64,000 nt of DNA from Candidatus Latescibacterota bacterium. Lineage in GTDB: Bacteria; Latescibacterota; CBDEFO01. Made by a program: the position numbers and the translations under genes. The stretch lies in NCBI GenBank assembly GCA_965248755.1, contig OZ252149.1, forward strand, positions 2,496,001 to 2,560,000, in the 5' to 3' direction. A model generated the notes under the pieces. The model saw only the letters and a program-made list of their open reading frames with translations, did no database searches and was not told the DNA's origin. Positions within the stretch are counted from its first letter, which is position 1, and each line of letters opens with the position of its first letter. Shown piece after piece: positions 1-64,000 of the stretch.

Positions 1-816
1 GGGGCAGATAAGCTAAAACTTCTTCTGGAATCATCAGATGAAGACCTGAGAAGTGCCCTTGAGGAGGGCATGGCAGGAATCAGTTTTGTCCAATTTGTGG
101 ATAGCGGGAGACATTTTGATCAGCGTCTGATACTCAGCAAATTCGCAGATGGCCTGCAGGCTGCCTTAACTCTGGACGGAGTACCGAGTGAACCGATCAC
201 GGGTGCCGATGTAGCTGGCCTGGTGGATGCACTGCGGCCCCATCTGGAGAACGCCTATGCTATCAAATTCCTTGCCAATCTGGATAATCCGGCGCCGCCG
301 TTCAAGGTGTCGGTGTGGGCGAACAGAGCTGGCACTGAAACAGAGGACCTGGATAAGGCTCCTGATGAGAAGTTCGTACAGGCCAGATTGGGCGACGTAA
401 TCCGATTTAACTTCCGGGCGGAGAGGGACTGTTATCTGACCATGATCAACGTGGGCACCAGCGGTAAGATCACAGTGCTCTTTCCCAATGAATATCGTCC
501 TGATGGACGCATCGAGGGCGATATAGTCTATAGGACGGGGACTAAGGGAGAGATGCCTTTCAATATCCGGGCAAAGGGACCGGCTGGCCGGGAACTGGTC
601 AAGGTCATTGCCACTCTGGAGCCTTTAAATTTGTCCAGTCTGAGCCTGGGCGAGGAGGGTGGACTGGGTACTCGCATCATAGAATCCGGCAGTAGCTTTG
701 TCCAGCAATTAGCGCGCGATTTAGAAGTCGAGGGATTGGAAGATGAAAATATAACACTTTTGCCCACAGATAGTTGGGTTACGGACTATATGATCATCGA
801 GACAAGTAGACAGTAA
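1..816 (+). CDS. DUF4384-domain protein, 5'-partial (possibly C-terminus of a caspase-like protein)
   Basis: Frame is open from base 1 into the 70..816 ORF; motif GDVIRFNFRAERDCYLTMINVGTSGKITVLFPN..GPAGRELVKVIAT matches the DUF4384 pattern. Confidence 0.7.
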   Translation, partial: GADKLKLLLESSDEDLRSALEEGMAGISFVQFVDSGRHFDQRLILSKFADGLQAALTLDGVPSEPITGADVAGLVDALRPHLENAYAIKFLANLDNPAPPFKVSVWANRAGTETEDLDKAPDEKFVQARLGDVIRFNFRAERDCYLTMINVGTSGKITVLFPNEYRPDGRIEGDIVYRTGTKGEMPFNIRAKGPAGRELVKVIATLEPLNLSSLSLGEEGGLGTRIIESGSSFVQQLARDLEVEGLEDENITLLPTDSWVTDYMIIETSRQ

Positions 817-851
817 ACAGGGCACCACCTGCCATCCCTGTATGTTGTCTA
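806..851. repeat. GTAGACAG..CAGGGCA..CCCTG..CTGTCTAC hairpin family, reference copy; others near 4157, 5553, 5640, 19138, 50786, 52420, 52801, 62077 and 62293
   Basis: Recurrent nested inverted arms GTAGACA/TGTCTAC and CAGGG/CCCTG at gene ends. Confidence 0.75.
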
Positions 852-872
852 CTTATACATAAGGAGGTTGTT

Positions 873-1775
873 ATGCTAAAGATTAATAATTGGATCGGAG
901 CCATTATGATGGTTCTGATTTCCATCATATTTATATCCGAGGTGAGGGCTGAGGATGCGCTCGCGTTTGTGACTGATGTGAAAGGTGAGGCTACCCTAAA
1001 GCGTGCGGATGGGACAAAGGAACCAGCGACAATAGGTAGCCAGCTTTTTAACGGGGATGAAATCGAGGTAACCAAGGACGCGGCGGTTCTAATCTATCTT
1101 TCGGGACGTAGCCTGGAGGTGAAAGCCGGAGAGTCTCACAAGGTGCAAAAGGAGGGAACCGGCGAGTCCTCGGCGCTGATGGGACGCCTAATGGGCACTC
1201 TAAGTGAAATGGCCGGCCCCCAGAGCGAGGCGGACCGCCCGGTGGTACACGGTATGGCCCGTAATATCGGTGTGACGGGTGCGTTGCCCACCAATACCAA
1301 GGTCAGCCGGAGCGATTTCAATTTTACCTGGGATGCGCTGGAGGAGGTTGAGGTGTATGTGTTTACCCTGGAATCCCACGACGGGAAGGTTTTGGCGAGC
1401 CATACCGTGAAGGGCACCGAGTTTTCCTCCAAATCTTTGAACCTTCAGCCCGGGGTGCGCTATCTTTGGAGCTTGAAAGAAGCTGACTCATTAATGCCGC
1501 GTAGTTCTGAGAAAAGCTGGGTCGATATCGCCTCGAAGAAAGACGCCGAGGGATTGGGAAAGTCTCTTAAGGAGATCGAGAAGAACTACAGTGGCAAGAC
1601 GCAATTATTGTTGAAAGCTACAGCCTACTATGAGGAAGAGTGCTATTACGAAGCAGAGCGCACCTTGTTAGAGTTGAAAGGTAAGGAGGATCTTACTCCC
1701 ACGATACAGGAGATGCTGATGTCGCTCTACGCTAAGATGGGACGCTGGGAGCTCTTGCCCTCTCCTGAGAAATAA
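873..1775 (+). CDS. Secreted FecR-like N-terminal domain protein with Ig/FN3-like and helical C-terminal part
   Basis: Signal peptide; AFVTDVKGEATLKR..GSQLFNGDEIEV pattern; strong RBS AAGGAGG. Confidence 0.55.
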   Translation: MLKINNWIGAIMMVLISIIFISEVRAEDALAFVTDVKGEATLKRADGTKEPATIGSQLFNGDEIEVTKDAAVLIYLSGRSLEVKAGESHKVQKEGTGESSALMGRLMGTLSEMAGPQSEADRPVVHGMARNIGVTGALPTNTKVSRSDFNFTWDALEEVEVYVFTLESHDGKVLASHTVKGTEFSSKSLNLQPGVRYLWSLKEADSLMPRSSEKSWVDIASKKDAEGLGKSLKEIEKNYSGKTQLLLKATAYYEEECYYEAERTLLELKGKEDLTPTIQEMLMSLYAKMGRWELLPSPEK

Positions 1776-1785
1776 GGATACTATA

Positions 1786-4173
1786 ATGGCACGCTTGGCT
1801 TCTCGATCCAGACTGACTGTCTTTGCGATGGCTCTGGTTATTGCTTACGTGTCCGGCCTGGCAGCTTATCTACTGGATTTCTTAGGTCCGGTGCATAATT
1901 CGGAATTGGGCACGCTTGACTGGCGTTTTCTTTTCCGCGGACCCGTGGGCGAGAAACCGCAGGAGATCGCGCTGGTAATAGTGGGTGAAGCGGCTGAACT
2001 CCCCTACTGGGCGCCGGTGCCGCGTGAACACTTAGCCAGGGTCATCCGCAGTGTGCACCAGGGCGGTGCGAAGCTGATCGGAGTCGATTTCTATTTAGGG
2101 GCACGGTCTTTCGATGCTGTTGGAGATTCGCTCCTGAAAGAAGCGATCCGTACGGCAGGAAACGTAGTGCTCGTATCATATCTTGAACGGGATTCGGAGA
2201 GTGAATTACACGAATATCTTCCCACACCCTATTTTCTGGACGAAGCGCTGGATTACGGGTACGCCACTTTCTTTACGGGAACAGATGTAGAGGCGGTGCG
2301 GGAAGGTGCCGTCGCGGTGGAAATCGAGGGGGTGCATGCCCTATCTCTGGCCGGATGCCTCTACTCCTATGCGCAGAAATTGTCCACCGAAGAGATCCGG
2401 AAGCTGGATTGGAGGAAGCCGCACGATGGCTTACCCGGAAGCAGGAACGATTATAAGAGGATTATAGATTACAACGGGCCGCCGTTCCAGTATTACCTGG
2501 ATCTGGATCGTGAGATACCAGGTGGCATCGCTGCCTTTCAGAGTCATCAGGTGGCCGCGCTGCCGCCTGTATTAGCGGAAAGGTTCTTCAAGGATAAGAT
2601 TGTTCTTTTAGGGTCTGGACTCTCCGATGCCCCCGATCTCTATCGTACATCGTTTTTTTCAAAACGCTACAATTTTGAGAAGACCTTCGGTGTGGAGATC
2701 CATGCCCAGTTGCTGCGGACTTTGCTATCTGGGCAGCCCCTGGTGAAATCGGGTTTCTTTCTTTCGTGGTTCTTAATATTGCTTCCGGCTTTTCTGTCCG
2801 CGCTGGTCGCTGTTCGTCTCCGCCCTTATTGGGCACTGCCCTTAACGCTTGTGGATATCGTGCTCTTTTGGTGGCTCGGGTTTTATCTCTTTTCTGCTCA
2901 TCGTCTCATTGTGCCCCTGCTAATGCCCACTTTGTCCTGTGGCTTTGCATGCCTGTTCGGCCTGATCTACGTAGGATCTACGGATGGCAGGCGCAAAAAC
3001 GAGGTACGTGATCGCTTCGGACCTATGATGAGTTCTGCAAAGTTGCGGGAAATACTTGAACAACCGGAGGCCTGGTCGACCGAAGGAGAGGAGCGGATCG
3101 TCTCGGTACTCTGGGTTCGTTTGCTTATCCCCCAAGAAGATCGAAGCCATCGTTCAGCGCGCGACGCGGTCGTCTTCTTCCAGGATTACTGGAGCCAGAC
3201 CTCCGAGATTATCTTCAAGCACGGTGGTACGATCTTCCGTTATGAAGAGGAAGCCATCGCGGCGGTTTTTGGTGCACCTTTATCCCAAAAGGAGCATACC
3301 TATCAGGCGGCTATGGCGGCGATTGATATAATGGAAAACTGGCTGGCATTCAGGAAAATAAAGGGGTATGATGCCTGGGAGCTTTCCCTGGGAGCCGATA
3401 TGGGACGCGCCTTTGTGGGTGAGTTGGGAGGCGACGAACACTACGCCTACCGTGTTTTAGGTAGAACGGTTGACAGTGCGAAAGCCTTAGCAGAAGACGC
3501 AGAAGATCAGGGGGAGAAAGGAGAAATACGTACCAGCCAGGAATTTTTAGATCAGGTTGGGAATCAAGTGGAATCCTCACTGGTAGGTAAGATACAAGGA
3601 CAGTCCATCTATCAGATAAGGGGTCGAGCCTCTGCGCCGCCAATTGGCGCTGCTGATCGACCCGCCAATCTCTTCTGGAAGTATCTCGGGTTGGACCGCT
3701 TTCAAAAAGATCCTGTTTCGGAGGATCTGCTATCTGGGCTTACGCTCTTTTCTGATTTCAACCGTCGGAATCTCCGCCGCATCCGCCCGATACTCTACCA
3801 CCGCACCTATAAGGCAGGTGAACGCATCTTCACTCAGGGCGAGGTGGGAAGTGGCATGTATATCATCCAGACCGGCACAGTGGACATCTTGCAGGAAACC
3901 GACGACGGCCGGTCGTCCCAGTTGCTCCAGCGTCTTTCTGTTGGCGACTTCTTTGGAGAATTAGCTCTCTTGAGCGACCTTCGCCGTCCAGCGTCAGCAG
4001 TCGCTTACGAGCCTTGTGAACTTTTGGTGCTCTTTCAAGCGGATCTCTACGACCTGATCGAACGAGAGCCGGAATTGGGAGTGCGACTGATCCGTTCTCT
4101 TTCACGGATCACCGGTGAGCGCCTTATCCAGATTAATGAGGAACTGATCAAGAAAGTAGACAGTAGTCGGTAG
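1786..4173 (+). CDS. CHASE2 sensor + degenerate class III nucleotide cyclase + cNMP-binding domain
   Basis: CHASE2 motifs (LDWRF, GAKLIGVDF, KIVLLGS, FGVEIHA), 3 TM helices, cyclase-like region lacking both metal-binding Asp, C-terminal GDFFGELALL..RPASA. Confidence 0.85.
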   Translation: MARLASRSRLTVFAMALVIAYVSGLAAYLLDFLGPVHNSELGTLDWRFLFRGPVGEKPQEIALVIVGEAAELPYWAPVPREHLARVIRSVHQGGAKLIGVDFYLGARSFDAVGDSLLKEAIRTAGNVVLVSYLERDSESELHEYLPTPYFLDEALDYGYATFFTGTDVEAVREGAVAVEIEGVHALSLAGCLYSYAQKLSTEEIRKLDWRKPHDGLPGSRNDYKRIIDYNGPPFQYYLDLDREIPGGIAAFQSHQVAALPPVLAERFFKDKIVLLGSGLSDAPDLYRTSFFSKRYNFEKTFGVEIHAQLLRTLLSGQPLVKSGFFLSWFLILLPAFLSALVAVRLRPYWALPLTLVDIVLFWWLGFYLFSAHRLIVPLLMPTLSCGFACLFGLIYVGSTDGRRKNEVRDRFGPMMSSAKLREILEQPEAWSTEGEERIVSVLWVRLLIPQEDRSHRSARDAVVFFQDYWSQTSEIIFKHGGTIFRYEEEAIAAVFGAPLSQKEHTYQAAMAAIDIMENWLAFRKIKGYDAWELSLGADMGRAFVGELGGDEHYAYRVLGRTVDSAKALAEDAEDQGEKGEIRTSQEFLDQVGNQVESSLVGKIQGQSIYQIRGRASAPPIGAADRPANLFWKYLGLDRFQKDPVSEDLLSGLTLFSDFNRRNLRRIRPILYHRTYKAGERIFTQGEVGSGMYIIQTGTVDILQETDDGRSSQLLQRLSVGDFFGELALLSDLRRPASAVAYEPCELLVLFQADLYDLIEREPELGVRLIRSLSRITGERLIQINEELIKKVDSSR

Positions 4174-4272
4174 ACAGGGTACTGCCTCACCTCCCTGTAT
4201 GCTGTTTACTTCAAAGTGCTCGCTCTACTGTGACGGTGAAGAAAGGAGCAACAAACTAACCCTTGTTGAAAA

Positions 4273-4497
4273 ATGAAGGAAGTTGAAACTAACACAAGGT
4301 GTATTGGTAGCCATTATGAGGAACTAAAGAGAAAATATCCTGATGAATGGGTTGCTGCACGTAACAAATCTGTTGTAGAACACGGTAAGGATTTACCATC
4401 TCTTGTGGAGACTTTAAAAAAGCACTATCCAGAGGACTACAAGCAGATTGCTGTGTAATATATCGGCACTGAAGAGGTTCATCTGATACCGTTTTGA
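4273..4497 (+). pseudogene. DUF5678-like small protein, probably interrupted by an in-frame TAA at 4456-4458
   Basis: ELKRKYPDEWVA..VVEHGKDL pattern; frame continues YIGTEEVHLIPF after the stop. Confidence 0.5.
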
Positions 4498-4519
4498 TTA
4501 CGGATGAGGATATGGCAGG

Positions 4520-5614
4520 ATGAAATTAGTTTCCTTTATTGGAAGATTGATGGTGGCTGTTGTCATTCTATTGGCTCTCTATGCCCTGGGATGGTCTTTT
4601 AGTCATATCGGGACCGTTATTCGTGCGATGGCTGTTGCCTGCCTGGCCGCCTATCTGGTGAACCCTATCGTCAAACGCCTCCAGAGCCGGGGCTTAAGCC
4701 GGGATATGGCTATCGCCGCTGTGTTTTTGGCCTTCTTCACAGCTCTGACTGTGACGTTCTATCTTCTGGTTCCCATAGCCCAACGTCAAATTGTCCAGAT
4801 CGGGGTGCAGTTGCAGGATTTTGCCTCCCAAAGCGACGAACACATCTCCCGTTTGCAGGTTATACTTGAGAAGGAGTTGCCTGTCAGTTTTATGAAGGAT
4901 CAGGATCTGGAGATTTGGCTCGGGGACGGACTTGAAAAGCTATCAAGTGGTGCGATCTCGCTGGCGACTTCCCTCCTTCTCGGTGTAGCTTCCAACCTTA
5001 TCTATGTATTTCTGTTCCCTTTAATCATCTTCCTGCTGTTGCGTGATGCTCCACATTTTTATTACCAGATCATCAACATAATGCCTAACCGTTATTTCGA
5101 GGTGATTCACCGTTTGATTAATGGCGTAGACGACCAATTAGGAGGTTATATGCGAGGAGTGATGGTGGTGGCGTTCTGTGTGGGGGTGGTAACTACCGTT
5201 GGTCTATGGATTTGCGGTCTGAACTATTTCTTTGTAATCGGCCCTTTGATGGGATTGTTGAACATCATTCCCATATTCGGTCCCATAATCGGCATGGTGA
5301 TCGCGGCCCTGGCTATTGTTTTCCAGACTGGAGAACTGGGTTCCATTATCGGTCCAATCCTGGTGGGAATAACAGCCCAGATGCTCGATAATGTGGCCTT
5401 CACGCCGATTGCGGTCTCCCGCTCGGTGGATCTGCACCCCCTGCTGGTACTGCTGATGACATTGATCGGAGGTGAATTATTTGGTCTGGTTGGACTTTTG
5501 CTTGCCGTACCTGCTACAGCTACGGTCAAAGTCATCTGGCAGGCCATACAGGAGGCAAGGCAGAGCACTGCCTCCTCCCTGACACTGTCTCCCCAAGTGG
5601 AGAGTAATCAGTAG
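4520..5614 (+). CDS. AI-2E (PerM/UPF0118) family transporter
   Basis: AYLVNPIV, LGGYMRG, NIIPIFGP, LHPLLVLL..GGELFGLVGLLLAVP. Confidence 0.9.
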   Translation: MKLVSFIGRLMVAVVILLALYALGWSFSHIGTVIRAMAVACLAAYLVNPIVKRLQSRGLSRDMAIAAVFLAFFTALTVTFYLLVPIAQRQIVQIGVQLQDFASQSDEHISRLQVILEKELPVSFMKDQDLEIWLGDGLEKLSSGAISLATSLLLGVASNLIYVFLFPLIIFLLLRDAPHFYYQIINIMPNRYFEVIHRLINGVDDQLGGYMRGVMVVAFCVGVVTTVGLWICGLNYFFVIGPLMGLLNIIPIFGPIIGMVIAALAIVFQTGELGSIIGPILVGITAQMLDNVAFTPIAVSRSVDLHPLLVLLMTLIGGELFGLVGLLLAVPATATVKVIWQAIQEARQSTASSLTLSPQVESNQ

Positions 5615-5728
5615 AGCCCCCGATTGAATCTATCAGGGGTAGAACAGGGCACTGCCTCCCGTCCCTGATTGCTGTCTACTTATTCGGGGGACCCTTGAGA
5701 GCAGATTTTCTTAAATACTCCAGGAGCA

Positions 5729-7567
5729 TTGGCCATTTTGTTCAAACGCCCAATCGTCACTCTTTTGATCGCATCAAGCGCGGTGTTATGGAGCGGGTTG
5801 GCCAGTTTTACCAGTCCCTTCAAAAACTTCGAGGAACGTACCGTAGACTGGCGTTTTCTTTTTCGGGGACCGCGCGGCGAAAGAGCACCTGAGATTGTCC
5901 TTGTTCTTATTGAAGAGGAAGCCGATCTTGATTATCGCTCGCCTATTCCTCGTAAGCATCTTGCCGAAATTATCGAAACGCTTTCTGAAGCGAAGCTTAT
6001 CGGTCTCGATATTTTTCTGGATAAACCCTCCTTTGATAAAGAGGGAGATGCTCGGCTGAAACGAGCAATCGAGCAAAACCATCGGGTTATTGGAGTATCC
6101 TTCATCGGTGGTGGGCAGGAGCATAAGCTGCATCCTTATTTCAGAGATGCTTTGCTGGATTTTGGGTACGCCACTTTTTCCACGGGTGCCGACCTGGAAG
6201 TGATCCGCAAAGGCACTGTTGCATGGGATCTTAAGGATGAAAGATCGCTTTCTCTGGCCGGCTGTATCTACGCCCACTATATGGGATTGGATGCGGAGCT
6301 TCTGCGTTCTGGGACCACCGTCAGTCTGCCCGGAGGAATCCCTGTTGGCGGCAGTTTCCCCATTAACTTTTCTGGACCGCCTGCCGAAGTCTATCGCCGC
6401 ACTTCTGATGAGCTACCAGGAGGATTTACGGTATGTCCCAGCCATCTCTTAATTTCAGGAATCTACCCCAGTGCGGTCTTTAAAGAAAAAATTGTCCTGA
6501 TCGGGTCCGGTCTGGACGACACGCCGGACCGCTTTCGCACACCTTTTTTCGCCTCTTCTTTCGGTTACGAAAAGATGCTCGGTGTAGAAGTCCACGCCCA
6601 TTCCTTGCGGACACTTCTATCGGGAGAGCACCTAAAGTCGTGGGGAGAAGGTTTAAGTTTCCTATCCATTTTTGTCCTTGCTTTGGTTATAGCTTGGGCC
6701 GTCTTATATACCGACACCCTCAAGAGCGCCGGTGTGCTGATTATCTCGCTGATGGGTTTATGGGTCATCGGTTTCATCCTGTTTAGCCAACGCGATATGT
6801 TGCTACCGCTGGTCCTTCCGTCTTTAGGAATGCTCTGCTCTTACGGCATCGCGACCGCCTATTATGCGTTGACCGAAGGTCGGGAAAAACGGCGCACGCG
6901 CCGACTCTTTGAGAAATATCTGTCTCCGGATGTTATCCACGAATTTCTCCAGGACCCGACCAATTGGGAACTCGGGGGCAAAAGCGTGGATATCACCGTG
7001 ATGTTTGCCGACTTGGAAGGATTTACACCGCTTTCTGAGAGCCTCACTCCCGAAGATATGGTATCTCTGATCAACAAGTATTTCACCCAAATGTCGGCTA
7101 TTATCCTGCAACACAGTGGAACCATTGACAAATACGAAGGAGATCTCATCATGGCCTTTTTCGGCGCCCCTCTGCCTCAAGAAGATCATGCGGTACGGTC
7201 CTGCCGTGCCGCCCTACAGATGCAAGAGGCAATAGTCTTATTGAACCAGCGTTGGGATGCCCAAGGTTACCCTGAGCTGCGCGTACGGATCGGTTTGCAC
7301 AGTGGCCAAGCCGTGGTTGGTAATATGGGATCTGATTTTCGTTTTAATTACACCGCAATGGGGGATACCGTGAATTTAGCTGCACGGCTCGAGAAGGCCA
7401 ATAAAGAATTCGGGACATATACCCTGATTAGCCAAGCGACACGGGCTCAGGCTGGAAATGGATTCCGTTATCGCAGTTTAGGGGAAATTAAGGTGAGGGG
7501 TAGGAGTGAATCAACTACAGTGTATGAACTGCTGCCAGCAGCGGACAGAGAAAACTCTCAAGCCTGA
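5729..7567 (+). CDS. CHASE2-domain adenylate cyclase (class III)
   Basis: Intact MFADLEGFT, IDKYEGD, YTAMGDTVNLAARLE; Lys/Thr specificity residues indicate ATP. Confidence 0.9.
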   Translation: MAILFKRPIVTLLIASSAVLWSGLASFTSPFKNFEERTVDWRFLFRGPRGERAPEIVLVLIEEEADLDYRSPIPRKHLAEIIETLSEAKLIGLDIFLDKPSFDKEGDARLKRAIEQNHRVIGVSFIGGGQEHKLHPYFRDALLDFGYATFSTGADLEVIRKGTVAWDLKDERSLSLAGCIYAHYMGLDAELLRSGTTVSLPGGIPVGGSFPINFSGPPAEVYRRTSDELPGGFTVCPSHLLISGIYPSAVFKEKIVLIGSGLDDTPDRFRTPFFASSFGYEKMLGVEVHAHSLRTLLSGEHLKSWGEGLSFLSIFVLALVIAWAVLYTDTLKSAGVLIISLMGLWVIGFILFSQRDMLLPLVLPSLGMLCSYGIATAYYALTEGREKRRTRRLFEKYLSPDVIHEFLQDPTNWELGGKSVDITVMFADLEGFTPLSESLTPEDMVSLINKYFTQMSAIILQHSGTIDKYEGDLIMAFFGAPLPQEDHAVRSCRAALQMQEAIVLLNQRWDAQGYPELRVRIGLHSGQAVVGNMGSDFRFNYTAMGDTVNLAARLEKANKEFGTYTLISQATRAQAGNGFRYRSLGEIKVRGRSESTTVYELLPAADRENSQA

Positions 7568-7646
7568 GTTTAGTAGTAGAAGCTATTTCCAGAAGAGACG
7601 CTTGCGAATCAAAACTTATTGGTAAAGCCTATCAGATAATGGAGGT

Positions 7647-7867
7647 ATGGCTATGAGATCTTGGATACGGAGGAGCATTTCCATTCTATCTGTGGTGCTT
7701 CTTTTCTTGCCCTTATATAACGCAGAGGGCAAGGAGGAGGTACCGGTCCTGCGGGTTTTGCAGCCAGTCGTTTCTGAAGGCGATACTGTCCAGCACGCCG
7801 GCTCGTCTTTGCGAATCGCGGGGATTGCTTGGGCCGAAGGCGGAATCGCCCAGGTAACGGTAAATAA
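7647..7867 (+). pseudogene. N-terminal fragment of a secreted Ig-like domain protein, truncated by an IS21-family end
   Basis: RBS, signal peptide and LRIAGIAWAEGGIAQVTVN run directly into an IS21-like terminus at about 7868. Confidence 0.55.
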
Positions 7868-8044
7868 TGGAAATGGCGGAGTAAAAGTGAGACGGTTGGC
7901 GGTTGAATATTGTGACACTCGATTATTAATTTAGACGCAATATTATGTCATGTCAATCGCTTATATGTCTTGGTTAAGTACTAGTAGATGTTTTTCTCTT
8001 TTGCTCCCTCCGGAGAGGGTGGCCAATTCATTATTGCTATAGAT

Positions 8045-8839
8045 CTACTCAGTTTGGTGATGTGATGTTTTTGCAGTTCGGGGTTTTGTTTGTTTTTTAG
8101 CCTGCCGCAGGCGGTAGCTTTCTCCATTGGCCTCCAGTATATGGCATCTGTGTGTAAGACGATCCAGGAGAGCGCCGGTTAATCGCTCAGAGCCAAAGAC
8201 CTCGATCCATTCATCAAAGGACAGGTTAGACGTGACCATGAGGCTATGATGCTCATACGCCTGGCTTATCACCTCGAACAGGAGTTCAGCCCCTGTTTTG
8301 GTAAAAGGAACATATCTCAATTCATCAAGAACAAGTACCTTAAGTCGCTGCAGTTGTTTCTGAAGTCTTTGCAGCCTCCTTTCTTCTCGGCATTCCAGTA
8401 ACTCTGTGACCAATTTGGTGACAGTAAAAAAGCGGACTTTTCGTCCCTGTGTACACGCGGCAAAGGCTAAGGCACATGCCAGATGTGTCTTGCCGGCACC
8501 GGGATTTCCAATGAGCAGAACATTTTCCTTTTTGTCGATGTACTCACCCCTCATCAGTTCTCGAATCAACGGTTCATTGAGAGAGGGTTGCACCTTGAAG
8601 TCATATGTGTCCATAGTTTTGATTACAGGGAAGTCAGCTTCTCTGACCCGTCTCTCTGCGGCTCTTTTTTCCCGGTCCAGTAGCTCCCTTTCCGCAAGGC
8701 GCATTAGATAGGTTTGGTAATCAGAACCATCGTTTCGGTATACTATAGCCATGGATGCGTATTCCCCGAGGATCGTTGGCAGCTTCAGTTTCTTCAAATA
8801 GTACTCTATTAGGACAGCTGGTTTATCTTTTTCATTCAT
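8045..8839 (-). CDS. istB: IS21-family helper ATPase IstB
   Basis: Walker A GNPGAGKT, LVLDELRYVP (usually DELGY), TSNL..W, ALLDRLTH, GESYRL. Confidence 0.9.
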   Translation of the reverse strand: MNEKDKPAVLIEYYLKKLKLPTILGEYASMAIVYRNDGSDYQTYLMRLAERELLDREKRAAERRVREADFPVIKTMDTYDFKVQPSLNEPLIRELMRGEYIDKKENVLLIGNPGAGKTHLACALAFAACTQGRKVRFFTVTKLVTELLECREERRLQRLQKQLQRLKVLVLDELRYVPFTKTGAELLFEVISQAYEHHSLMVTSNLSFDEWIEVFGSERLTGALLDRLTHRCHILEANGESYRLRQAKKQTKPRTAKTSHHQTE

Positions 8840-9526
8840 GCCGCACCTCCGTCAGACAAGAGTAAGCTATACGCCGATATATCCGGCTTGTCTACTTGTA
8901 CTCGACGAAGATGTTCGCAGCCGTCAAGGTTAAACGTTGTAAGTCCGAGTGATGGCCGGGGAATAAGGAACTGGGCAATGGCATCTCTGCTGTGGGCTCG
9001 TATGCATACGCCCTTTTCAACTGCCCGTTTGAGTTTGGCCACGGGATAGTCTTCCAGAAGTCGGAGTACCCTGATAAATTCCCTGATTCCATATCCTTCT
9101 TTTTCTTCCTCTGCAACCAACCGCCGGCGTAACGTGTCAAAACATTCCGGTAGATTCAGCTCTGCCCATCGGACGAGCGTCATCAAGTGACCCCGGCTTT
9201 CGTTCCAACAGAGGAAGATAATGGACGTAATCAAAAAAGATTCCCTGCTTGCCCCATGACCGTTTATGTTCAGCAACTATAGTTGCTATATGACAGAGAA
9301 CAACACGATCAAAATAACCTTTGGCCAGTATCTCATGATGGGCATAAGCAACCGGCACAGAATAGTCATTGTCGTCAAACCTGACAAGAGATAAGGTATT
9401 GGCCCTGGTCGGATGTTTCCTACACGCGTCAAAGGGAGAGGGCAGCAAAGGGATAAAAGCAGCCTGATCTTCAAACAGAAGTTCCGCTTAAGTTCCAGTC
9501 TGGCCCCGAAGACTGCGCTTCATATC
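8836..9526 (-). pseudogene. istA: IS21-family transposase IstA, 3' part with frameshifts
   Basis: LVRFDDNDYSVP..HYLPLLERKPGSLDDARP split across three minus-strand frames; overlaps the istB start. Confidence 0.85.
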
Positions 9527-10873
9527 GGGTGTGTAAGGAAATTTGTGTAAATGGGGAAATGAGTTATATTAGTTGTCCACCATTTACATAAGGAGTTCTT
9601 ACATGGACAAGCTAGACCCGAAGTTGATTGATGAGCTTTTGAAGGATTACAAGAAGCCGGAAGACATAATTGGTGAGGAAGGTCTTTTGAAGCAGTTGAC
9701 GAAGGCGATTCTTGAGCGGGCTCTGGAGTCAGAGCTTACGTATGAGTTAGGCTACGATAAGAGTTCTCCAGAAGGGAGGAACAGCGGTAATTCGCGCAAC
9801 GGTAGGAGCACAAAGGGATTGAAGACAGATTATGGTGATCTGGAGATATCGGTGCCACGGGATCGGAACAGTCAGTTTGATCCGCAGATAGTGAGGAAGG
9901 GGCAGAGGCGATTTACAGGCTTTGATGATAAGATACTGTCTATGTATGCCCGAGGGATGACCACACGTGATATACAGGCTCATTTGGAGGAGATATACGG
10001 TGTAGAGGTGTCCCCTGATTTGATATCGACTGTGACCGATGGGATCATATCAGAGGTGAAGCAGTGGCAGGATCGTCCTTTGGAAGGGGTGTATCCCATA
10101 GTATTCTTTGATTCTCTGGTGATGAAGATTAGAGACGAAGGCCGGATCGTAAACAAGGCGGTGTATCTTGCGGTAGGGGTCGGTCTGGATGGGATGAAAG
10201 ACGTTTTGGGTATCTGGATTGCAAAGAGCGAGGGGGCGAAGTTCTGGCTGCAAGTTTTCACGGAGCTTAAGAATCGGGGGATGAACGATGTGTTGATAGC
10301 TTGCGTGGATGGTCTCCAGGGTCTTCCAGAGGCTATTGAATCCGTATTTCCCCAAGCAGAGGTCCAGCTCTGTATTGTCCATGTGGTGAGGAATTCCTTG
10401 AAGTTCGTGTCGTATAAGGACCATAAGAAGATTGCCGCCGACCTCAAGAATATATACCGAGCCCCCACGGTAGAACAGGCTGAAGAGGCCCTTGGAGATT
10501 TTCAGGAGGCTTGGGACAGCCGTTATCCGATGATAAGTAAATCGTGGCAGAATAACTGGTCTCGGATCATCCCGTTTTTCGCCTACTCTGAAGAGATCCG
10601 AAGGGTGATCTATACCACAAACGCCATCGAATCGCTTAATAACTCTCTACGGAAAGTAATAAAGAACAGAAATAGCTTCCCAAACGACGAGACAGCGATT
10701 AAGTTACTCTATATGACACTCAAGAATATCAAGAAAAAATGGACGATGCCGATCAGGAACTGGAGCTTGGCCATTCACCAATTCTCCATCCACTTCGAGG
10801 GGAGATTTGGTATAGAATAAGCCGAAAAGGGTACAGAAGAAAATCCCATTTACACAAAAAAACTGACAGACCC
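9527..10873 (+). mobile_element. IS256-family insertion sequence, copy 1 (1347 bp)
   Basis: Imperfect TIRs GGGTGTGTAAGGAAATTTGTGTAAATGGG / CCCATTTACACAAAAAAACTGACAGACCC around a transposase; near-identical to copy 2. Confidence 0.92.
9573..10820 (+). CDS. IS256 (Mutator) family transposase; likely start ATG 9603
   Basis: RNG..VPRDR, YPIVFFD, CVDGL, QLCIVH, YTTNAIESLN. Confidence 0.95.
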   Translation: MSTIYIRSSYMDKLDPKLIDELLKDYKKPEDIIGEEGLLKQLTKAILERALESELTYELGYDKSSPEGRNSGNSRNGRSTKGLKTDYGDLEISVPRDRNSQFDPQIVRKGQRRFTGFDDKILSMYARGMTTRDIQAHLEEIYGVEVSPDLISTVTDGIISEVKQWQDRPLEGVYPIVFFDSLVMKIRDEGRIVNKAVYLAVGVGLDGMKDVLGIWIAKSEGAKFWLQVFTELKNRGMNDVLIACVDGLQGLPEAIESVFPQAEVQLCIVHVVRNSLKFVSYKDHKKIAADLKNIYRAPTVEQAEEALGDFQEAWDSRYPMISKSWQNNWSRIIPFFAYSEEIRRVIYTTNAIESLNNSLRKVIKNRNSFPNDETAIKLLYMTLKNIKKKWTMPIRNWSLAIHQFSIHFEGRFGIE

Positions 10874-10875
10874 TT

Positions 10876-11039
10876 CTTATAGCTTCAACTTTGGGTATTT
10901 TGATCCCCATTGTTTTCAAAAAGCTGGGCGTAGATCCCGCTGTGGCCTCAGGGCTTCGATAACCACAGCAAACGATGTTCTGGGGTTGTCTATCTATCTG
11001 TCTCTGGCTACAGCTATGCTCAGACATTTTAACCCTTAA
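10876..11039 (+). pseudogene. mgtE: 3' remnant of magnesium transporter MgtE, frameshifted
   Basis: Manual translation LIASTLGILIPIVFKKLGVDPAVASG / ITTANDVLGLSIYLSLA matches the MgtE C-terminal DPA..SGP.ITT..D motif; abuts the IS256 right end. Confidence 0.75.
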
Positions 11040-11133
11040 AGTTGCTTTTGTGAGATAAGTGTATGGGCTCATTTGGAGCCACTACTTGTGTTTTTATCGA
11101 CGCATATTGTAAAGATGACACCAGCTTGAAGTT

Positions 11134-11775
11134 CTAAGGAGCGACAGTATTGGCGAACACGTCGATGTCCACTTTGATGTGTTCATCTAACTTAAGGATT
11201 ACCATCGAGGGAACTTTGATGTTATAGTCTGAAAGCTTTATGATAAAAGTGCCCTCGACTCGCATTAAATCCCCGGGAAGCCTTAAGCGCGTCGTTTCGC
11301 TCTCCTTGAAGTAGGTGACCTTTAAGTCCATCTGCTGTTTACGCTTGACACCGTGGAGTTCAAATGTTCCCTCAGCTACAAGATCTACTGCCTCCTGATC
11401 CGCCAGGGCGTCTTTGGAGGCTGAAATGACCTTATCCAGCGTAAATATAACCTTGGGGAATTTATCGGTCTCAAGGTATTTATCCCGCATGTGCGCATCT
11501 CTTAGGTCTATTCCTGTCTTCATGCTGGCTAAATTGACCTCGAACCTGGCGGAAGTCCGATCCTTGATGTTCATCGGATTGACTTTAATATCCCCTGTGA
11601 TCTGATTGGTAACCCCAACGATCGTCTCCAAAGGAGCGTGGGATTCAAATCTCATCACGTTCCGCCCTACCTTGTCCTGAGCGTAGAAGGTGGTGGGACC
11701 AGCCAGAACTGTTGAGGATAATATCAAATATAGGAGTGCGCTGAAGAATAGAGTCCTAAAGATGATTTTTCTCAT
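11134..11775 (-). CDS. YceI-family secreted protein
   Basis: Signal peptide; KTGIDLRDAHMR..YLETDKFP, GTFELHGVKR, SDYNI. Confidence 0.9.
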   Translation of the reverse strand: MRKIIFRTLFFSALLYLILSSTVLAGPTTFYAQDKVGRNVMRFESHAPLETIVGVTNQITGDIKVNPMNIKDRTSARFEVNLASMKTGIDLRDAHMRDKYLETDKFPKVIFTLDKVISASKDALADQEAVDLVAEGTFELHGVKRKQQMDLKVTYFKESETTRLRLPGDLMRVEGTFIIKLSDYNIKVPSMVILKLDEHIKVDIDVFANTVAP

Positions 11776-12135
11776 ATTTACCTCCTTAGAGAGTTGATGG
11801 TTTTTTACCTATCTTCTTGCGGAATTAAGATACGAAATTATAGCAACAGAGTCAATAGAAAAATCGTGTGATCGTCTATCACCTCCCTGTCATTAGTAAA
11901 GGTAAGGAGGCGCTTGACGAAAGTGCGATCATGTGACCGAAGATCGGGAAAGCTTATGTGAATTTGGCTTGACAAAATTTGGCGATAGAATAAATTTAGA
12001 CTTTAAGCTGCTGTTCTTAATCTTTAGATGGGGTTATCTGCTGATATTTCGAGTCAAGCGGAACATCCGCCGCGATAGCAGATTAAGGATCTTTCCCTGG
12101 TGGCTATGATAGTGAAGGGAGGCAGATGAGATAAT

Positions 12136-13095
12136 ATGTCGGATCTTTACTTGGGTGTCGATTTAGGCGGGACGAATGTGTGCTCGGCTCTGTTAGATGA
12201 GGATGGGAATATATTGGGGAGAGATAAGAGACCGATGCTATTTGATTTGGGCGTGGACAGAGCGATAGAGACGATGATTGCGAGTATGAAAAACGCCCTG
12301 AAGGACGTAAGATATAAGGTCTCCGATTTAAAGGCGATAGGGATAGGGTCTCCCGGCCCTTTGAATCCGTTTACGGGTGTGATAATAAACGCTGTCAATT
12401 TGCCGGGGTTTCGGAATTTACCCTTAAAGGCAATCATGGAAGAGGAATTTGGGGTTCCCGTAGCGGTGGACAACGATGCCAATGTAGTGGCCCTCGGGGA
12501 ACAGTGGAAAGGCGCTGGAAAGGGTGTCAAAAATTTTCTGTGTGTCACGCTGGGGACAGGCATAGGAGGAGGAGTCATATCTGACGGAAACCTTTTGAGA
12601 GGGTTCAACGGCAACGCCGCTGAAGTTGGTCACATAACCGTAGATTACAATGGGCCTCGGTGCAACTGTGGAAATTATGGGTGCGTTGAGGTGTACGCCT
12701 CTGCGACGGCGATGGTCAGGAGGACTATAGAAAAGATGGAAAAAGAAAAGCCGGACACAAGTTTGAAGGAGGCGCAAAAGATCACAACTGAGGAGATATT
12801 CAAGGCGGCAAAGGCGGGCGACAAGTTCGCTTCGGGTATGTTTAAGGAAACAGGAAAGTTTTTGGGCATCGGCATCGTGAGTATGATAAACGTGCTGAAC
12901 GTTGAAGTAGTGGCGATAGGGGGAGGTTTGGCGGGAGCGGGGGACCTGATATTTGAGCCGGTCAGGGAGGTCGTTCTGGAACGGGGAATCTTAGGTGTTA
13001 AGGAAAAAGTCCGGATTGTCCCTGTGGAGTTGGGGGATGACGCTCCGCTTCTGGGAGCGGTGAGGTTGGCTATGGAAGGGGGAGCCTCTGCTTAG
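12136..13095 (+). CDS. ROK-family sugar kinase (glucokinase-like)
   Basis: GVDLGGT, DNDAN, TLGTGIGGG, EVGH, CNCG..GCVE. Confidence 0.92.
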   Translation: MSDLYLGVDLGGTNVCSALLDEDGNILGRDKRPMLFDLGVDRAIETMIASMKNALKDVRYKVSDLKAIGIGSPGPLNPFTGVIINAVNLPGFRNLPLKAIMEEEFGVPVAVDNDANVVALGEQWKGAGKGVKNFLCVTLGTGIGGGVISDGNLLRGFNGNAAEVGHITVDYNGPRCNCGNYGCVEVYASATAMVRRTIEKMEKEKPDTSLKEAQKITTEEIFKAAKAGDKFASGMFKETGKFLGIGIVSMINVLNVEVVAIGGGLAGAGDLIFEPVREVVLERGILGVKEKVRIVPVELGDDAPLLGAVRLAMEGGASA

Positions 13096-13153
13096 GGGTT
13101 TTGGATCTATATGTGCGGCGGCTTTAATTCTTGTTCTGTCGGGGAATGCGGAA

Positions 13154-13555
13154 GTGCTGGCTCAGCCAGAAAGCTCCGAAGCGGATACAGCCATAAAGAT
13201 CAAGTCTCCGACAGGCGCGCTCCTTAGATCTCTGGTAGTCCCGGGATGGGGACAGTTCTACAACCAGAAGCACATAAAGACTGGCTTGGTGGCCACAGCT
13301 GAGATTTCTCTCCTTGCGGCGGCTATCGTCAGGAATAATCAGGCACAGCAGAGCGCGTCCTTGGCTGAAAAGGACTCTTTGAAAGAGAGCAGAAATACTT
13401 TCTTTATTTGGCTTATGGGAACGGTTCTCTACAGCATCATAGACGCCTACGTGGACGCCCATTTATACGACTTTGAGGAGAAAAAAGGCGAAGGGGTTGA
13501 GGTTTCTGTAGATATAAGGGGAGCAGGTTTAGCGATTCGGATGGATTTCTACTGA
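13154..13555 (+). CDS. DUF5683-like membrane protein; hydrophobic leader extends in frame to about 13088
   Basis: KSPTGALLRSLVVPGWGQFYN and IIDAYVDAHLYDF. Confidence 0.75.
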   Translation: MLAQPESSEADTAIKIKSPTGALLRSLVVPGWGQFYNQKHIKTGLVATAEISLLAAAIVRNNQAQQSASLAEKDSLKESRNTFFIWLMGTVLYSIIDAYVDAHLYDFEEKKGEGVEVSVDIRGAGLAIRMDFY

Positions 13556-13593
13556 CCATAAAAAAGCACAGTGAGTATCTTCCCAATGTGCTT

Positions 13594-14940
13594 GGCTGTG
13601 TAAGGAAATTTGTGTAAATGGGGAAATGAGTTATATTAGTTGGCCACCATTTACATAAGGAGTTCTTACATGGACAAGCTAGACCCGAAGTTGATTGATG
13701 AGCTTTTGAAGGACTACAAGAAGCCGGAAGACATAATTGGTGAGGAAGGTCTTTTGAAGCAGTTGACGAAGGCGATTCTTGAGCGGGCTCTGGAGTCAGA
13801 GCTTACGTATGAGTTAGGCTACGATAAGAGTTCTCCAGAAGGGAGGAACAGCGGTAATTCGCGCAACGGTAGGAGCACAAAGGGATCGAAGACAGATTAT
13901 GGTGATCTGGAGATATCGGTGCCACGGGATCGGAACAGTCAGTTTGATCCGCAGATAGTGAGGAAGGGGCAGAGGCGATTTACAGGCTTTGATGATAAGA
14001 TACTATCTATGTATGCCCGAGGGATGACCACACGTGATATACAGGCTCATTTCGAGGAGATATACGGTGTAGAGGTGTCCCCTGATTTGATATCGACTGT
14101 GACCGATGGGATCATATCAGAGGTGAAGCAGTGGCAGGATCGTCCTTGGGAAGGGGTGTATCCCATAGTATTCTTTGATTCTCTGGTGATGAAGATTAGA
14201 GACGAAGGCCGGATCGTAAACAAGGCGGTGTATCTTGCGGTAGGGGTCGGTCTGGATGGGATGAAAGACGTTTTGGGTATCTGGATTGCAAAGAGCGAGG
14301 GGGCGAAGTTCTGGCTGCAAGTTTTCACGGAGCTTAAGAATCGGGGGATGAACGATGTGTTGATAGCTTGCGTGGATGGTCTCCAGGGTCTTCCAGAGGC
14401 TATTGAATCCGTATTTCCCCAAGCAGAGGTCCAGCTCTGTATTGTCCATGTGGTGAGGAATTCCTTGAAGTTCGTGTCGTATAGGGATCGTAAGAAGATT
14501 GCCACCGACCTCAAGAATATATACCGAGCCCCCACGGTAGAACAGGCTGAAGAGGCCCTTGGAGATTTTCAGGAGGCTTGGGACAGCCGTTATCCGATGA
14601 TAAGTAAATCGTGGCAGAATAACTGGTCTCGGATCATCCCGTTTTTCGCCTACTCTGAAGAGATCCGAAGGGTGATCTATACCACAAACGCCATCGAATC
14701 GCTTAATAACTCTCTACGGAAAGTAATAAAGAACAGAAATAGCTTCCCAAACGACGAGGCAGCGATTAAGTTACTCTATATGGCACTCGAGAATATCAAG
14801 AAAAAATGGACGATGCCGATCAGGAACTGGAGCTTGGCCATTCACCAATTCTCCATCCACTTCGAGGGGAGATTTGGTATAGAATAAGCCGAAAAGGGAA
14901 CAGAAGAAAATCCCATTTACACAAAAAAACTGACAGACCC
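13594..14940 (+). mobile_element. IS256-family insertion sequence, copy 2 (1347 bp)
   Basis: Same TIRs and length as copy 1, same orientation; no target-site duplication seen. Confidence 0.92.
13640..14887 (+). CDS. IS256-family transposase; likely start ATG 13670
   Basis: Differs from 9573..10820 at roughly ten residues. Confidence 0.95.
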   Translation: MATIYIRSSYMDKLDPKLIDELLKDYKKPEDIIGEEGLLKQLTKAILERALESELTYELGYDKSSPEGRNSGNSRNGRSTKGSKTDYGDLEISVPRDRNSQFDPQIVRKGQRRFTGFDDKILSMYARGMTTRDIQAHFEEIYGVEVSPDLISTVTDGIISEVKQWQDRPWEGVYPIVFFDSLVMKIRDEGRIVNKAVYLAVGVGLDGMKDVLGIWIAKSEGAKFWLQVFTELKNRGMNDVLIACVDGLQGLPEAIESVFPQAEVQLCIVHVVRNSLKFVSYRDRKKIATDLKNIYRAPTVEQAEEALGDFQEAWDSRYPMISKSWQNNWSRIIPFFAYSEEIRRVIYTTNAIESLNNSLRKVIKNRNSFPNDEAAIKLLYMALENIKKKWTMPIRNWSLAIHQFSIHFEGRFGIE

Positions 14941-15177
14941 TGCGCAGATGGGATTATTTCTATAGACGGTGCAACTGCTCTTTAGTTCCCCCGATCTCAC
15001 CTTAGTAAAAAAGTTCAAGTTATCGGCCCTTTATCGCTCTACTTTTCATCTTCCTCCAAGTACCTGGCCCCAACATTGTGGGGCCCACAACAACACTTGC
15101 ATCTATCACAACCCGGAAGGAAAAGTGCTCCACCTCAACAGTGATCGTATTCTCCCCGATGAAGCGTTATCTGGAAC

Positions 15178-16806
15178 CTATCTCATCAATACCAGTTTTC
15201 TCGTCTGAACTAATCTATCTGTTTTCATCCGATACAGATAGCTTCCGCTGGCAAAGCCCTCACCGTCATCCTATTCTCCATCACCAGAATTTGAGCCTTC
15301 TCCGCCATCTTCTCCTTCCCCATCATCTTCTCCTTCTTCCTCCTCTGGTCCTTCTTCAATTTCAGCTAACTCCTGGTTATCTTCGTCATCTACGTCATCT
15401 ACACCATCGTTATCATCGTCATTGTCTTCGTCGTCGTTTATGCCGTCATTGTCATCATCCTCGTCATCCACATCTGACAATCCGTCGTTGTCATTATCCC
15501 CATCAAATTCATCTTCAACTTCTTCTTCTATCTCATTTTTATTTTCATCAAATTCAACCGATGAAAGACTATCTGGAACACCATCATTGTTATCATCAGT
15601 ATCCAACGAATCGGGGATACCATCATTATCATCGTCTTCATCCTGTAAATCTGGGATACCATCATTGTCGTCGTCATCATCATTCACATCATCAATTCCA
15701 TCATTGTCAAAATCGTTATCAATGCAGTTTACTTCTGAATCCAGTATTCCGTCATTGTTGGCATCAGTATCCAACGAATCGGGGATACCATCGTTGTCAT
15801 CATCATCGTCTTCCTCGTCGTTTATACCATCATTATCATCATCTTGATCAATGTCGTCATTTTGGCCGTCATTGTCAAAGTCTGAGGTTTCGCAAGAGGC
15901 AAAATTATCATCTATTCCATCATTATTGGCATCAGCATCCTCCGAATTTGGGATACCATCGTTGTCATCATCATCATCCTGCTCATCCGGTATCCCATCA
16001 TTGTCATCGTCATCATCAATATTGTCTGGAATTCCGTCATCATCGAAATCATCATCAACACCCAAATCATTTTCAAGTTCTCCTTAAAATTCGCTAAATT
16101 CTGCATTTAAGCTGTCCACTTGGGCACTAAAGACATTTTCTAGTGAGTCTAATTCAACATCGCCAGTCTGCTCTGCGAGTTCAGATAGCTCGACTGTTAA
16201 AGTGTCTAACTGTTTTATTTCAGCCCCTAATTGAACGGTGTTGTCATCAAGATTCTCATCACTATTTTCAATGTTTGTTTCTAAGCTGTCAATTAAAACC
16301 TTAACAGTATTACCAGCATAAAGTATCTTTATTCTTCTGACTAAATCAGTAACGTATGGATCATTTCTTGAGATTGCAAATCTAATCAAAGAGTTTAAAT
16401 TAGTTGGGATACTTTCTGAACTTGCCCTCACATTAGTAAATGTGCTTGCTAATTGAATTTTTTCTGTAGAAGAAATTGCTATTGCGATACTAGAGGATCT
16501 AAGTTTCGGTACTTGAATGACTGGCTGATCAGGAATGCCTGTTTTCCCAAAGTTATCCAGAAACATCACAAAGTCGGATAGCCCTACTGCTCCATCGCTA
16601 TCCAGATCAAATGTAGGATCCCAACCGACTGAACTAGTCGTTGTCCCGAACACATCCAGAAAAAGGACAAAATCAGAAAGACCTACTTCATTGTCCCCAT
16701 CAAAATCTCCTACAGGAGGAGCATTGGTGCTGGAAAGATCCTCTGCATAGGCAAGCGCATTCAAAGCGACTAACAGGATCATTGCAACATAGAGTATCCG
16801 CGTCAT
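15178..16806 (-). pseudogene. Secreted dockerin-like/EF-hand + Asp-rich TSP3-like repeat protein with C-terminal sorting-like motif; two in-frame stops
   Basis: ORFs 16084..16806 and 15271..16065 share one frame across a TAA; frame continues past the TAG at 15271 as DDGEGFASGSYLYRMKTDRLVQTRKLVLMR*. Confidence 0.75.
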
Positions 16807-16833
16807 TTTAGCCCTCCTTAGTTACAGATAGAT

Positions 16834-17197
16834 ATAGAACTGGTTGAAACTATTTGAACTAAAGGAATTTCTTGTGTATCTTGGTTGTTTGTAAAGAAAC
16901 TCTACATTCAACAATGGAGGGAACAACCATGAGCACTATACCGACCGAACTGACCCAAGGACAGTTTGAACAACACAATGGGTAGAAGGGCAAGACCCCT
17001 CCTGTGGTCATATGATACTATCTATAGACGCTTCAAGTGTTCTCCGGTTCGCCCTCCTTCTACAAGTTCCTAGGGATCAAGTTTGTGTGATTCATTTCTG
17101 CTTGTTAAGATATACTATGACTCAAGGGATTTCTGTGATCAGAATCACGAATACTGCAATATTTTTGAGAGAAACTGAAATAGTCTCAACTGTTCTC
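16834..17197 (+). mobile_element. Internally deleted IS5-like element / MITE
   Basis: Left ATAGAACTGGTTGAAACTATTT, right AAATAGTCTCAACTGTTCT (imperfect inverted); RBS + MSTIPTELTQGQFEQH transposase-like stub at 16929. Confidence 0.55.
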
Positions 17198-17740
17198 GAT
17201 CTCCCCCGATCTTAATCTTTCCAAAAGACCCGATCTCACCTGCGTGAAGAAGTCCAGAGCCATATCCGTCAGATAGTCTGGATACGTCCACTCAAACGGC
17301 TCAAATTTTCCGTGTACGTAACTCAGGGTCATTTCGCCGAATATACCGTCGGCTATGTACAGCCGATGCGAAAAATCCTTGGTCGAGGCCAGAACGAGTT
17401 TCGAAGGGCAGACATATCCGGGGTCTATATTGACCCGTCTTTTTATGCCATCATAAGTTTTGATCCCGAATTCATCTTCTATCTTGTTCGTAGCAGTCTT
17501 AATTCTGGACAGGTCGCTCATATCTATAAGATCTTTGAAGCACACGAAGCACTTAGTCAATCCGCTCCCCATCTCCTTGTCGTAATACGAAGTGTGAGTA
17601 ACCGGGAAGACGGGACTTTCCATCCACAGGGGACCGAACATCTCTGTGAGCCGCTCTTTTGCCACTTCCTTCACCGACACATCACAAGCCATAATAGCGG
17701 CAATAAGCACTGCTGGATCAGGATTTCTGTTCTTGCCCAC
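17186..17740 (-). CDS. DUF4416 family protein
   Basis: TSYYDKEMG..RRVNIDPGY..LVLASTKDFSHRLYI..WTYPDY. Confidence 0.88.
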   Translation of the reverse strand: MGKNRNPDPAVLIAAIMACDVSVKEVAKERLTEMFGPLWMESPVFPVTHTSYYDKEMGSGLTKCFVCFKDLIDMSDLSRIKTATNKIEDEFGIKTYDGIKRRVNIDPGYVCPSKLVLASTKDFSHRLYIADGIFGEMTLSYVHGKFEPFEWTYPDYLTDMALDFFTQVRSGLLERLRSGEIENS

Positions 17741-17762
17741 TTTTATCGTCCCGGTTTTTTAC

Positions 17763-17791
17763 TTGATTTTGGCTCCAAGATCGAGTATAAT
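17763..17791 (+). promoter_or_regulatory. Candidate sigma70 promoter for hemL
   Basis: TTGATT-17 bp-TATAAT, 67 bp upstream of the start. Confidence 0.5.
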
Positions 17792-17858
17792 AAACTTCAA
17801 TAAATGTCAACAATGCAATGATAAGCTATTCCTTTAAATTACGCAAGGAGGAACACCT

Positions 17859-19151
17859 GTGGGAGAAAAATCCGGGCAGATGTTCGAAGAGGCTAAGAAG
17901 TATATTCCGGGAGGCGTGAACAGCCCCGCCAGAGCCTTCGGCCCCGTCGGCTGTGACCCGATATTCATCGAAAGAGGAAGCGGCTCGAAAGTCTACGACG
18001 TGGATGGAGTAGAATACATAGACTATATATGTTCGTGGGGCCCCCTGATAGCGGGTCACGCTCATCCCAAAGTTGTGGATGCGCTCAAGGATGCCTGCGG
18101 GAGGGGGACGAGTTTCGGTGCTACTACTCAAATAGAGACAGAGCTTGCGAAATTTATTGTGGAGTCCGTTCCTTCTATAGACATGGTCAGAATGGTGAAT
18201 TCAGGCACAGAGGCTACAATGGCGGCCGTGCGTCTAGCCAGGGGCTACACAGGAAGGGATAAGTTAATAAAGTTCGAGGGGTGTTATCACGGACATGCCG
18301 ACTCCTTTCTGATCAAGGCAGGATCGTCGGCTGCGACCCTGGGAGCGCCCGACAGTCCGGGCGTAACGCAGGCTACGGCAAAGGACACCGAAATCGTTCC
18401 GTTTAATGACATAGAAGCCGTGGAGACCGCAGTTGAAGCTTCAAATGGGAATATAGCAGCCATCATCGTGGAACCGATAGCCGGAAACATGGGCGTTGTC
18501 TCCCCTAAAGAAGGGTTCCTTGAGAGATTGAGAGAGATGACAGAAGAAGAGGGGGTCATCCTGATATTTGACGAGGTTATTACGGGCTTCAGGGTGAGCT
18601 TAGGCGGCGCTCAGGAGCTATACGGAGTTATCCCCGATTTGACCTGCCTGGGTAAGATAATAGGAGGGGGCCTCCCTGTCGGAGCTTACGGAGGCAGCAG
18701 GGACATTATGCAAAATGTATCCCCTTTGGGGGTGAAGGTCTTCCAGGCGGGAACCCTTTCGGGGAATCCATTAGCCATGACGGGAGGCTACGAGACCCTA
18801 AAGCTCGTAATAGAGGAAGGGTCGTACGAACGGCTTGAAAGCAAGGCGTCCGAGCTTTGTGAGGGATTTGAGGAGAACATAAGAAAGCTCGGGTTCAATC
18901 TGACCTTAAACCGAGTAGGCTCGATGTTCTGCCTCTATTTCACGGATCAAGAAGTAATAGATTACGCCTCTGCTTCCACATCAGATACCGACAGGTTCGC
19001 CAGGTACTTCAGGTCGATGCTCAAGCAGGGTATCAGCATCGCTCCTTCTCAATTTGAGGCGGGCTTCGTATCTTTGGTTCACACTGATGACGACATAGAA
19101 AAGACTATAGAGGCCAACTATAACGCCTTGAAGGCAGCAGACAGTATATAG
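17859..19151 (+). CDS. hemL: Glutamate-1-semialdehyde 2,1-aminomutase
   Basis: [55 protein letters not shown]. Confidence 0.97.
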
Positions 19152-19358
19152 TTGACAGCGGACACTACCCTCTCCTCCCTTGAATCCCAGATCGAACCCC
19201 CGATAGATTCAATCGGGGATCGGGGCAGAAGCCCATCGCAATGACTGAAGATACCCATGCCAATGACTGAAGGCAAAAGCAAGAAACGTTATTGCGAGCC
19301 AAGCGAAGCAATCTCGTAGACAGGGTATTCTCCGCTTGTCCACCATAAGAAGAGAAAA

Positions 19359-19736
19359 ATGTTTAATCTAAACCGGAAGGAACAGGTAGCTCTTCTGACC
19401 TTGAGCCTGTCGCTCCTTGTGGGCGGTACTATCTCCTACTTGGATTGGAGAGATCCTTCATATATAGAGGATTTTAGAGTTATCCCCGAGGCAATCCAGC
19501 CGACATCGGACAGCTTAGAGGTACCACCGGATGAGATTGACATTACGATTAACATAAATACGGCCAATTTTGAGCAACTCCAGAGGCTGCCGAACATCGG
19601 GCCTAAACTTGCGGAAAGGATAATAAAGTTCAGAGAACAAAACGGTACCTTCAAATCCGTAGAGGATCTGGATAAAGTAGAGGGCATCGGCTCCAAGACG
19701 ATAGAAAAGCTGAAAGAGTCGGCAAGTATACAATAG
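19359..19736 (+). CDS. comEA: ComEA-like helix-hairpin-helix DNA-binding protein
   Basis: ININTA..LQRLPNIGPKLAERII..F.SVEDL..VEGIG; N-terminal TM. Confidence 0.85.
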   Translation: MFNLNRKEQVALLTLSLSLLVGGTISYLDWRDPSYIEDFRVIPEAIQPTSDSLEVPPDEIDITININTANFEQLQRLPNIGPKLAERIIKFREQNGTFKSVEDLDKVEGIGSKTIEKLKESASIQ

Positions 19737-20314
19737 CGCTACTAACTGGCACACGCGCAAGCCTCTTGTTATTATCCAAAATCCCTGCCATCTGGCAACG
19801 GTGTTGTCCTCAGGTTCGATTTTCTTGTAATCTGAGTAGCACCCAATATTCCCACGGGCCAGTCTTTCGTATCCTTACAGACTTACCAAGAACCTCTCTG
19901 ATTGTACCTTTAGGCCTCCCTGTGCTTAACACTTGTCTAACCTCATCGGTAATCAGAACAGTCGGAGTTGTACGCCGAGTCGCGCCGGAGTTCTGGCCTT
20001 ATTCTCTACGTTTCTTTCTTCCGGCATCTCATCAGACCGCCCCGTCCTAACTTTTCTACGTCCATCTTTTACACTGAATCGATAAGATAACCGAATCTTG
20101 CACAGGCATTGCCTCTTGGAACCGAAGTGACGGCACAAACATTGTAGGATAGGCTGACTCTACGCCATGTAGTCGTAGCTGATATATCACGACGGGTCTG
20201 GAGATATAGTATCTTTCATAATACTTCGTATATGCTGAGAACTTAAACATGTTGCCGTTTAGAGTGGCTTTCCCTCGAGTAGTAGAGGAACACGGAACAT
20301 AAGACTCTGCACTA

Positions 20315-20415
20315 TAGAAGTCAGTCTATGAGAACTCCAATAGAAGTCAGTCTATGAGAACTCCATAGAAGTCAGTCTATGAGAACTCCATAGAAGTCAG
20401 TCTATGAGAACTCCA
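20315..20415. repeat. Four head-to-tail copies of 25-bp TAGAAGTCAGTCTATGAGAACTCCA
   Basis: Copies start at 20315 (one extra A), 20341, 20366 and 20391; no spacers. Confidence 0.95.
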
Positions 20416-20604
20416 TCATATTGTGTTCGTTAAGAACATCAAATAGATCTTGATCGAAAACGTTCGAGTGGGAGGAAGTGTATTCGCAGGCAGGATTTCT
20501 TTGCAGAAGTGCTTGAGTGCTGTCGGACAAAAGCCCTTTCGGCCTCGTTTCTGGATTCAAAATCAGCACAAAAGGTGACAACAAGAATGCGGCGGAAATT
20601 AACG

Positions 20605-20922
20605 CTGCCAGATAGAAATATCCGTTCTGTTTGCATCAAGGTCCCCGATGGATTCAATCGGGGATGAGAAATTTCGGCTCTTTACGGCGATATAGTGCTC
20701 ACACTAAACGAATTACAAGGTATTGCAGCAGATCGTCCAGCGCTTCTTACCCGAAGGGAATTAACTCCTTGATCAAAGAAATGCCAACATCTAAATCCTG
20801 AACCTTTCTTTCAATTGACTTGTCCCCGATAGACTCAATCGGGGATACGAACTTATTTTTCTCATTACTGGCTCCTTGAGTTAAAGATTTGAAGTTTTTA
20901 TGCTAACTACTGTTAGATACCC
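20605..20922 (-). pseudogene. Degraded N-terminal fragment of a second IS256-like transposase with its left end
   Basis: Manual translation MRKISSY..SIERKVQDLDVGISLIKELIPFG*EALDDLLQ..YRRKE..KQNGYFYL; GGG-starting end at 20922; carries two 21-bp palindromes. Confidence 0.5.
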
Positions 20923-20972
20923 AATTTAACCTCGGAGCCTTCTCTATTTCAACTAATTTAAACATTTCCCCG

Positions 20973-21449
20973 TTAAAAGCTCGGAACAGAATACTTTGCT
21001 TCCTCTTTAGCTATAATCTCCCGAACTTCTTTTGCAGTTTGGGCGGATATTAGGGTCTTCCTGAACTCGGTGTTTTTAAGCAGTCTGGAAATTCTGGCCA
21101 ATGCCCTTATGTGAGGGCCAGAGGTATCGGGCGGAGAGACCAAAAGAAAGAATATAAAGACGGGTTCTCCGTCCAGAGAGTCGAAAGCTGCGCCGCTGCT
21201 CCTTATGCCCATAGCCGCCACCAAGTCGCTTACGTGTTCTGACTTGCCATGAGGTATAGCGATTCCGTTTCCTATGCCTGTGCTCATTATCTTTTCTCTT
21301 TCCATGACAGCCTGTAGAACTCCTTCTGAATCGAACGCCTTCTCGTCACTCTCCAAGAGATTAACAAGCTCCTCTATTATCTCCCCCTTATTTTCTCCTT
21401 CCAGTCCTACCTTTATAGCGTCTTGGGGTAATATATCAGTCAGATTCAT
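20973..21449 (-). CDS. PTS IIA (fructose/nitrogen-regulatory type) component
   Basis: ERE..MSTGIGNGIAIPHG, FDSLDGEPV, HIRALARISR. Confidence 0.92.
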   Translation of the reverse strand: MNLTDILPQDAIKVGLEGENKGEIIEELVNLLESDEKAFDSEGVLQAVMEREKIMSTGIGNGIAIPHGKSEHVSDLVAAMGIRSSGAAFDSLDGEPVFIFFLLVSPPDTSGPHIRALARISRLLKNTEFRKTLISAQTAKEVREIIAKEEAKYSVPSF

Positions 21450-21563
21450 CCGTGGCTCCGTATTGAAATCAGTAGACAGGCTAAGGGGCTTCAGGCACCA
21501 GGGCGCAAAGATACCAAGAATCGTATCTTTGTGGCTAACTTTCGCCTTCTTGGCCTTCGCCTC

Positions 21564-22463
21564 TCAAAAGAGCTTGATCTTGATCTGAGTGTATTTTTGG
21601 GGATCCTCTCTAAACTCCTTTATAAGTGTATTCAGTTCCTGCACCATTATATCCAGATCCTCATAGAGCTGCTCATCCTCTAACATCCTGCCTAAAGTAC
21701 CATGACCTTTATCCAATTTACCTGTAACGCTCTCCATAGACTTTGATATTCTCTCTAAATGGGACGATGCATTCTTCAAAGATAGGGATCCCTCCTCAAA
21801 GTTATCTATCATCGCTTCTATCTTCTGCTTTTGAGACCCTGTCACATCTTTTATATCGCCTGAGACGGACTTAACATCCCTGAGTATGGGGCCCAGTTCG
21901 TGCATATCGTTGGAGATCAGATTCTCAAGATCTGCTGTAAGGTCGCGTATATTCTCCAAGCTGCCCTTGATCCTTTCTTCCGACCCCTTGTCTAAAAGCG
22001 AATCGAGTTTCTTTAATAGATCTGAGATGTCCGACAACATCGGATCTAAAAACGATGTCAACTTCCCCGTCCCTTTCTGATAGCTTCCGTCTATCGTATC
22101 CCCATCCTGTAGCATCTCTTGGACCACTCCCAAGGTTATCCCCACGTGCTTTTCCCCCAGCAAAGTGAGACTCCCGACGTAGACCTTTGAATCCTTTGGA
22201 ATTTTAAACTCCCTCATTATCCTCATATCCACTATCACTGTGTTATCGTCCTCCAGATGCATATCCTTTACCTTCCCGACCTTAAAGCCCGCCACCGTTA
22301 CAGGATCGTCCTTACCCACACCCAGGACGTTCTTCATGCGCACGTGTATTGTGTACTCAGTGCTTTTCATATGATAATCGCCCAAGTAGATCAGCCCTGC
22401 TATTACGACTATGACCGCTAGGAATATCGACAACCCTACCTTTGCTTCTTGGCTGTATCTCAT
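21564..22463 (-). CDS. mlaD: MlaD/MCE family protein
   Basis: EAKVG, VTVAGFKVGKV, LLGEKHV, helical region, GTLGRML.DEQLY. Confidence 0.88.
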   Translation of the reverse strand: MRYSQEAKVGLSIFLAVIVVIAGLIYLGDYHMKSTEYTIHVRMKNVLGVGKDDPVTVAGFKVGKVKDMHLEDDNTVIVDMRIMREFKIPKDSKVYVGSLTLLGEKHVGITLGVVQEMLQDGDTIDGSYQKGTGKLTSFLDPMLSDISDLLKKLDSLLDKGSEERIKGSLENIRDLTADLENLISNDMHELGPILRDVKSVSGDIKDVTGSQKQKIEAMIDNFEEGSLSLKNASSHLERISKSMESVTGKLDKGHGTLGRMLEDEQLYEDLDIMVQELNTLIKEFREDPQKYTQIKIKLF

Positions 22464-22534
22464 CTTTTTCTTCTTATGAAATTATATGTGCGGATTGCTT
22501 TGCTTTAAATGACGTTGCGAAGGCTTTTGCCTTC

Positions 22535-22608
22535 AGGACAGACAGGAATGTCTGTCCTATTAACCACACACTCTTTGTACCCTGGTGGGTCAGACATTCC
22601 TGTCTGAC
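22535..22608. repeat. Inverted pair of REP-like palindromes (GACAGGAATGTC core)
   Basis: AGGACAGACAGGAATGTCTGTCCT (22535) and GTCAGACATTCCTGTCTGAC (ends 22608). Confidence 0.75.
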
Positions 22609-22642
22609 GAAGCAAACTCAAAGGGTTTCGCTACAACAAGGG

Positions 22643-23716
22643 CTATGAGGATACTAAACTTACATCTAGCATAGGACTATTCACCGCGTTGCTTTCTATA
22701 CATAGCGTTTCCAACTGTTTATCCTCCAACTTAGGAGCAAATCTGATCGTCACATCCACTCTTGACGATGGCTCAACAGATAGAGGAAGCTTGGGGAGCG
22801 AAAGCAGGCGGAATTCCTCACCAGCGGACGCTATATGTACCCTTGTTATCTTCAGTGGGGCAGAACCTGTGTTATCTATTGTCAAGCTCTTATCCAGATG
22901 TTCGTCCTCAGACACGTGGCCAAAATAGAGAGGAGAGGGTGAGGCGGATATGAGGGGCTCCTTGATCACTGCAGAAAGGGGCAACTCCTCCTCGGCCAAG
23001 CCCTTTACAAACTGATGAACTATCGGGTCTTCTGCTCTGTCTATCTCTTCAGGGGTTCCCACAAACCTGACTTCTCCATCGTGCAGCATCGCTATCTTGT
23101 CGCCGACGTAGAACGCGCTCTGCATATCGTGAGTCACAACTATAGCTGTAACTGACATTACATCGTGCATACGGACCATCAATTTATCTATAGACCGAGC
23201 CGTGACAGGGTCCAGACCCGTCGTGGGCTCATCGTACAATACGAACTTAGGGTCCATCGCCAGTGCCCGTGCAAATCCCACTCTCTTTTTCATCCCTCCT
23301 GACAGCTCAGCAGAATAGAGCTTTTCCGTCCCCTCCAGGCCTACCATTTCCAGACAGTGATAGATTCTACCCTTTATCTCATTTTCCGGAAGACCGGAGT
23401 GCTTCCTTAAACCGAGGCCTATGTTCTGATCGACCGTGAGCGAATCGAAGAGCGCCGAACCCTGGAAAACCATACCAAACATCTTTCTTATCCCCATAAG
23501 CTCCTTGTAGCTTATCTTCGTTATATCGCGGCCATTTACAAGGACCGATCCTCTGTCTGACCTTAAAAGCCCGATTACTATCTTGAGGAAGACGCTCTTT
23601 CCGCATCCACTCCGTCCGACGACTACGACGCTCTCCCCCTCGTCAATCTGGAGGTTCATCCCTTCCAGAACGTGATTGTCACCGAAGCTCTTATAAAGGT
23701 CCATAACTTCGATCAT
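22643..23716 (-). CDS. mlaF: MlaF/Mkl-type ABC ATPase with C-terminal ASH-like Ig domain
   Basis: GRSGCGKS, LSGGMKKRV, YDEPTTGLDP; likely start MIEVMDL at 23716, just after the mlaE stop. Confidence 0.88.
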   Translation of the reverse strand: MIEVMDLYKSFGDNHVLEGMNLQIDEGESVVVVGRSGCGKSVFLKIVIGLLRSDRGSVLVNGRDITKISYKELMGIRKMFGMVFQGSALFDSLTVDQNIGLGLRKHSGLPENEIKGRIYHCLEMVGLEGTEKLYSAELSGGMKKRVGFARALAMDPKFVLYDEPTTGLDPVTARSIDKLMVRMHDVMSVTAIVVTHDMQSAFYVGDKIAMLHDGEVRFVGTPEEIDRAEDPIVHQFVKGLAEEELPLSAVIKEPLISASPSPLYFGHVSEDEHLDKSLTIDNTGSAPLKITRVHIASAGEEFRLLSLPKLPLSVEPSSRVDVTIRFAPKLEDKQLETLCIESNAVNSPMLDVSLVSS

Positions 23717-23718
23717 GA

Positions 23719-24501
23719 CTACAATATCGTCTGGGCCAGAACGTAATCCAGCGTCAAGATTATAAGGCAGGCGTTCACCACAGCTGAGGTTGTCGCAAGT
23801 CCCACTCCCTCGGCGCCCTTTTCGGCGTTGTAGCCCTGATAACAGCCGATAAAAGTTATGATCAGACCGAAGACACACGCCTTGGTCAGACCGTAAGTGA
23901 CATCTTTCATCTCAAAGAAGAGCCTCGCCCCCTTCATAAATTCTCCCGACGTCAGTCCTATCGTCTGAACCGCTACGAACCATCCCCCTAATATCCCGAT
24001 AGCCATAGCAAAGACTGTAAGCACAGGGATCATAATCATTCCAGCTATGACCCTTGGAACCACTAAATATGCCACTGAATTAAACGCCATTGACTCCAGG
24101 GCGTCTATCTGCTCTGTTACCTTCATTGTCCCCAGTTCCGCCGCTATTGTAGCTCCTACGCGCCCTGCCAAGACCAGAGCGGGCAAAATCGGGCCCAATT
24201 CCAATATCACGGACTTGCCCACGACACTGCCGATCAGATATAAAGGTATATAGTTTCTGAACTGATAGGCCGCCTGGACTGATGTGACCATCCCTGCGAA
24301 GACGGATATGTATATTACCATAGGGAGGGAATTTATCCCTATCCTTACCATCTGTTCTACGGTCAACTTTCTGTACGTCGAAATCTCTCTCAGAGCTAAA
24401 ATAGTCCTCCCGACAAGGATGGAAAATCTACCCAGATGTTCCAAAAAATACAATGCTTTACGACCTATAAAGTCGAAGAAAGACAGCACAGCTTTGCACA
24501 C
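23719..24501 (-). CDS. mlaE: MlaE-family ABC permease
   Basis: ELGP..LAGRVGATIAAELGTMKVTEQIDAL, GAEGVG.ATT.AVV. Confidence 0.93.
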   Translation of the reverse strand: MCKAVLSFFDFIGRKALYFLEHLGRFSILVGRTILALREISTYRKLTVEQMVRIGINSLPMVIYISVFAGMVTSVQAAYQFRNYIPLYLIGSVVGKSVILELGPILPALVLAGRVGATIAAELGTMKVTEQIDALESMAFNSVAYLVVPRVIAGMIMIPVLTVFAMAIGILGGWFVAVQTIGLTSGEFMKGARLFFEMKDVTYGLTKACVFGLIITFIGCYQGYNAEKGAEGVGLATTSAVVNACLIILTLDYVLAQTIL

Positions 24502-24529
24502 CTTTCCACAGATGACAACGGATTATATA

Positions 24530-25363
24530 CTAAGGATCGAAGAAGAATCCAGCGCCCAGGTAATTCTCCACCTGGTCGTAATACTGCCCCTCCTGCCTCA
24601 TCCCTCTGTGATACACAAGCGCTAACATTATTCCGCCACTGTCCTTGAAGCCGAACTTTAACCCCAACTGTATTTGATGAATCAGAAAATTGCCTCCCCT
24701 CTTCCTCCCCTGAAGGTCATATGCAAAATATGTAAAAATATTCTCCCCCAGCGTTGAACCCTCTGCTTTTCCCCCTAATTGAAACCAGCCCTTGGGAAGA
24801 GAAGGAATGTTGTGATAATCGTAGCCGACTCTCGAATACAATCTCAGATTCTCAAATCTGTAGGAGAAAGCAATGTCAATAAACTCCTTGCTAAACGTTC
24901 TCCTTTCGTCCTCCACGTTTCTGTGGCCGTCTCCGAAGTGCGCGCTTATGTGGCTTAGTCTGAATCGCAAAGAGCTCATCCCCACGGCCCCATCGACTCG
25001 AAAAGAGACAAGGTAATCCACAGTATCTAAAGGGAACCTGACCCCTTCTTTTCCAAGCCTCGACGACACTCCCCCGTCTATGCCCCCGTTCAATTTCAAC
25101 GGCTCGCTGTCGCCCCTATCTATCAGGACTCCGACAACTTCTGTCGATTTACCTATGATTCCCCTGAAGTAAGAGCCTGCCTTTACCATCCCTGTCTGAA
25201 CTTCCCAGGGATCGGCTGTCAGGGACTCAAATAGTCTCTCCTTGGGCATAAACTCCCACACACCCGCGCGCGCCCTGGACGACGCAACCGTCAAAGTCAT
25301 ACCCAGAACCATTATGGCCCTTACTATACAAAATAGTAAATCTGATGGCCATTGGCAAGCCAT
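24530..25363 (-). CDS. DUF1207-like outer-membrane protein
   Basis: Signal peptide; LF.SL.ADP, RLSHISAHFGD, GQYY, aromatic C-terminus. Confidence 0.7.
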   Translation of the reverse strand: MACQWPSDLLFCIVRAIMVLGMTLTVASSRARAGVWEFMPKERLFESLTADPWEVQTGMVKAGSYFRGIIGKSTEVVGVLIDRGDSEPLKLNGGIDGGVSSRLGKEGVRFPLDTVDYLVSFRVDGAVGMSSLRFRLSHISAHFGDGHRNVEDERRTFSKEFIDIAFSYRFENLRLYSRVGYDYHNIPSLPKGWFQLGGKAEGSTLGENIFTYFAYDLQGRKRGGNFLIHQIQLGLKFGFKDSGGIMLALVYHRGMRQEGQYYDQVENYLGAGFFFDP

Positions 25364-25999
25364 TTATGTTCCTTGGGATTCTAACTCTTTCAACTCCCTC
25401 CTGTAATCCTCGGGAGTATCTATATCTTTCAATATATCCTCTGAATCTATCTTTACTTCCAACACATCGTGGGCATGTTTGGTTATAACCTGCCTCATGC
25501 CCAACTTTACGGACGTACTGAGAACCTCCTCTTTATATTTGATATCCAGAACTAAGGGATGACCCCTCGAACCTCTGTATGTAGGAATAGCTATCCCCCT
25601 CCCCGATCTCTTGTAGCCCTCCACGATCTCGTTTACGAGGTTACCGCTTATGAACGGCTGGTCTCCCAACGCGATTAAGAAGGCCCTTGTCTCATCGGAT
25701 AAGGCTCTCAGTCCGCATTGGATAGAGGATAACATGCCATCCTTATAACGTTCATTTACGGCTATTCGCACAGGACGGAGTCGATGTTCTACCTTCGACA
25801 GTATTTTTTCTCTTATTTCATCTGCTCTGTGACCCAGCACTACTATCACATCTTCTAAAGTTGAGCCGTAGAGAACATCTATCACGCGCTCTAAGATAGT
25901 GCTCTCCCCGATCTTCAGGGTCTGCTTCATCACGGCGTCGCCGCCCGCCTTCCCCATCCTCCTGGACTCGCCCGCCGCCAATATTATCCCTGATATCAT
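25364..25999 (-). CDS. MocA/MobA-like nucleotidyltransferase
   Basis: ILAAGESRRMG, GMLSSI, LGDQP, RGHP, DIDTPEDY. Confidence 0.9.
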   Translation of the reverse strand: MISGIILAAGESRRMGKAGGDAVMKQTLKIGESTILERVIDVLYGSTLEDVIVVLGHRADEIREKILSKVEHRLRPVRIAVNERYKDGMLSSIQCGLRALSDETRAFLIALGDQPFISGNLVNEIVEGYKRSGRGIAIPTYRGSRGHPLVLDIKYKEEVLSTSVKLGMRQVITKHAHDVLEVKIDSEDILKDIDTPEDYRRELKELESQGT

Positions 26000-26111
26000 A
26001 GAGAGTCTATGCTCACTAAGTTTTAGCTACTTTTTTGAACGCCCCCATATCAATCTAACCTACTGCGGCAAAGAACGCAAGCAAAATCAGCAATCTTGGG
26101 ATCATCTGATA

Positions 26112-26417
26112 TCAAAGTGCTCTTTCCCTGTGACCGACACCTGAGACCATCAGATATTTCGAACCGACGGCTTTCATAAATTCTATTGTCTTTTCTAAAT
26201 TGCCGATGTCCCCGTAGCCCATGTGCACACCCGCTTATTTCAGTCCGCAGGAGTCCAAAATTCCCGTTACATAATCAGGATTCGTATCCTGACTTAGATT
26301 CCTCGTTTCGACTCCATCATAGCCCGCCTCCCCCACCTCTTTTAGCACTCCCTCAAAATCGTCGTTTGCCCTCTGCCCGTAAATGATAAGATGACATCCT
26401 ATTGGGGGTTTGTCCAT
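26112..26417 (-). pseudogene. Truncated sugar-phosphate isomerase/epimerase (TIM barrel)
   Basis: MDKPPIG..EAGYDGVE..CGLK*AGVHMG..KAVGSKYLMVSG; internal TAA and early end. Confidence 0.7.
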
Positions 26418-26450
26418 CTTCGTCCTCTGTTTTGTTTGTTTACTAACGCT

Positions 26451-26510
26451 TGAGATTGCTTCGCTTCGTGCTTCAGTCATTGCGAGGGGTGTAACCCCGA
26501 AGCAATCTCT
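26451..26510. repeat. GTCATTGCGAG..GAAGCAATCTC palindromic element; related copies at about 19235-19316 and 62264-62292
   Basis: GAGATTGCTTCG..GTCATTGCGAGGGGTGTAACCCCGAAGCAATCTC; terminal arms are complementary. Confidence 0.7.
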
Positions 26511-26526
26511 CAAATTCGAAAAGCTA

Positions 26527-27708
26527 TCAGTTGGCACCTTCGCAAAAATCCAGCGCGGTCAATGAGTATATTTGAGCGTTTAAGAAGAGCTGATCCACTG
26601 CGATATGTTCGTTGTCCGAGTGAGCTGTTATGTACGTAGGCCCATAATATGCTGTAGGGACCCTGGCGTCGTTTCTGAAGATGTGACCGTCGGCGACGAG
26701 CTTCATTCCGATAATGTCGCAACTTCCCCTTATCTTTTCTGCGGCCGATTTGAGCTTATAAACGATCGTCTCGTCGGGTGATGTCTCGTAGGGATCGGCC
26801 ACCTTTGAAAGCTCCAACCGAAAGGCGATGCCCGACTCCTCTGAGAGACGGTCTAGCATATCTCTGAGCTCTGAGGTGACGTCTTCCTCCGATTTTGCCG
26901 GCACCCATCGCCTTGTTCCCACCAGCTTGCACAGGTCGGGCACTCGATTGAAGTAGTCGCCGGCTTCTACGATCCCTAAATTTATGTGCTCCTTCCCGCA
27001 CAGAGGATGGCCCGGTTCGGATTCAAACTGCTCCTGAAGATCGTGCAACTCCTTGATCAGCTTGGACATCCAGAAGATAGGGTTTTTGCTCAAGGGCACC
27101 GTTAGAGTGTGCTTCGTAGCGTCCGGACTCTCCAAAGCTATTGTAAAGATTCCCATCCCGAGACTGCTAATCCATATACTTGGAGGTCCTTCGACTACCA
27201 CAATAGCGTCGGCATTGATCTGGCCCTTTCTTACCCTCTGTGCGAGATCTATCGCTCCTTCGTGGTGTCCTGCAGGGGACTCGTGTCCGACTATGCCTGT
27301 TATCCATAGATCGCCTTTGAGCCTTACTTTCGAATCTGAGATGGCCTTCACAGCACAAGTTGCAGCGGCCAGCCCTCCCTTCATATCCTCAGAGCCTCTT
27401 CCCCACAAGATCCCACCCTCTAACTTGGGGCGTACGCAGTTTCCTATCGGAATCGTATCTAAGTGACCGTTGAACATCAGACTCGGTCCGTCCCCTGCCC
27501 CCGGCAATTTTCCTATCACATTATGTCTGTTCTCTTCGATCTCATCCATCTCCACTTCCAGTCCCATTTTCTCTAATTGTTCTGCGTAGAACTTGCATAC
27601 TTTTCCTTCTTTTCGCGTCGGGCTTTCGATCTGCACCATCTCGAACGCCAGTTGAGCTACATCCGTGTGGGTTATACTATCTAAGATCATTTGATGTTCA
27701 TCGTCCAT
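26527..27708 (-). CDS. M20 family (ArgE/DapE-like) metallo-amidohydrolase
   Basis: FNGHLDT, GRGSEDMKGG, AHSDNE; start MDDEH follows AAGGA. Confidence 0.88.
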   Translation of the reverse strand: MDDEHQMILDSITHTDVAQLAFEMVQIESPTRKEGKVCKFYAEQLEKMGLEVEMDEIEENRHNVIGKLPGAGDGPSLMFNGHLDTIPIGNCVRPKLEGGILWGRGSEDMKGGLAAATCAVKAISDSKVRLKGDLWITGIVGHESPAGHHEGAIDLAQRVRKGQINADAIVVVEGPPSIWISSLGMGIFTIALESPDATKHTLTVPLSKNPIFWMSKLIKELHDLQEQFESEPGHPLCGKEHINLGIVEAGDYFNRVPDLCKLVGTRRWVPAKSEEDVTSELRDMLDRLSEESGIAFRLELSKVADPYETSPDETIVYKLKSAAEKIRGSCDIIGMKLVADGHIFRNDARVPTAYYGPTYITAHSDNEHIAVDQLFLNAQIYSLTALDFCEGAN

Positions 27709-27942
27709 CTTTCTTTCCTTAATTGAGAGGCAGCGAATCTGAGAACTGCTGCAAATCCAGACCTTCACGTCACCAATGACAGTATATGTTGAAACGTTTG
27801 AGGAGTCAAGAACAATTTGCTACCTCTTTGCAGGAAAGATATTCACTCTGGACACGGGAATAGACCTTGGTAGCACGGATACTCGTATGCCCTGTGATCT
27901 CCTGATCTGACTGTGAGGATTCTCTTTCTGATCACTTTTATA

Positions 27943-27971
27943 TTGACATTCAACAAGACATCGTGTATCTT
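27943..27971 (+). promoter_or_regulatory. Candidate sigma70 promoter of the 28185-40172 operon
   Basis: TTGACA-17 bp-TATCTT. Confidence 0.55.
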
Positions 27972-28055
27972 GATCAATCAAGTCCCTGTGCGATGAAAGT
28001 GCATCGTTTACAAGGAGGAATTCTATATGAGATAGCGCCTTGGAGTATCCTTGAT

Positions 28056-28076
28056 CCCCGATAGATTCAATCGGGG
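28056..28076. repeat. 21-bp palindromic element, reference copy; others at 5618, 19198, 20643, 20824, 39628, 39749, 41858 (degenerate), 42225 (nested) and 62841 (variant)
   Basis: CCCCGATAGATTCAATCGGGG: 10-bp arms with one conserved A.A mismatch and one variable central base. Confidence 0.92.
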
Positions 28077-28184
28077 AGGGATCTTTCGGGCGTTTTTCTG
28101 TTTGTACTGGACTTTGGAAAGAGTAAACTGTTCAAAACACTTAACTCCGAAGGACTCTGTTCTTTCTTTAAAGGAGGTCGAGCT

Positions 28185-30518
28185 ATGTATAGCTTCTCAG
28201 GAATCGCCTTGCCGATCACATCTATTCTGATTGCGCTTTCAACTGCTTTCCCTTGCTCTGCTCAACAGCCGGTCACCAGTGCCCGCGCCTTGGGGATGGG
28301 AGAGACCTTCCTGGCGATAGCTGACGATGGAAACGCGCTGTTCTACAATCCCGCAGGACTGCCCTCGTTGGGGCACCATGAGATTGTCAGCGGATACGCC
28401 GATCTGTTCGGGATCGGGATAACGAACAACACTATAGGATATGTCTTCCCTGTAGCTAACAACTACGCCCTTGGGTTCAACTGGGCGCACCTGAACTTTG
28501 AGGATTCCGAATTGGGTTATAAGAAGGACAACTTCAAGTTATCCTACGGGCATAGGGTCTGGAAGGAACTGTCCTTGGGATCTTCTTTAAGATATATCAC
28601 CACAGATATGATCCTGGACTCAAACTCGTTGGGAAAAGCCTCTGGATGGGGGTTGGATATGAGTTTTCTGTATGCCCCGGTCAAGTGGCTGAAATTTGGG
28701 GTGGTGGTGCAGGATGTGACAGATACCAAAGTGGAGTATGATGACGGGGGGACTGAGGTGATTGATCCCAGATCGTTCCAGGTGGGGACGGCCTATCGGC
28801 CGATGAAGGATCTGACAGTGGCATTGGATGTGGATGATCAGCTCCATTTCGGCGGAGAGTACTGGCTCAGTGATAATATGCTGGGACTGAGAGGCGGTCT
28901 ACAGAAGGATCTGGATACCTCGGAGCCGATGACGTATTCTGGTGGAGCGAGCATCCGCTATAAGCTGTTCCAGTTTGACTACGCCTATGTCGTACCGCCG
29001 ACACTGCCCTCCAGCCATCGCTTCTCCCTGTCTCTCTCCTTCAACTTGTATCCTTCTATGGTTCGAATCACAGAGACAAAGATAAATAACCTGTTTCCGG
29101 CGTTCCACAAGCGCTATGGTGTGCATCCATTGGGGAATGTGAAATTGGTCAACAGGGACGACAAGCCCTATCAGACTATGGTAAGCTTCTATATCCCCAA
29201 GCTGATGGACGCTCCGACCGAACAGCAGGTTATCATCCGGCCGAAGGAGACGAAGGAGGTTGGGCTTAAAGGGGTCTTTTCCAGTTCCATCACCGATTTG
29301 ACCGAGGATATACTGACGCAGGCGGAAGTCAGGGTCTCCTATACGACAGAGCGCAAGACGAGGTCGGACAGGGAGTCGGCCAGTTTCTATGTCTACAGTC
29401 GCAATGCGACTAGTTGGGACGATCTGGGGAAGGCAGCAGCCTTTATCACATCCACCGACCCGATCATAGCAGGTTTCGCCCGGCCGACGTTGGTCTCCTT
29501 TGAGGAGGAGATCAAGAACCTGGGACGTGGCAGTAGGAATCTGATCAGGGCGATGGTGCTCTTCGATGCGGTGAACGAGTACGGGGTGCGCTACATCGCT
29601 GATTCCAACAATCCCTACTCCCGGACATCTGCGGACATATCCGCTGTGGACAACATTCAGTATCCTGTTGAGGTGTTGAGGAAGAAGTCGGGGGACTGTG
29701 ACGATCTCACCGTGCTCTATTGCGCTCTTTTGGAGAACGTCGGTATTCCCACGGCGTTGGTGGATGCCCCTGGACACATCTATATGATGTTCGACAGCGG
29801 CGTTCCTATTGAAAAGGCCTACAGTCTCCCGATAGGCGAGAAACTGTATGTTGTTCGGAACGGCAATATTTGGATCCCTGTGGAGATCACCTTGTTCGGG
29901 AAATCGTTTATCGAGGCCTGGCGGTCCGGGGCAGGTGAATCCGCAAGTCTCATAGAGGAGGACGTCCTCAGGGTAGTGGACACTTCGGATGCGTGGCAGG
30001 AGTATGAACCCTCCCCTCCTAAATTTGAGGAGGAGATTTCCGTGCCAACCAAGGAAGATATAAAGGGAGCTTTCTCCCTGGATCGGTCGGGCTTGAAGGA
30101 GATGATAAATGCCTTTATAGAGCGCACCCACCTTGGGCCTCTGGGGGAGAGGCCGGAAGATTTTGACCTGCGGTTCAAGCTTGCCCGGATCTACACAGCG
30201 ATCCGTGAGTACGACCGTTCGGTCTCCGAATATCAACAGCTCTTAGAGTCAGGTGCGGATCCTGCTCGGGTATATAACAATATGGGGAGACCCTACTTTT
30301 TGAAAGGCAAAGTAAGGGATGCGGCTGAAAGCTTCAAGCAGGCTTTGGACCTGGATCCGACCGATGAGGGGGTCAAAAACAACTTTGAGTTGGCAATGTC
30401 ATTTCTGGGGGAGGAAGAGCGGATAGCCTTTGCAAGCGAGATCGGCGTATCCGTGCCTGAGGGGCTGAAGGCAGCCGACTTTGAGGTTGATGAGGAGAGC
30501 TTCTACTGGAGGGATTAG
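28185..30518 (+). CDS. PorV/UPF0164-like beta-barrel fused to Ig-like, transglutaminase-like and TPR domains
   Basis: SARALGMGE..AIADD.NALFYNPAGL to FDYAY..HRFSL barrel; SGDCDDL..ALLE..GHIY..WIPVE; C-terminal TPRs. Confidence 0.82.
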   Translation: MYSFSGIALPITSILIALSTAFPCSAQQPVTSARALGMGETFLAIADDGNALFYNPAGLPSLGHHEIVSGYADLFGIGITNNTIGYVFPVANNYALGFNWAHLNFEDSELGYKKDNFKLSYGHRVWKELSLGSSLRYITTDMILDSNSLGKASGWGLDMSFLYAPVKWLKFGVVVQDVTDTKVEYDDGGTEVIDPRSFQVGTAYRPMKDLTVALDVDDQLHFGGEYWLSDNMLGLRGGLQKDLDTSEPMTYSGGASIRYKLFQFDYAYVVPPTLPSSHRFSLSLSFNLYPSMVRITETKINNLFPAFHKRYGVHPLGNVKLVNRDDKPYQTMVSFYIPKLMDAPTEQQVIIRPKETKEVGLKGVFSSSITDLTEDILTQAEVRVSYTTERKTRSDRESASFYVYSRNATSWDDLGKAAAFITSTDPIIAGFARPTLVSFEEEIKNLGRGSRNLIRAMVLFDAVNEYGVRYIADSNNPYSRTSADISAVDNIQYPVEVLRKKSGDCDDLTVLYCALLENVGIPTALVDAPGHIYMMFDSGVPIEKAYSLPIGEKLYVVRNGNIWIPVEITLFGKSFIEAWRSGAGESASLIEEDVLRVVDTSDAWQEYEPSPPKFEEEISVPTKEDIKGAFSLDRSGLKEMINAFIERTHLGPLGERPEDFDLRFKLARIYTAIREYDRSVSEYQQLLESGADPARVYNNMGRPYFLKGKVRDAAESFKQALDLDPTDEGVKNNFELAMSFLGEEERIAFASEIGVSVPEGLKAADFEVDEESFYWRD

Positions 30519-30553
30519 GGGGCGCTGATCTACCCCGACGAAAGGAGCAAGAG

Positions 30554-33500
30554 ATGCACAGGGATATTTGTAGGATAGCTCTAACGGCGGTCATCGCCGT
30601 TGTCCTCTACGTCACACCTGCAGGGGCGGCAAAGTGGAGGACATACACTACAGAAGATGGTCTGGCGAGCAACCATGTCTATGCGAGCTTGGAGGACAGA
30701 GAGGGCAACCTGTGGTTTGGAACTGAAGGGGGTGTGAGCCGCTATGATGGGATGTGGACAACCTACACCACAGCAGATGGGCTGGCGTACAACTCGGTCC
30801 GTTCGATCTTAGAGGATAGTGAGGGTAACTTGTGGTTTGGCACTGATAATGGAACTGTGAGCCGCTATGATGGCGTGAAATGGACGACCTTCACCTCAGA
30901 AGATGGTCTACCATTCAACCCGGTAAGTCCAGCTGGTCTACCATTCGACCCGATAATTAGGAGCTTGGAGGACAGAGAGGGCAACCTGTGGTTTGGATTA
31001 GGATTCGGTGGGGGCTTGAGCCGTTATGATGGGGAAAGGTGGACAACCTACACCAAAGCAGATGGCCTGGGAGGCAACAACGTGTTGGCGCTCTTGGAAG
31101 ATAGTGAGGGCAACTTGTGGTTTGGAACTAGACGGGGCGGCGTGAGCCGCTATGATGGGGAAAGATGGAGGACCTTCACCACAGTTGATGGCCTGGTACA
31201 CAACCGGGTCCTTTCGATCTTAGAGGATAGAAAGGGTAACTTGTGGTTTGGAACTAGTAGAGGTGTGAGCCGCTATGACGGGGAAAGATGGACGACCTAC
31301 ACCACAGAAGATGGCCTGGCGGAGAACTGGGTCAATACGATCTCTGAGGATAGTGAGGGCAACCTGTGGTTTGGAACTATATTTGGAGGCGTGAGCCGCT
31401 ATGACGGGGAAAGATGGACGACCTACACCACAGAAGATGGCCTGGCGGACAACTGGGTCAATACGATCTATGAGGATAGTGAGGGCAATCTGTGGTTTGG
31501 CACTCAGAATGGAGGCGTGAGCCGCTATGATGAGACATGGACAACCTACACCACAGTTGATGGCCTAGCGGACAACTCGGTCAGAGCAATCTTAGAGGAT
31601 AGCGAGGGCAATTTGTGGTTTGGGACTTTTGGGGGCGGTGTGAGCCGCTATGATGGGGAGAGATGGACGACCTACACTACATCAGATGGCTTGGCGGGCA
31701 ACCGGGTCTATACAATCTTTGAGGATAGTGCGGGCAATCTGTGGTTTGGAATTGGTGGAGGCGTGAGCCGCTATGATGGGGAAAGATGGATGACCTACAC
31801 CAGAAAAGATGGCTTGGCGGGCAACACGGTCTATTCGATCTTGGAGGATAGTGCGGGCAATCTGTGGTTTGGTACTTTTGCGTTCGGCGTGATCAGCTAT
31901 GATGGGGAGAGATGGACAACCTTCTCCACACGTGATGGCCTAGCAGACAACAATGTCTATACAATCTTGGAGGATAGAGAGGGCAATTTGTGGTTTGGTA
32001 CTTTTGGAGGTGTGAGTCGCTATGATGGGGAGAGATGGACAACCTTCTCCACACCTGATGTCCTAGCAGACAACAGAGTCCATGCGATCTTGGAGGATAG
32101 TGCGGGCAATCTGTGGTTTGGGACTTTTGGGGGCGGTGTGAGCCGCTATGATGGGGAGAAGTGGACGACCTTCTCCACACCTGATGGCCTGGCGGGCAAC
32201 CGGGTCATGGTGATCTTTGAGGACAGGGAAGGCAATCTGTGGTTTGGAACTATATTTGGAGGCGTGAGCCGCTATGATGGGGAAAGGTGGACGACCTTCA
32301 CTACAAAAGATGGTCTGGCACACAACCAGGTCGAGGCGATCATAGAGGATAGTGTAGGCAACCTGTGGTTTGGTACTGAAAGTGGAGGGGTAACCAGATA
32401 CAAAGGTGACAGGACACCGCCCAACACATTTATCTTAGATGGTCCAGATGGAATGATCGGCGCCCCACAAGCTTTCTTCGAATATAGTGGCGGGGATAGG
32501 TTTTCACCAGACGCGGATTTGCAATTTGCGTATGCCATCAAGAGCAATCGGGACAGGCCCAGTGAAGACGATTGGTCGATCTTTTCAGATATTAGCTCTA
32601 CCCTCACAGATCGCTTCCCCAATGGGACCTACACTTTCTACGTACGGGGAAGGGACGAAGTGGGAAACATAGATCCCACTCCAGCCGGGAGAACGTTCAC
32701 TGTGGATTTAACCCCGCCGATAGTGGCGATCAGTTCCCCATCGAGCAACGAAATTATTCATGGTAATGTAAACATCCGGGGCTCGGCCTTCGACAACTCC
32801 GATATCCCCGACTTTGCGAGCTATACGTTGGAATACGGGAAAGGAGCAGATGAGGATAAGATATCAGAATGGCGCAGTATAAGGGATAGCGCCGTGAAGC
32901 CTGTCGTAAATGACCTTTTAGGTGTGTGGGACACCGAAGGGATATTCGGCACCTATGTCCTCAGGCTTGGAGCTGTGGACGGCTTCGATCACAGGAGCAA
33001 GTATGCCATCACCGTCCACGTGGTTGCGGCAGCTGTTGAGGTAGATCGCAGTAGTGGAGGACATATCACCGATTCAGCGAGCAAGGTGGATCTCTACATC
33101 CCCCCCAACGGTATTCCCAAGAGCACGCAGGTGACGATCACTCCCGTTGCGCTTGAAGGTGTCGCAAAGCCCTCTGCTCTGAATTTGCGCCTTATTGGGT
33201 TGGCCTACGACATCGGTCCGAAGGATCTTGCAGTCCTGAAACCTGCAACCTTTACGATATTCCTCAATGAAGACGACATACAGGAGGTGCCAGATCTTGG
33301 GAAGTTGGCAATCTTCACCCGGTCATCTGCGGACAGTCCCTGGGAGAGAGTCGGCGGCACGGTCGATGAGAGGACGGGGAAGATGACAGTAGCCCTCATA
33401 CACTTTGGGAGATTTGCATTGATGGAGGACCTTTCTGTGGATGAGGGGAGTCTGTCCATTTCGGATGTGAACTGTCAGCCGAGGGTCTTCTCCCCAAAGG

Positions 33501-33757
33501 GCGGCGGCTACGACACCAAGACCACGATATCCTTTAATCTTGGAAGAAGGTCAGCGGTTACAGTGAAGGTCTACGATGTCTCAGGACGGTTCAAAAGAAA
33601 GTTGGTCGAGGACAGCGAAATGAATCGAGGGAGTAATGCGGTGGAATGGGAGGGGAGGGATCATGACGGGGAGGTAGTAGTAAGTGGACTCTACGTGGTG
33701 GCTGTGGAAGCTGATGGGAAGCTGGAGACTAAGACAGTTGGGGTGTTGAATAAGTGA
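30554..33757 (+). CDS. Secreted Reg_prop beta-propeller (14 blades) + Ig-like + ZU5-like + FlgD-type C-terminal domain
   Basis: Signal peptide; 14 repeats of WTT.T..DGL..N.V..I.ED.EGNLWFGT.GGVSRYDG; C-terminal PRVFSP..VKVYD..WEGRD..SGLY. Confidence 0.85.
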   Translation: MHRDICRIALTAVIAVVLYVTPAGAAKWRTYTTEDGLASNHVYASLEDREGNLWFGTEGGVSRYDGMWTTYTTADGLAYNSVRSILEDSEGNLWFGTDNGTVSRYDGVKWTTFTSEDGLPFNPVSPAGLPFDPIIRSLEDREGNLWFGLGFGGGLSRYDGERWTTYTKADGLGGNNVLALLEDSEGNLWFGTRRGGVSRYDGERWRTFTTVDGLVHNRVLSILEDRKGNLWFGTSRGVSRYDGERWTTYTTEDGLAENWVNTISEDSEGNLWFGTIFGGVSRYDGERWTTYTTEDGLADNWVNTIYEDSEGNLWFGTQNGGVSRYDETWTTYTTVDGLADNSVRAILEDSEGNLWFGTFGGGVSRYDGERWTTYTTSDGLAGNRVYTIFEDSAGNLWFGIGGGVSRYDGERWMTYTRKDGLAGNTVYSILEDSAGNLWFGTFAFGVISYDGERWTTFSTRDGLADNNVYTILEDREGNLWFGTFGGVSRYDGERWTTFSTPDVLADNRVHAILEDSAGNLWFGTFGGGVSRYDGEKWTTFSTPDGLAGNRVMVIFEDREGNLWFGTIFGGVSRYDGERWTTFTTKDGLAHNQVEAIIEDSVGNLWFGTESGGVTRYKGDRTPPNTFILDGPDGMIGAPQAFFEYSGGDRFSPDADLQFAYAIKSNRDRPSEDDWSIFSDISSTLTDRFPNGTYTFYVRGRDEVGNIDPTPAGRTFTVDLTPPIVAISSPSSNEIIHGNVNIRGSAFDNSDIPDFASYTLEYGKGADEDKISEWRSIRDSAVKPVVNDLLGVWDTEGIFGTYVLRLGAVDGFDHRSKYAITVHVVAAAVEVDRSSGGHITDSASKVDLYIPPNGIPKSTQVTITPVALEGVAKPSALNLRLIGLAYDIGPKDLAVLKPATFTIFLNEDDIQEVPDLGKLAIFTRSSADSPWERVGGTVDERTGKMTVALIHFGRFALMEDLSVDEGSLSISDVNCQPRVFSPKGGGYDTKTTISFNLGRRSAVTVKVYDVSGRFKRKLVEDSEMNRGSNAVEWEGRDHDGEVVVSGLYVVAVEADGKLETKTVGVLNK

Positions 33758-36700
33758 TTTCGGTACTGTGCATACTCAAGGAACGAGGTCACAGGCAGTT
33801 GCTTTGTCGTATAGCTCTAACGGCGGTCATCACCGTTGTCCTCTACGCCACACCTGCAAGGGCGGGAAAGTGGACGACCTACACCACAGCTGATGGCCTG
33901 CTAAGCAACTCGGTCGACGCGATCTTTGAGGATGGTGACGGCAACCTGTGGTTTGTAGGTGACTTGTTTGCAGGTGAAGAAAGAGGTGTGAGCCGCTATG
34001 ATGGGACTTGGACAACCTTCACCACAGCTGATGGCCTGGCGGACAACTTGCTCGGTTCGATCTTGGAGGACAGTGAGGGCAACCTGTGGTTTGGAAGCTT
34101 AAAGGGTGTGAGCCGCTATGATGAGACTTGGACAACCTTCACCACAGCTGATGGACTGGCTAACAACTCGGTCGGTTCGATCTTGGAGGACAGAGAGGGC
34201 AATCTATGGTTTCGGACTGAACGGGGTGTGAGCCGCTATGATGGGGAAAGGTGGACGACCTTCACCACAGCAGATGGCCTGGCGAGCAACTCGGTCAGGG
34301 CAATGTTGGAAGACAGTGAAGGCAACCTGTGGTTTGGAACTAGAGAAGGCGTGAGCCGCTATGATGGGGAGAGATGGACAACCTTCACCGCAACAGGTGG
34401 CCTGGCGCACAAGTCGGTCAGGGCGATGTTGGAAGACAGGGAGGGCAACCTGTGGTTTGGAACTAATGAGGGCGTGAGCCGCTATGATGAAACATGGACG
34501 ACCTACACTACATCAGATGGCCTGGCGGACAATTTGCTCGGTTCGATCTTGGAGGACAGTGAGGGCAACCTGTGGTTTCGAAGCTTAGAGGAGGGTGTGA
34601 GCCGCTATGATGGGGAAAGGTGGACGACCTTCACCACAGCAGATGGCCTGGCGAGCAACTCGGTCAGGGCAATGTTGGAAGACAGTGAAGGCAACCTGTG
34701 GTTTGGAACTAGAGAAGGCGTGAGCCGCTATGATGGGGAGAGATGGACAACCTTCACCGCAACAGATGTCCTGGCGCACAAGTCGGTCTGGAGAATGTTG
34801 GAAGACAGGGAGGGCAACTTGTGGTTTGGAACTAATGAGGGCGTGAGCCGCTATGATGAAACATGGACGACCTACACTACATCAGATGGCCTGGCAGACA
34901 AATCGGTCAATTCGATCTTGGGGGATAGAGAGGGCAATTTGTGGTTTGGTACTTTTGGAGGTGTGAGTAGCTATGATGGGGAGAGATGGACGACCTACAC
35001 CAGAAAAGATGGCCTGGCGGGTAACGTGGTTTTGACGATCTTGGAGGATAGTGCGGGTAACTTGTGGTTTGGAACTTTACAGGGTGTGGGTGTAAGCCGT
35101 TATGATGGGGAAAAGTGGACGACCTACAACACAGCTGATGGTCTGGCGAGTAACGCGGTCCTTTCGATCTTGGAGGATAGTGCGGGCAATCTGTGGTTTG
35201 GTACTTTTGCGTTCGGCGTAAGCCGTTATGATGGGAAAAAGTGGACGACCTACAACACAAAAGATGGCCTGGCGCATAACCAGGTCGGTTCGATCTTTGA
35301 GGATAGTGAGGGCAACCTGTGGTTTGGAACTAGAGGAGGCGTGAGCCGCTATGATGGGGAGAGATGGACAACCTTCTCCACAGCTGATGGCCTAGCACAC
35401 AACATTGTCTATACAATCTTTGAGGATAGAGAGGGCAACTTGTGGTTTGCAACTGGTGGTGGCGCGAGTCGCTATGATGGGGAAAGGTGGACGACTTACA
35501 CTACAGAAGATGGCCTGGCGAACAACATTGTCTTGACGATCTTGAAAGACAGTGAGGGCAACTTATGGTTTGGAACTGTGGGGGGTGTGAGTCGCTATGA
35601 TGGGGAAAGGTGGACGACCTACACTACAGAAGATGGCCTGGCGGACAACTATGTCAATGCGATTTTTGAGGACAGTGAGGGCAAGTTGTGGTTTGGAACT
35701 CTTGAAGGGGTAACCAGATACAGAGTTGACAGATCGCCGCCAAACACATTTATCTTCGATGGGCCAAAAGGAATAATCGGCATCCCACAGGCTTTCTTCC
35801 AATACAGTGGGGGGGATAGGTATTTGCCAGGGGCGGATGTGCAATATGCGTATGCCATCAAGAGCGATCGGAACAGACCTATAGAAGAGGATTGGTCAAG
35901 CTTTACACATCTCACCTCTACCCTTACAGATCCTCTTTCCAACGGCACCTACACATTCTACGTACGGGCAAGTGACAAAGCGGGAAACTTCGATATTAGC
36001 CCCGCTAAAAAGACTTTCACCGTGGATTTAACAGCCCCGACGGTGCTGATTACTTCTCCATCGAACGACGAGATCATTCATGGAGAGATGAGCATCAAGG
36101 GCTCGGCCTTCGACAACTCTGATAAACCCGACTTTGGTAGCTATACGTTGGAATACGGGAAGGGGACAGATGAGGACAAGATATCAGAATGGCGCAGTAT
36201 AAGGGATAGCGCCGTGAAGCCTGTAATAAACGACCTTTTAGGTGTGTGGGACACCGAAGTGCTATTCGGCACCTATGTTCTCCGGCTGAGAGCTGTGGAC
36301 GGCTTCGATCACAGGAGCAAGTATGCCATCACCGTCCACGTGGTTGCGGCAGCCGTTGAGGTAGATCACAGTAGTGGAGGACATATCACCGATTCTGCGA
36401 GCAAGGTGGATCTCTACATTCCCCCCAACGGTATTCCCAAGAGCACGCAGGTGACGATCACTCCCGTTGCGCTTGAAGGTGTCGCGAAGCCCTCTGCTCT
36501 GAATTTGCGCCTTATTGGGATGGCATACGACATCGGTCCGAAGGATCTTGCGGTCCTGAAACCTGCAACCTTTACGATATTCCTCAATGAAAACGACATA
36601 CAGGACGTGCCAGATCTTGGGAAGTTGGCAATCTTTACCCGGTCACCAGCGGACAGTCCTTGGGAGAGAGTCGGCGGCACGGTGGATGAGAGGACGGGGA

Positions 36701-37077
36701 AGATCACAGTCGCCCTCACACACTTTGGGAGATTTGCAGTGATGGAGGACCTTTCTGCGGATGAGGGGAGTCTGTCCATTTCGGATGTAAACTGTCAGCC
36801 GAGGGTCTTTTCTCCAAAGGGCGGCGGCTACGACACCAAGACCACGATATCCTTTAATCTTGGAAGAAGGTCAGCGGTTACAGTGAAGGTTTACGATGTC
36901 TCAGGACGGTTCAAAAGAAAGTTGGTCGAGGACAGCGAAATGAATCGAGGGAGCAATGCGGTGGAATGGGAGGGGAGGGATCATGACGGGGAGGTAGTAG
37001 TAAGTGGACTCTACGTGGTGGCTGTGGAAGCTGATGGGAAGGCGGAAACCAAGACAGTGGGGGTATTGAATAAGTGA
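33754..37077 (+). CDS. Paralog 2 of the secreted beta-propeller protein (15 blades)
   Basis: Same architecture; C-terminal third nearly identical to paralog 1. Confidence 0.85.
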   Translation: MISVLCILKERGHRQLLCRIALTAVITVVLYATPARAGKWTTYTTADGLLSNSVDAIFEDGDGNLWFVGDLFAGEERGVSRYDGTWTTFTTADGLADNLLGSILEDSEGNLWFGSLKGVSRYDETWTTFTTADGLANNSVGSILEDREGNLWFRTERGVSRYDGERWTTFTTADGLASNSVRAMLEDSEGNLWFGTREGVSRYDGERWTTFTATGGLAHKSVRAMLEDREGNLWFGTNEGVSRYDETWTTYTTSDGLADNLLGSILEDSEGNLWFRSLEEGVSRYDGERWTTFTTADGLASNSVRAMLEDSEGNLWFGTREGVSRYDGERWTTFTATDVLAHKSVWRMLEDREGNLWFGTNEGVSRYDETWTTYTTSDGLADKSVNSILGDREGNLWFGTFGGVSSYDGERWTTYTRKDGLAGNVVLTILEDSAGNLWFGTLQGVGVSRYDGEKWTTYNTADGLASNAVLSILEDSAGNLWFGTFAFGVSRYDGKKWTTYNTKDGLAHNQVGSIFEDSEGNLWFGTRGGVSRYDGERWTTFSTADGLAHNIVYTIFEDREGNLWFATGGGASRYDGERWTTYTTEDGLANNIVLTILKDSEGNLWFGTVGGVSRYDGERWTTYTTEDGLADNYVNAIFEDSEGKLWFGTLEGVTRYRVDRSPPNTFIFDGPKGIIGIPQAFFQYSGGDRYLPGADVQYAYAIKSDRNRPIEEDWSSFTHLTSTLTDPLSNGTYTFYVRASDKAGNFDISPAKKTFTVDLTAPTVLITSPSNDEIIHGEMSIKGSAFDNSDKPDFGSYTLEYGKGTDEDKISEWRSIRDSAVKPVINDLLGVWDTEVLFGTYVLRLRAVDGFDHRSKYAITVHVVAAAVEVDHSSGGHITDSASKVDLYIPPNGIPKSTQVTITPVALEGVAKPSALNLRLIGMAYDIGPKDLAVLKPATFTIFLNENDIQDVPDLGKLAIFTRSPADSPWERVGGTVDERTGKITVALTHFGRFAVMEDLSADEGSLSISDVNCQPRVFSPKGGGYDTKTTISFNLGRRSAVTVKVYDVSGRFKRKLVEDSEMNRGSNAVEWEGRDHDGEVVVSGLYVVAVEADGKAETKTVGVLNK

Positions 37078-40000
37078 TTTCGGAATTGTGCATACTTAAG
37101 GAACGAGGTCACAGGCAGTTGCTTTCTCGAATATCTCTAACTGCGGTCATAGCTATTCTCCTCTACGCCACACCGGCAAGGGCGCAAAGGTGGACGACCT
37201 ACACCACAGCAGATGGTCTGGCGGGAAATTCAGTCAGGACGATCTTGGAGGATAGTGATAGCAACCTTTGGTTTGGGACTTCAAAGGGAGGCGTGAGTCG
37301 GTATGACGGGACGTGGACTACCTTCACCACAGCAGATGGGCTGACGAATAACTCGGTCAATGCAATCTTGGAGGATAGCGACAGCAACCTTTGGTTTGGA
37401 ACCGATATGGGGGTGAGCCGATATGATGGGTCGTGGACAACTTTCACCACGGAAGATGGTCTGGCGGGAAATTCAGTCAGGGCGATCTTGGAGGATACTG
37501 AGGGAAACCTGTGGTTTGGAACTGGTACGGGCGCGAGCCGCTATGATGGAGAAAGGTGGACAACTTACACTACATCAGATGGACTGACAAATGACCTGGT
37601 CCATTCGATCTTGGAGGATACTAAGGGCAGCCTATGGTTTGCAACTAATGGAGGTGTAAGCCGCTTTGATGGGACGTGGACGACCTTTACGGTGACAGAT
37701 GGTCTGGCGGACAATGCGGTCTATTCGATCTTGGAGGATACTAAGGGCAACCTGTGGTTCGGAACTAACGGAGGTGCAAGCCGCTTTGATGGGACGTGGA
37801 CGACCTTTACGGTGACCGATGGTCTGGCGGACAATGCGGTCACCGCAATCTTGGAAGATAGCGAGGGCAATTTGTGGTTTGGAACTGAGGGTGGTGCAAG
37901 CCACTATGATGGGTACAGGTGGAAGACCTACCGCACATCAGATGGCCTGGCAAACAACTTGGTCTTAACGATCTTGGGGGACAGCGAGGGCAAGTTGTGG
38001 TTTGGAACTGGTGGGGGAGGCGTGAGCCGTTACAATGGGACGTGGACAACCTACACCACAGCAGATGGCTTGGTGGACAATGGCGTCAGTGCGATTTTGG
38101 AGGATAGTGGGGGTAACTTGTGGTTTGGAACCGGTACCGGCGTGAGCCGTTATGACGGAGCAAGATGGACGACCTACACCGCCGAAGATGGCCTGGCGGA
38201 CGATGAAGTCAATGCGATCTTGGAGGATAGTGACGGCAACCTGTGGTTTGGAACCGGAGGAGGGGTAAGTCGCTTTGATGGGACATGGACGACCTATACC
38301 GTGACCGATGGGCTGGCTAACGACATGGTCTTTACCATTTTGGGGGGCAGTGAGGGCAATCTGTGGTTTGGCACTGAGGGGGGCGTAAGTCGCTATGATG
38401 GGACATGGACGACCTATACTGCGACAGATGGTCTGGCGGACAACGTGGTCAATGCGATCTGGGAGGACAGTGAGAGCAACCTGTGGTTCGGAACTGTGTC
38501 TGGCGTGAGCCGCTATGACGGAGAGCGATGGACAACCTTCACCACAGCAGATGGCCTGGCGGACAATGCAGTCAATGCAATTTTGGAGGACAGTGCAGGC
38601 AACCTGTGGTTTGGAACCGGAGGAGGTGTAAGCCGCTTTGATGGGACATGGACGACCTATACCGTGACCGATGGGCTGGCACATAATGCGGTCAATGGCA
38701 TCTTGGAGGATAGTAAAGGCAACCTGTGGTTTTTGAATGGACTTGCCGACAGAGGTGCAACACGATATGGAGGGGACAGGATACCTCCAAACACTTTGAT
38801 CGTAGATGGACCAGAAGGAATAATCGGCACCCCACAGGCTTTCTTCCAATATAGCGGTGGGGACAGGTTTTCCCCAGAGACAGATGTACAATATGCTTAT
38901 GCCATCAAGAGTAATCGGGACAGGCCTACTGAAGGCGATTGGTCAGACCTTTCACATTTTACCTCCCACCTTACAGATCCCTTCCCAAGCGGAACCTACA
39001 CATTCTATGTAAGGTCGGCGGACAAAGCGGGAAACATCGATCCTACTCCAGCCAAAAGTACCTTCACTGTGGATTTGACCCCACCGATGGTGATGATAAA
39101 TTCTCCATCCAATGACGAGATCATTCATGGGCAGGTAAACATCTTGGGCTCGGCTTTCGACAACTCCGATATTCCCGATTTTGAAAGCTATGCGTTGGAA
39201 TACGGGAGTGGGTCGGATGAAAACAAGATCCTAGAATGGCGGACTATTAGGGAAGCTATGGAGCCTGTAAGGAGCCTTTTGGGCGTGTGGGACACCGAAG
39301 GGATATTCGGCACCTATGTCCTCAGGCTCAGAGCTGTGGACGGCTTCGATCATCGGAGCAAGGACGTTATTACCGTCCACGTCGTTGCGGCAGCCGAGGT
39401 CGTGGATCCCCGTCGTGGGGGGCATATTACTGATGCGGTAAGCAAGGTGAACCTCTACATCCCCCCCAACGGTATTTCCAAAAGCACCCAGGTGACGATT
39501 ACTCCCGTTGCGATTGAGAGTATGACGAATCTGTCTGCTCCGAACGTACAGCTTATTGGGATGGCCTATGACATCGGTCCGCAGGGTCTTGAACTCTTGA
39601 AGCCCTCAACCTTTACGATGTCCCTTTCCCCGATAGAATCAATCGGGGAGCAGGATAACATAGGGGAGTTGCCAGATCTCGGGAAATTGGCAATCTTTAC
39701 CCGGTCATCTGAGGACAGTCCATGGGAGAGGGTCGGCGGCACAGTCCTCCCCGATAGAATCAATCGGGGAGCAATCGGGGATCAGGGGGCGAGGAAGATC
39801 ACAGTCGCCCTCACACACTTTGGGAGATTTGCATTGATGGAGGATCTTTCTGATAAACAGGGGAGTCTTTCCATTTCGGATGTGAACTGCCAGCCGAGGG
39901 TCTTTTCTCCAAAGGGAGGCGGATACGACACCAAGACCACGGTATCCTTTCATCTTGGAAGAAGGTCTGCGGTTACAGTGAAGGTCTACGATGTTTCTGG

Positions 40001-40172
40001 ACGATTCAAGAGAAAGCTGGTCGAGGACAGGGAAATGAATCGAGGTAGCAATGCTGTCGAGTGGGACGGGAAGGATCATGAGGCAGATGTAGTGGTAAGT
40101 GGACTCTATGTGGTGGCTGTGGAGGCTGATGGGAAGGTGGAGACTAAGACAGTGGGGGTGTTGAATAAGTGA
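37074..40172 (+). CDS. Paralog 3 of the secreted beta-propeller protein (13 blades), with two in-frame palindrome insertions
   Basis: Same architecture; extra peptides SPIESIG and LPDRINRGAIG are absent from paralogs 1 and 2. Confidence 0.85.
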   Translation: MISELCILKERGHRQLLSRISLTAVIAILLYATPARAQRWTTYTTADGLAGNSVRTILEDSDSNLWFGTSKGGVSRYDGTWTTFTTADGLTNNSVNAILEDSDSNLWFGTDMGVSRYDGSWTTFTTEDGLAGNSVRAILEDTEGNLWFGTGTGASRYDGERWTTYTTSDGLTNDLVHSILEDTKGSLWFATNGGVSRFDGTWTTFTVTDGLADNAVYSILEDTKGNLWFGTNGGASRFDGTWTTFTVTDGLADNAVTAILEDSEGNLWFGTEGGASHYDGYRWKTYRTSDGLANNLVLTILGDSEGKLWFGTGGGGVSRYNGTWTTYTTADGLVDNGVSAILEDSGGNLWFGTGTGVSRYDGARWTTYTAEDGLADDEVNAILEDSDGNLWFGTGGGVSRFDGTWTTYTVTDGLANDMVFTILGGSEGNLWFGTEGGVSRYDGTWTTYTATDGLADNVVNAIWEDSESNLWFGTVSGVSRYDGERWTTFTTADGLADNAVNAILEDSAGNLWFGTGGGVSRFDGTWTTYTVTDGLAHNAVNGILEDSKGNLWFLNGLADRGATRYGGDRIPPNTLIVDGPEGIIGTPQAFFQYSGGDRFSPETDVQYAYAIKSNRDRPTEGDWSDLSHFTSHLTDPFPSGTYTFYVRSADKAGNIDPTPAKSTFTVDLTPPMVMINSPSNDEIIHGQVNILGSAFDNSDIPDFESYALEYGSGSDENKILEWRTIREAMEPVRSLLGVWDTEGIFGTYVLRLRAVDGFDHRSKDVITVHVVAAAEVVDPRRGGHITDAVSKVNLYIPPNGISKSTQVTITPVAIESMTNLSAPNVQLIGMAYDIGPQGLELLKPSTFTMSLSPIESIGEQDNIGELPDLGKLAIFTRSSEDSPWERVGGTVLPDRINRGAIGDQGARKITVALTHFGRFALMEDLSDKQGSLSISDVNCQPRVFSPKGGGYDTKTTVSFHLGRRSAVTVKVYDVSGRFKRKLVEDREMNRGSNAVEWDGKDHEADVVVSGLYVVAVEADGKVETKTVGVLNK

Positions 40173-40194
40173 TTTCATTTCAGGTCATTCTTGT

Positions 40195-40899
40195 TTAGTA
40201 GATCACCTCCTCCTCCTCGGTCCTGGCCATTTTCCCCTCGGAAAGCAATATGACCTCCCGGCTTAATGAACGTGCCTGAGAGGAGTCGTGTGTTGTGAAA
40301 ATGACGGTGGTCTTCTCCTGCTCGTTTATATCTCTCATGAGTTCCTCTATTATATGGACGTTCTTGCTGTCTACGTTGGCGGTCGGCTCATCTAAGAACA
40401 ACACCTGAGGGCGCACACAGATGGCCCTTGCGATAGCCGCCCTCTGTATCTCTCCTCCAGAAAGAGTTTGAGCCGCCCTCTTTTCAAAGCCTGAAAGCCC
40501 TACCATCGCAAGACACTTTGATACTCTCTCCTCTATGACATCTCCTGGAGTCTTGCGCACCTTCAATCCGTACGCTGCATTCTTGAACAGGGTCCCCCGA
40601 AACAGAAAGGGATTTTGCGCCACCAGCGTCATCAGGTTCCTGTATTCTGTCAGCTTCCCGTGGGATTTGTAAACATCCTGCGACTCAAAAAGTATCTTCC
40701 CTTTAGTAGGTCGAAGGAGTAGACTCAGAATATTCAGGAATGTCGTCTTCCCTGACCCGTTGGGTCCCACAATGGCATATATCCCTCCTCTTTCGAACGA
40801 GAGATACGGAATATAGAGCCTGAACCCCGGTGGATATGCCTTTTCAAGCTCCTGAAGCTCGATTATCCCGTTCTGGACTCCTTTAGAAGTGGACGCCAC
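40195..40899 (-). CDS. tupC: Tungstate ABC transporter ATPase (TupC-like)
   Basis: GPNGSGKT, LSGGE, LDEPTAN; downstream of tupAB; likely GTG start at 40899. Confidence 0.8.
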   Translation of the reverse strand: MASTSKGVQNGIIELQELEKAYPPGFRLYIPYLSFERGGIYAIVGPNGSGKTTFLNILSLLLRPTKGKILFESQDVYKSHGKLTEYRNLMTLVAQNPFLFRGTLFKNAAYGLKVRKTPGDVIEERVSKCLAMVGLSGFEKRAAQTLSGGEIQRAAIARAICVRPQVLFLDEPTANVDSKNVHIIEELMRDINEQEKTTVIFTTHDSSQARSLSREVILLSEGKMARTEEEEVIY

Positions 40900-40914
40900 C
40901 TTTTCTATCCTAAT

Positions 40915-41070
40915 GTAGGGGCGAACCCATGTGTTCGCCCAATAGAGACAAGGTATCCTGCAAAATAAATGTAAGGCCAAGGTTACCCTGCCCTTGGGGC
41001 AAGGAGACCTCGCCCCTACAAATAGGGGTCACCCCACGGATCAGGGCAGACACGCGGGTCTGCCCCTACA
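40915..41070. repeat. Cluster of three GTAG-type REP palindromes
   Basis: GTAGGGGCGAACCCATGTGTTCGCCC (40915), GGGCAAGGAGACCTCGCCCCTAC (40997), GGGCAGACACGCGGGTCTGCCCCTAC (41044). Confidence 0.85.
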
Positions 41071-41083
41071 ACTGTCTACTTCT

Positions 41084-41775
41084 CTACGTCCCTTTGGACT
41101 GATAGTAGTGGAAAAGAATATTTAGGGAGAAAGCCACAAAAAGGAGGACTATCCCCAGAGCTATTCCGATCCGAACTCGCCCTTGCTGGTCTCTAATGCT
41201 ATTGCCGTAGTCATAGTCCTTGTACTTCCCCTGATATTCCCGCCAAGCATCATAGCCGAACCGACCTCCGCGATCACCCTCCCGAATCCTGCTACAACCG
41301 CCGCTATGATGGAGAACTTAGCCTCACTGAGGACAGCCAGTGTCGCTTGAAACTCGCTCGCTCCCAAAGTTAGAGCCGTAGGCCTTACCCTTTTGTCTAT
41401 TCCCTGCGCCGCAGATAGAGAAAGAGCAGTTATTATGGGCGTCGCTAAGATGAACCCCCCGATCACTATAGCTGTGGGAGTATATAAGAGTCCAAGAGAT
41501 CCGAGCGGCCCCCTTCGGGAGATCATCGCATAGATAGATAGCCCAATAACCACTGTCGGGAGCGCCATGAGCGTGTTAAGGACCGTTACGACGGCGCGCT
41601 TCCCCCAAAAATTCCTTACTCCGATGACCAAACCCAGTGGCACGCCCACAACACAGGCAAGAAGAGTGGCAGCAGACGATACCTTCAAAGAGACAAGAAC
41701 AACATCGAACGTGGCCCCATCCAGCGATAAGATGAGCCAAAGGGCGCGCCGAATACCTTCAAATATATAATCCAA
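41084..41775 (-). pseudogene. tupB: Tungstate ABC permease TupB-like with a 1-bp deletion near 41170
   Basis: EVGSAMMLGGNI..TRTMTTAIALETSKGEFG; the last TM GIALGIVLLFVAFSLN lies in the adjacent frame, ending at 41084. Confidence 0.8.
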
Positions 41776-41897
41776 TCTTTGTCTCCAGTGTCATCCATGA
41801 AGCGAAGCTTAGCCACAAAGACACAAAACCTCAAACCTTAATATGTTTGTACCTTGTCCCCGATTGGAACTATCACGATTTGGTGGCTGAAGCGCCT

Positions 41898-42743
41898 TTA
41901 CATTTGCCTTTCATACGGGTGGAAGAGCGTCTGTCCACCTACTCTAAAATCCTCTATTATCTTCTGCCCCTGTGGCGAGGTCATCCAGCCTATCAGCGCC
42001 ATAGAATAGACGTAGTTTACGTGGGGGTGAATACTCGGATTGATCGCTATTACTCCGTAAGGGTTGAACAACGCAGAGTCGCCTTGAAACAACACCACAA
42101 TATCAACTTTTCGCGAATACGCAAGGAGTGTTCCTCTATCAATCAGGACGTAGGCCCCCTTCTCATCTGCTATCTGAAGCGTAGCCGCCATGCCCTGACC
42201 CGTCTCTATGTACCATTTTTCCGTCCCCGACCCCGGATTGAATCTATTGGGGGTCAATCGGGGATCTACCCCAGCCTTTTCCCATATCTCCATCTCCTTT
42301 TTATGAGTCCCGGAGTCGTCTCCTCTGGAGGCAAAAAGGGAGTTCTTTGCAAATATCCTCTTCATCGCCGAGAGAACATCAGAGGTTTGAGCTATCCCGG
42401 CAGGGTCATCTCTTGGACCTGCTATCACAAAGTCGTTGTACATTACATCTCGTCTGTTGACCCCGAAGGCCTTTTCTACGAAGTCCTCCTCGGCTTTCCT
42501 TGCATGCACGAGCACGACATCAACATCTCCGTTCTCCCCCAACTTTAGCGCTTTCCCCGTCCCCACAGCTATTACATCCACCTTAACACCAAATAGTTTC
42601 TCAAAAGGAGGGAGTAGCTCTAAAAGGAGACCTGAATTTTCGGTACTCGTGGTCGTTGCAAGCTTTATTCTCTCTTGGGCATCCGCCGGAGACCACAAAA
42701 GGGCACAGATTAAAAGGAGGCTAATGGCTGCTATAACCCTCAT
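41898..42743 (-). CDS. tupA: Tungstate-binding protein TupA-like
   Basis: LATTTSTENSGLL, VGTGKAL, SRGDDSGTHKKE, GQGM, NPY. Confidence 0.92.
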   Translation of the reverse strand: MRVIAAISLLLICALLWSPADAQERIKLATTTSTENSGLLLELLPPFEKLFGVKVDVIAVGTGKALKLGENGDVDVVLVHARKAEEDFVEKAFGVNRRDVMYNDFVIAGPRDDPAGIAQTSDVLSAMKRIFAKNSLFASRGDDSGTHKKEMEIWEKAGVDPRLTPNRFNPGSGTEKWYIETGQGMAATLQIADEKGAYVLIDRGTLLAYSRKVDIVVLFQGDSALFNPYGVIAINPSIHPHVNYVYSMALIGWMTSPQGQKIIEDFRVGGQTLFHPYERQM

Positions 42744-43799
42744 CTATGCCCCTATCTCGAGCAGAGTCTTAACCGCCGTAGCTCCTCTCTCTTCAAATTT
42801 GTCGAGTCCCTCCGTTACTCCTTGAGCAAGTGGGAGCGTCCCTGTGATGATGGCATCAGGATCCATCCGTCCGTCCGCTATAAGCGAAAGGACTATCGGG
42901 AACTCGTCCCCATATCCCAGAGATGTCACAAGCGATTTTTCTCCGCTCATCAGATCGTTGAAATTGTACTCAAAGGGCTCGGTGAATATGCCTACAAGGC
43001 AGGCAATTCCCTGCTTCCTGATGATGTCCACGCACATCTTAGCGGTAGCTTCCACGCCGACGCATTCTATAGCCAAGTCCACACCTATTCCATCAGTGAG
43101 CTGGAAGACAGCCTCAACTGGATCCACTTTCCCCGGGTTTATCACCTCTGTTGCTCCCAAATCTCTTGCAAATTTCTCCTTGACCTCCGACTTTTCCAGA
43201 ACATAAATTTGAGACGCACCTGCCGCTTTGGCGCACTGCAGCGTGCAAAGACCTATCGTACCTCCTCCTACAATCGCTACCCTATCTCCCACACTTATCT
43301 CCGCTCGTTTGAGGGCGTGCATTCCCACAGAGAGCGGCTCGATCAGAGCACCCAACTGATACGACGCAGAGTCCGGCAACCTATGACATGACCACTCAGG
43401 GACTACCGTATATTCTGCAAATCCACCGTCCCTGTTGAAGCCTATGAAGGCGCCTTGTTGGCATACGGCGTACAGTCCCCTTTGGCAGTAGTAGCAATCC
43501 AGACACGGATCGCAGGCGTTGACGCAGACCCTATCGCCTACTGTAATCCTTTTTACAGTGCTCCCGATTTCCACAACCTCTCCAGAAAACTCGTGTCCTA
43601 AAACTATCGGAGCTCCCCTCCCGGTCCTCGGATGCGGCTCAGCAGAAAGGTATATGGGTCCGTAGGAGTACTCCGTAAAATCCGTGTGGCAAAGACCGGC
43701 GTACTTAACCTTGATCTTGATCTCATTTGGCCCGACTTCTGGCTCAGGAAAGTCCTCATACCTTAAGTCTTTCCTTGCGTGCCATACCAAAGCTTTCAT
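42744..43799 (-). CDS. Zn-dependent medium-chain dehydrogenase (2,3-butanediol dehydrogenase-like)
   Basis: GLCHTD, LGHEFSG, C..C..C.......C, GGGTIG. Confidence 0.9.
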   Translation of the reverse strand: MKALVWHARKDLRYEDFPEPEVGPNEIKIKVKYAGLCHTDFTEYSYGPIYLSAEPHPRTGRGAPIVLGHEFSGEVVEIGSTVKRITVGDRVCVNACDPCLDCYYCQRGLYAVCQQGAFIGFNRDGGFAEYTVVPEWSCHRLPDSASYQLGALIEPLSVGMHALKRAEISVGDRVAIVGGGTIGLCTLQCAKAAGASQIYVLEKSEVKEKFARDLGATEVINPGKVDPVEAVFQLTDGIGVDLAIECVGVEATAKMCVDIIRKQGIACLVGIFTEPFEYNFNDLMSGEKSLVTSLGYGDEFPIVLSLIADGRMDPDAIITGTLPLAQGVTEGLDKFEERGATAVKTLLEIGA

Positions 43800-44142
43800 C
43801 AGTCTATCTCCTTATGGTTACCGATTTTGTACTCCTGCACCTTCTCCTATTATCCTTTCCTACGCTCTATTCATCTGAATTTACTGAGGAAAGTCCTTGA
43901 CATCGTTCTATTTACTATTTATTTTGATTAGAAATATTGTCTTAGTCAGCCCTCATAACGCATATAATTTTGAATCCCCACAAGATATAGTACCGAATTT
44001 AGGGATTAAGCTCGAACTTGTCAACAAGAAAGTCAGAAGAAACTGTGCTGCCGATAGCAAGTGGCATTTAAGTTATTTGCGAAATTAAAGGGAATCTGTG
44101 TAGTCTATTCTAACACCGAAGGAGCAAAAAAGGAGCAACACA

Positions 44143-45000
44143 ATGTTCAAGAACTTAAGTCCTGATGCGATAGGAATTCAATGCAGTTTAGTTGAGGCTG
44201 TCGAAATTGCCAAAACTGCAGGATTTGAAGGTATAGACATCTCAATAGAGGAGGTAGCAGATCTTGCTGATGAAAAGTCGATTGACTACGTATTAGAGGT
44301 ATTTAAAACAGCGGGGATCAGGATGGGGGGATGGATGCTGCCTGCAACCTGGCTCGGTGATGAGTCTTCCCACAACGAAGGACTGCAGAAGCTCCCTCGC
44401 TTGGCTCGCGTCGCTCAGTCTATAGGATGCTTGAGAATAATCGCCTGGGTTTGGCCATTGTCGGATGAAAGGCCTTATAAAGAGAACTTTGACTGGCAGG
44501 TTGCACGCTTCAGGCCTATTGCCGAAATCCTGAAAGAATACGACTGCCGTCTCAGTTTAGAATTCATCGGCCCTGCGACGTTGAGGAAGGACCACAAAAA
44601 AGACCACAAATATGAATTTATCTATACGATAGACGGCGCGCTCGAACTGTGTGTGGCCATCGGGACGGGAAATGTGGGTCTCCTTCTGGACTGCTACCAT
44701 TGGTACACATCCCATGGCACACTGGACGATCTGGAGAAGCTGACATCAGATCAGGTAGTTTACGTCCACATCAACGATGCGCCCTCTGGGATTAAGGTGG
44801 ACGAGCAGATGGACAGGGTCAGGTGTCTGCCCGGGGAGACAGGCGTAATAGACATTTCCAGCTTCATGAGGAGCCTGCGCAAGATGGGTTACGACGGCCC
44901 TGTGACGGTTGAACCGTTCAACGAGACAGTAACAAAGATGGACCCTCTGGATGCGGCAAGGGAGACGTACAAGGCCCTGTCTGGAGTCTGGGGATCGTAA
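44143..45000 (+). CDS. Sugar-phosphate isomerase/epimerase (AP_endonuc_2 TIM barrel)
   Basis: GFEGID, LEFIGP, LLDCYHW, VHINDA, GYDGPVTVEPF. Confidence 0.88.
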   Translation: MFKNLSPDAIGIQCSLVEAVEIAKTAGFEGIDISIEEVADLADEKSIDYVLEVFKTAGIRMGGWMLPATWLGDESSHNEGLQKLPRLARVAQSIGCLRIIAWVWPLSDERPYKENFDWQVARFRPIAEILKEYDCRLSLEFIGPATLRKDHKKDHKYEFIYTIDGALELCVAIGTGNVGLLLDCYHWYTSHGTLDDLEKLTSDQVVYVHINDAPSGIKVDEQMDRVRCLPGETGVIDISSFMRSLRKMGYDGPVTVEPFNETVTKMDPLDAARETYKALSGVWGS

Positions 45001-45306
45001 ACAGCCTATGCAAACTGTCTGAGATATTCTATTGCCATGATGAAACCCTCTTCTCTGTCCAGTGCGCTGTCTTCGTGCTCTATGCTCAAAACGTTGTTCT
45101 AATCGTTTCGTGTGAGCGTAACAATCCCCGTATTACGACTTCCCGGAGTCGGGTAATAGGTAGCTCCACCAGCCTCCTGCAGGGCTTCTATTCCGAAAGA
45201 CGACGTTGACAGTCCTATTTCCTTTATAGTCTCCTTTCAAAACAAAAATAGCCCCATCAATGTTCAGCAGGGGCCACAAAAATTACCGTTTAATCTCGAC
45301 AATCGG

Positions 45307-45834
45307 TCAGACCGTCTCTTGCAATTTTTTCTTTTGCTGTATTTTCTCCAACTGTTCGGCTGACTGATGCAGCCTCAGTGTCAAGAAACATCCGAGCTTA
45401 AGGGCAATCTTCACTCCCAAGCGGGGATTGCGATCCATAAGACCTAAAAAATCAGGTCTGAAGAAGCCTATCATCTCGCAGTCCTCACAAGCCACAGCAG
45501 AGGCAGAGCGCGGCAGTTCATTCAAAAGGGAGAATTCACCTGTGAAGGCGCCCTCCTCCAGATGGGCAATCTTGAATGATCCTCCTGCATCTAACTCCTT
45601 GAGAATATCGATACTGCCTTTTCTGATGATGTACATCCCCAATCCGGGATTCCCCTCTCTGAATATCTTCTCCCCCTTTGAGAACTTCCGTTTGTGGACT
45701 ATCCTTTCTATATTCGTCAGTTCGCCTTTAGAGAGTCCTTCGAATATAGGAACTTCAGCAAGGACATCGCAAAGATCGTCCTGAGAATCCTTCTTATCCT
45801 TAAAGATATTTCCCCACAGGGCGTCAACGGACAT
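45307..45834 (-). CDS. Stand-alone cNMP-binding domain protein
   Basis: IFREG..GMYII..GEFSLL..PRSASA; no HTH. Confidence 0.88.
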   Translation of the reverse strand: MSVDALWGNIFKDKKDSQDDLCDVLAEVPIFEGLSKGELTNIERIVHKRKFSKGEKIFREGNPGLGMYIIRKGSIDILKELDAGGSFKIAHLEEGAFTGEFSLLNELPRSASAVACEDCEMIGFFRPDFLGLMDRNPRLGVKIALKLGCFLTLRLHQSAEQLEKIQQKKKLQETV

Positions 45835-45907
45835 TGTAGTCGTAGAATATAGTTTATGACGTTAAGGACAATTAATAGGCATTTTACGAGAGGTGCAAAG
45901 GACCTCT

Positions 45908-46249
45908 TTATCGTTTCTGCTTTTTGGTGCTTTTCTCTTCTAGCTTCGTTATCTTATCCCTGATCTCGGAGGCCTGCTCGTAGGCCTCCTCTTCCACCAG
46001 ACGCCTAAGTTGAGCGTTTAGTCGTTCCAACTCGATCTCATTTCCGACTTGGTTGCACTCATCTACCTCGCCGGATAGGGTAACGATATTATCAGGGTTT
46101 CCTTTTGTCACAGCTACAGGCCTTCCGAGCTTGCTTCTGTTGCGTCTCCTCATCTTTATGAACTTCGCGTAGCCGCTGAGAGTGGAGATAACCAGAGCGC
46201 CAGTCAATACGACCAGCCAGATGATCACCCATATAGGTATATCAGGCAT
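45908..46249 (-). CDS. Membrane-anchored UVR-motif protein
   Basis: N-terminal TM; L..LVEEEAYEQASEIRDKI. Confidence 0.7.
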   Translation of the reverse strand: MPDIPIWVIIWLVVLTGALVISTLSGYAKFIKMRRRNRSKLGRPVAVTKGNPDNIVTLSGEVDECNQVGNEIELERLNAQLRRLVEEEAYEQASEIRDKITKLEEKSTKKQKR

Positions 46250-46508
46250 GTCGTCTTCCTTTGCAGCAAAGATAGCACCTGAAGGATCAAAAAGGACTAT
46301 CCGGTCTAACAGAATATTTCCATCAGTGCTAATATACCGAAAGTGTATGTAATAGTCAAGAGGAAAATCCTGTTATGTTCATAGAATTATCTTGATCAGA
46401 TGTACATTCTTCATTATCTTATTTATGTCCGAATAATGTCAAGAGTACTAGCCGCACTTAACACGCACCTATCACAAGCGAAGTTGACATACAAAAAGGA
46501 GACAGATA

Positions 46509-47447
46509 ATGGACATAACCGAAGTGAAGCAGACCCTCTGTGGACCTATGATACCTGTAATCTCGGTCTTAAAACCGGATCTGAGTCTGGATATCGAGGG
46601 AACCCAGTTCAACGTTCGCGACGTAGTAGAAAGGGGATTTATAAGGGGCAAAGGCGTCCTTTTAGCGGTCGGTGCCGGCGGAGACTTTCCTATGATGACC
46701 GTTCAGGAGAGAAAAGATGTAACAAGGGCTATAGTTGATGCCGCAGATGGGGTAGTTCCTGTCCTTGCAGGGGCGCAGGATACAGACCCTAAAGTCTGCA
46801 TAGAGATCGCCCAGTTTGCAGAGGAAGTGGGAGCTTACGGGATTCAGTTGTCCGCACCATACTACTACCAGCCTTCGGACGATGACGTTATAAAGCACGT
46901 TACGTCTATCCACGATGCGACAGAAAGAATTGCCATTATGATCTATAACACCTGGTGGCACGGATATAACATACCCCTGGACGTATTAGACAAGCTTTCC
47001 CAATTAGATCGCGTCGTATCTTTGAAATGGTCTACTCCCGACGGGGCGAAGTCCTACACTAATGGTATATCCAGATTCTCTGACAGATTGGCCATCGTGG
47101 ATAATCAGGGACTTCAGGTGTTGAGTTACATGCTCGGCGGCACAGGTTACATCACGCACCTGGCGACGGTGTGGCCGGAACACGACCTGTCCCTCCACGA
47201 GCAGATGAAAAACAGGGACTATATGTCCGCATTGGAGGGCTTTAAAGATGCGAACTGGCCCTGGGGAGATTTCAGGGGCAAGATGGCGCAAAGGACAGGT
47301 GGAGAGGCGAACGTCGTCAAGGCAGCGTTGGAGCTATGCGGACGACCGGCCGGACCCTCAAGACCTCCCACGAGAGCGTTGAATAGTGACGAACGCGAAG
47401 AACTCAGGCAACTTTTGATCAAAATCGGCGTTCCGAATGTAAAGTAA
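46509..47447 (+). CDS. Dihydrodipicolinate synthase/N-acetylneuraminate lyase family aldolase
   Basis: G..GDF..MT..ER, PYY, MIYN, Schiff-base Lys in SLKWS. Confidence 0.88.
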   Translation: MDITEVKQTLCGPMIPVISVLKPDLSLDIEGTQFNVRDVVERGFIRGKGVLLAVGAGGDFPMMTVQERKDVTRAIVDAADGVVPVLAGAQDTDPKVCIEIAQFAEEVGAYGIQLSAPYYYQPSDDDVIKHVTSIHDATERIAIMIYNTWWHGYNIPLDVLDKLSQLDRVVSLKWSTPDGAKSYTNGISRFSDRLAIVDNQGLQVLSYMLGGTGYITHLATVWPEHDLSLHEQMKNRDYMSALEGFKDANWPWGDFRGKMAQRTGGEANVVKAALELCGRPAGPSRPPTRALNSDEREELRQLLIKIGVPNVK

Positions 47448-47497
47448 GATCGGGACTATAGTTGATCTCGATCTGTGAAATATAGAGGAGAAATCAA

Positions 47498-48181
47498 ATG
47501 GCTGCTGATCTGACGTCCGAGCAACTGACTGCATTGAGGAGCTTCGACAGCCCTACTATTGCCAACGCTATTGAAACCTTTGAAGTCAGGGGACTGATAG
47601 AGGGATTTATGGGCTTAGACATAAAGTGCCTCTTTCCCGATATGGGAGTGATGTTGGGATACGCCGTGACGGCGACAGCCGACAGCATGACGCCCGGAAG
47701 GCCCAAAGACAGAAGACCCGTCTTGGAGCTGTGGAGAACGCTTGAGGCGTCGCCCAATCCTACGGTCTTAGTCTTCCAGGACGTGGGACCAAGGCCCCTC
47801 CAAAGCTGTCACTTCGGAGATAATATGGCGCATATCGCAATGAGATTAGGCGCTCTGGGACTGATCACCAACGGAGGGGTCAGGGATTTGGAGGAGGTAG
47901 AAGCTATAGGATTTCAATATTGTGCTGCGGGGACTGTCGTCTCTCACGGAAATCACGGGATCGTAGACGTCAATGTGCCTGTAGAGTTAAGCGGCGTCAG
48001 GATAGAGCCGGGAGATCTCATACACGCCGATAGGAACGGCGTGGTCGTCATCCCTGCACAGATAGCCGATAAGGTGGCCAAGGAGGCTATGCAGGTGAGA
48101 GAAAGAGAGAGCAAGATAGTGGAGTTTGTGGACGGCCCAGACTTTTCGCTGGATGGATTAGCCAAGATGTATGGTCTATAA
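47498..48181 (+). CDS. RraA/HMG-aldolase family protein
   Basis: GYAVTA, FGD, TNGGVRD, PGDLIHADRNGVVVIP. Confidence 0.9.
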   Translation: MAADLTSEQLTALRSFDSPTIANAIETFEVRGLIEGFMGLDIKCLFPDMGVMLGYAVTATADSMTPGRPKDRRPVLELWRTLEASPNPTVLVFQDVGPRPLQSCHFGDNMAHIAMRLGALGLITNGGVRDLEEVEAIGFQYCAAGTVVSHGNHGIVDVNVPVELSGVRIEPGDLIHADRNGVVVIPAQIADKVAKEAMQVRERESKIVEFVDGPDFSLDGLAKMYGL

Positions 48182-48323
48182 CGTTGATTAATAGTAATGA
48201 TCTATCTTCATTAGGCGGGCAAGGAGTCCTTGAGTCATCATAGCCTCCGATCCATTGCAATAGTTGCGGAGTACTTTTTCAACAAATTCAGTTCGGATAA
48301 TTTACCACGTAGGAAGGATAGTT

Positions 48324-48725
48324 ATGTATAAGTGGAATCTTGTCCTGACTTTGATTACGACACTTTCGTTATTTAGATGTGCAACGACAAACAAAATGCG
48401 TACCGCCCCACTTTCCGCTGGTGTTCCACGAATATTCACTGCCGAATATAATCGAGTTTTAAAAGTAGCTCAAGAAGCTGTTGTTGAAGCTGGGTTGATG
48501 ATTGAAGATGTTAATCAAGTTAATGATAAAACTTGGATGATAATAGGCAAGAAAGGTGCTTCAGGTTGGAGTGTAGGGGAGCTTGTCCGTGTTGTAGTTG
48601 AAGAGATGAATGATGCCAAAACAATCGTACGAGTGTATACAAAAAGAAGGCTTGCTACAAATATTACGGCCAAAGGGGATTACTCTCAATCTATTCTATC
48701 AAATATAGATTTGAAGCTGCAGTAG
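48324..48725 (+). CDS. Hypothetical lipoprotein (AT-rich)
   Basis: Hydrophobic leader ending in a Cys (CAT); low GC. Confidence 0.6.
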   Translation: MYKWNLVLTLITTLSLFRCATTNKMRTAPLSAGVPRIFTAEYNRVLKVAQEAVVEAGLMIEDVNQVNDKTWMIIGKKGASGWSVGELVRVVVEEMNDAKTIVRVYTKRRLATNITAKGDYSQSILSNIDLKLQ

Positions 48726-48798
48726 AACAATGCCATCGCCTAACATACATTAGAGGCTAAAACTCAAGACAAGAAAGTATCCCTACAAGGAATGCTAT

Positions 48799-49491
48799 TT
48801 GGATTATTGGATAATAAATGCTCTTGAAAAGGGCAATCAATATTTTGAAGAGATTCATCCTTATGTTTGGCTTATGGATGATCATAAATGGGCTTATTAT
48901 GTATGGGAAAAATATCGTTGTAAATCTGTTCATAACCCACCATTTACGCTTGTCCACTTGGATCGTCATTGGGATGGAGTAGACGATTTTACAAATAATC
49001 CTTCAGAGAAAGAAAAGCTTATCAAAATAGATACTCTTAAACCGATATACCAATTATTAGCGTCGGGTTCGAATCTTATTCGAAAAGACTCCTTTATTGC
49101 TCCGGCAATTATGAGAGACTTAGTAAATGAAATACACTTTTATTGCACACAGACTGACACAGAAATTGGAATAGACGAACCATTACTTCGAGAGTTCGAA
49201 GCAAGACAATTTATTCATGTGGATATTAAATCTCTTATTGAAAGAGTTTCTGGCCAGCGAATATTTTTCGACATTGATTTGGATCTATTCAATAAATCTG
49301 ATATGTTTCTTGAAGGTGATCTTTGGGAGGAAAATGAAATAGTAGATTTTATAGATCAATGTTCACCTATTTTGAAAAATTCCTCTACTATAACTATTTC
49401 AATGTCATTTGGTTACTCTGGAACGCAACAAGATATGTATTATCTTACTAAGCTTGTCGTTCCAAGGTTACTTCATTATTTTGAAATATAA
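48799..49491 (+). CDS. UPF0489-like protein (arginase/deacetylase-like fold), AT-rich
   Basis: MDDH.WA, LVHLDRHWD, DSFI.PA, FDIDLDLF. Confidence 0.7.
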   Translation: MDYWIINALEKGNQYFEEIHPYVWLMDDHKWAYYVWEKYRCKSVHNPPFTLVHLDRHWDGVDDFTNNPSEKEKLIKIDTLKPIYQLLASGSNLIRKDSFIAPAIMRDLVNEIHFYCTQTDTEIGIDEPLLREFEARQFIHVDIKSLIERVSGQRIFFDIDLDLFNKSDMFLEGDLWEENEIVDFIDQCSPILKNSSTITISMSFGYSGTQQDMYYLTKLVVPRLLHYFEI

Positions 49492-49529
49492 CGTAAAAGT
49501 ATACACCTAAACAAGGAGTTCTGTATTCC

Positions 49530-50780
49530 ATGAAGATCACCGACATTGAAGTTCATACGATCTGTCCACCCTTTTGTGAGTGGAACAGCGAAGCCTTAAC
49601 GCGCTATCAGGGCCCTGACTTCAGGTACCGTACTATCTATATATTGCACACCGACAACGGTCTGGAGGGTTTAGGGGAGCAGTCCGGCAAACCTTGGCCG
49701 CAGTCTGCGGAGTTTATTGACCAGCTCCGGGGAAGTGATCCTTTTGACTGGTTGCATCACCCATCTTTGAATATCGGTCTGGCTCCAGCCATCTATGACT
49801 TGATCGGCAAGCACAACGGCGTCCCTGCATACAAACTCTTTGGGCCTAAGGTGCGGTCGTGGGTGCCTATGGGCTTTTGGACAGTCTCCCAGACTCCCTC
49901 CAAGATGGCTGAGGAGGTGGAGCACGCCGCCAGAGAGGGCTACACCTGGCTCAAGTACCACACCAGCCACTTCCATAATGCAATCGAGCAGACGAAGGCT
50001 ATGCAGGAGGTCGCTCCGCCGGGCTTCAAGATCCACTACGATCTAAACTTTGATAACACGGTGGACCACGTCTTGCAGCTTGCTTATGAACTTGCAAAGT
50101 ACCCCATCGCTGGCGCAATCGAGGACCCTCTTCGCACCCACCACTCTGAGGGATACCGCCTCTTAAGGGAGAAGAGCCTCCTGCCGATCTACTTTCATCA
50201 AGTTCCAATAGGCGTCCGAGAAGCGATATTGGGATTGGTCGACGGCTTTATGTTAGGACACTCTCCTATCGGACCGGTCATCAGCAGGGCAGGTCTTTTT
50301 GAGGCTGCCAATGTCCCCTTTATGACACAGAACATAGGGGGTAACATTATGCGCGCAACAGTCGCTCACATGGGCGCGGCCTTCCCTATGGCGACGCTCC
50401 ACCATGTCAACCTCTGCCACCTCTGGTCAGAGGACGTAGTGACACCAACTTTTAAGGTCTCCGGCGGGGCAGTTCAAGTCCCTGAATCTCCCGGACTCGG
50501 TGTGACATTGGATCGGGAGGCGTTGGAACGTTGGGAGGCGGCAGAGCCAGATCCTTTGCCAAGAGCGCTGATCCGCATCCAGTACGCCTCCTTCCCCACG
50601 ATCTACGCAAGGCTCCCTGTCACAGATATGAGAGATCATGCAGGGACAGGTCCCAGCCATCTTCCCGGATATGGTCCTGGCTACAATAGACCAGTCGATT
50701 TGGAATACTGGGACGATGACGGTTCTCCGGAATTTGCCAAACTTTGGGAGCGCACCGCCTCTGGACCCGTAACTGAATAA
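49530..50780 (+). CDS. Mandelate racemase/muconate lactonizing enzyme family, copy 1
   Basis: MKITDIE, LHTDNGLEGLGE, YDLIGK, DLN, IEDP, PGLGVTLD. Confidence 0.85.
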   Translation: MKITDIEVHTICPPFCEWNSEALTRYQGPDFRYRTIYILHTDNGLEGLGEQSGKPWPQSAEFIDQLRGSDPFDWLHHPSLNIGLAPAIYDLIGKHNGVPAYKLFGPKVRSWVPMGFWTVSQTPSKMAEEVEHAAREGYTWLKYHTSHFHNAIEQTKAMQEVAPPGFKIHYDLNFDNTVDHVLQLAYELAKYPIAGAIEDPLRTHHSEGYRLLREKSLLPIYFHQVPIGVREAILGLVDGFMLGHSPIGPVISRAGLFEAANVPFMTQNIGGNIMRATVAHMGAAFPMATLHHVNLCHLWSEDVVTPTFKVSGGAVQVPESPGLGVTLDREALERWEAAEPDPLPRALIRIQYASFPTIYARLPVTDMRDHAGTGPSHLPGYGPGYNRPVDLEYWDDDGSPEFAKLWERTASGPVTE

Positions 50781-50868
50781 ATTAAGTAGACAGCAAACAG
50801 CGTACAGTAGGCAAGGAGAAGAGGATGCCCTCAAGGAGAAGAGGATGCCCTGCTACTACTATATTACT

Positions 50869-51146
50869 ATAGAAGTGATTGAAACTTTTTAATGTTTGCA
50901 TAAGTATATGTAATCCAATAACGTAAATTGTTTAAAGGAGGGATTGCTAAAAGTCATCTTCAAGAATGGTTATACAGTTGAGGCTCGATTGGGAAGCCTG
51001 CGAAGCCTGAAAAAATAGCGTTCCAGATTCTTTCTTCAAGAGCATTTACAAGCTTGACTTACCGAAATCAAAACTTGCGAAAGTTACTTTAAGTTCACAA
51101 TTTGCAAATTGTTAAATTAATTTCAAAAAGTTTCAACGAGTTCTAT
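50869..51146. mobile_element. 278-bp MITE with TIRs
   Basis: ATAGAAGTGATTGAAACTTTTT and AAAAAGTTTCAACGAGTTCTAT are 19/22 complementary; AT-rich non-coding interior. Confidence 0.75.
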
Positions 51147-51169
51147 GTAAGTAAGGAGTGCATTATTCC

Positions 51170-52423
51170 ATGAAGATCACCGACATTGAAGTTCATACGA
51201 TCTGTCCACCCTTTTGTGAGTGGAACAGCGAAGCCCTGACGCGCTATCAGGGCCCTGACTTCCGGTGCCGTACTATCTATATATTGCACACCGACAACGG
51301 TCTGGAGGGTTTAGGGGAACAGAACGGCAAACCCTGGCCGCGGTCTGAAGAGTATATTGACCAGCTCCGGGGAAGTGATCCTTTTGACTGGTTGCATCAC
51401 CCGACATTGAATATCGGTCTGGCTCCAGCCATCTACGACTTGATCGGCAAGCACAACGGCGTCCCGGCATACAAGCTCTTTGGGCCTAAGGTGCGATCGT
51501 GGGTTCCTATGGGCTTTTGGACAGTCTCCCAGACTCCCTCCAAGATGGCTGAGGAGGTGGAGCACGCCGCCAGAGAGGGCTACACCTGGCTCAAGTACCA
51601 CACCAGCCACTTCCATAATGCAATCGAACAGACGAAGGCTATGCAGGAGGTCGCTCCGTCGGGCTTCAAGATCCACTACGATCTAAACTTTGATAACACG
51701 GTGGACCACGTCTTGCAGCTTGCTTATGAACTTGCACAGTATCCCATCGCTGGCGCAATCGAGGACCCTCTTCGCACCCACCACTCTGAGGGATACCGCC
51801 TCTTAAGGGAGAAGAGCCCCCTGCCGATCTACTTTCATCAAGTGCCAATAGGCGTCCGAGAAGCGATATTGGGATTGGTCGACGGCTATATGGTAGGACA
51901 CTCTCCTATCGGCCCGGTCATAAGTCAGGCAGGTCTCTTTGAGGCTGCCAATGTCCCCTTTATGACACAGAACACAGGGGGTAACATTATGCGCGCAATA
52001 TCCACTCACATAGGCGCGGCCTTCCCTATGGCGACGCTCCACCATGCCAACCTCTGCCACCTCTGGTCAGAGGACGTAGTGACACCAACTTTTAAGGTCT
52101 CCGGCGGGGCAGTTCAAGTCCCTGAATCTCCCGGACTCGGTGTGACATTGGATCGGGAGGCGTTGGAACGTTGGGAGGCGGCAGAGCCAGATCCTTTGCC
52201 AAGAGCGCTGATCCGCATCCAGTACGCCTCCTTCCCCACGATCTACGCAAGGCTCCCTGTCATAGGTATGACAGATCATTCCGGGACAGGTCCCAGCCAC
52301 CTTCCGGGATATGGTCCTGGCTACAATAGACCGGTCGATTTGGACTACTGGGACGATGACGGTTCTTCAGAGTTTGCCGAACTTTGGGAACGCACTGCCT
52401 CTGGACCCGCAGAAGCTAAGTAG
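51170..52423 (+). CDS. Mandelate racemase/muconate lactonizing enzyme family, copy 2
   Basis: Tandem paralog of 49530..50780, over 90% identical by eye. Confidence 0.85.
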   Translation: MKITDIEVHTICPPFCEWNSEALTRYQGPDFRCRTIYILHTDNGLEGLGEQNGKPWPRSEEYIDQLRGSDPFDWLHHPTLNIGLAPAIYDLIGKHNGVPAYKLFGPKVRSWVPMGFWTVSQTPSKMAEEVEHAAREGYTWLKYHTSHFHNAIEQTKAMQEVAPSGFKIHYDLNFDNTVDHVLQLAYELAQYPIAGAIEDPLRTHHSEGYRLLREKSPLPIYFHQVPIGVREAILGLVDGYMVGHSPIGPVISQAGLFEAANVPFMTQNTGGNIMRAISTHIGAAFPMATLHHANLCHLWSEDVVTPTFKVSGGAVQVPESPGLGVTLDREALERWEAAEPDPLPRALIRIQYASFPTIYARLPVIGMTDHSGTGPSHLPGYGPGYNRPVDLDYWDDDGSSEFAELWERTASGPAEAK

Positions 52424-52507
52424 ACAGGAACTCCCCTTTCTTCCTACCCACTTGAATAGTGGATAGCATATAGGGATTGTGAGGATCAAACATAAATCAA
52501 TGGTTAA

Positions 52508-52738
52508 ATGATTCGCGAGTTAGATGCGGTCGTTCTCACACATGACCTTGAAGATCATAGCCTGAAACAAGGTAATGTGGTGGCCGTAGTGCAATGTTAC
52601 AGTGATGGTGAGGGATTTGAGGTCGAGTTTGTGACTGCTGAAGGGAAAACGATTGGCTTATTGACGCTCAAACCGGATGATATTCGCCCAATGAAAAGTG
52701 GTGAGATGCTGCATGTGCGGGAATTCGCTCCGGTATAG
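52508..52738 (+). CDS. DUF4926 family protein
   Basis: MIRELDAVVLTHDL..G.VV..Y..FEVEF..G.T. Confidence 0.85.
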   Translation: MIRELDAVVLTHDLEDHSLKQGNVVAVVQCYSDGEGFEVEFVTAEGKTIGLLTLKPDDIRPMKSGEMLHVREFAPV

Positions 52739-52854
52739 TATCAGCTTAGCACGTGCAAGACACTACAATAATGTTACATCGTATAACACCTTCTACTCAG
52801 GTAGATAGCAAAGAGGGACGGGAGCCGGTGCCCTGTCTACTGCCTACTATCTTA

Positions 52855-54726
52855 TCACGTTACTTCAACCACACAGTCGAAGATCTCACCTACATGCTCG
52901 TCGTCGAAGACGACGTCCGCTGTAAGGGCGTATGCCCGTTTCTTTGCACCGCTTGGAACGCGAATTCTGAACCCGGTCTTTAGGCTGTCCTTAGGAGGGA
53001 TTGAGGCATCTACAGTCTGAGGATCAGCTTCCCACCCTTGAGGAATCATAAGCCTGTAATATACCGGGACTTCTCTCTCCTTGTGATTGGTAACGCACAC
53101 ATCCAACTTGAAGGCGCGTCCTGCCCTGGAACGCTTCCTGTAAGGATAGAAGCTTACCCAGTAGGGGTCTATGAAGTATTCGTATTCTTTATAATGAGAC
53201 AATTGCTTTAGGGCTCGTCTGAAGTTATAGCTCCACTTGAGGAACAGTTCCAACTGTTCCTTAGGATTAGGTATCTCTTGGGCGTGTCCTCCCAGGATCA
53301 GGTCGGGCTGGAGCTTACTCAAGATCTGAGCGCACTTTATATAGCCCTTTTCAAGTATCCCTCCGTTCCTCGCAACAAAGGCATCGTGACCGGACCTGTC
53401 GGGGCTGTAGAATATGTTGTCTCCTGAAAAGACAATGGTCTTTCTGTCAATCTTTCCTGCTATTCCAGCTGAAAACTCCGTCTGTCCCGGAAGGTGGAAA
53501 ACTTTCAGCCGGAAGTTCTCCCATACTATCTCTTCTCCGTCGTTGAGGACACGATGCACTTTGATCCTGTTGAAGGGGAGGTCATAGCTATTTACAAGAC
53601 CGGTCAGGTTGAACCTCTCGGGAGATTCCAGCATCTCTTTGAAGTTATGGTAGCACCAGACTTGTGCGCCGTATTTTTTGACCAGGTGAGGTATCTGCAG
53701 AAGGTGGTCTCCGTGATACTGGGTCGGTATAACAGCGACGATCTTTTTCAATCCTAAAAGATGCTTCATATCCTCAATCTTGTCGTCCAGCCACCTTATC
53801 GTCTCCTTGTAATCCATCCCCATAACGCCGCAATCTATAAAGAGGGCGCGGCCAGAATCCGAGAGGAGGATGTAGAGATTGCATCCGATGCCATAACCCC
53901 TCCCTTTGAAGATGTGCTCTGTGACCCTTCGTATGCCCGGTATCTCTGTCGGTTGACTTATCCTATCGAGTTCACCTGGATTTCTCTCCAGGTCCCAATC
54001 TCGCAAAAGGAAGCGGTTTACAAATCGCTCGAGACGCTTTATCAAGGTGGAAAGCTCCCGTTCAGGCGAGGTTATGACCCTCCCGTGAGAGGGGCACAAA
54101 ATATCAGGAGCGTCGCTCTGGAGTGCCCTTAAAGAAGAAAGGAGAGTCTTGAAACCTTCTGCGTATCCGTAGTCCCATTCTGAATCGTAGTAGTTGTGTA
54201 ACTTGGACGGCGAGACTATCAGGTCCCCGCAGAAGACGAGGTTTTTGCCTCCTATTTTCGTGGAGAAAGACATTGCCCCGTGCGAGTTTCCAGGTCTTTT
54301 ATATGCGCTCAGATGATACTTCCCCCACTTGAAGCTGTCTCCATCCACAAAGGAGCGATCCACCTTAACTCCTTGCCTTAAAGGCCTGACAAAGGGCGCC
54401 CCGTGAACCGACAGTTCCTCAGGATGTTCCCAATGTGTTAAAGGATTGCTAAAGAGTGTCCTTTCGTAGGATGGAACCCCTATTTTGGTTTTGAGTGGCC
54501 TCAACAGATGATCGCCCTGACACTGTTCTCTGTGATGATGCGTATGCAGCACCCAGTCAATCTTCTTTATACCTATCTCTGGAAGGCGCTTTAGAACATC
54601 TCCTGACCCGAAGTCGATAGCTATAGCCTTATCCTTTTCTCTGAGAAGATAGACGTTGCAGGTATCTTTAAATAGATACAGATCGGGGAGTATCTCTTGA
54701 AACTTTTTTCTGGACATATAAGACAT
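52855..54726 (-). CDS. Tandem metallo-beta-lactamase-fold hydrolase with C-terminal Ig-like domain
   Basis: THHHREQ and TQYHGDH motifs, PSHG/GGH, C-terminal beta-sandwich. Confidence 0.8.
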   Translation of the reverse strand: MSYMSRKKFQEILPDLYLFKDTCNVYLLREKDKAIAIDFGSGDVLKRLPEIGIKKIDWVLHTHHHREQCQGDHLLRPLKTKIGVPSYERTLFSNPLTHWEHPEELSVHGAPFVRPLRQGVKVDRSFVDGDSFKWGKYHLSAYKRPGNSHGAMSFSTKIGGKNLVFCGDLIVSPSKLHNYYDSEWDYGYAEGFKTLLSSLRALQSDAPDILCPSHGRVITSPERELSTLIKRLERFVNRFLLRDWDLERNPGELDRISQPTEIPGIRRVTEHIFKGRGYGIGCNLYILLSDSGRALFIDCGVMGMDYKETIRWLDDKIEDMKHLLGLKKIVAVIPTQYHGDHLLQIPHLVKKYGAQVWCYHNFKEMLESPERFNLTGLVNSYDLPFNRIKVHRVLNDGEEIVWENFRLKVFHLPGQTEFSAGIAGKIDRKTIVFSGDNIFYSPDRSGHDAFVARNGGILEKGYIKCAQILSKLQPDLILGGHAQEIPNPKEQLELFLKWSYNFRRALKQLSHYKEYEYFIDPYWVSFYPYRKRSRAGRAFKLDVCVTNHKEREVPVYYRLMIPQGWEADPQTVDASIPPKDSLKTGFRIRVPSGAKKRAYALTADVVFDDEHVGEIFDCVVEVT

Positions 54727-54964
54727 TTATCGTATCCGGCGCACTTTACGTGCTCTCTTACGGTGATTGTAACTGCCTCTGACTAACAAGCCTGCATCGT
54801 GCTCCCAAACAAAGCGCTCAAGGTGCCCAAAGTTGTGAGCTGGATCATATTTTGAGGATTCCTTGCACTGTTTCCTTTAGCTTTAGTTGCCTAGGGGTTG
54901 AGCTTTCGTCAGCATGTAAATCCAGGGCGCTACCAGAGCACATGCCATAAATCTGAATCCGTCT

Positions 54965-55987
54965 TCATTCCCTCCAGCAGCTTGTATCGGTCTCTATCGA
55001 ATTGCGGATCTTCTCCGCCAGTGCCTCCAAATTGGAGCGTGACTCAGGCTTGGGAATATCTGGATATACGTTGAAATAGCCATCGTCTGGACATCTGGGA
55101 AAGATGTGAAAGTAAACGTGGAAGATCTCTTGTCCTGCAACTTCGCCATTGGATTGCCAGATGTTGAGCCCTGATGGCTTTAATGTTGACCTTACCGCCT
55201 GTGCAACTTTTACCACGGCCCGCGACACGTGCGAGGCAAGTTCGTCGTCCAAGTCATAAATCATCTCTACATGACGTCTCGGTATTACAAGTACATGACC
55301 AGGATTACCTTGCCGTAGACCCATAAACGCCAGGGTATATTTGTCTCCATAGACGCAACTCGCTTCCTCTTTCTGAGAAATTATTTGGCAGAAGATGCAG
55401 CTGTCCCTAATCGACCTCGCCCTGTCTATAAGCTGTCTCAACTCAAGATCAGTAGCTTCAGCCAGAATCAGAAGTGTGGAGTAGGGATTCCCAGACAGGC
55501 AGAAGTGTTCAGCAAACGCAGGTTCTGTCTTTATACCTTTTGTTTTCATCAGACGGATCGCTGACTTCGCCGGTTCTCCATCCAGCTTCAGCAGTCGCGC
55601 TTCTGCTACCAAGTGTCGATATGCGTTCTGCTCTTTCACAGGACGTGACTGTCCGCAAATCTCCATCGAAACGGCTGAATGAGAGAAATTGCAGATTATG
55701 ACTGGTAGCCGATTAACTTCTACCCTGCGGATCGAGAAATCATAATATTGAGAGAATGCCTCTTGAATTACCTCTTCAAAATTTCTGGGGCTGTCAACCT
55801 GGCAAATAATGTCGAGGTCACTATCGGGAGTATCTACATCGAGCGGAATTGTCCCAACCAGAATAGGATCGAAACCCGCAAGTCTCTGAAAGATATCAAG
55901 CCTGGTGAGAATCTCATAGGCTTGCCTCTGACGATGAGTTCCACTCTTTAAGTATGAGATATCATCCCACTGCATAAGTGATCTCAT
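54965..55987 (-). CDS. DUF4269-HIT fusion protein
   Basis: N-terminal GTIPLDVD..SDLDIIC..KTEPAFA; C-terminal CIFC..GHVLVIPRRH..NG..AGQ..HVYFHIFPR. Confidence 0.8.
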   Translation of the reverse strand: MRSLMQWDDISYLKSGTHRQRQAYEILTRLDIFQRLAGFDPILVGTIPLDVDTPDSDLDIICQVDSPRNFEEVIQEAFSQYYDFSIRRVEVNRLPVIICNFSHSAVSMEICGQSRPVKEQNAYRHLVAEARLLKLDGEPAKSAIRLMKTKGIKTEPAFAEHFCLSGNPYSTLLILAEATDLELRQLIDRARSIRDSCIFCQIISQKEEASCVYGDKYTLAFMGLRQGNPGHVLVIPRRHVEMIYDLDDELASHVSRAVVKVAQAVRSTLKPSGLNIWQSNGEVAGQEIFHVYFHIFPRCPDDGYFNVYPDIPKPESRSNLEALAEKIRNSIETDTSCWRE

Positions 55988-56178
55988 TTAACCATTGGCA
56001 TGGCAAGGTTCAGCATGCTGTTTGCTAGAAATGCTCGTCAAAGATGGTTAGGGAACAATTTCGGATAAGTTTGCCAGAGGTGTATCACTCCACTATCTCT
56101 CAAATTTATCTTTCCGAAGTCAAGGTAATTTGTTATTTTGGTATATCATCCACCCATAAAAGAAAGGACTCGGAACTT

Positions 56179-56478
56179 ATGAAACTCGACAGGACTCTAA
56201 AGGTGCTCCTTGTTTTGATGTTGGCGTCCTCGCTTGCGGACATGTTCAGCTCGTCTGGGTTCTACGGCAGCGTCTTCGCCCAATCTGAGGAAGAGACAGG
56301 AGAAAAAGAAGAGGTCCAAAAACTGTCCATCGACGCCTGGAGAGAAGGCGAAGCCTCCTCAGCTATATCCATAGTCTGCAGCAGTGACGGCAGATACGTA
56401 TTCGTCACAGACGGCGGATACATTTACCGCTCGGACGAGTACGGCAAGATAGGGAGCTGGGAGAAGGTGCTCAGGTGA
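56179..56478 (+). CDS. Small secreted hypothetical protein
   Basis: RBS, MKLDRTLKVLLVL leader, CSSDGRYVFV..IYRS. Confidence 0.55.
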   Translation: MKLDRTLKVLLVLMLASSLADMFSSSGFYGSVFAQSEEETGEKEEVQKLSIDAWREGEASSAISIVCSSDGRYVFVTDGGYIYRSDEYGKIGSWEKVLR

Positions 56479-56485
56479 TCGATAT

Positions 56486-57358
56486 TTAAGCTAGTCCGAT
56501 CAACAATATCGCTGAGAATATGACGACAGATCCCAGAAGCCTTATCCTCCCATAGCCCTCTTTGAGGAATATCCACCCGAAGAGGACGCTGAAGACGATG
56601 CTTACACTCCTGACCGATCCCACATAGCTGGCCTTGTCCAGAGAAAGCGCCCATAAGACCAGAAAGTAGGTCAAGAGCACCGCCGCTCCAGAGGTTATGA
56701 TCTGGGCTTTGCTTCTTTTCCATTCACAAGATACAGAGCGCAACTTCCCGGAGGTAAGTCCATACACCGTAATACCCATAGAATTGAGGAGGAATATCAA
56801 GAAGCAGTATTTTAGATAATCTGATTCCGTAACACCTACCTTGTCTATGACGCTGTAGCAGGCGATGATAAATCCCACAAATATCGCAAGTTTCGATTCT
56901 ACCTGCCCCAGCGACCTTATCGGACCCCAGAAGTTAGATATGTGGAAAGACTCCATAGACATGACATAGACCCCGGCTGACACCAGGAATATGCCCGAAA
57001 TCCCTGCGATCGATGCTTTCTCATTCAACAGGACAAAAGAAAGCACCAAAATAAAGACCGGAGCCGATCCTCTCGAAAGCGGATAAACTACCGAAAGATC
57101 CCCCCTCTCGTATACTTTTACCATCCCCAAGATGTAGCAGACCTGTACAGCTGCGCTGATGGCGGCTACATAGAACGCCTTCGGTGGAAAGTCAGTCCAA
57201 TCTACATACAAAATGATAATCGGAGTAAGAAACAGAACCGCAAGAAGATGCATCCACCAGATAAATGCAAGTTTGTCCACGCTCTTTTTCAAAAGCAGAT
57301 TCCATATAGCATGAAAGATCCCGGAAGTCAGAACCATAAGAAGAGGCAGAGGCTTCAT
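56486..57358 (-). CDS. EamA/DMT family transporter
   Basis: HAIWN, YERGDLSVVYPLSRG, YSVIDK, R..SIVF..LKE. Confidence 0.9.
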   Translation of the reverse strand: MKPLPLLMVLTSGIFHAIWNLLLKKSVDKLAFIWWMHLLAVLFLTPIIILYVDWTDFPPKAFYVAAISAAVQVCYILGMVKVYERGDLSVVYPLSRGSAPVFILVLSFVLLNEKASIAGISGIFLVSAGVYVMSMESFHISNFWGPIRSLGQVESKLAIFVGFIIACYSVIDKVGVTESDYLKYCFLIFLLNSMGITVYGLTSGKLRSVSCEWKRSKAQIITSGAAVLLTYFLVLWALSLDKASYVGSVRSVSIVFSVLFGWIFLKEGYGRIRLLGSVVIFSAILLIGLA

Positions 57359-57751
57359 ACGTCCTCAACAGAGTTCAATCTATCACCTTATATTATATGT
57401 ATAAAGCGTGTAAGTATTTAATATATGTGAACTTGTAATCAAAAGATATTACAGATCGGAGATCTAAAAGCCACATCGTATCTTTTAGCACAATATATTC
57501 GGTTGAGCGCTCAAAATCAAGGGAAAAGATAGTGTAAGACTATCTTTTTTCCTTTCAATATTGAAGACTTTCCTTGCGATGTCCAAAAAACAGTGGTAAA
57601 TTTTAAAATCTACAAGGCAAGCTTCGCCCTCATATACCGCAGATTTGATATATCCACAGATTGTAGGAGCACACCCTTTTCCCCAAGAAAGCTTCGAAGA
57701 AATTTAGGGGGACCTGAGTGTGCTCTTTTAACAGAAAGAAGGGGATACACG

Positions 57752-58412
57752 GTGTTAGAATACTACGATACCCTGATCAAGCTCGTGGATAGCCCTGATT
57801 CTAGGAGGAATTATCGGCTGGGAGAGGGAGACACACGGGCAGATAGCAGGATTCAGGACACACATAGTCCTCTGCTTGGGAGCCACCTTGATTATGCTCG
57901 TCTCAATACATGTAAGGAGTCTCTTTAGCACCGATATTCAGGCCGATCCAGGGAGGATAGCAGCTCAGGTGGTAAGCGGTATCGGATTTCTGGGCGCGGC
58001 CGCTATTCTCCGATTCGGTTTTTCCGTAAGAGGAGTCACCACAGCCACGTCCCTTTGGTCGGTCTCCGGAGTTGGACTTGCCGTCGGATCGGGATTCTAC
58101 GTTGGAGCCGTTATCGCCACAACCCTTATAGTACTCTCCCTTTCCCTGTTCGACAGATTAGAAAAGGCTCTCTTTATCAAGAAATACATCAGAAACCTCA
58201 TGATTGTCTCCAAAGATACGAAATTGAGTGTCGAGAACGTAACAGACGTCTTCGAAGCCCGCTGCGTTGAGTTCCACAAGATCAGTACCGACAGGAACCA
58301 GGAATACCTGAGCATGACCTCAATCGTCAAAGTTCCAAAGGAACTTTGGGTCGATAGCATAATCAAAGACGCTATGAACATCGAGGGCGTAGCTCAGGTG
58401 AAGTTGGAATAA
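57752..58412 (+). pseudogene. MgtC/SapB family protein with a +1 frameshift near 57787
   Basis: GTG 57752 VLEYYDTLIKLV, then shifted frame IALILGGIIGWERE..AGFRTH, continuing to DPGRIAAQVVSGIGFLGA. Confidence 0.8.
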
Positions 58413-58529
58413 GCTGAATTTTCGCAAATACTTGTCTGCAGGATAGTGCGACCACTGCCAGCAAGCTCGGAGGATCCGAAATCCAAGGGTGCTATCGAGA
58501 GTATCCCAGAGCCAAATGGAGAACATTAA

Positions 58530-59645
58530 ATGAAAATAACAGACGTGGAAGCCATACATATATCTCTCCCCCAAATCGAAGAGAAGGCGGACGGGACACA
58601 GGACGCCCTTATAGTAAAAATCCACACGGACGAAGGGATAACGGGAATAGGAGAGGTGGATTCCTCAGCCCATGTTGCAAAAGCCATAATCGAAGCTCCC
58701 ACCTCGCATTCTCTTTGTCACGGTCTAAAGACGCTCCTTGTGGGTGAAGATCCGTTCCAGATCGAAAGAATATGGGAGAAGATGTACCAAGGCACGATAT
58801 ACTACGGAAGGTGCGGTGTGGTCCTGCACGCTATGGCAGGAATAGACATAGCCCTTTGGGACTTGATGGGAAAGGCCCTCGATTTGCCCGTGTACGAGCT
58901 TTTAGGGGGATGCTACAGGAAAAAGGTCAGAGCCTACGCCAGCTCCCTTTTCGGAGATACACCCAAAGACACCGGGAAATTGTCCGCTATGTACATAGAT
59001 AGAGGCTTCACCGCCGTCAAATTCGGATGGGGTCCTATGGGACAAGACGAAAAGACAGATATAGCTCTGGTGAGGGAAGCCAGAAAAGGTATGGGAGACG
59101 AAGCCGATCTTCTGATAGACGCAGGATTAGTATGGGACGCCAAGACCGCTATCCAAAGGGCCAGAAAGTTTCAAGAGTACAACATCTTCTGGCTTGAGGA
59201 ACCTCTTCCTCCCGATGACGTGGAAGGGTACGCCCGCCTTTCGGAAGCCGTAGACATCAGGATAGCCGCCGGAGAAGAGGAGAGCACAAAAAGAGGATTC
59301 AAAGACCTGATAGAAAGGGGCAAGATAGATGTAGTCCAGGTGGATGTCACCCGCGTCGGTATAACAGAAGCCAAAAAGGTGGCTCAAATTGCACACGACA
59401 GGAACCTCCCCTGCGTCAACCACTCCTTCACAACCGACATCAACATAGCCGCATCTTTGCATCTACTTGCAGCTATCCCCAACGCATTCATACTCGAATA
59501 CACTGTCAGCACAAGTGCCATAAGAGAAAACACGACGCTTGAAAGGATCGAAGTTAAAGATGGATACGCGGACGTGCCCGACGGACCCGGTCTGGGGATC
59601 GAACTGAATGAAGAGTTTATTCAAAAGTATGTGTGGAGAGGATAA
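58530..59645 (+). CDS. Mandelate racemase/muconate lactonizing enzyme family (acid-sugar dehydratase-like)
   Basis: GIDIALWDLMGK, KFG, LIDAG, WLEEP, AAGEE, PGLGIELN. Confidence 0.92.
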   Translation: MKITDVEAIHISLPQIEEKADGTQDALIVKIHTDEGITGIGEVDSSAHVAKAIIEAPTSHSLCHGLKTLLVGEDPFQIERIWEKMYQGTIYYGRCGVVLHAMAGIDIALWDLMGKALDLPVYELLGGCYRKKVRAYASSLFGDTPKDTGKLSAMYIDRGFTAVKFGWGPMGQDEKTDIALVREARKGMGDEADLLIDAGLVWDAKTAIQRARKFQEYNIFWLEEPLPPDDVEGYARLSEAVDIRIAAGEEESTKRGFKDLIERGKIDVVQVDVTRVGITEAKKVAQIAHDRNLPCVNHSFTTDINIAASLHLLAAIPNAFILEYTVSTSAIRENTTLERIEVKDGYADVPDGPGLGIELNEEFIQKYVWRG

Positions 59646-59654
59646 CTGCTACAG

Positions 59655-60834
59655 GTGAGTTCAGAAAAAGACGTCATAAAAAAAGGACATCTTGTTCTAT
59701 CTGTTCACCCACTTGTTAGACCTCTTTTTTTCGATCACCTCTCTTGCTGTTCCGCTATTGGCTATAAAGATAGGGGCTTCGGTTACCCAATTAGGGTTGA
59801 TAGGCGCGACCTGGGCATTGAGCTACTCCTCGCTCTGTTTCCTCTCCGGAAGGTTATCAGATAGGTTCGGACGGAATGCGATAGTATTTTCAGGGTGTAT
59901 CATTGTTTCGGCGGTCTTCTTTTTGATGGCCTATGCGCGGAGCGTAGATCAAATATTGATACTGGTAGCCTTAAGTGGAGTTGGATTGTCTTTCATATGG
60001 CCCCCTATGGAGGCATGGTTAGCCGATGGCAAGGATCGTTCGACTCTGATCAGAACTATAGGTATCTTCGGTGTTGCGTGGAGTTCAGGCGTCTGTCTGG
60101 GACCAGTCATCGGAGGTTACCTCTACCAGATTGACTTTCGCATCCCCTTTTTCTTAGCCTCCGGAGGATCACTAATCTGCGGAGCGTTATCTTTATTCCT
60201 CCCCGTAAGAAAAGGTAAAATTGATGAAGTAGTCGAAACTTTCGGAGGAGGAGAAAATAATAAGCTTTATGCAGCCTGGGTCGCCAACTTTGTCGCCTTC
60301 TTCACAAGGGGCGTGCTCGGAAATATCTTCCCCAAATTGGCTGAGGAACTCGGCATTAAACCAGGAACATTGGGTATCCTTTTCGGCTGCATTGCGGGAG
60401 TTCAGATGTTGACATTTGCCATTATCGCATTTAATGTCAAAAGGCACAGAACAGACCTTGTGATCCCTGCCCAATGTTTGGCCTGCTTTGCCATGGTCAT
60501 AATTTACACGACCGAATCTACCCTCGTCTTCGGGATGGCATTTGCATTGGTAGGATTAACCCTAGCGACGGCCTTCTATTCCAGCGCCTTCTACAGCCTC
60601 TTCAATCAGAAGGCAAGAGGGGCTAAAGCGGGCATACACGAGACAATGGTAGGAATGGGACTTCTGATAGGTCCCTTTACTGGAGGGTTGACCGCCGAAA
60701 AATTCGGACTCAAATCTCCATATCTTCTGTGCCTTGGGCTCTTAATCGCGGGGATTCTCGTTCAGATTTATATTTTGAAGAAGAAATCTAAAAGTTCTAT
60801 CAGGATAAAGTTCGCCAACGGGAAAGAAATATAA
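59655..60834 (+). CDS. MFS transporter, copy 1 (+1 frameshift in A7 run at 59678-59684, or downstream TTG start at 59692)
   Basis: GRLSDRFGR motif A; alignment to the paralog start shows one extra A. Confidence 0.8.
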
Positions 60835-60934
60835 CAACAATAAGTACAACCCCATAAGATAAAACACGACGTTTGAAAGGATCAAAAATGAGGAATTTAT
60901 TCAAAAGTATGTGTGGAGAGGATAACTTCTGCAG

Positions 60935-62086
60935 GTGGACTCAGAAAAAGACGTCATAAGAAAGGACATCCCGCTCTACCTGTTCTCGCACTTCATAAAC
61001 CTGTTGTTCTCGATCACTACCCTTGCTGTTCCGCTATTAGCTATAAAGATAGGGGCGACAGTTGTAGAATTAGGACTGATAGGCACGACATGGGCGGCGA
61101 CTTACTCTGCGCTCTGTTTCCTCTCCGGAAAATTGTCGGACAGACTCGGCAGAAAGGCGATACTATTTTCGGGGTGTATCGTTATTTCAGCGAGCCTCTT
61201 CCGGATGGCCTATGCGGCTAGCATGAATCAAGTTTTGATACTGGTCGCCCTGAACGGAGTCGGAGCATCTTTCATATTTCCCCCAATGCAGGCGTGGATA
61301 GCAGAGGGCAAGGATCGCTTGATCCTGATCAAAACTATAGCCTTCTTCGGTGTTACGTGGAGTTCAGGAATCCTTTTGGGACTAATTATCGGAGGTTACC
61401 TCTACCAGATTGACTTCCGCATCCCCTTCTTCTTAGCCTCCGGAGGAGCACTAATCTGTGGAGCATCATCCTTATTCCTCCCGGGAAGAAGAGCCAAAAT
61501 CGATGATGTAGATCAAACTTTCGGTGGAGGAGAAAATAATAAGCTCTATGCAGCATGGGTTGCCAACTTCGTCGCCTTCTTCACAAGAGGCGTAATCGGA
61601 AATATCTTCCCCAAATTGGCTGAGGAACTCGGCATTAAACCAGGAACATTGGGTATCCTTTTCGGCTGTATTGCGGGAGTTCAGATGTTGACATTTGCCA
61701 TTATCGCATTTAATGTCAACAGGTACAGAACAGAACTTGTGATCCCTGCCCAATGTTTGGCCTGCTTTGCTATGGTCATAATTTACACGACCGAATCTAC
61801 CCTCGCCTTGGGGGTGGCGTTCACATTGATAGGACTGACCTTAACGGCAACCTTTTATTCCAGCGCCTTTTACAGCCTCTTTAATCAGAAGGCAACGGGG
61901 GCTAAAGCGGGCATACACGAGACGATGGTAGGAATGGGATTTCTGATAGGTCCCTTTACTGGAGGGTTGACCGCCGAAAAATTTGGACTCAGATCTCCAT
62001 ATCTTCTGTGCCTTGGGCTCTTAATAGCGGGGATTCTCGTTCAGATTTACCTTTCAAAGAAGAAACCCCTAACAAGTGGACAGTAG
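60935..62086 (+). CDS. MFS transporter, copy 2
   Basis: GKLSDRLGRK; tandem paralog with nearly identical C-terminal half. Confidence 0.88.
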   Translation: MDSEKDVIRKDIPLYLFSHFINLLFSITTLAVPLLAIKIGATVVELGLIGTTWAATYSALCFLSGKLSDRLGRKAILFSGCIVISASLFRMAYAASMNQVLILVALNGVGASFIFPPMQAWIAEGKDRLILIKTIAFFGVTWSSGILLGLIIGGYLYQIDFRIPFFLASGGALICGASSLFLPGRRAKIDDVDQTFGGGENNKLYAAWVANFVAFFTRGVIGNIFPKLAEELGIKPGTLGILFGCIAGVQMLTFAIIAFNVNRYRTELVIPAQCLACFAMVIIYTTESTLALGVAFTLIGLTLTATFYSSAFYSLFNQKATGAKAGIHETMVGMGFLIGPFTGGLTAEKFGLRSPYLLCLGLLIAGILVQIYLSKKKPLTSGQ

Positions 62087-62347
62087 GTAGTAGACAGAGC
62101 ACCGCCTCCCTTTCCTTGAGACTGGTTCCGGTCTACTTCCCAACTTCTCCTGACGGGCTCGCGTTTCCTTCGGGGTCGGGGCGAGCGTCCCTCGTAATGA
62201 TTAGATGTCTGGAGGTTAAGAGTCATTGCAAGTATCCCCTGTGTCCTTGCGAGTCCTCCAATGTGTCATTTCGAGCCAAGCGCAGCAATCTCGTAGACCA
62301 GTAGTCAGGGGGAAGCGGAGATGCCCTGTATGCTGTCCAGTTCCAGT

Positions 62348-63940
62348 TCACAGATCCCCTAAGAACACCCTAGTGACTCCCCTTTTGGTCCCGAACCAGA
62401 TGTATTCTCCATCGCGAAGGATCGCCTGCGCCGAGCGATGAGGCAGGCCCTCAGCTTCGGTGAACATCTCCCAGGCATGGTGTCTTCTGTCGAGCCGAAA
62501 GACGCCCGATTGGGATGCTATCCATACAAAGCCATCATCGGCACAGATATCCTTTATATCGCTGGAAGCTGCGCGCGGAGGGAAATATCTCCGCCAGTTG
62601 AGGGCATCTCTATCCGCAGAAAGTATATAGTAGCGTCCGTTCGCTACCACTCCTGTCCCGATTGAAGGAGCGGAAAGCTCCAGGGCATTTGTACCTTTGG
62701 CGATGCCTAACTCCACTGAGGTCTGTACAGGAAGAGCAGAAACCGCAAGCCATATCTCTCCTCTATCTATGGCAATAGAGGTCACAGCGGCGTTATCCAG
62801 GAGTCTGTATATGTCGGTTATTCTGGTCCACACAGAGTCTCCCTCGATTAAATCAGGGGTCGACTTTCCATCATCCTTTAGATATCTGTAGATCCCCTTT
62901 GCCGTTCCGACCCATACGCTCTCATCATCAACTTCCACATCGTAGACGGCTCCTCGTTTTATCTCGTCGGGTCCAGCTTCTTCGATGATGCCGCTTGGGA
63001 CATGGAGGCGATCCAGCCCGTAGGCTGTCCCTATCCAAAGATATTCGTCGTCCAGGCATATGTCTATAACGTTATCCTCCGACAGCCCGTCGAAGGTGGT
63101 AAGGGTGTCCCAGCGATCCTTCTTCTTGTCGTAGCTGGAAAGTCCGTTTATGGTTCCGAACCAGACGTATCTTTCTCCCACAGCGATGGATGTGACGTCG
63201 TTGGTGTTCAGACCGTCTATGTATCTTGCCTCAAAATAGACCCACTTGTTCGTATCTTTATCGAATCGGGTTACGCCAGTGGATGTACCACTTGAAGTGG
63301 AAGCTCCACCGAACCAGATGGAGGGGCCGTCTGTTCCCATAGCCGAGACGTTATTTTCGATGGGTCCGAAGGGGAGCAGTTTTAACTCCAGAATCCTCAG
63401 ATCCGCTACTCCTGTGCCGATACCCCACGTTCCGATCCAGAGATTTCCCCAGTCGTCTTGGATGCTCTCTGTTACAGAATACTTTCTAAAATAGGAATCG
63501 CTTATATATCCTTCGGGGTGGAAGAAATATCCTAAATCCATGATAAGGGAGGGGAGTTGGGGGCGTTCCTTCTTGCGGATCAAGCGACGCGCGAAGCCTC
63601 CCCCGTAGTTCCATAGGTCCCCGGGGGGATACCATCTTGCAACTCCCCTCATGGTATCAAACCATATATCGCCGGAAGTAGGATCGAAGGCAGCCCTTCT
63701 GACCCAGTTGTCAGGGAGGCCGTCGCTCGTGGTGATGGGGTTTTTCCACTCTTGTGTGTACATATCATAAACTCCGACGCCGCCTGTGGTGGCGATGTAT
63801 GCAGTCGCCCCATCGAACGTTATAGACGTAACATAGCGCATATCCAGATAACTTGTCCATCGTTCTTTATCGCGTATGTCGGCCGAGGATGGATCGCTAA
63901 AGAAAACACACAGAGCTATAATAACTATAAGCTTTCTCAT
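62348..63940 (-). CDS. Secreted Reg_prop-like beta-propeller protein
   Basis: Signal peptide; DGLPDNWV, LWIGT, WFGT..G repeats. Confidence 0.8.
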   Translation of the reverse strand: MRKLIVIIALCVFFSDPSSADIRDKERWTSYLDMRYVTSITFDGATAYIATTGGVGVYDMYTQEWKNPITTSDGLPDNWVRRAAFDPTSGDIWFDTMRGVARWYPPGDLWNYGGGFARRLIRKKERPQLPSLIMDLGYFFHPEGYISDSYFRKYSVTESIQDDWGNLWIGTWGIGTGVADLRILELKLLPFGPIENNVSAMGTDGPSIWFGGASTSSGTSTGVTRFDKDTNKWVYFEARYIDGLNTNDVTSIAVGERYVWFGTINGLSSYDKKKDRWDTLTTFDGLSEDNVIDICLDDEYLWIGTAYGLDRLHVPSGIIEEAGPDEIKRGAVYDVEVDDESVWVGTAKGIYRYLKDDGKSTPDLIEGDSVWTRITDIYRLLDNAAVTSIAIDRGEIWLAVSALPVQTSVELGIAKGTNALELSAPSIGTGVVANGRYYILSADRDALNWRRYFPPRAASSDIKDICADDGFVWIASQSGVFRLDRRHHAWEMFTEAEGLPHRSAQAILRDGEYIWFGTKRGVTRVFLGDL

Positions 63941-64000
63941 AAAGAGATCACCTGGCCTCGTTGAGGTAGGGCATCACGTGGAATTTGTCGAAGACGATCT

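What the first reader, a model, noticed from the sequence alone, without database searches (positions are those of the whole stretch)
5618..62860. A 21-bp palindrome behaves as an ultra-short mobile element in coding and non-coding DNA
Seen: CCCCGATAGA-N-TCAATCGGGG, in either orientation, at 5618, 19198, 20643, 20824, 28056, 39628, 39749 and 42225-42263, with a degenerate copy at 41858 and a variant at 62841. The arms keep one A.A/T.T mismatch. Flanks are unrelated, no fixed target duplication is visible, and no mobilising gene is in the window. Established: REPs with conserved mismatches are substrates of HUH RAYT/TnpA-REP enzymes, and Rickettsia palindromic elements insert in-frame in genes but are several times longer. 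Inference: a minimal non-autonomous element spread in trans by an unidentified enzyme. About 10 sites in 64 kb would extrapolate to hundreds genome-wide.
Basis: partly seen in the sequence, partly recalled or inferred. Interest (0 to 1): 0.9.

Follow-up and report, generated by a model that had tools for sequence, protein, structure and literature searches.

The report
Tiny mobile hairpin with two junctions
A 23-base DNA hairpin has copied itself to roughly 500 places in this bacterium, including in frame inside genes and inside other repeats; it looks like a cut-down relative of a known nuclease-associated repeat, and what moves it is still unknown.

Summary
Confirmed and mobile. The unit is a 23-nt hairpin, Y-CCCCGATTGANTCTATCGGGG-R: 554 sites at up to 3 mismatches, 486 independent, in this genome. 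It occurs in the sister genome G001 but in 0 of 39 other phylum members searched, and in MAGs of other phyla. It is absent at 21 of 182 and 31 of 184 orthologous sites. It adds 7, 11 and 9 residues in frame to window genes.

Junctions are bimodal: +19 (4 target bases overwritten) or +27 (4-nt duplication or 4 carried flank bases). So 'no target duplication' is only partly right. The hairpin matches that of a GTCA-tagged REP found beside Ssn-type GIY-YIG nuclease genes but lacks the tag. No RAYT, Ku or matching transposase was found, G000 has only ssn stumps, and co-occurrence with ssn is not enriched.

Best reading: nick-primed, microhomology-guided copying from an existing hairpin; the enzyme is unproven. 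It works like the Nostoc small dispersed repeats (recalled). This scan noted the same family earlier on other DNA of this genome.

The parts
5617..5639 (+). 23-nt hairpin copy (C...G ends), just after the stop of an AI-2E transporter gene, within heptamer-like repeat DNA
   Evidence: no orthologue in the fetched G001 loci
19197..19219 (-). copy with partial extra arms, beside a GTCATTGCGA-type REP remnant; intergenic
   Evidence: shared with G001 and with contigs of two other studies
20642..20664 (-). copy (T...A ends), one substitution
20823..20845 (-). copy (T...A ends)
28055..28077 (-). copy upstream of a TPR protein gene
39627..39649 (-). copy in frame in the Reg_prop/FlgD gene 37074-40172; net +21 nt (7 aa, reads SPIESIG)
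   Evidence: absent from both tandem paralogues
39748..39780 (-). copy plus an extra arm, in frame in the same gene; net +33 nt (11 aa, LPDRINRGAIG)
   Evidence: absent from both tandem paralogues
41857..41879 (+). decayed copy between ABC transporter genes
   Evidence: 5 mismatches here, 2 in G001
42224..42264 (+). nested copy (element inside arms of an older copy) in frame in the PBP_like_2 binding-protein gene 41898-42743
   Evidence: 9-aa gap in a 51%-identical homologue falls exactly here
62843..62862 (.). shorter related palindrome in frame in gene 62348-63940 (reads about TPDLIEG); membership and insertion unverified
   Evidence: missed by the 5-mismatch scan
30554..37077 (+). two tandem paralogues that supply the empty sites for the 39627 and 39748 insertions

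Best explanation
It is an ultra-short non-autonomous mobile DNA, a 23-nt imperfect hairpin descended from the stem-loop of a CGTC/GTCA-tagged REP (Ssn-related motif) that lost its tag. SHOWN: it is gained at new sites, tolerated in genes when in frame, lands preferentially in or beside other small repeats and in itself, and carries a few flanking bases from earlier sites. Junctions fall mainly into +19 (four target bases, often N-CG-N, overwritten by the 23-mer) and +27 (four extra bases, either a duplicated target 4-mer or a carried 4-mer). INFERRED: it spreads by copying, not by cut-and-paste between fixed ends. A nick in single-stranded, hairpin-rich DNA frees a 3' end. That end primes on an existing copy through 2-4 nt of microhomology, copies the hairpin and rejoins the target four bases ahead or four bases behind. 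LEAST CERTAIN: the nick is made by an Ssn-family GIY-YIG ssDNA nuclease acting on the host REPs into which the hairpin falls.
For: Mobility. Polarity is insertion with overwriting. In the 12 events of +19, the four bases of the empty allele differ from the element's own outer 2+2 bases at 16 of 48 positions, against 17 of 480 in flanks. Net gains in 40 parsed events: +27 x9, +19 x12, +20 x6, +18 x4, +21 x3, +15 x2, +24, +26, +29 and +30 once each, and none at +22, +23 or +25. The lost 4-mer has a central CG in 8 of 12. Carried flanks: CCTG precedes 14 of 37 CCCCGAA arms but 10 of 602 CCCCGAT arms, and CCGA precedes 21 of 55 CCCCAAT arms against 31 of 602. The CCTG form occurs in 50 metagenome stretches of 39-68% GC. 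Host-repeat words lie within 40 nt at 139 of 344 intergenic sites against 5.9% of random intergenic positions (word list chosen after seeing flanks). Ancestry: a GTCA-tagged form occurs in 20 of 301 genomes of another phylum, and one of its hairpins is letter for letter a G000 variant. In L245 such tagged hairpins flank a small GIY-YIG gene. G001 has an intact 107-aa GIY-YIG between inverted NTS-like repeats, and G000 has six stumps of its 5' end. SsnA cuts ssDNA a few nucleotides 5' of such hairpins (PMC11893778).
Against: G000 (one contig, 98% complete) has no intact ssn gene, and none was found in the two richest other-phylum carriers, G041 and G207. Across 301 genomes, ssn is not enriched with the tagged form (5 of 20 against 65 of 281, p=0.79) or with the free form (1 of 3, p=0.55) (incomplete MAGs). 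No Ssn homologue lies within 1.5 kb of the 50 metagenome copies. SsnA cleavage needs the tag bases that this element lacks. Empty sites fold only slightly better than random intergenic DNA (median -2.8 against -2.1 kcal/mol, p=0.005) and no better than random genome (p=0.26). Only 3 of 24 metagenome flank types lay inside a tagged hairpin by my pattern. Half of the 80 absences were dropped as duplicates or unparsed. No intermediate, enzyme activity or new insertion was observed. A fixed offset of 4 in either direction could equally reflect an enzyme's staggered cut.
Confidence: 0.45

Rival explanations
1. A dedicated, still unidentified strand-transfer enzyme excises the hairpin as a short ssDNA circle or oligo (23 nt, or 27 nt with a 4-nt tag). 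It inserts it at a 4-nt target by a staggered or tetranucleotide-guided cut, as HUH enzymes do for REPs; duplication or loss of 4 bp reflects which strand is cut first.
For: Sharp modes at plus and minus 4 with nothing at +23. Exact 4-nt repeats at 19 of 486 sites, all YNNR, with 12 of 19 TCAA/TTGA or CTTG/CAAG, and at 6 of 25 copies in other phyla (not all independent). The CCTG+23 unit inserts cleanly and has a tag-plus-hairpin layout.
Against: No candidate was found. RAYT is absent from G000 and G001, IS110 is found only in G001, no IS end of 9 multicopy families examined resembles the element, and no recurrent gene is bracketed by copies. Unit length varies (nested units of about 35 nt travel), and mismatches are raised within about 5 nt of the junction.
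Confidence: 0.25
2. RNA-mediated copying: transcribed hairpins are reverse-transcribed or used as repair templates at nicks, and second-strand nick position gives duplication or deletion as in target-primed retrotransposition.
For: Mixed duplications and deletions resemble target-primed reverse transcription (recalled). G000 has two RT-domain genes.
Against: No RT match in G001, which has as many lineage-specific sites, nor in G041 or G044. No orientation bias to transcription (107 against 123). No Rfam match in the window.
Confidence: 0.1
3. End-joining capture of a 23-bp fragment at double-strand breaks with 4-nt overhangs (fill-in gives +27, trimming gives +19).
For: Explains the symmetry of plus and minus 4 arithmetically.
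Against: No Ku in 5 of 5 carrier genomes. The mixed product (+23) was seen 0 of 40 times. It does not explain carried flanks.
Confidence: 0.07
4. A host-selected site (protein-binding site, uptake sequence or terminator) that is only lost, not gained, between strains.
For: About 85% of orthologous sites are shared with G001. Copies are mostly outside genes: 54 of 486 lie deep in ORFs that cover 63% of the genome. One stem pair covaries (27 against 4.5 expected).
Against: In-frame and frame-breaking insertions relative to paralogues and IS copies. Empty alleles do not match clean excision. No bias for convergent gaps (65 of 344 against 15% random) or orientation. Patchy cross-phylum distribution.
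Confidence: 0.05

Closest known systems
Small dispersed repeats SDR4-6 of Nostoc punctiforme (Elhai et al. 2008, Genome Res, doi 10.1101/gr.074336.107; paper not held, properties recalled; seen only as cited in PMC5861425 and PMC4390886)
   Same: Size of 21-27 nt, dispersed hairpin, found in a fraction of longer repeats, flank duplications and acquisition of flanking bases (recalled). Precise insertion of SDR5 into a palindromic site (PMC4390886 passage). Mover unknown.
   Different: Different phylum; PMC5861425 says none was found outside Nostocaceae among HIP1-rich cyanobacteria. Sequence kinship is untested. Here a parent repeat family and a bimodal junction of plus or minus 4 are identified, and the element crosses phyla.
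CGTC-tagged REPs (PMC3733652) / NTS and Ssn-related motifs with Ssn GIY-YIG nucleases (PMC11893778)
   Same: The hairpin is identical or near-identical to that of a GTCA-tagged REP in another phylum. The R-Y..R-Y flank preference echoes the AT..AT stem foot. The lineage has hosted ssn.
   Different: No tag, no CCA tail, mostly single rather than dimeric, not flanking ssn in G000, frequently intragenic and nested. The loop is longer than the published SRM pattern allows.
GTAG REPs/REPINs with RAYT (PMC3116915, PMC3733652)
   Same: Short imperfect palindrome in hundreds of copies, non-autonomous.
   Different: No GTAG tag and no RAYT in G000 or G001. The mobile unit is a single hairpin, whereas REP singlets were judged immobile in PMC3116915 (passages).
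Rickettsia palindromic elements and MITEs (review PMC10969869)
   Same: In-frame insertion into unrelated genes.
   Different: RPEs are about 150 bp. MITEs have transposase-matched terminal repeats and a regular duplication; neither was found here.

Membership tests
CGTC REP / Ssn-related motif | CGTC/GTCA tag 5' of the stem | tested here: not met
   exact GTCA next to the 23-mer at 2 of 554 sites
CGTC REP / Ssn-related motif | match to the published SRM pattern (tag, stem, C-containing tail) | tested here: not met
   2 of 554 sites overlap a match even with the loop widened to 8
CGTC REP / Ssn-related motif | hairpin homologous to a tagged family member | tested here: met
   tagged form in 20 of 301 genomes; one hairpin identical to a G000 variant
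CGTC REP / Ssn-related motif | flanks an ssn gene | tested here: not met
   no intact ssn in G000; none within 1.5 kb of 50 metagenome copies; only the tagged relative does (L245)
CGTC REP / Ssn-related motif | bound or cut as ssDNA by Ssn | not testable with these tools
   needs a nuclease assay
GTAG REP / REPIN-RAYT | terminal GTAG tag | tested here: not met
   GTAG precedes 29 of 972 arms
GTAG REP / REPIN-RAYT | RAYT gene flanked by the repeat | tested here: not met
   no PF01797 match in G000 or G001; 0 of 8 RAYT loci of other carriers hold the hairpin
GTAG REP / REPIN-RAYT | inverted doublet as the mobile unit | tested here: not met
   few near neighbours; single hairpins are the polymorphic unit
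Nostoc SDR type (features recalled) | 21-27 nt dispersed unit with empty/filled sites | tested here: met
Nostoc SDR type (features recalled) | hairpin with compensatory changes | tested here: inconclusive
   covariation at the outer pair and at pair 5/17 only, not at the other stem pairs; z of -2.4 to -2.7
Nostoc SDR type (features recalled) | present in a fraction of longer repeats; flank duplication; flank acquisition | tested here: met
Nostoc SDR type (features recalled) | sequence kinship with SDR4-6 | not testable with these tools
   paper and sequences not held
MITE | terminal repeats matching a resident transposase; regular target duplication | tested here: not met
   no likeness to the ends of 9 multicopy families, some poorly delimited; exact duplication at 19 of 486 sites
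Rickettsia palindromic element | length of about 150 bp | tested here: not met
   23-27 nt

The most novel reading that the evidence does not exclude
A 23-nt hairpin is a cross-phylum hyperparasite of REP-nuclease systems. Having shed the tag that makes its parent a substrate, it is written into sites nicked by Ssn-type ssDNA nucleases through a two-register microhomology copy of plus or minus 4 nt. It would be a mobile DNA with no fixed ends, no transposase and no RNA stage, and direct evidence that Ssn nucleases generate repeats.
Probability: 0.22. Interest if true: 0.85.

Novelty: new variant of a known kind. Interest (0 to 1): 0.62.

Why it matters
How repeats under 30 nt multiply is an open question. 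CGTC REPs were reported to lack a transposase (PMC3733652), Ssn's role in spreading its repeats is only a hypothesis (PMC11893778, discussion), and the Nostoc SDR mechanism is unknown (recalled). This family gives dozens of before-and-after alleles with a sharp junction rule, a traceable parent repeat and a named candidate enzyme, so the question becomes testable in vitro. It is also a source of 7-11 residue loop insertions in proteins.

Tried and rejected
A target duplication around a 21-, 22- or 25-nt unit was tested; the signal is sharpest for 23 nt plus 4.
Enzyme searches:
- RAYT: none in G000 or G001.
- Ku: none in 5 genomes.
- IS110: G001 and G042 only.
- RT: G000 and G042 only.
- Four-helix-bundle PF05635: one stop-bearing copy in G000, none in G001.
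- DUF559: none in G000.
- No family was common to all carriers tested.
No recurrent gene is bracketed by copies, and IS ends do not resemble it. Viral contigs gave 0 exact matches and no relative of the G001 GIY-YIG. There were no tRNA or Rfam matches in the window. No RNA holder was listed. The in-ORF frame tally was discarded as circular, because ORFs are stop-free by definition. Aligning the G001 ssn locus to G000 gave no clean empty site. Literature searches found no description of this sequence family; subscription papers and bioRxiv supplements were not searchable. The Nostoc SDR paper could not be read, so how much of the junction pattern it already describes is open. About 40% of G001 was not compared.
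Full report
OBSERVATION. The motif is real. Eight window sites match at up to 3 mismatches, with none expected by chance. 41858 is a decayed copy and 42225-42263 a nested one. The genome (G000, one contig of 4.54 Mb) holds 488 sites at up to 2 mismatches against 0 in a shuffle. With an oriented consensus there are 554 sites at up to 3 mismatches. These collapse to 486 flank-independent sites; the rest ride passively in larger repeats, with the largest clusters at 19, 15 and 8 copies. Contigs from two other studies cross three window copies without an indel there, so this is not an assembly artefact. Record titles and earlier scan notes point to Latescibacterota.

ANATOMY. The bases just outside the 21-mer pair with each other at 365 of 486 sites against 214.5 expected, while the next ones do not (143 against 167). 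The unit is therefore a 23-mer with T..A or C..G ends. It folds as a 7-8 bp stem at about -6.8 kcal/mol on either strand. One internal pair (5/17) covaries, 27 against 4.5 expected; the other stem pairs do not. The T.T mismatch is kept at 461 of 486 sites. Only 54 of 486 copies lie deep in ORFs that cover 63% of the genome. There is no bias in orientation to transcription (107 against 123) or towards convergent gaps.

DISTRIBUTION. It occurs in G001 (same genus, 375 sites at up to 1 mismatch) and in 0 of 39 other genomes of the phylum searched. These carry 36, 10, 6, 8 and 1 copies; the single archaeal copy may be contamination. In a 301-genome sample of G041's phylum the free form was found in 3. 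A 26-nt CCTG-prefixed form hit 50 metagenome stretches of 39-68% GC. Viral contigs gave none.

MOBILITY. In the window, gene 37074-40172 has 7 and 11 extra residues at the two copies relative to both tandem paralogues. The binding-protein gene has 9 extra residues at its copy relative to a 51%-identical homologue. I compared G000 with 140 stretches of 20 kb of G001, about 60% of it. The element was absent at 21 of 182 G000 sites and 31 of 184 G001 sites with homologous flanks, and 28 of 50 G000 sites with paralogous flanks had an empty paralogue ('absent' means no match at up to 4 mismatches). Against this, most sites, including all 8 listed window copies with an orthologue, are shared.

JUNCTIONS. 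Of 80 absences, 40 parsed as independent events; the rest were duplicates or large or unalignable changes. Net gains were +19 (12), +27 (9), +20 (6), +18 (4), +21 (3), +15 (2) and one each of +24, +26, +29 and +30. There were none at +22, +23 or +25. In the +19 class the 23-mer replaces four bases, with a central CG in 8 of 12. Those four differ from the element's own ends at 16 of 48 positions against 17 of 480 in flanks, which argues for insertion with overwriting rather than clean excision. In the +27 class the four extra bases are either a target duplication or foreign. Genome-wide, exact 4-nt repeats flank 19 of 486 sites against 2.9 in shuffles, and 6 of 25 copies in other phyla (not all independent). 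Foreign flanks travel with sequence variants: CCTG with 14 of 37 CCCCGAA arms against 10 of 602, and CCGA with 21 of 55 CCCCAAT arms against 31 of 602. Words of other repeat families lie within 40 nt of 139 of 344 intergenic copies against 5.9% of random positions, and further arms of the element beside 123 of 486 against 2.9% (word lists chosen after inspection).

ORIGIN. A flank printed suggested a tagged parent. A GTCA-tagged form was then found in 20 of 301 genomes, mostly as one arm of inverted dimers. One of its hairpins is identical to a G000 variant present at 7 independent sites. These are CGTC-class REPs (PMC3733652, passages read), reported there to lack a transposase. PMC11893778 (results, discussion and method passages read) shows that such repeats flank Ssn GIY-YIG nucleases, which cut ssDNA a few bases 5' of the hairpin and need the tag. 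G001 has a 107-aa GIY-YIG between inverted repeats of this class. Of 10 homologous loci examined, my pattern flagged flanking repeats at 4 and I saw them by eye at 4 more; L245 is flanked by the tagged relative of our hairpin. G000 retains six 5' stumps. The element itself fails membership: the tag is present at 2 of 554 sites.

ENZYME. Not found. RAYT is absent from G000 and G001 and Ku from 5 of 5 carriers. IS110 and RT are patchy, IS ends do not match, and no recurrent gene is bracketed. Ssn homologues occur in 70 of 301 genomes without enrichment among carriers of the tagged (p=0.79) or free (p=0.55) form. Free and tagged forms co-occur in 2 of 3 (p=0.012; tiny numbers, related genomes). 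The Ssn link therefore rests on ancestry and target choice, not on co-occurrence.

MECHANISM. Variable unit length, carried flanks, overwritten junction bases and nesting fit copying from a resident hairpin primed by short microhomology at a nick, in two preferred registers (0.45). A dedicated strand-transfer enzyme with a 4-nt stagger is the main rival (0.25). RNA templating (0.10), end-joining capture (0.07) and a static host site (0.05) fit worse. Mobility itself is close to certain.

COMPARISON AND VERDICT. It works like the Nostoc small dispersed repeats, whose properties I recall. I could not read that paper and saw only citing passages. Other papers seen: PMC3116915, PMC2884548, PMC10969869, PMC3184786 and bioRxiv 10.64898/2026.09.22.753630, as passages only; no supplements were read. 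Seven searches found no description of this family. Earlier notes of this scan describe the same family in this genome and similar hairpins elsewhere; they are leads, not support. New variant of a known kind; interest 0.62.

Noticed in passing
window 8045-14887: Two IS256-family transposase genes (9573-10820, 13640-14887) bracket YceI and ROK genes, next to an IS21 istB remnant (8045-8839); possible composite arrangement.
   Followed up: no
window 30554-40172: Three tandem paralogous Reg_prop propeller / FlgD-Ig genes, 72-73% identical, differing in repeat number.
   Followed up: partly
window 16084-16806: Small protein with a weak dockerin-like match; about 170 bp of it recur some 22 times in the genome.
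   Followed up: partly
window 26452-26510, 22530-22610, 19230-19300: Copies of a GTCATTGCGA...GCAATCT-type REP; the same type sits beside Ssn homologues in L247 and L248; about 170 copies in the genome.
   Followed up: partly
G000 C1 1272113, 1852135, 2714209, 2979198, 3031452, 3547895: Six stumps of an ssn module, all breaking a few codons into the gene; four share identical upstream DNA at the edge of a multicopy segment.
   Followed up: partly
L215 (G001 C4 478393-481614): Intact Ssn-type GIY-YIG gene between inverted NTS-like repeats, not present at the homologous G000 locus.
   Followed up: partly
G000 genome-wide: Heptamer words TGTCTAC and GTAGACA occur 520 and 505 times; the only PF05635 four-helix-bundle match carries a stop.
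   Followed up: no
G000 C1 3677786-3679310 and 3731483-3732284: Two reverse-transcriptase-domain genes (507 and 266 aa), not found in G001.
   Followed up: no
window 19239-19260: A 22-bp segment next to the 19198 copy is absent in G001 and in three other runs; it looks like a local duplication in the REP remnant.
   Followed up: no
G000 C1 about 1.08 Mb and 50+ other sites: An IS family with about 53 transposase copies that I read as IS1380-like (recalled label); 15 copies carry the hairpin at one shared position.
   Followed up: partly

Follow-up and report, generated by a model that had tools for sequence, protein, structure and literature searches.

A frame-blind 21-nt hairpin repeat in a Latescibacterota bacterium, with two in-frame insertions in one of three tandem paralogous genes

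Introduction

Translated palindromes have been known since those of Rickettsia, and both their mode of insertion and the question of whether mechanism or selection keeps the host reading frame open have mostly been argued rather than measured. Coding palindromes, longer elements, were reportedly also found in Methanocaldococcus jannaschii and Wolbachia by Suyama and by Ogata in 2005, and the small dispersed repeats (SDRs) of Nostoc are said, from the work of Elhai et al. in 2008, to be about 20–27 nt long and mobile-looking. SDRs are cited in passages of PMC4390886 and PMC2884548, and a passage of the former has SDR5 inserting precisely inside a CG-containing HIP1 site. In Rickettsia the RPEs are described, in parts of PMC1779305 and PMC10969869, as palindromes dispersed between genes and also in frame inside unrelated protein genes; PMC2229807 reviews in-frame palindromes and cites the M. 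jannaschii and Wolbachia work. The GTAG and CGTC classes of REPs are, in the accessible text of PMC3733652, 20–40-bp hairpins that are mostly intergenic and in some cases lie in ORFs, sometimes twice per ORF, and for these intragenic copies its authors there invoke loss of inactivated genes together with the tolerance of loops. In-frame palindrome insertion is already known from other bacteria, and the element described here works like RPEs and intragenic REPs. What it adds is a measurable contrast between frame-blind insertion and mostly in-frame survivors in genes: two sister genomes differ at about 90 length-polymorphic sites and the transposase of an insertion sequence (IS) serves as a neutral control, so that the family is active enough for the frame question to be counted. 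The locus from which we start offers a clean case of loop growth, suited to teaching, and shows no new function.

Results

Two in-frame inserts in paralog 3

The window, a 64,000-nt stretch of the genome of Candidatus Latescibacterota bacterium (this genome is referred to below as G000 and a same-genus sister genome as G001), carries three tandem paralogous genes on the plus strand. Paralogs 1 (30554..33757, 1067 aa) and 2 (33754..37077, 1107 aa) are without inserts, while paralog 3 (37074..40172, 1032 aa) encodes Reg_prop beta-propeller repeats, Ig-like domains, a ZU5-like domain (approximately 39378..39845 from the predicted model and Foldseek) and a C-terminal FlgD-Ig domain. DNA and protein alignments of the three genes leave exactly two gaps in this region, of 21 and 33 nt, both filled in paralog 3 only, and the 1032-aa ORF is open in G000 despite both inserts, bearing out the preliminary description in its claim of two extra in-frame segments confined to this gene. 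That description had also held both segments to be the same palindrome read in two different frames 121 bp apart; this stands for the identical 21-mers (CCCCGATAGAATCAATCGGGG), whose spacing and two frames are as claimed, but not for insert 2 as a whole, which amounts to about 1.5 elements.

Insert 1 (39627..39647, plus strand, net +21 nt) places SPIESIG after an L and ahead of the ancestral D, which is E in G000. It consists of a T followed by the first 20 bases of hairpin copy 1 (CCCCGATAGAATCAATCGGGG, 39628..39648, no strand assigned), which has an 8-bp stem, including the flanking T–A pair, and a 7-nt loop; the last hairpin G is that of the host GAT codon. Site 1 reads ctt gat in a fourth paralog elsewhere in G000 (locus L007), and in the G001 paralog 3 a D directly follows the insert, so insert 1 sits between L and D and the last G is host-derived. 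Paralog 2 reads NENDIQD here and is colinear with paralog 1. Insert 2 (39747..39779, plus strand, net +33 nt) adds LPDRINRGAIG in what the predicted model and the alignment place as a beta-hairpin turn, and is made up of CT, a full hairpin identical to copy 1 (copy 2, 39749..39769, no strand assigned) and the 3′ half of a second copy, 10 of whose 11 bases belong to the insert (39770..39780, no strand assigned; AGCAATCGGGG in G000 and ATCAATCGGGG in G001, where the 11 nt repeat the hairpin end exactly and in tandem). This half copy may be either a nested insertion or a slippage duplication. The corresponding empty sites lie at junctions 33265/33266 and 33364/33365 in paralog 1 (33265..33365, plus strand), where site 2 reads GTCGAT, and at 36585/36586 and 36684/36685 in paralog 2 (36585..36685, plus strand). 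By translation, peptides spanning the junctions would include TMSLSPIESIGEQ and GTVLPDRINR.

Both inserts are present in the G001 paralog 3 and in a contig from sequencing run X5, which belongs to a different study and matches 39299–39831 without gaps and with 15 substitutions; these two sources make an assembly artefact an unlikely origin of the inserts. In runs X5, X6 and X1 some contigs have joints at which 33 or 36 nt are missing; these most likely derive from the insert-free paralogs and were not scored as empty alleles, and a 121-nt skip in X6 is probably a repeat collapse. After each of the two hairpin copies (window positions 39650 and 39771) G000 has AG and G001 has AT, with T in X5 at both positions and in X6 at 39771; this parallel change at one relative position suggests either that two GATC sites were lost or that conversion took place between the 26-nt stretches over which the copies are identical.

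Polarity and predicted structure

Homologs were sought with residues 770–1032 of paralog 3, giving 68 proteins of which 52 could be aligned over the domain and 51 were complete. The segment at site 2 is 14 aa long in 45 of these 51 (range 13–16) and 25 aa in paralog 3, and that at site 1 is 14–42 aa (mode 22; 21–22 in the eight closest homologs) and 29 aa in paralog 3. The short state is kept by the three to four insert-free paralogs, by 12 of 14 rows of a tree and by the outside homologs; the two insert-bearing orthologs form a single branch of that tree (support 96/100), so that one gain suffices, the deeper branching order among the paralogs being weakly determined. Long loops as the ancestral state, the alternative against which the comparison with outside homologs had been proposed as a check, are ruled out by the segment lengths and the tree. 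The inserts are thus derived and predate the split of G000 and G001, and the short state in paralogs and outside homologs supports their acquisition after the duplication, as the preliminary description had proposed. A metagenome scan for a paralog 3 ortholog with empty sites gave one distant locus only and no pre-insertion allele.

An AlphaFold2 model of the ZU5-like domain built from the 51-row alignment has a pLDDT of 90.4. Insert 1 occupies model residues 84–90, after the strand at 72–83 and before the sole segment with pLDDT below 50 (90–93), and insert 2 occupies residues 124–134, where it lengthens the turn ahead of the strand at 139–147; the two blocks are low-confidence loops with mean pLDDT of 78 and 65 respectively. 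The best Foldseek matches, with a TM to target of about 0.65, are UNC5b (3g5b, E 1e-7) and chains of ankyrin ZU5, and as paralog 3 itself has no Pfam ZU5 match the domain is termed ZU5-like. The model and the fold match support the earlier proposal that new peptide was added to loops of this domain, both inserts being predicted to lie in such loops.

A small dispersed hairpin

The element, CCCCGATAGAnTCAATCGGGG, occurs in G000 (4.54 Mb, one contig) as 178 exact copies and as 486 copies with at most two mismatches, versus 1 and 0 matches at the same threshold in two shuffled-genome controls, and the window holds eight copies versus 0.01 expected, excluding chance. Hairpin folding z-scores are −2.5 to −3.7. 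G001 has 210 exact copies and none of 59 other genomes of the phylum has the 21-mer. Across the genome collection, among the matches listed (at least 80 loci), 65 are in one Latescibacterota MAG, which was left out of the later comparisons, and the remainder comprise 13 in six Deltaproteobacteria MAGs, one in Thermodesulfobacteriota and one in a Nanoarchaeia record, this last copy being on a 3.5-kb contig that may be mis-binned; five of these genomes hold 36, 8, 7, 6 and 1 copies. The viral contigs gave no exact match to the 21-mer, and Rfam gave no match at E ≤ 1 for 39400–40000. No published description of the family was found by a literature search that included the motif strings and had subscription journals and supplements outside its scope, and the family is apparently undescribed and unusually small.

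On either side of the 21-mer the adjoining bases can pair with each other in 385 of the 486 copies versus about 224 after permutation, the flank profile showing only R–Y on each side. Duplications of 2 bp in the flanks are at chance level (66 versus 69 expected), which rules out a constant target-site duplication, and there is a small excess of 4–6-bp duplications only. A full copy is followed by a 3′ half in 26 of the 486. General local templating from nearby copies is not supported, as identity is seen in 3 of 45 close pairs where 2.5 would be expected. With gene calls from our own simple gene caller, 75 of the 486 copies (about 15%) lie inside called genes of G000; confident gene interiors contain 44 versus 308 expected, at a density 33-fold below intergenic, a depletion that may in part mix selection with a target preference for non-coding hairpins. 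Four of the six reading frames of the element contain no stop and each of the four is in use, with coding copies encoding peptides of 7–11 aa. Among genes polymorphic for an insert are ones with ketoacyl synthase, Gfo/Idh/MocA, glycosyltransferase and Aldedh Pfam domains.

Related arrangements were seen elsewhere. A shorter, 17-nt relative (CCCCGATTTAATCGGGG), present in G000 as 14 exact copies, gives net +15 inserts, several of which are in frame inside older copies in genes. A third gene of the window, on the minus strand (41898–42743) and encoding a PBP-like ABC binding protein, has a nested in-frame hairpin insert (DPRLTPNRFNPGSG, 42225–42260), and a cluster of GTAG-tagged REP-like hairpins lies at 40916–41070; genome-wide the 21-mer is often found inside GTAG-tagged REP-like and CGTC-like repeats. 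An Aldedh-family enzyme, which we take to be ProA-like, has one hairpin peptide in G001 (L175:17327-18604) and a nested form with 11 further aa in G000 (G000:C1:2355993-2357303), and this pair is a case of stepwise loop growth within a genus.

Filled and empty sites

G000 was compared with 2.37 Mb of G001, which is about half of that genome, in windows some of which had been picked for the known copies that they hold; over the first 1.57 Mb the long blocks are 95% identical. Both flanks were found in the other genome for 170 of 316 G001 copies and 156 of 486 G000 copies, giving 211 sites. Local anchors were available for 91 that differ by more than 3 nt, and a further eight polymorphic sites lacked them. 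Among 70 non-coding length differences there are 13 of +19, four of +20, seven of +27 and two of +21. In one class (net +19/+20) a few bases give way to the hairpin, the neighbouring base often being overwritten so that the stem closes, and the replaced pair is CG in 8 of 15 distinct contexts, themselves partly non-independent, versus a background of 5.3%. The other class (net +27) has an RCAGG tail or a 5–6-nt duplicated flank, and nested insertions add about 10–18 nt. Empty paralogous sites within G000 itself gave 15 contexts, several of them sharing repeat families, with ten of +20, four of +27 and one of +21. The empty sequence of site 2, GTCGAT, fits the first class, and +21 and +33 both fall outside the modal event sizes. 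For insert 2 the simplest histories are +19 followed by a nested +14, or +22 followed by +11 through slippage, and either would have passed through an out-of-frame intermediate; a two-step route that stayed in frame, or a single complex event, is less simple.

Reading frame and selection

A 1.27-kb IS, which from its motifs we presume to be IS3-like, carries the same +20 insert in 23 of its 79 copies in G000. None of the 23 filled copies has a transposase ORF of more than 199 codons, versus ORFs of 308–316 codons in 53 of the 56 empty ones. Besides these transposases, four other ORFs retain non-3n inserts; the insertion process is frame-blind. The IS is present as 69 near-full copies (for example G000:C1, 4017052–4018319) and has 45 identical ones; its tree requires two to three gains or losses of the insert, and a subfamily of 15 has spread even though the insert breaks its transposase frame, from which it would have moved in trans.

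For the length differences between G000 and G001, Fisher tests were carried out with the eight polymorphic sites lacking a local anchor and three IS sites excluded. When curated by hand, 14 of 18 coding sites versus 28 of 70 non-coding sites are 3n (P = 0.007), and the four non-3n coding cases break or alter the ORF. As hand curation risks circularity, three blind rules that judge coding status from the shorter allele alone were also applied, and these gave 8/9 versus 34/79 (P = 0.012), 8/12 versus 34/76 (P = 0.22) and 7/10 versus 35/78 (P = 0.18). Of the 14 intact coding events, six are +27, a size that is in frame by construction. Selection for 3n changes in genes is therefore supported but not proven, the direction being consistent in a small sample. 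The statement in the preliminary description that only 3n net changes survived selection holds in its direction and fails in its ‘only’, given the persisting non-3n inserts and the range of P-values under the blind rules.

Discussion

Like the M. jannaschii and Wolbachia palindromes, which are reportedly translated inside proteins, the element is predicted from ORFs to contribute peptide to its hosts; it differs from them in that its 19-, 20- and 27-nt size classes come from direct comparison of filled and empty sites. It resembles the SDRs of Nostoc, compared here by description and not by sequence, in being 21–27 nt long, in being gained or lost between relatives and in its CG-centred targets, and on the same descriptive footing differs from them in phylum, in sequence and in its loose targets with bases replaced. 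From MITEs, which would have a constant target-site duplication and IS-like TIRs, it differs in that such a duplication is missing and its empty sites show base replacement. With RPEs, to the extent that the passages cited above describe them, it shares the nature of a dispersed multi-copy palindrome that lies in frame in unrelated conserved genes, has proliferated in a particular lineage and encodes no mobiliser; the placing of inserts in surface loops, seen with RPE-type coding palindromes, is matched here by two inserts in a predicted model. RPEs proper are 100–150 bp long and have a Rickettsiales host (in the part of PMC1779305 that deals with them), whereas the element is 21–27 bp, and unlike RPEs it gives peptides of 7–11 aa in four frames with no recognisable shared sequence and has only about 15% of its copies in called genes. 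It is like REPs, as they appear in the available description, in being a small and mostly intergenic hairpin with a double insertion in one ORF, and unlike the GTAG and CGTC classes in having no fixed tag (GTAG is found directly after the right end of 24 of the 486 copies) and in being rarely dimeric. Unlike REPs it also inserts into REP-like repeats and into itself.

The explanation that we favour, with a probability of roughly 0.7, is that the inserts in paralog 3 result from a frame-blind selfish hairpin followed by selection in genes. The element would be a non-coding DNA hairpin of 21–23 nt that is written into its targets with the replacement of a few bases and without regard to frame. 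In the common case the central CG of an RY-CG-RY-like context would be replaced and the closing pair made complementary (net +19/+20), in the second class an RCAGG tail or a short duplication would be added (net +27), and older copies would be targeted again. From the ragged ends and replaced bases we infer that a single-stranded hairpin intermediate may anneal through 2–3-nt end homologies and be fixed by host repair. Within genes, insertions that shift the frame or break the structure would be purged, leaving 3n survivors in tolerant loops. In paralog 3 there would have been one +21 event and one compound +33 event, both after the paralog split and before G000 and G001 diverged, the latter most simply in two steps and probably through an out-of-frame intermediate, the loops gained in this way being most likely neutral passengers.

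The source of mobility and the state of the host gene each allow other readings. Mobility could instead be REP-like, a peel-and-paste process by a trans-acting HUH (Y1/RAYT-type) or related transposase that has been lost or was transiently supplied, with CCTG as the tag at the foot of the hairpin and selection for frame acting as above. The RCAGG/CCTGY tail would fit this, being oriented (23 versus 4 by side) in the 27 of 486 copies that have it, as would several +27 events that add a tailed unit without loss or duplication, the identical 21-mer in distant phyla and the precedent of the GTAG/CGTC-tagged REPs, so far as the accessible part of PMC3733652 describes them. The tail is, however, absent from 94% of copies, base replacement and ragged ends would generally be atypical of precise HUH insertion, and the single-contig G000 (98% complete) has no match to PF01797 (Y1, so that the RAYT expected beside GTAG-class REPs is missing), PF01548 (IS110), PF01385 (TnpB) or PF13366 (GxxExxY); in addition, with about 95% identity between the genomes, they differ at about half of the orthologous sites, which indicates recent activity. 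We regard such a transposase as unlikely. G000 does contain a single four-helix-bundle gene, a 608-aa GIY-YIG protein and two reverse transcriptases. These last have no visible connection with the hairpin, to which the DNA upstream of the retron-like one bears no resemblance. That paralog 3 is a relaxed or dying duplicate whose in-frame state is a matter of luck would agree with its redundancy in a four-gene family, with the probable out-of-frame past of the +33 insert and with the arithmetic, as about 40% of non-coding events are 3n and two would be in frame by chance with a probability of about 0.16. It would also agree with two +2 indels in the propeller repeats of the G001 ortholog (L156:11674-14782), which break the frame upstream of the inserts; in comparisons of the two assemblies 71 of 671 and 40 of 590 genes show non-3n differences in length, so these frameshifts may be errors, and error and decay are indistinguishable here. 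Against decay, the ORF is intact in G000 and its pN/pS relative to G001 is 0.24, like that of other genes (median of 582 genes 0.225), with 0.30 over residues 565–1032 (P = 2e-4) and 0.43 in the ZU5-like part (P = 0.098); paralog 3 is thus under purifying selection and we consider its decay improbable.

At the opposite extreme the loops might be adaptive, providing a new binding surface under positive selection. The ZU5 fold mediates protein binding in ankyrin and UNC5, both inserts are in this one domain and both are retained in G000, G001 and run X5. Yet shared coding hairpin copies diverge by 3.7%, close to their flanks (5.0%) and to non-coding copies (3.1%), so that to judge by divergence they give no sign of special conservation or adaptive constraint; moreover site 1 is a length-variable loop anyway, identical peptides occur in unrelated proteins and the G001 ortholog may be frameshifted, all of which makes this reading very improbable. 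A bolder form of the selfish-hairpin explanation is one that we hold tentatively and on balance doubt: the 21-mer would be a minimal transposase-free ‘oligo parasite’ that crosses phyla letter for letter, is installed when the host repairs a single-stranded hairpin annealed at CG-centred micro-homologies and retargets itself, a second insertion rescuing the frameshift of the first, as the +33 insert suggests. If this were true, the loops of conserved proteins would lengthen stepwise within a genus.

Other mobile or repeated sequences were noted along the way. The retron-like reverse transcriptase gene (L212, G000:C1:3730098-3733640) is interrupted by a hairpin-carrying IS copy and is followed downstream by a gene which is presumably effector-like, and the second reverse transcriptase, at L213, is Abi-like. 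In the window, two 99%-identical copies of a repeat family with terminal inverted repeats (D12), which is probably an IS, lie at 9527 and 13594, and four near-identical tandem repeats of 25–27 nt are found between genes at 20314–20416.
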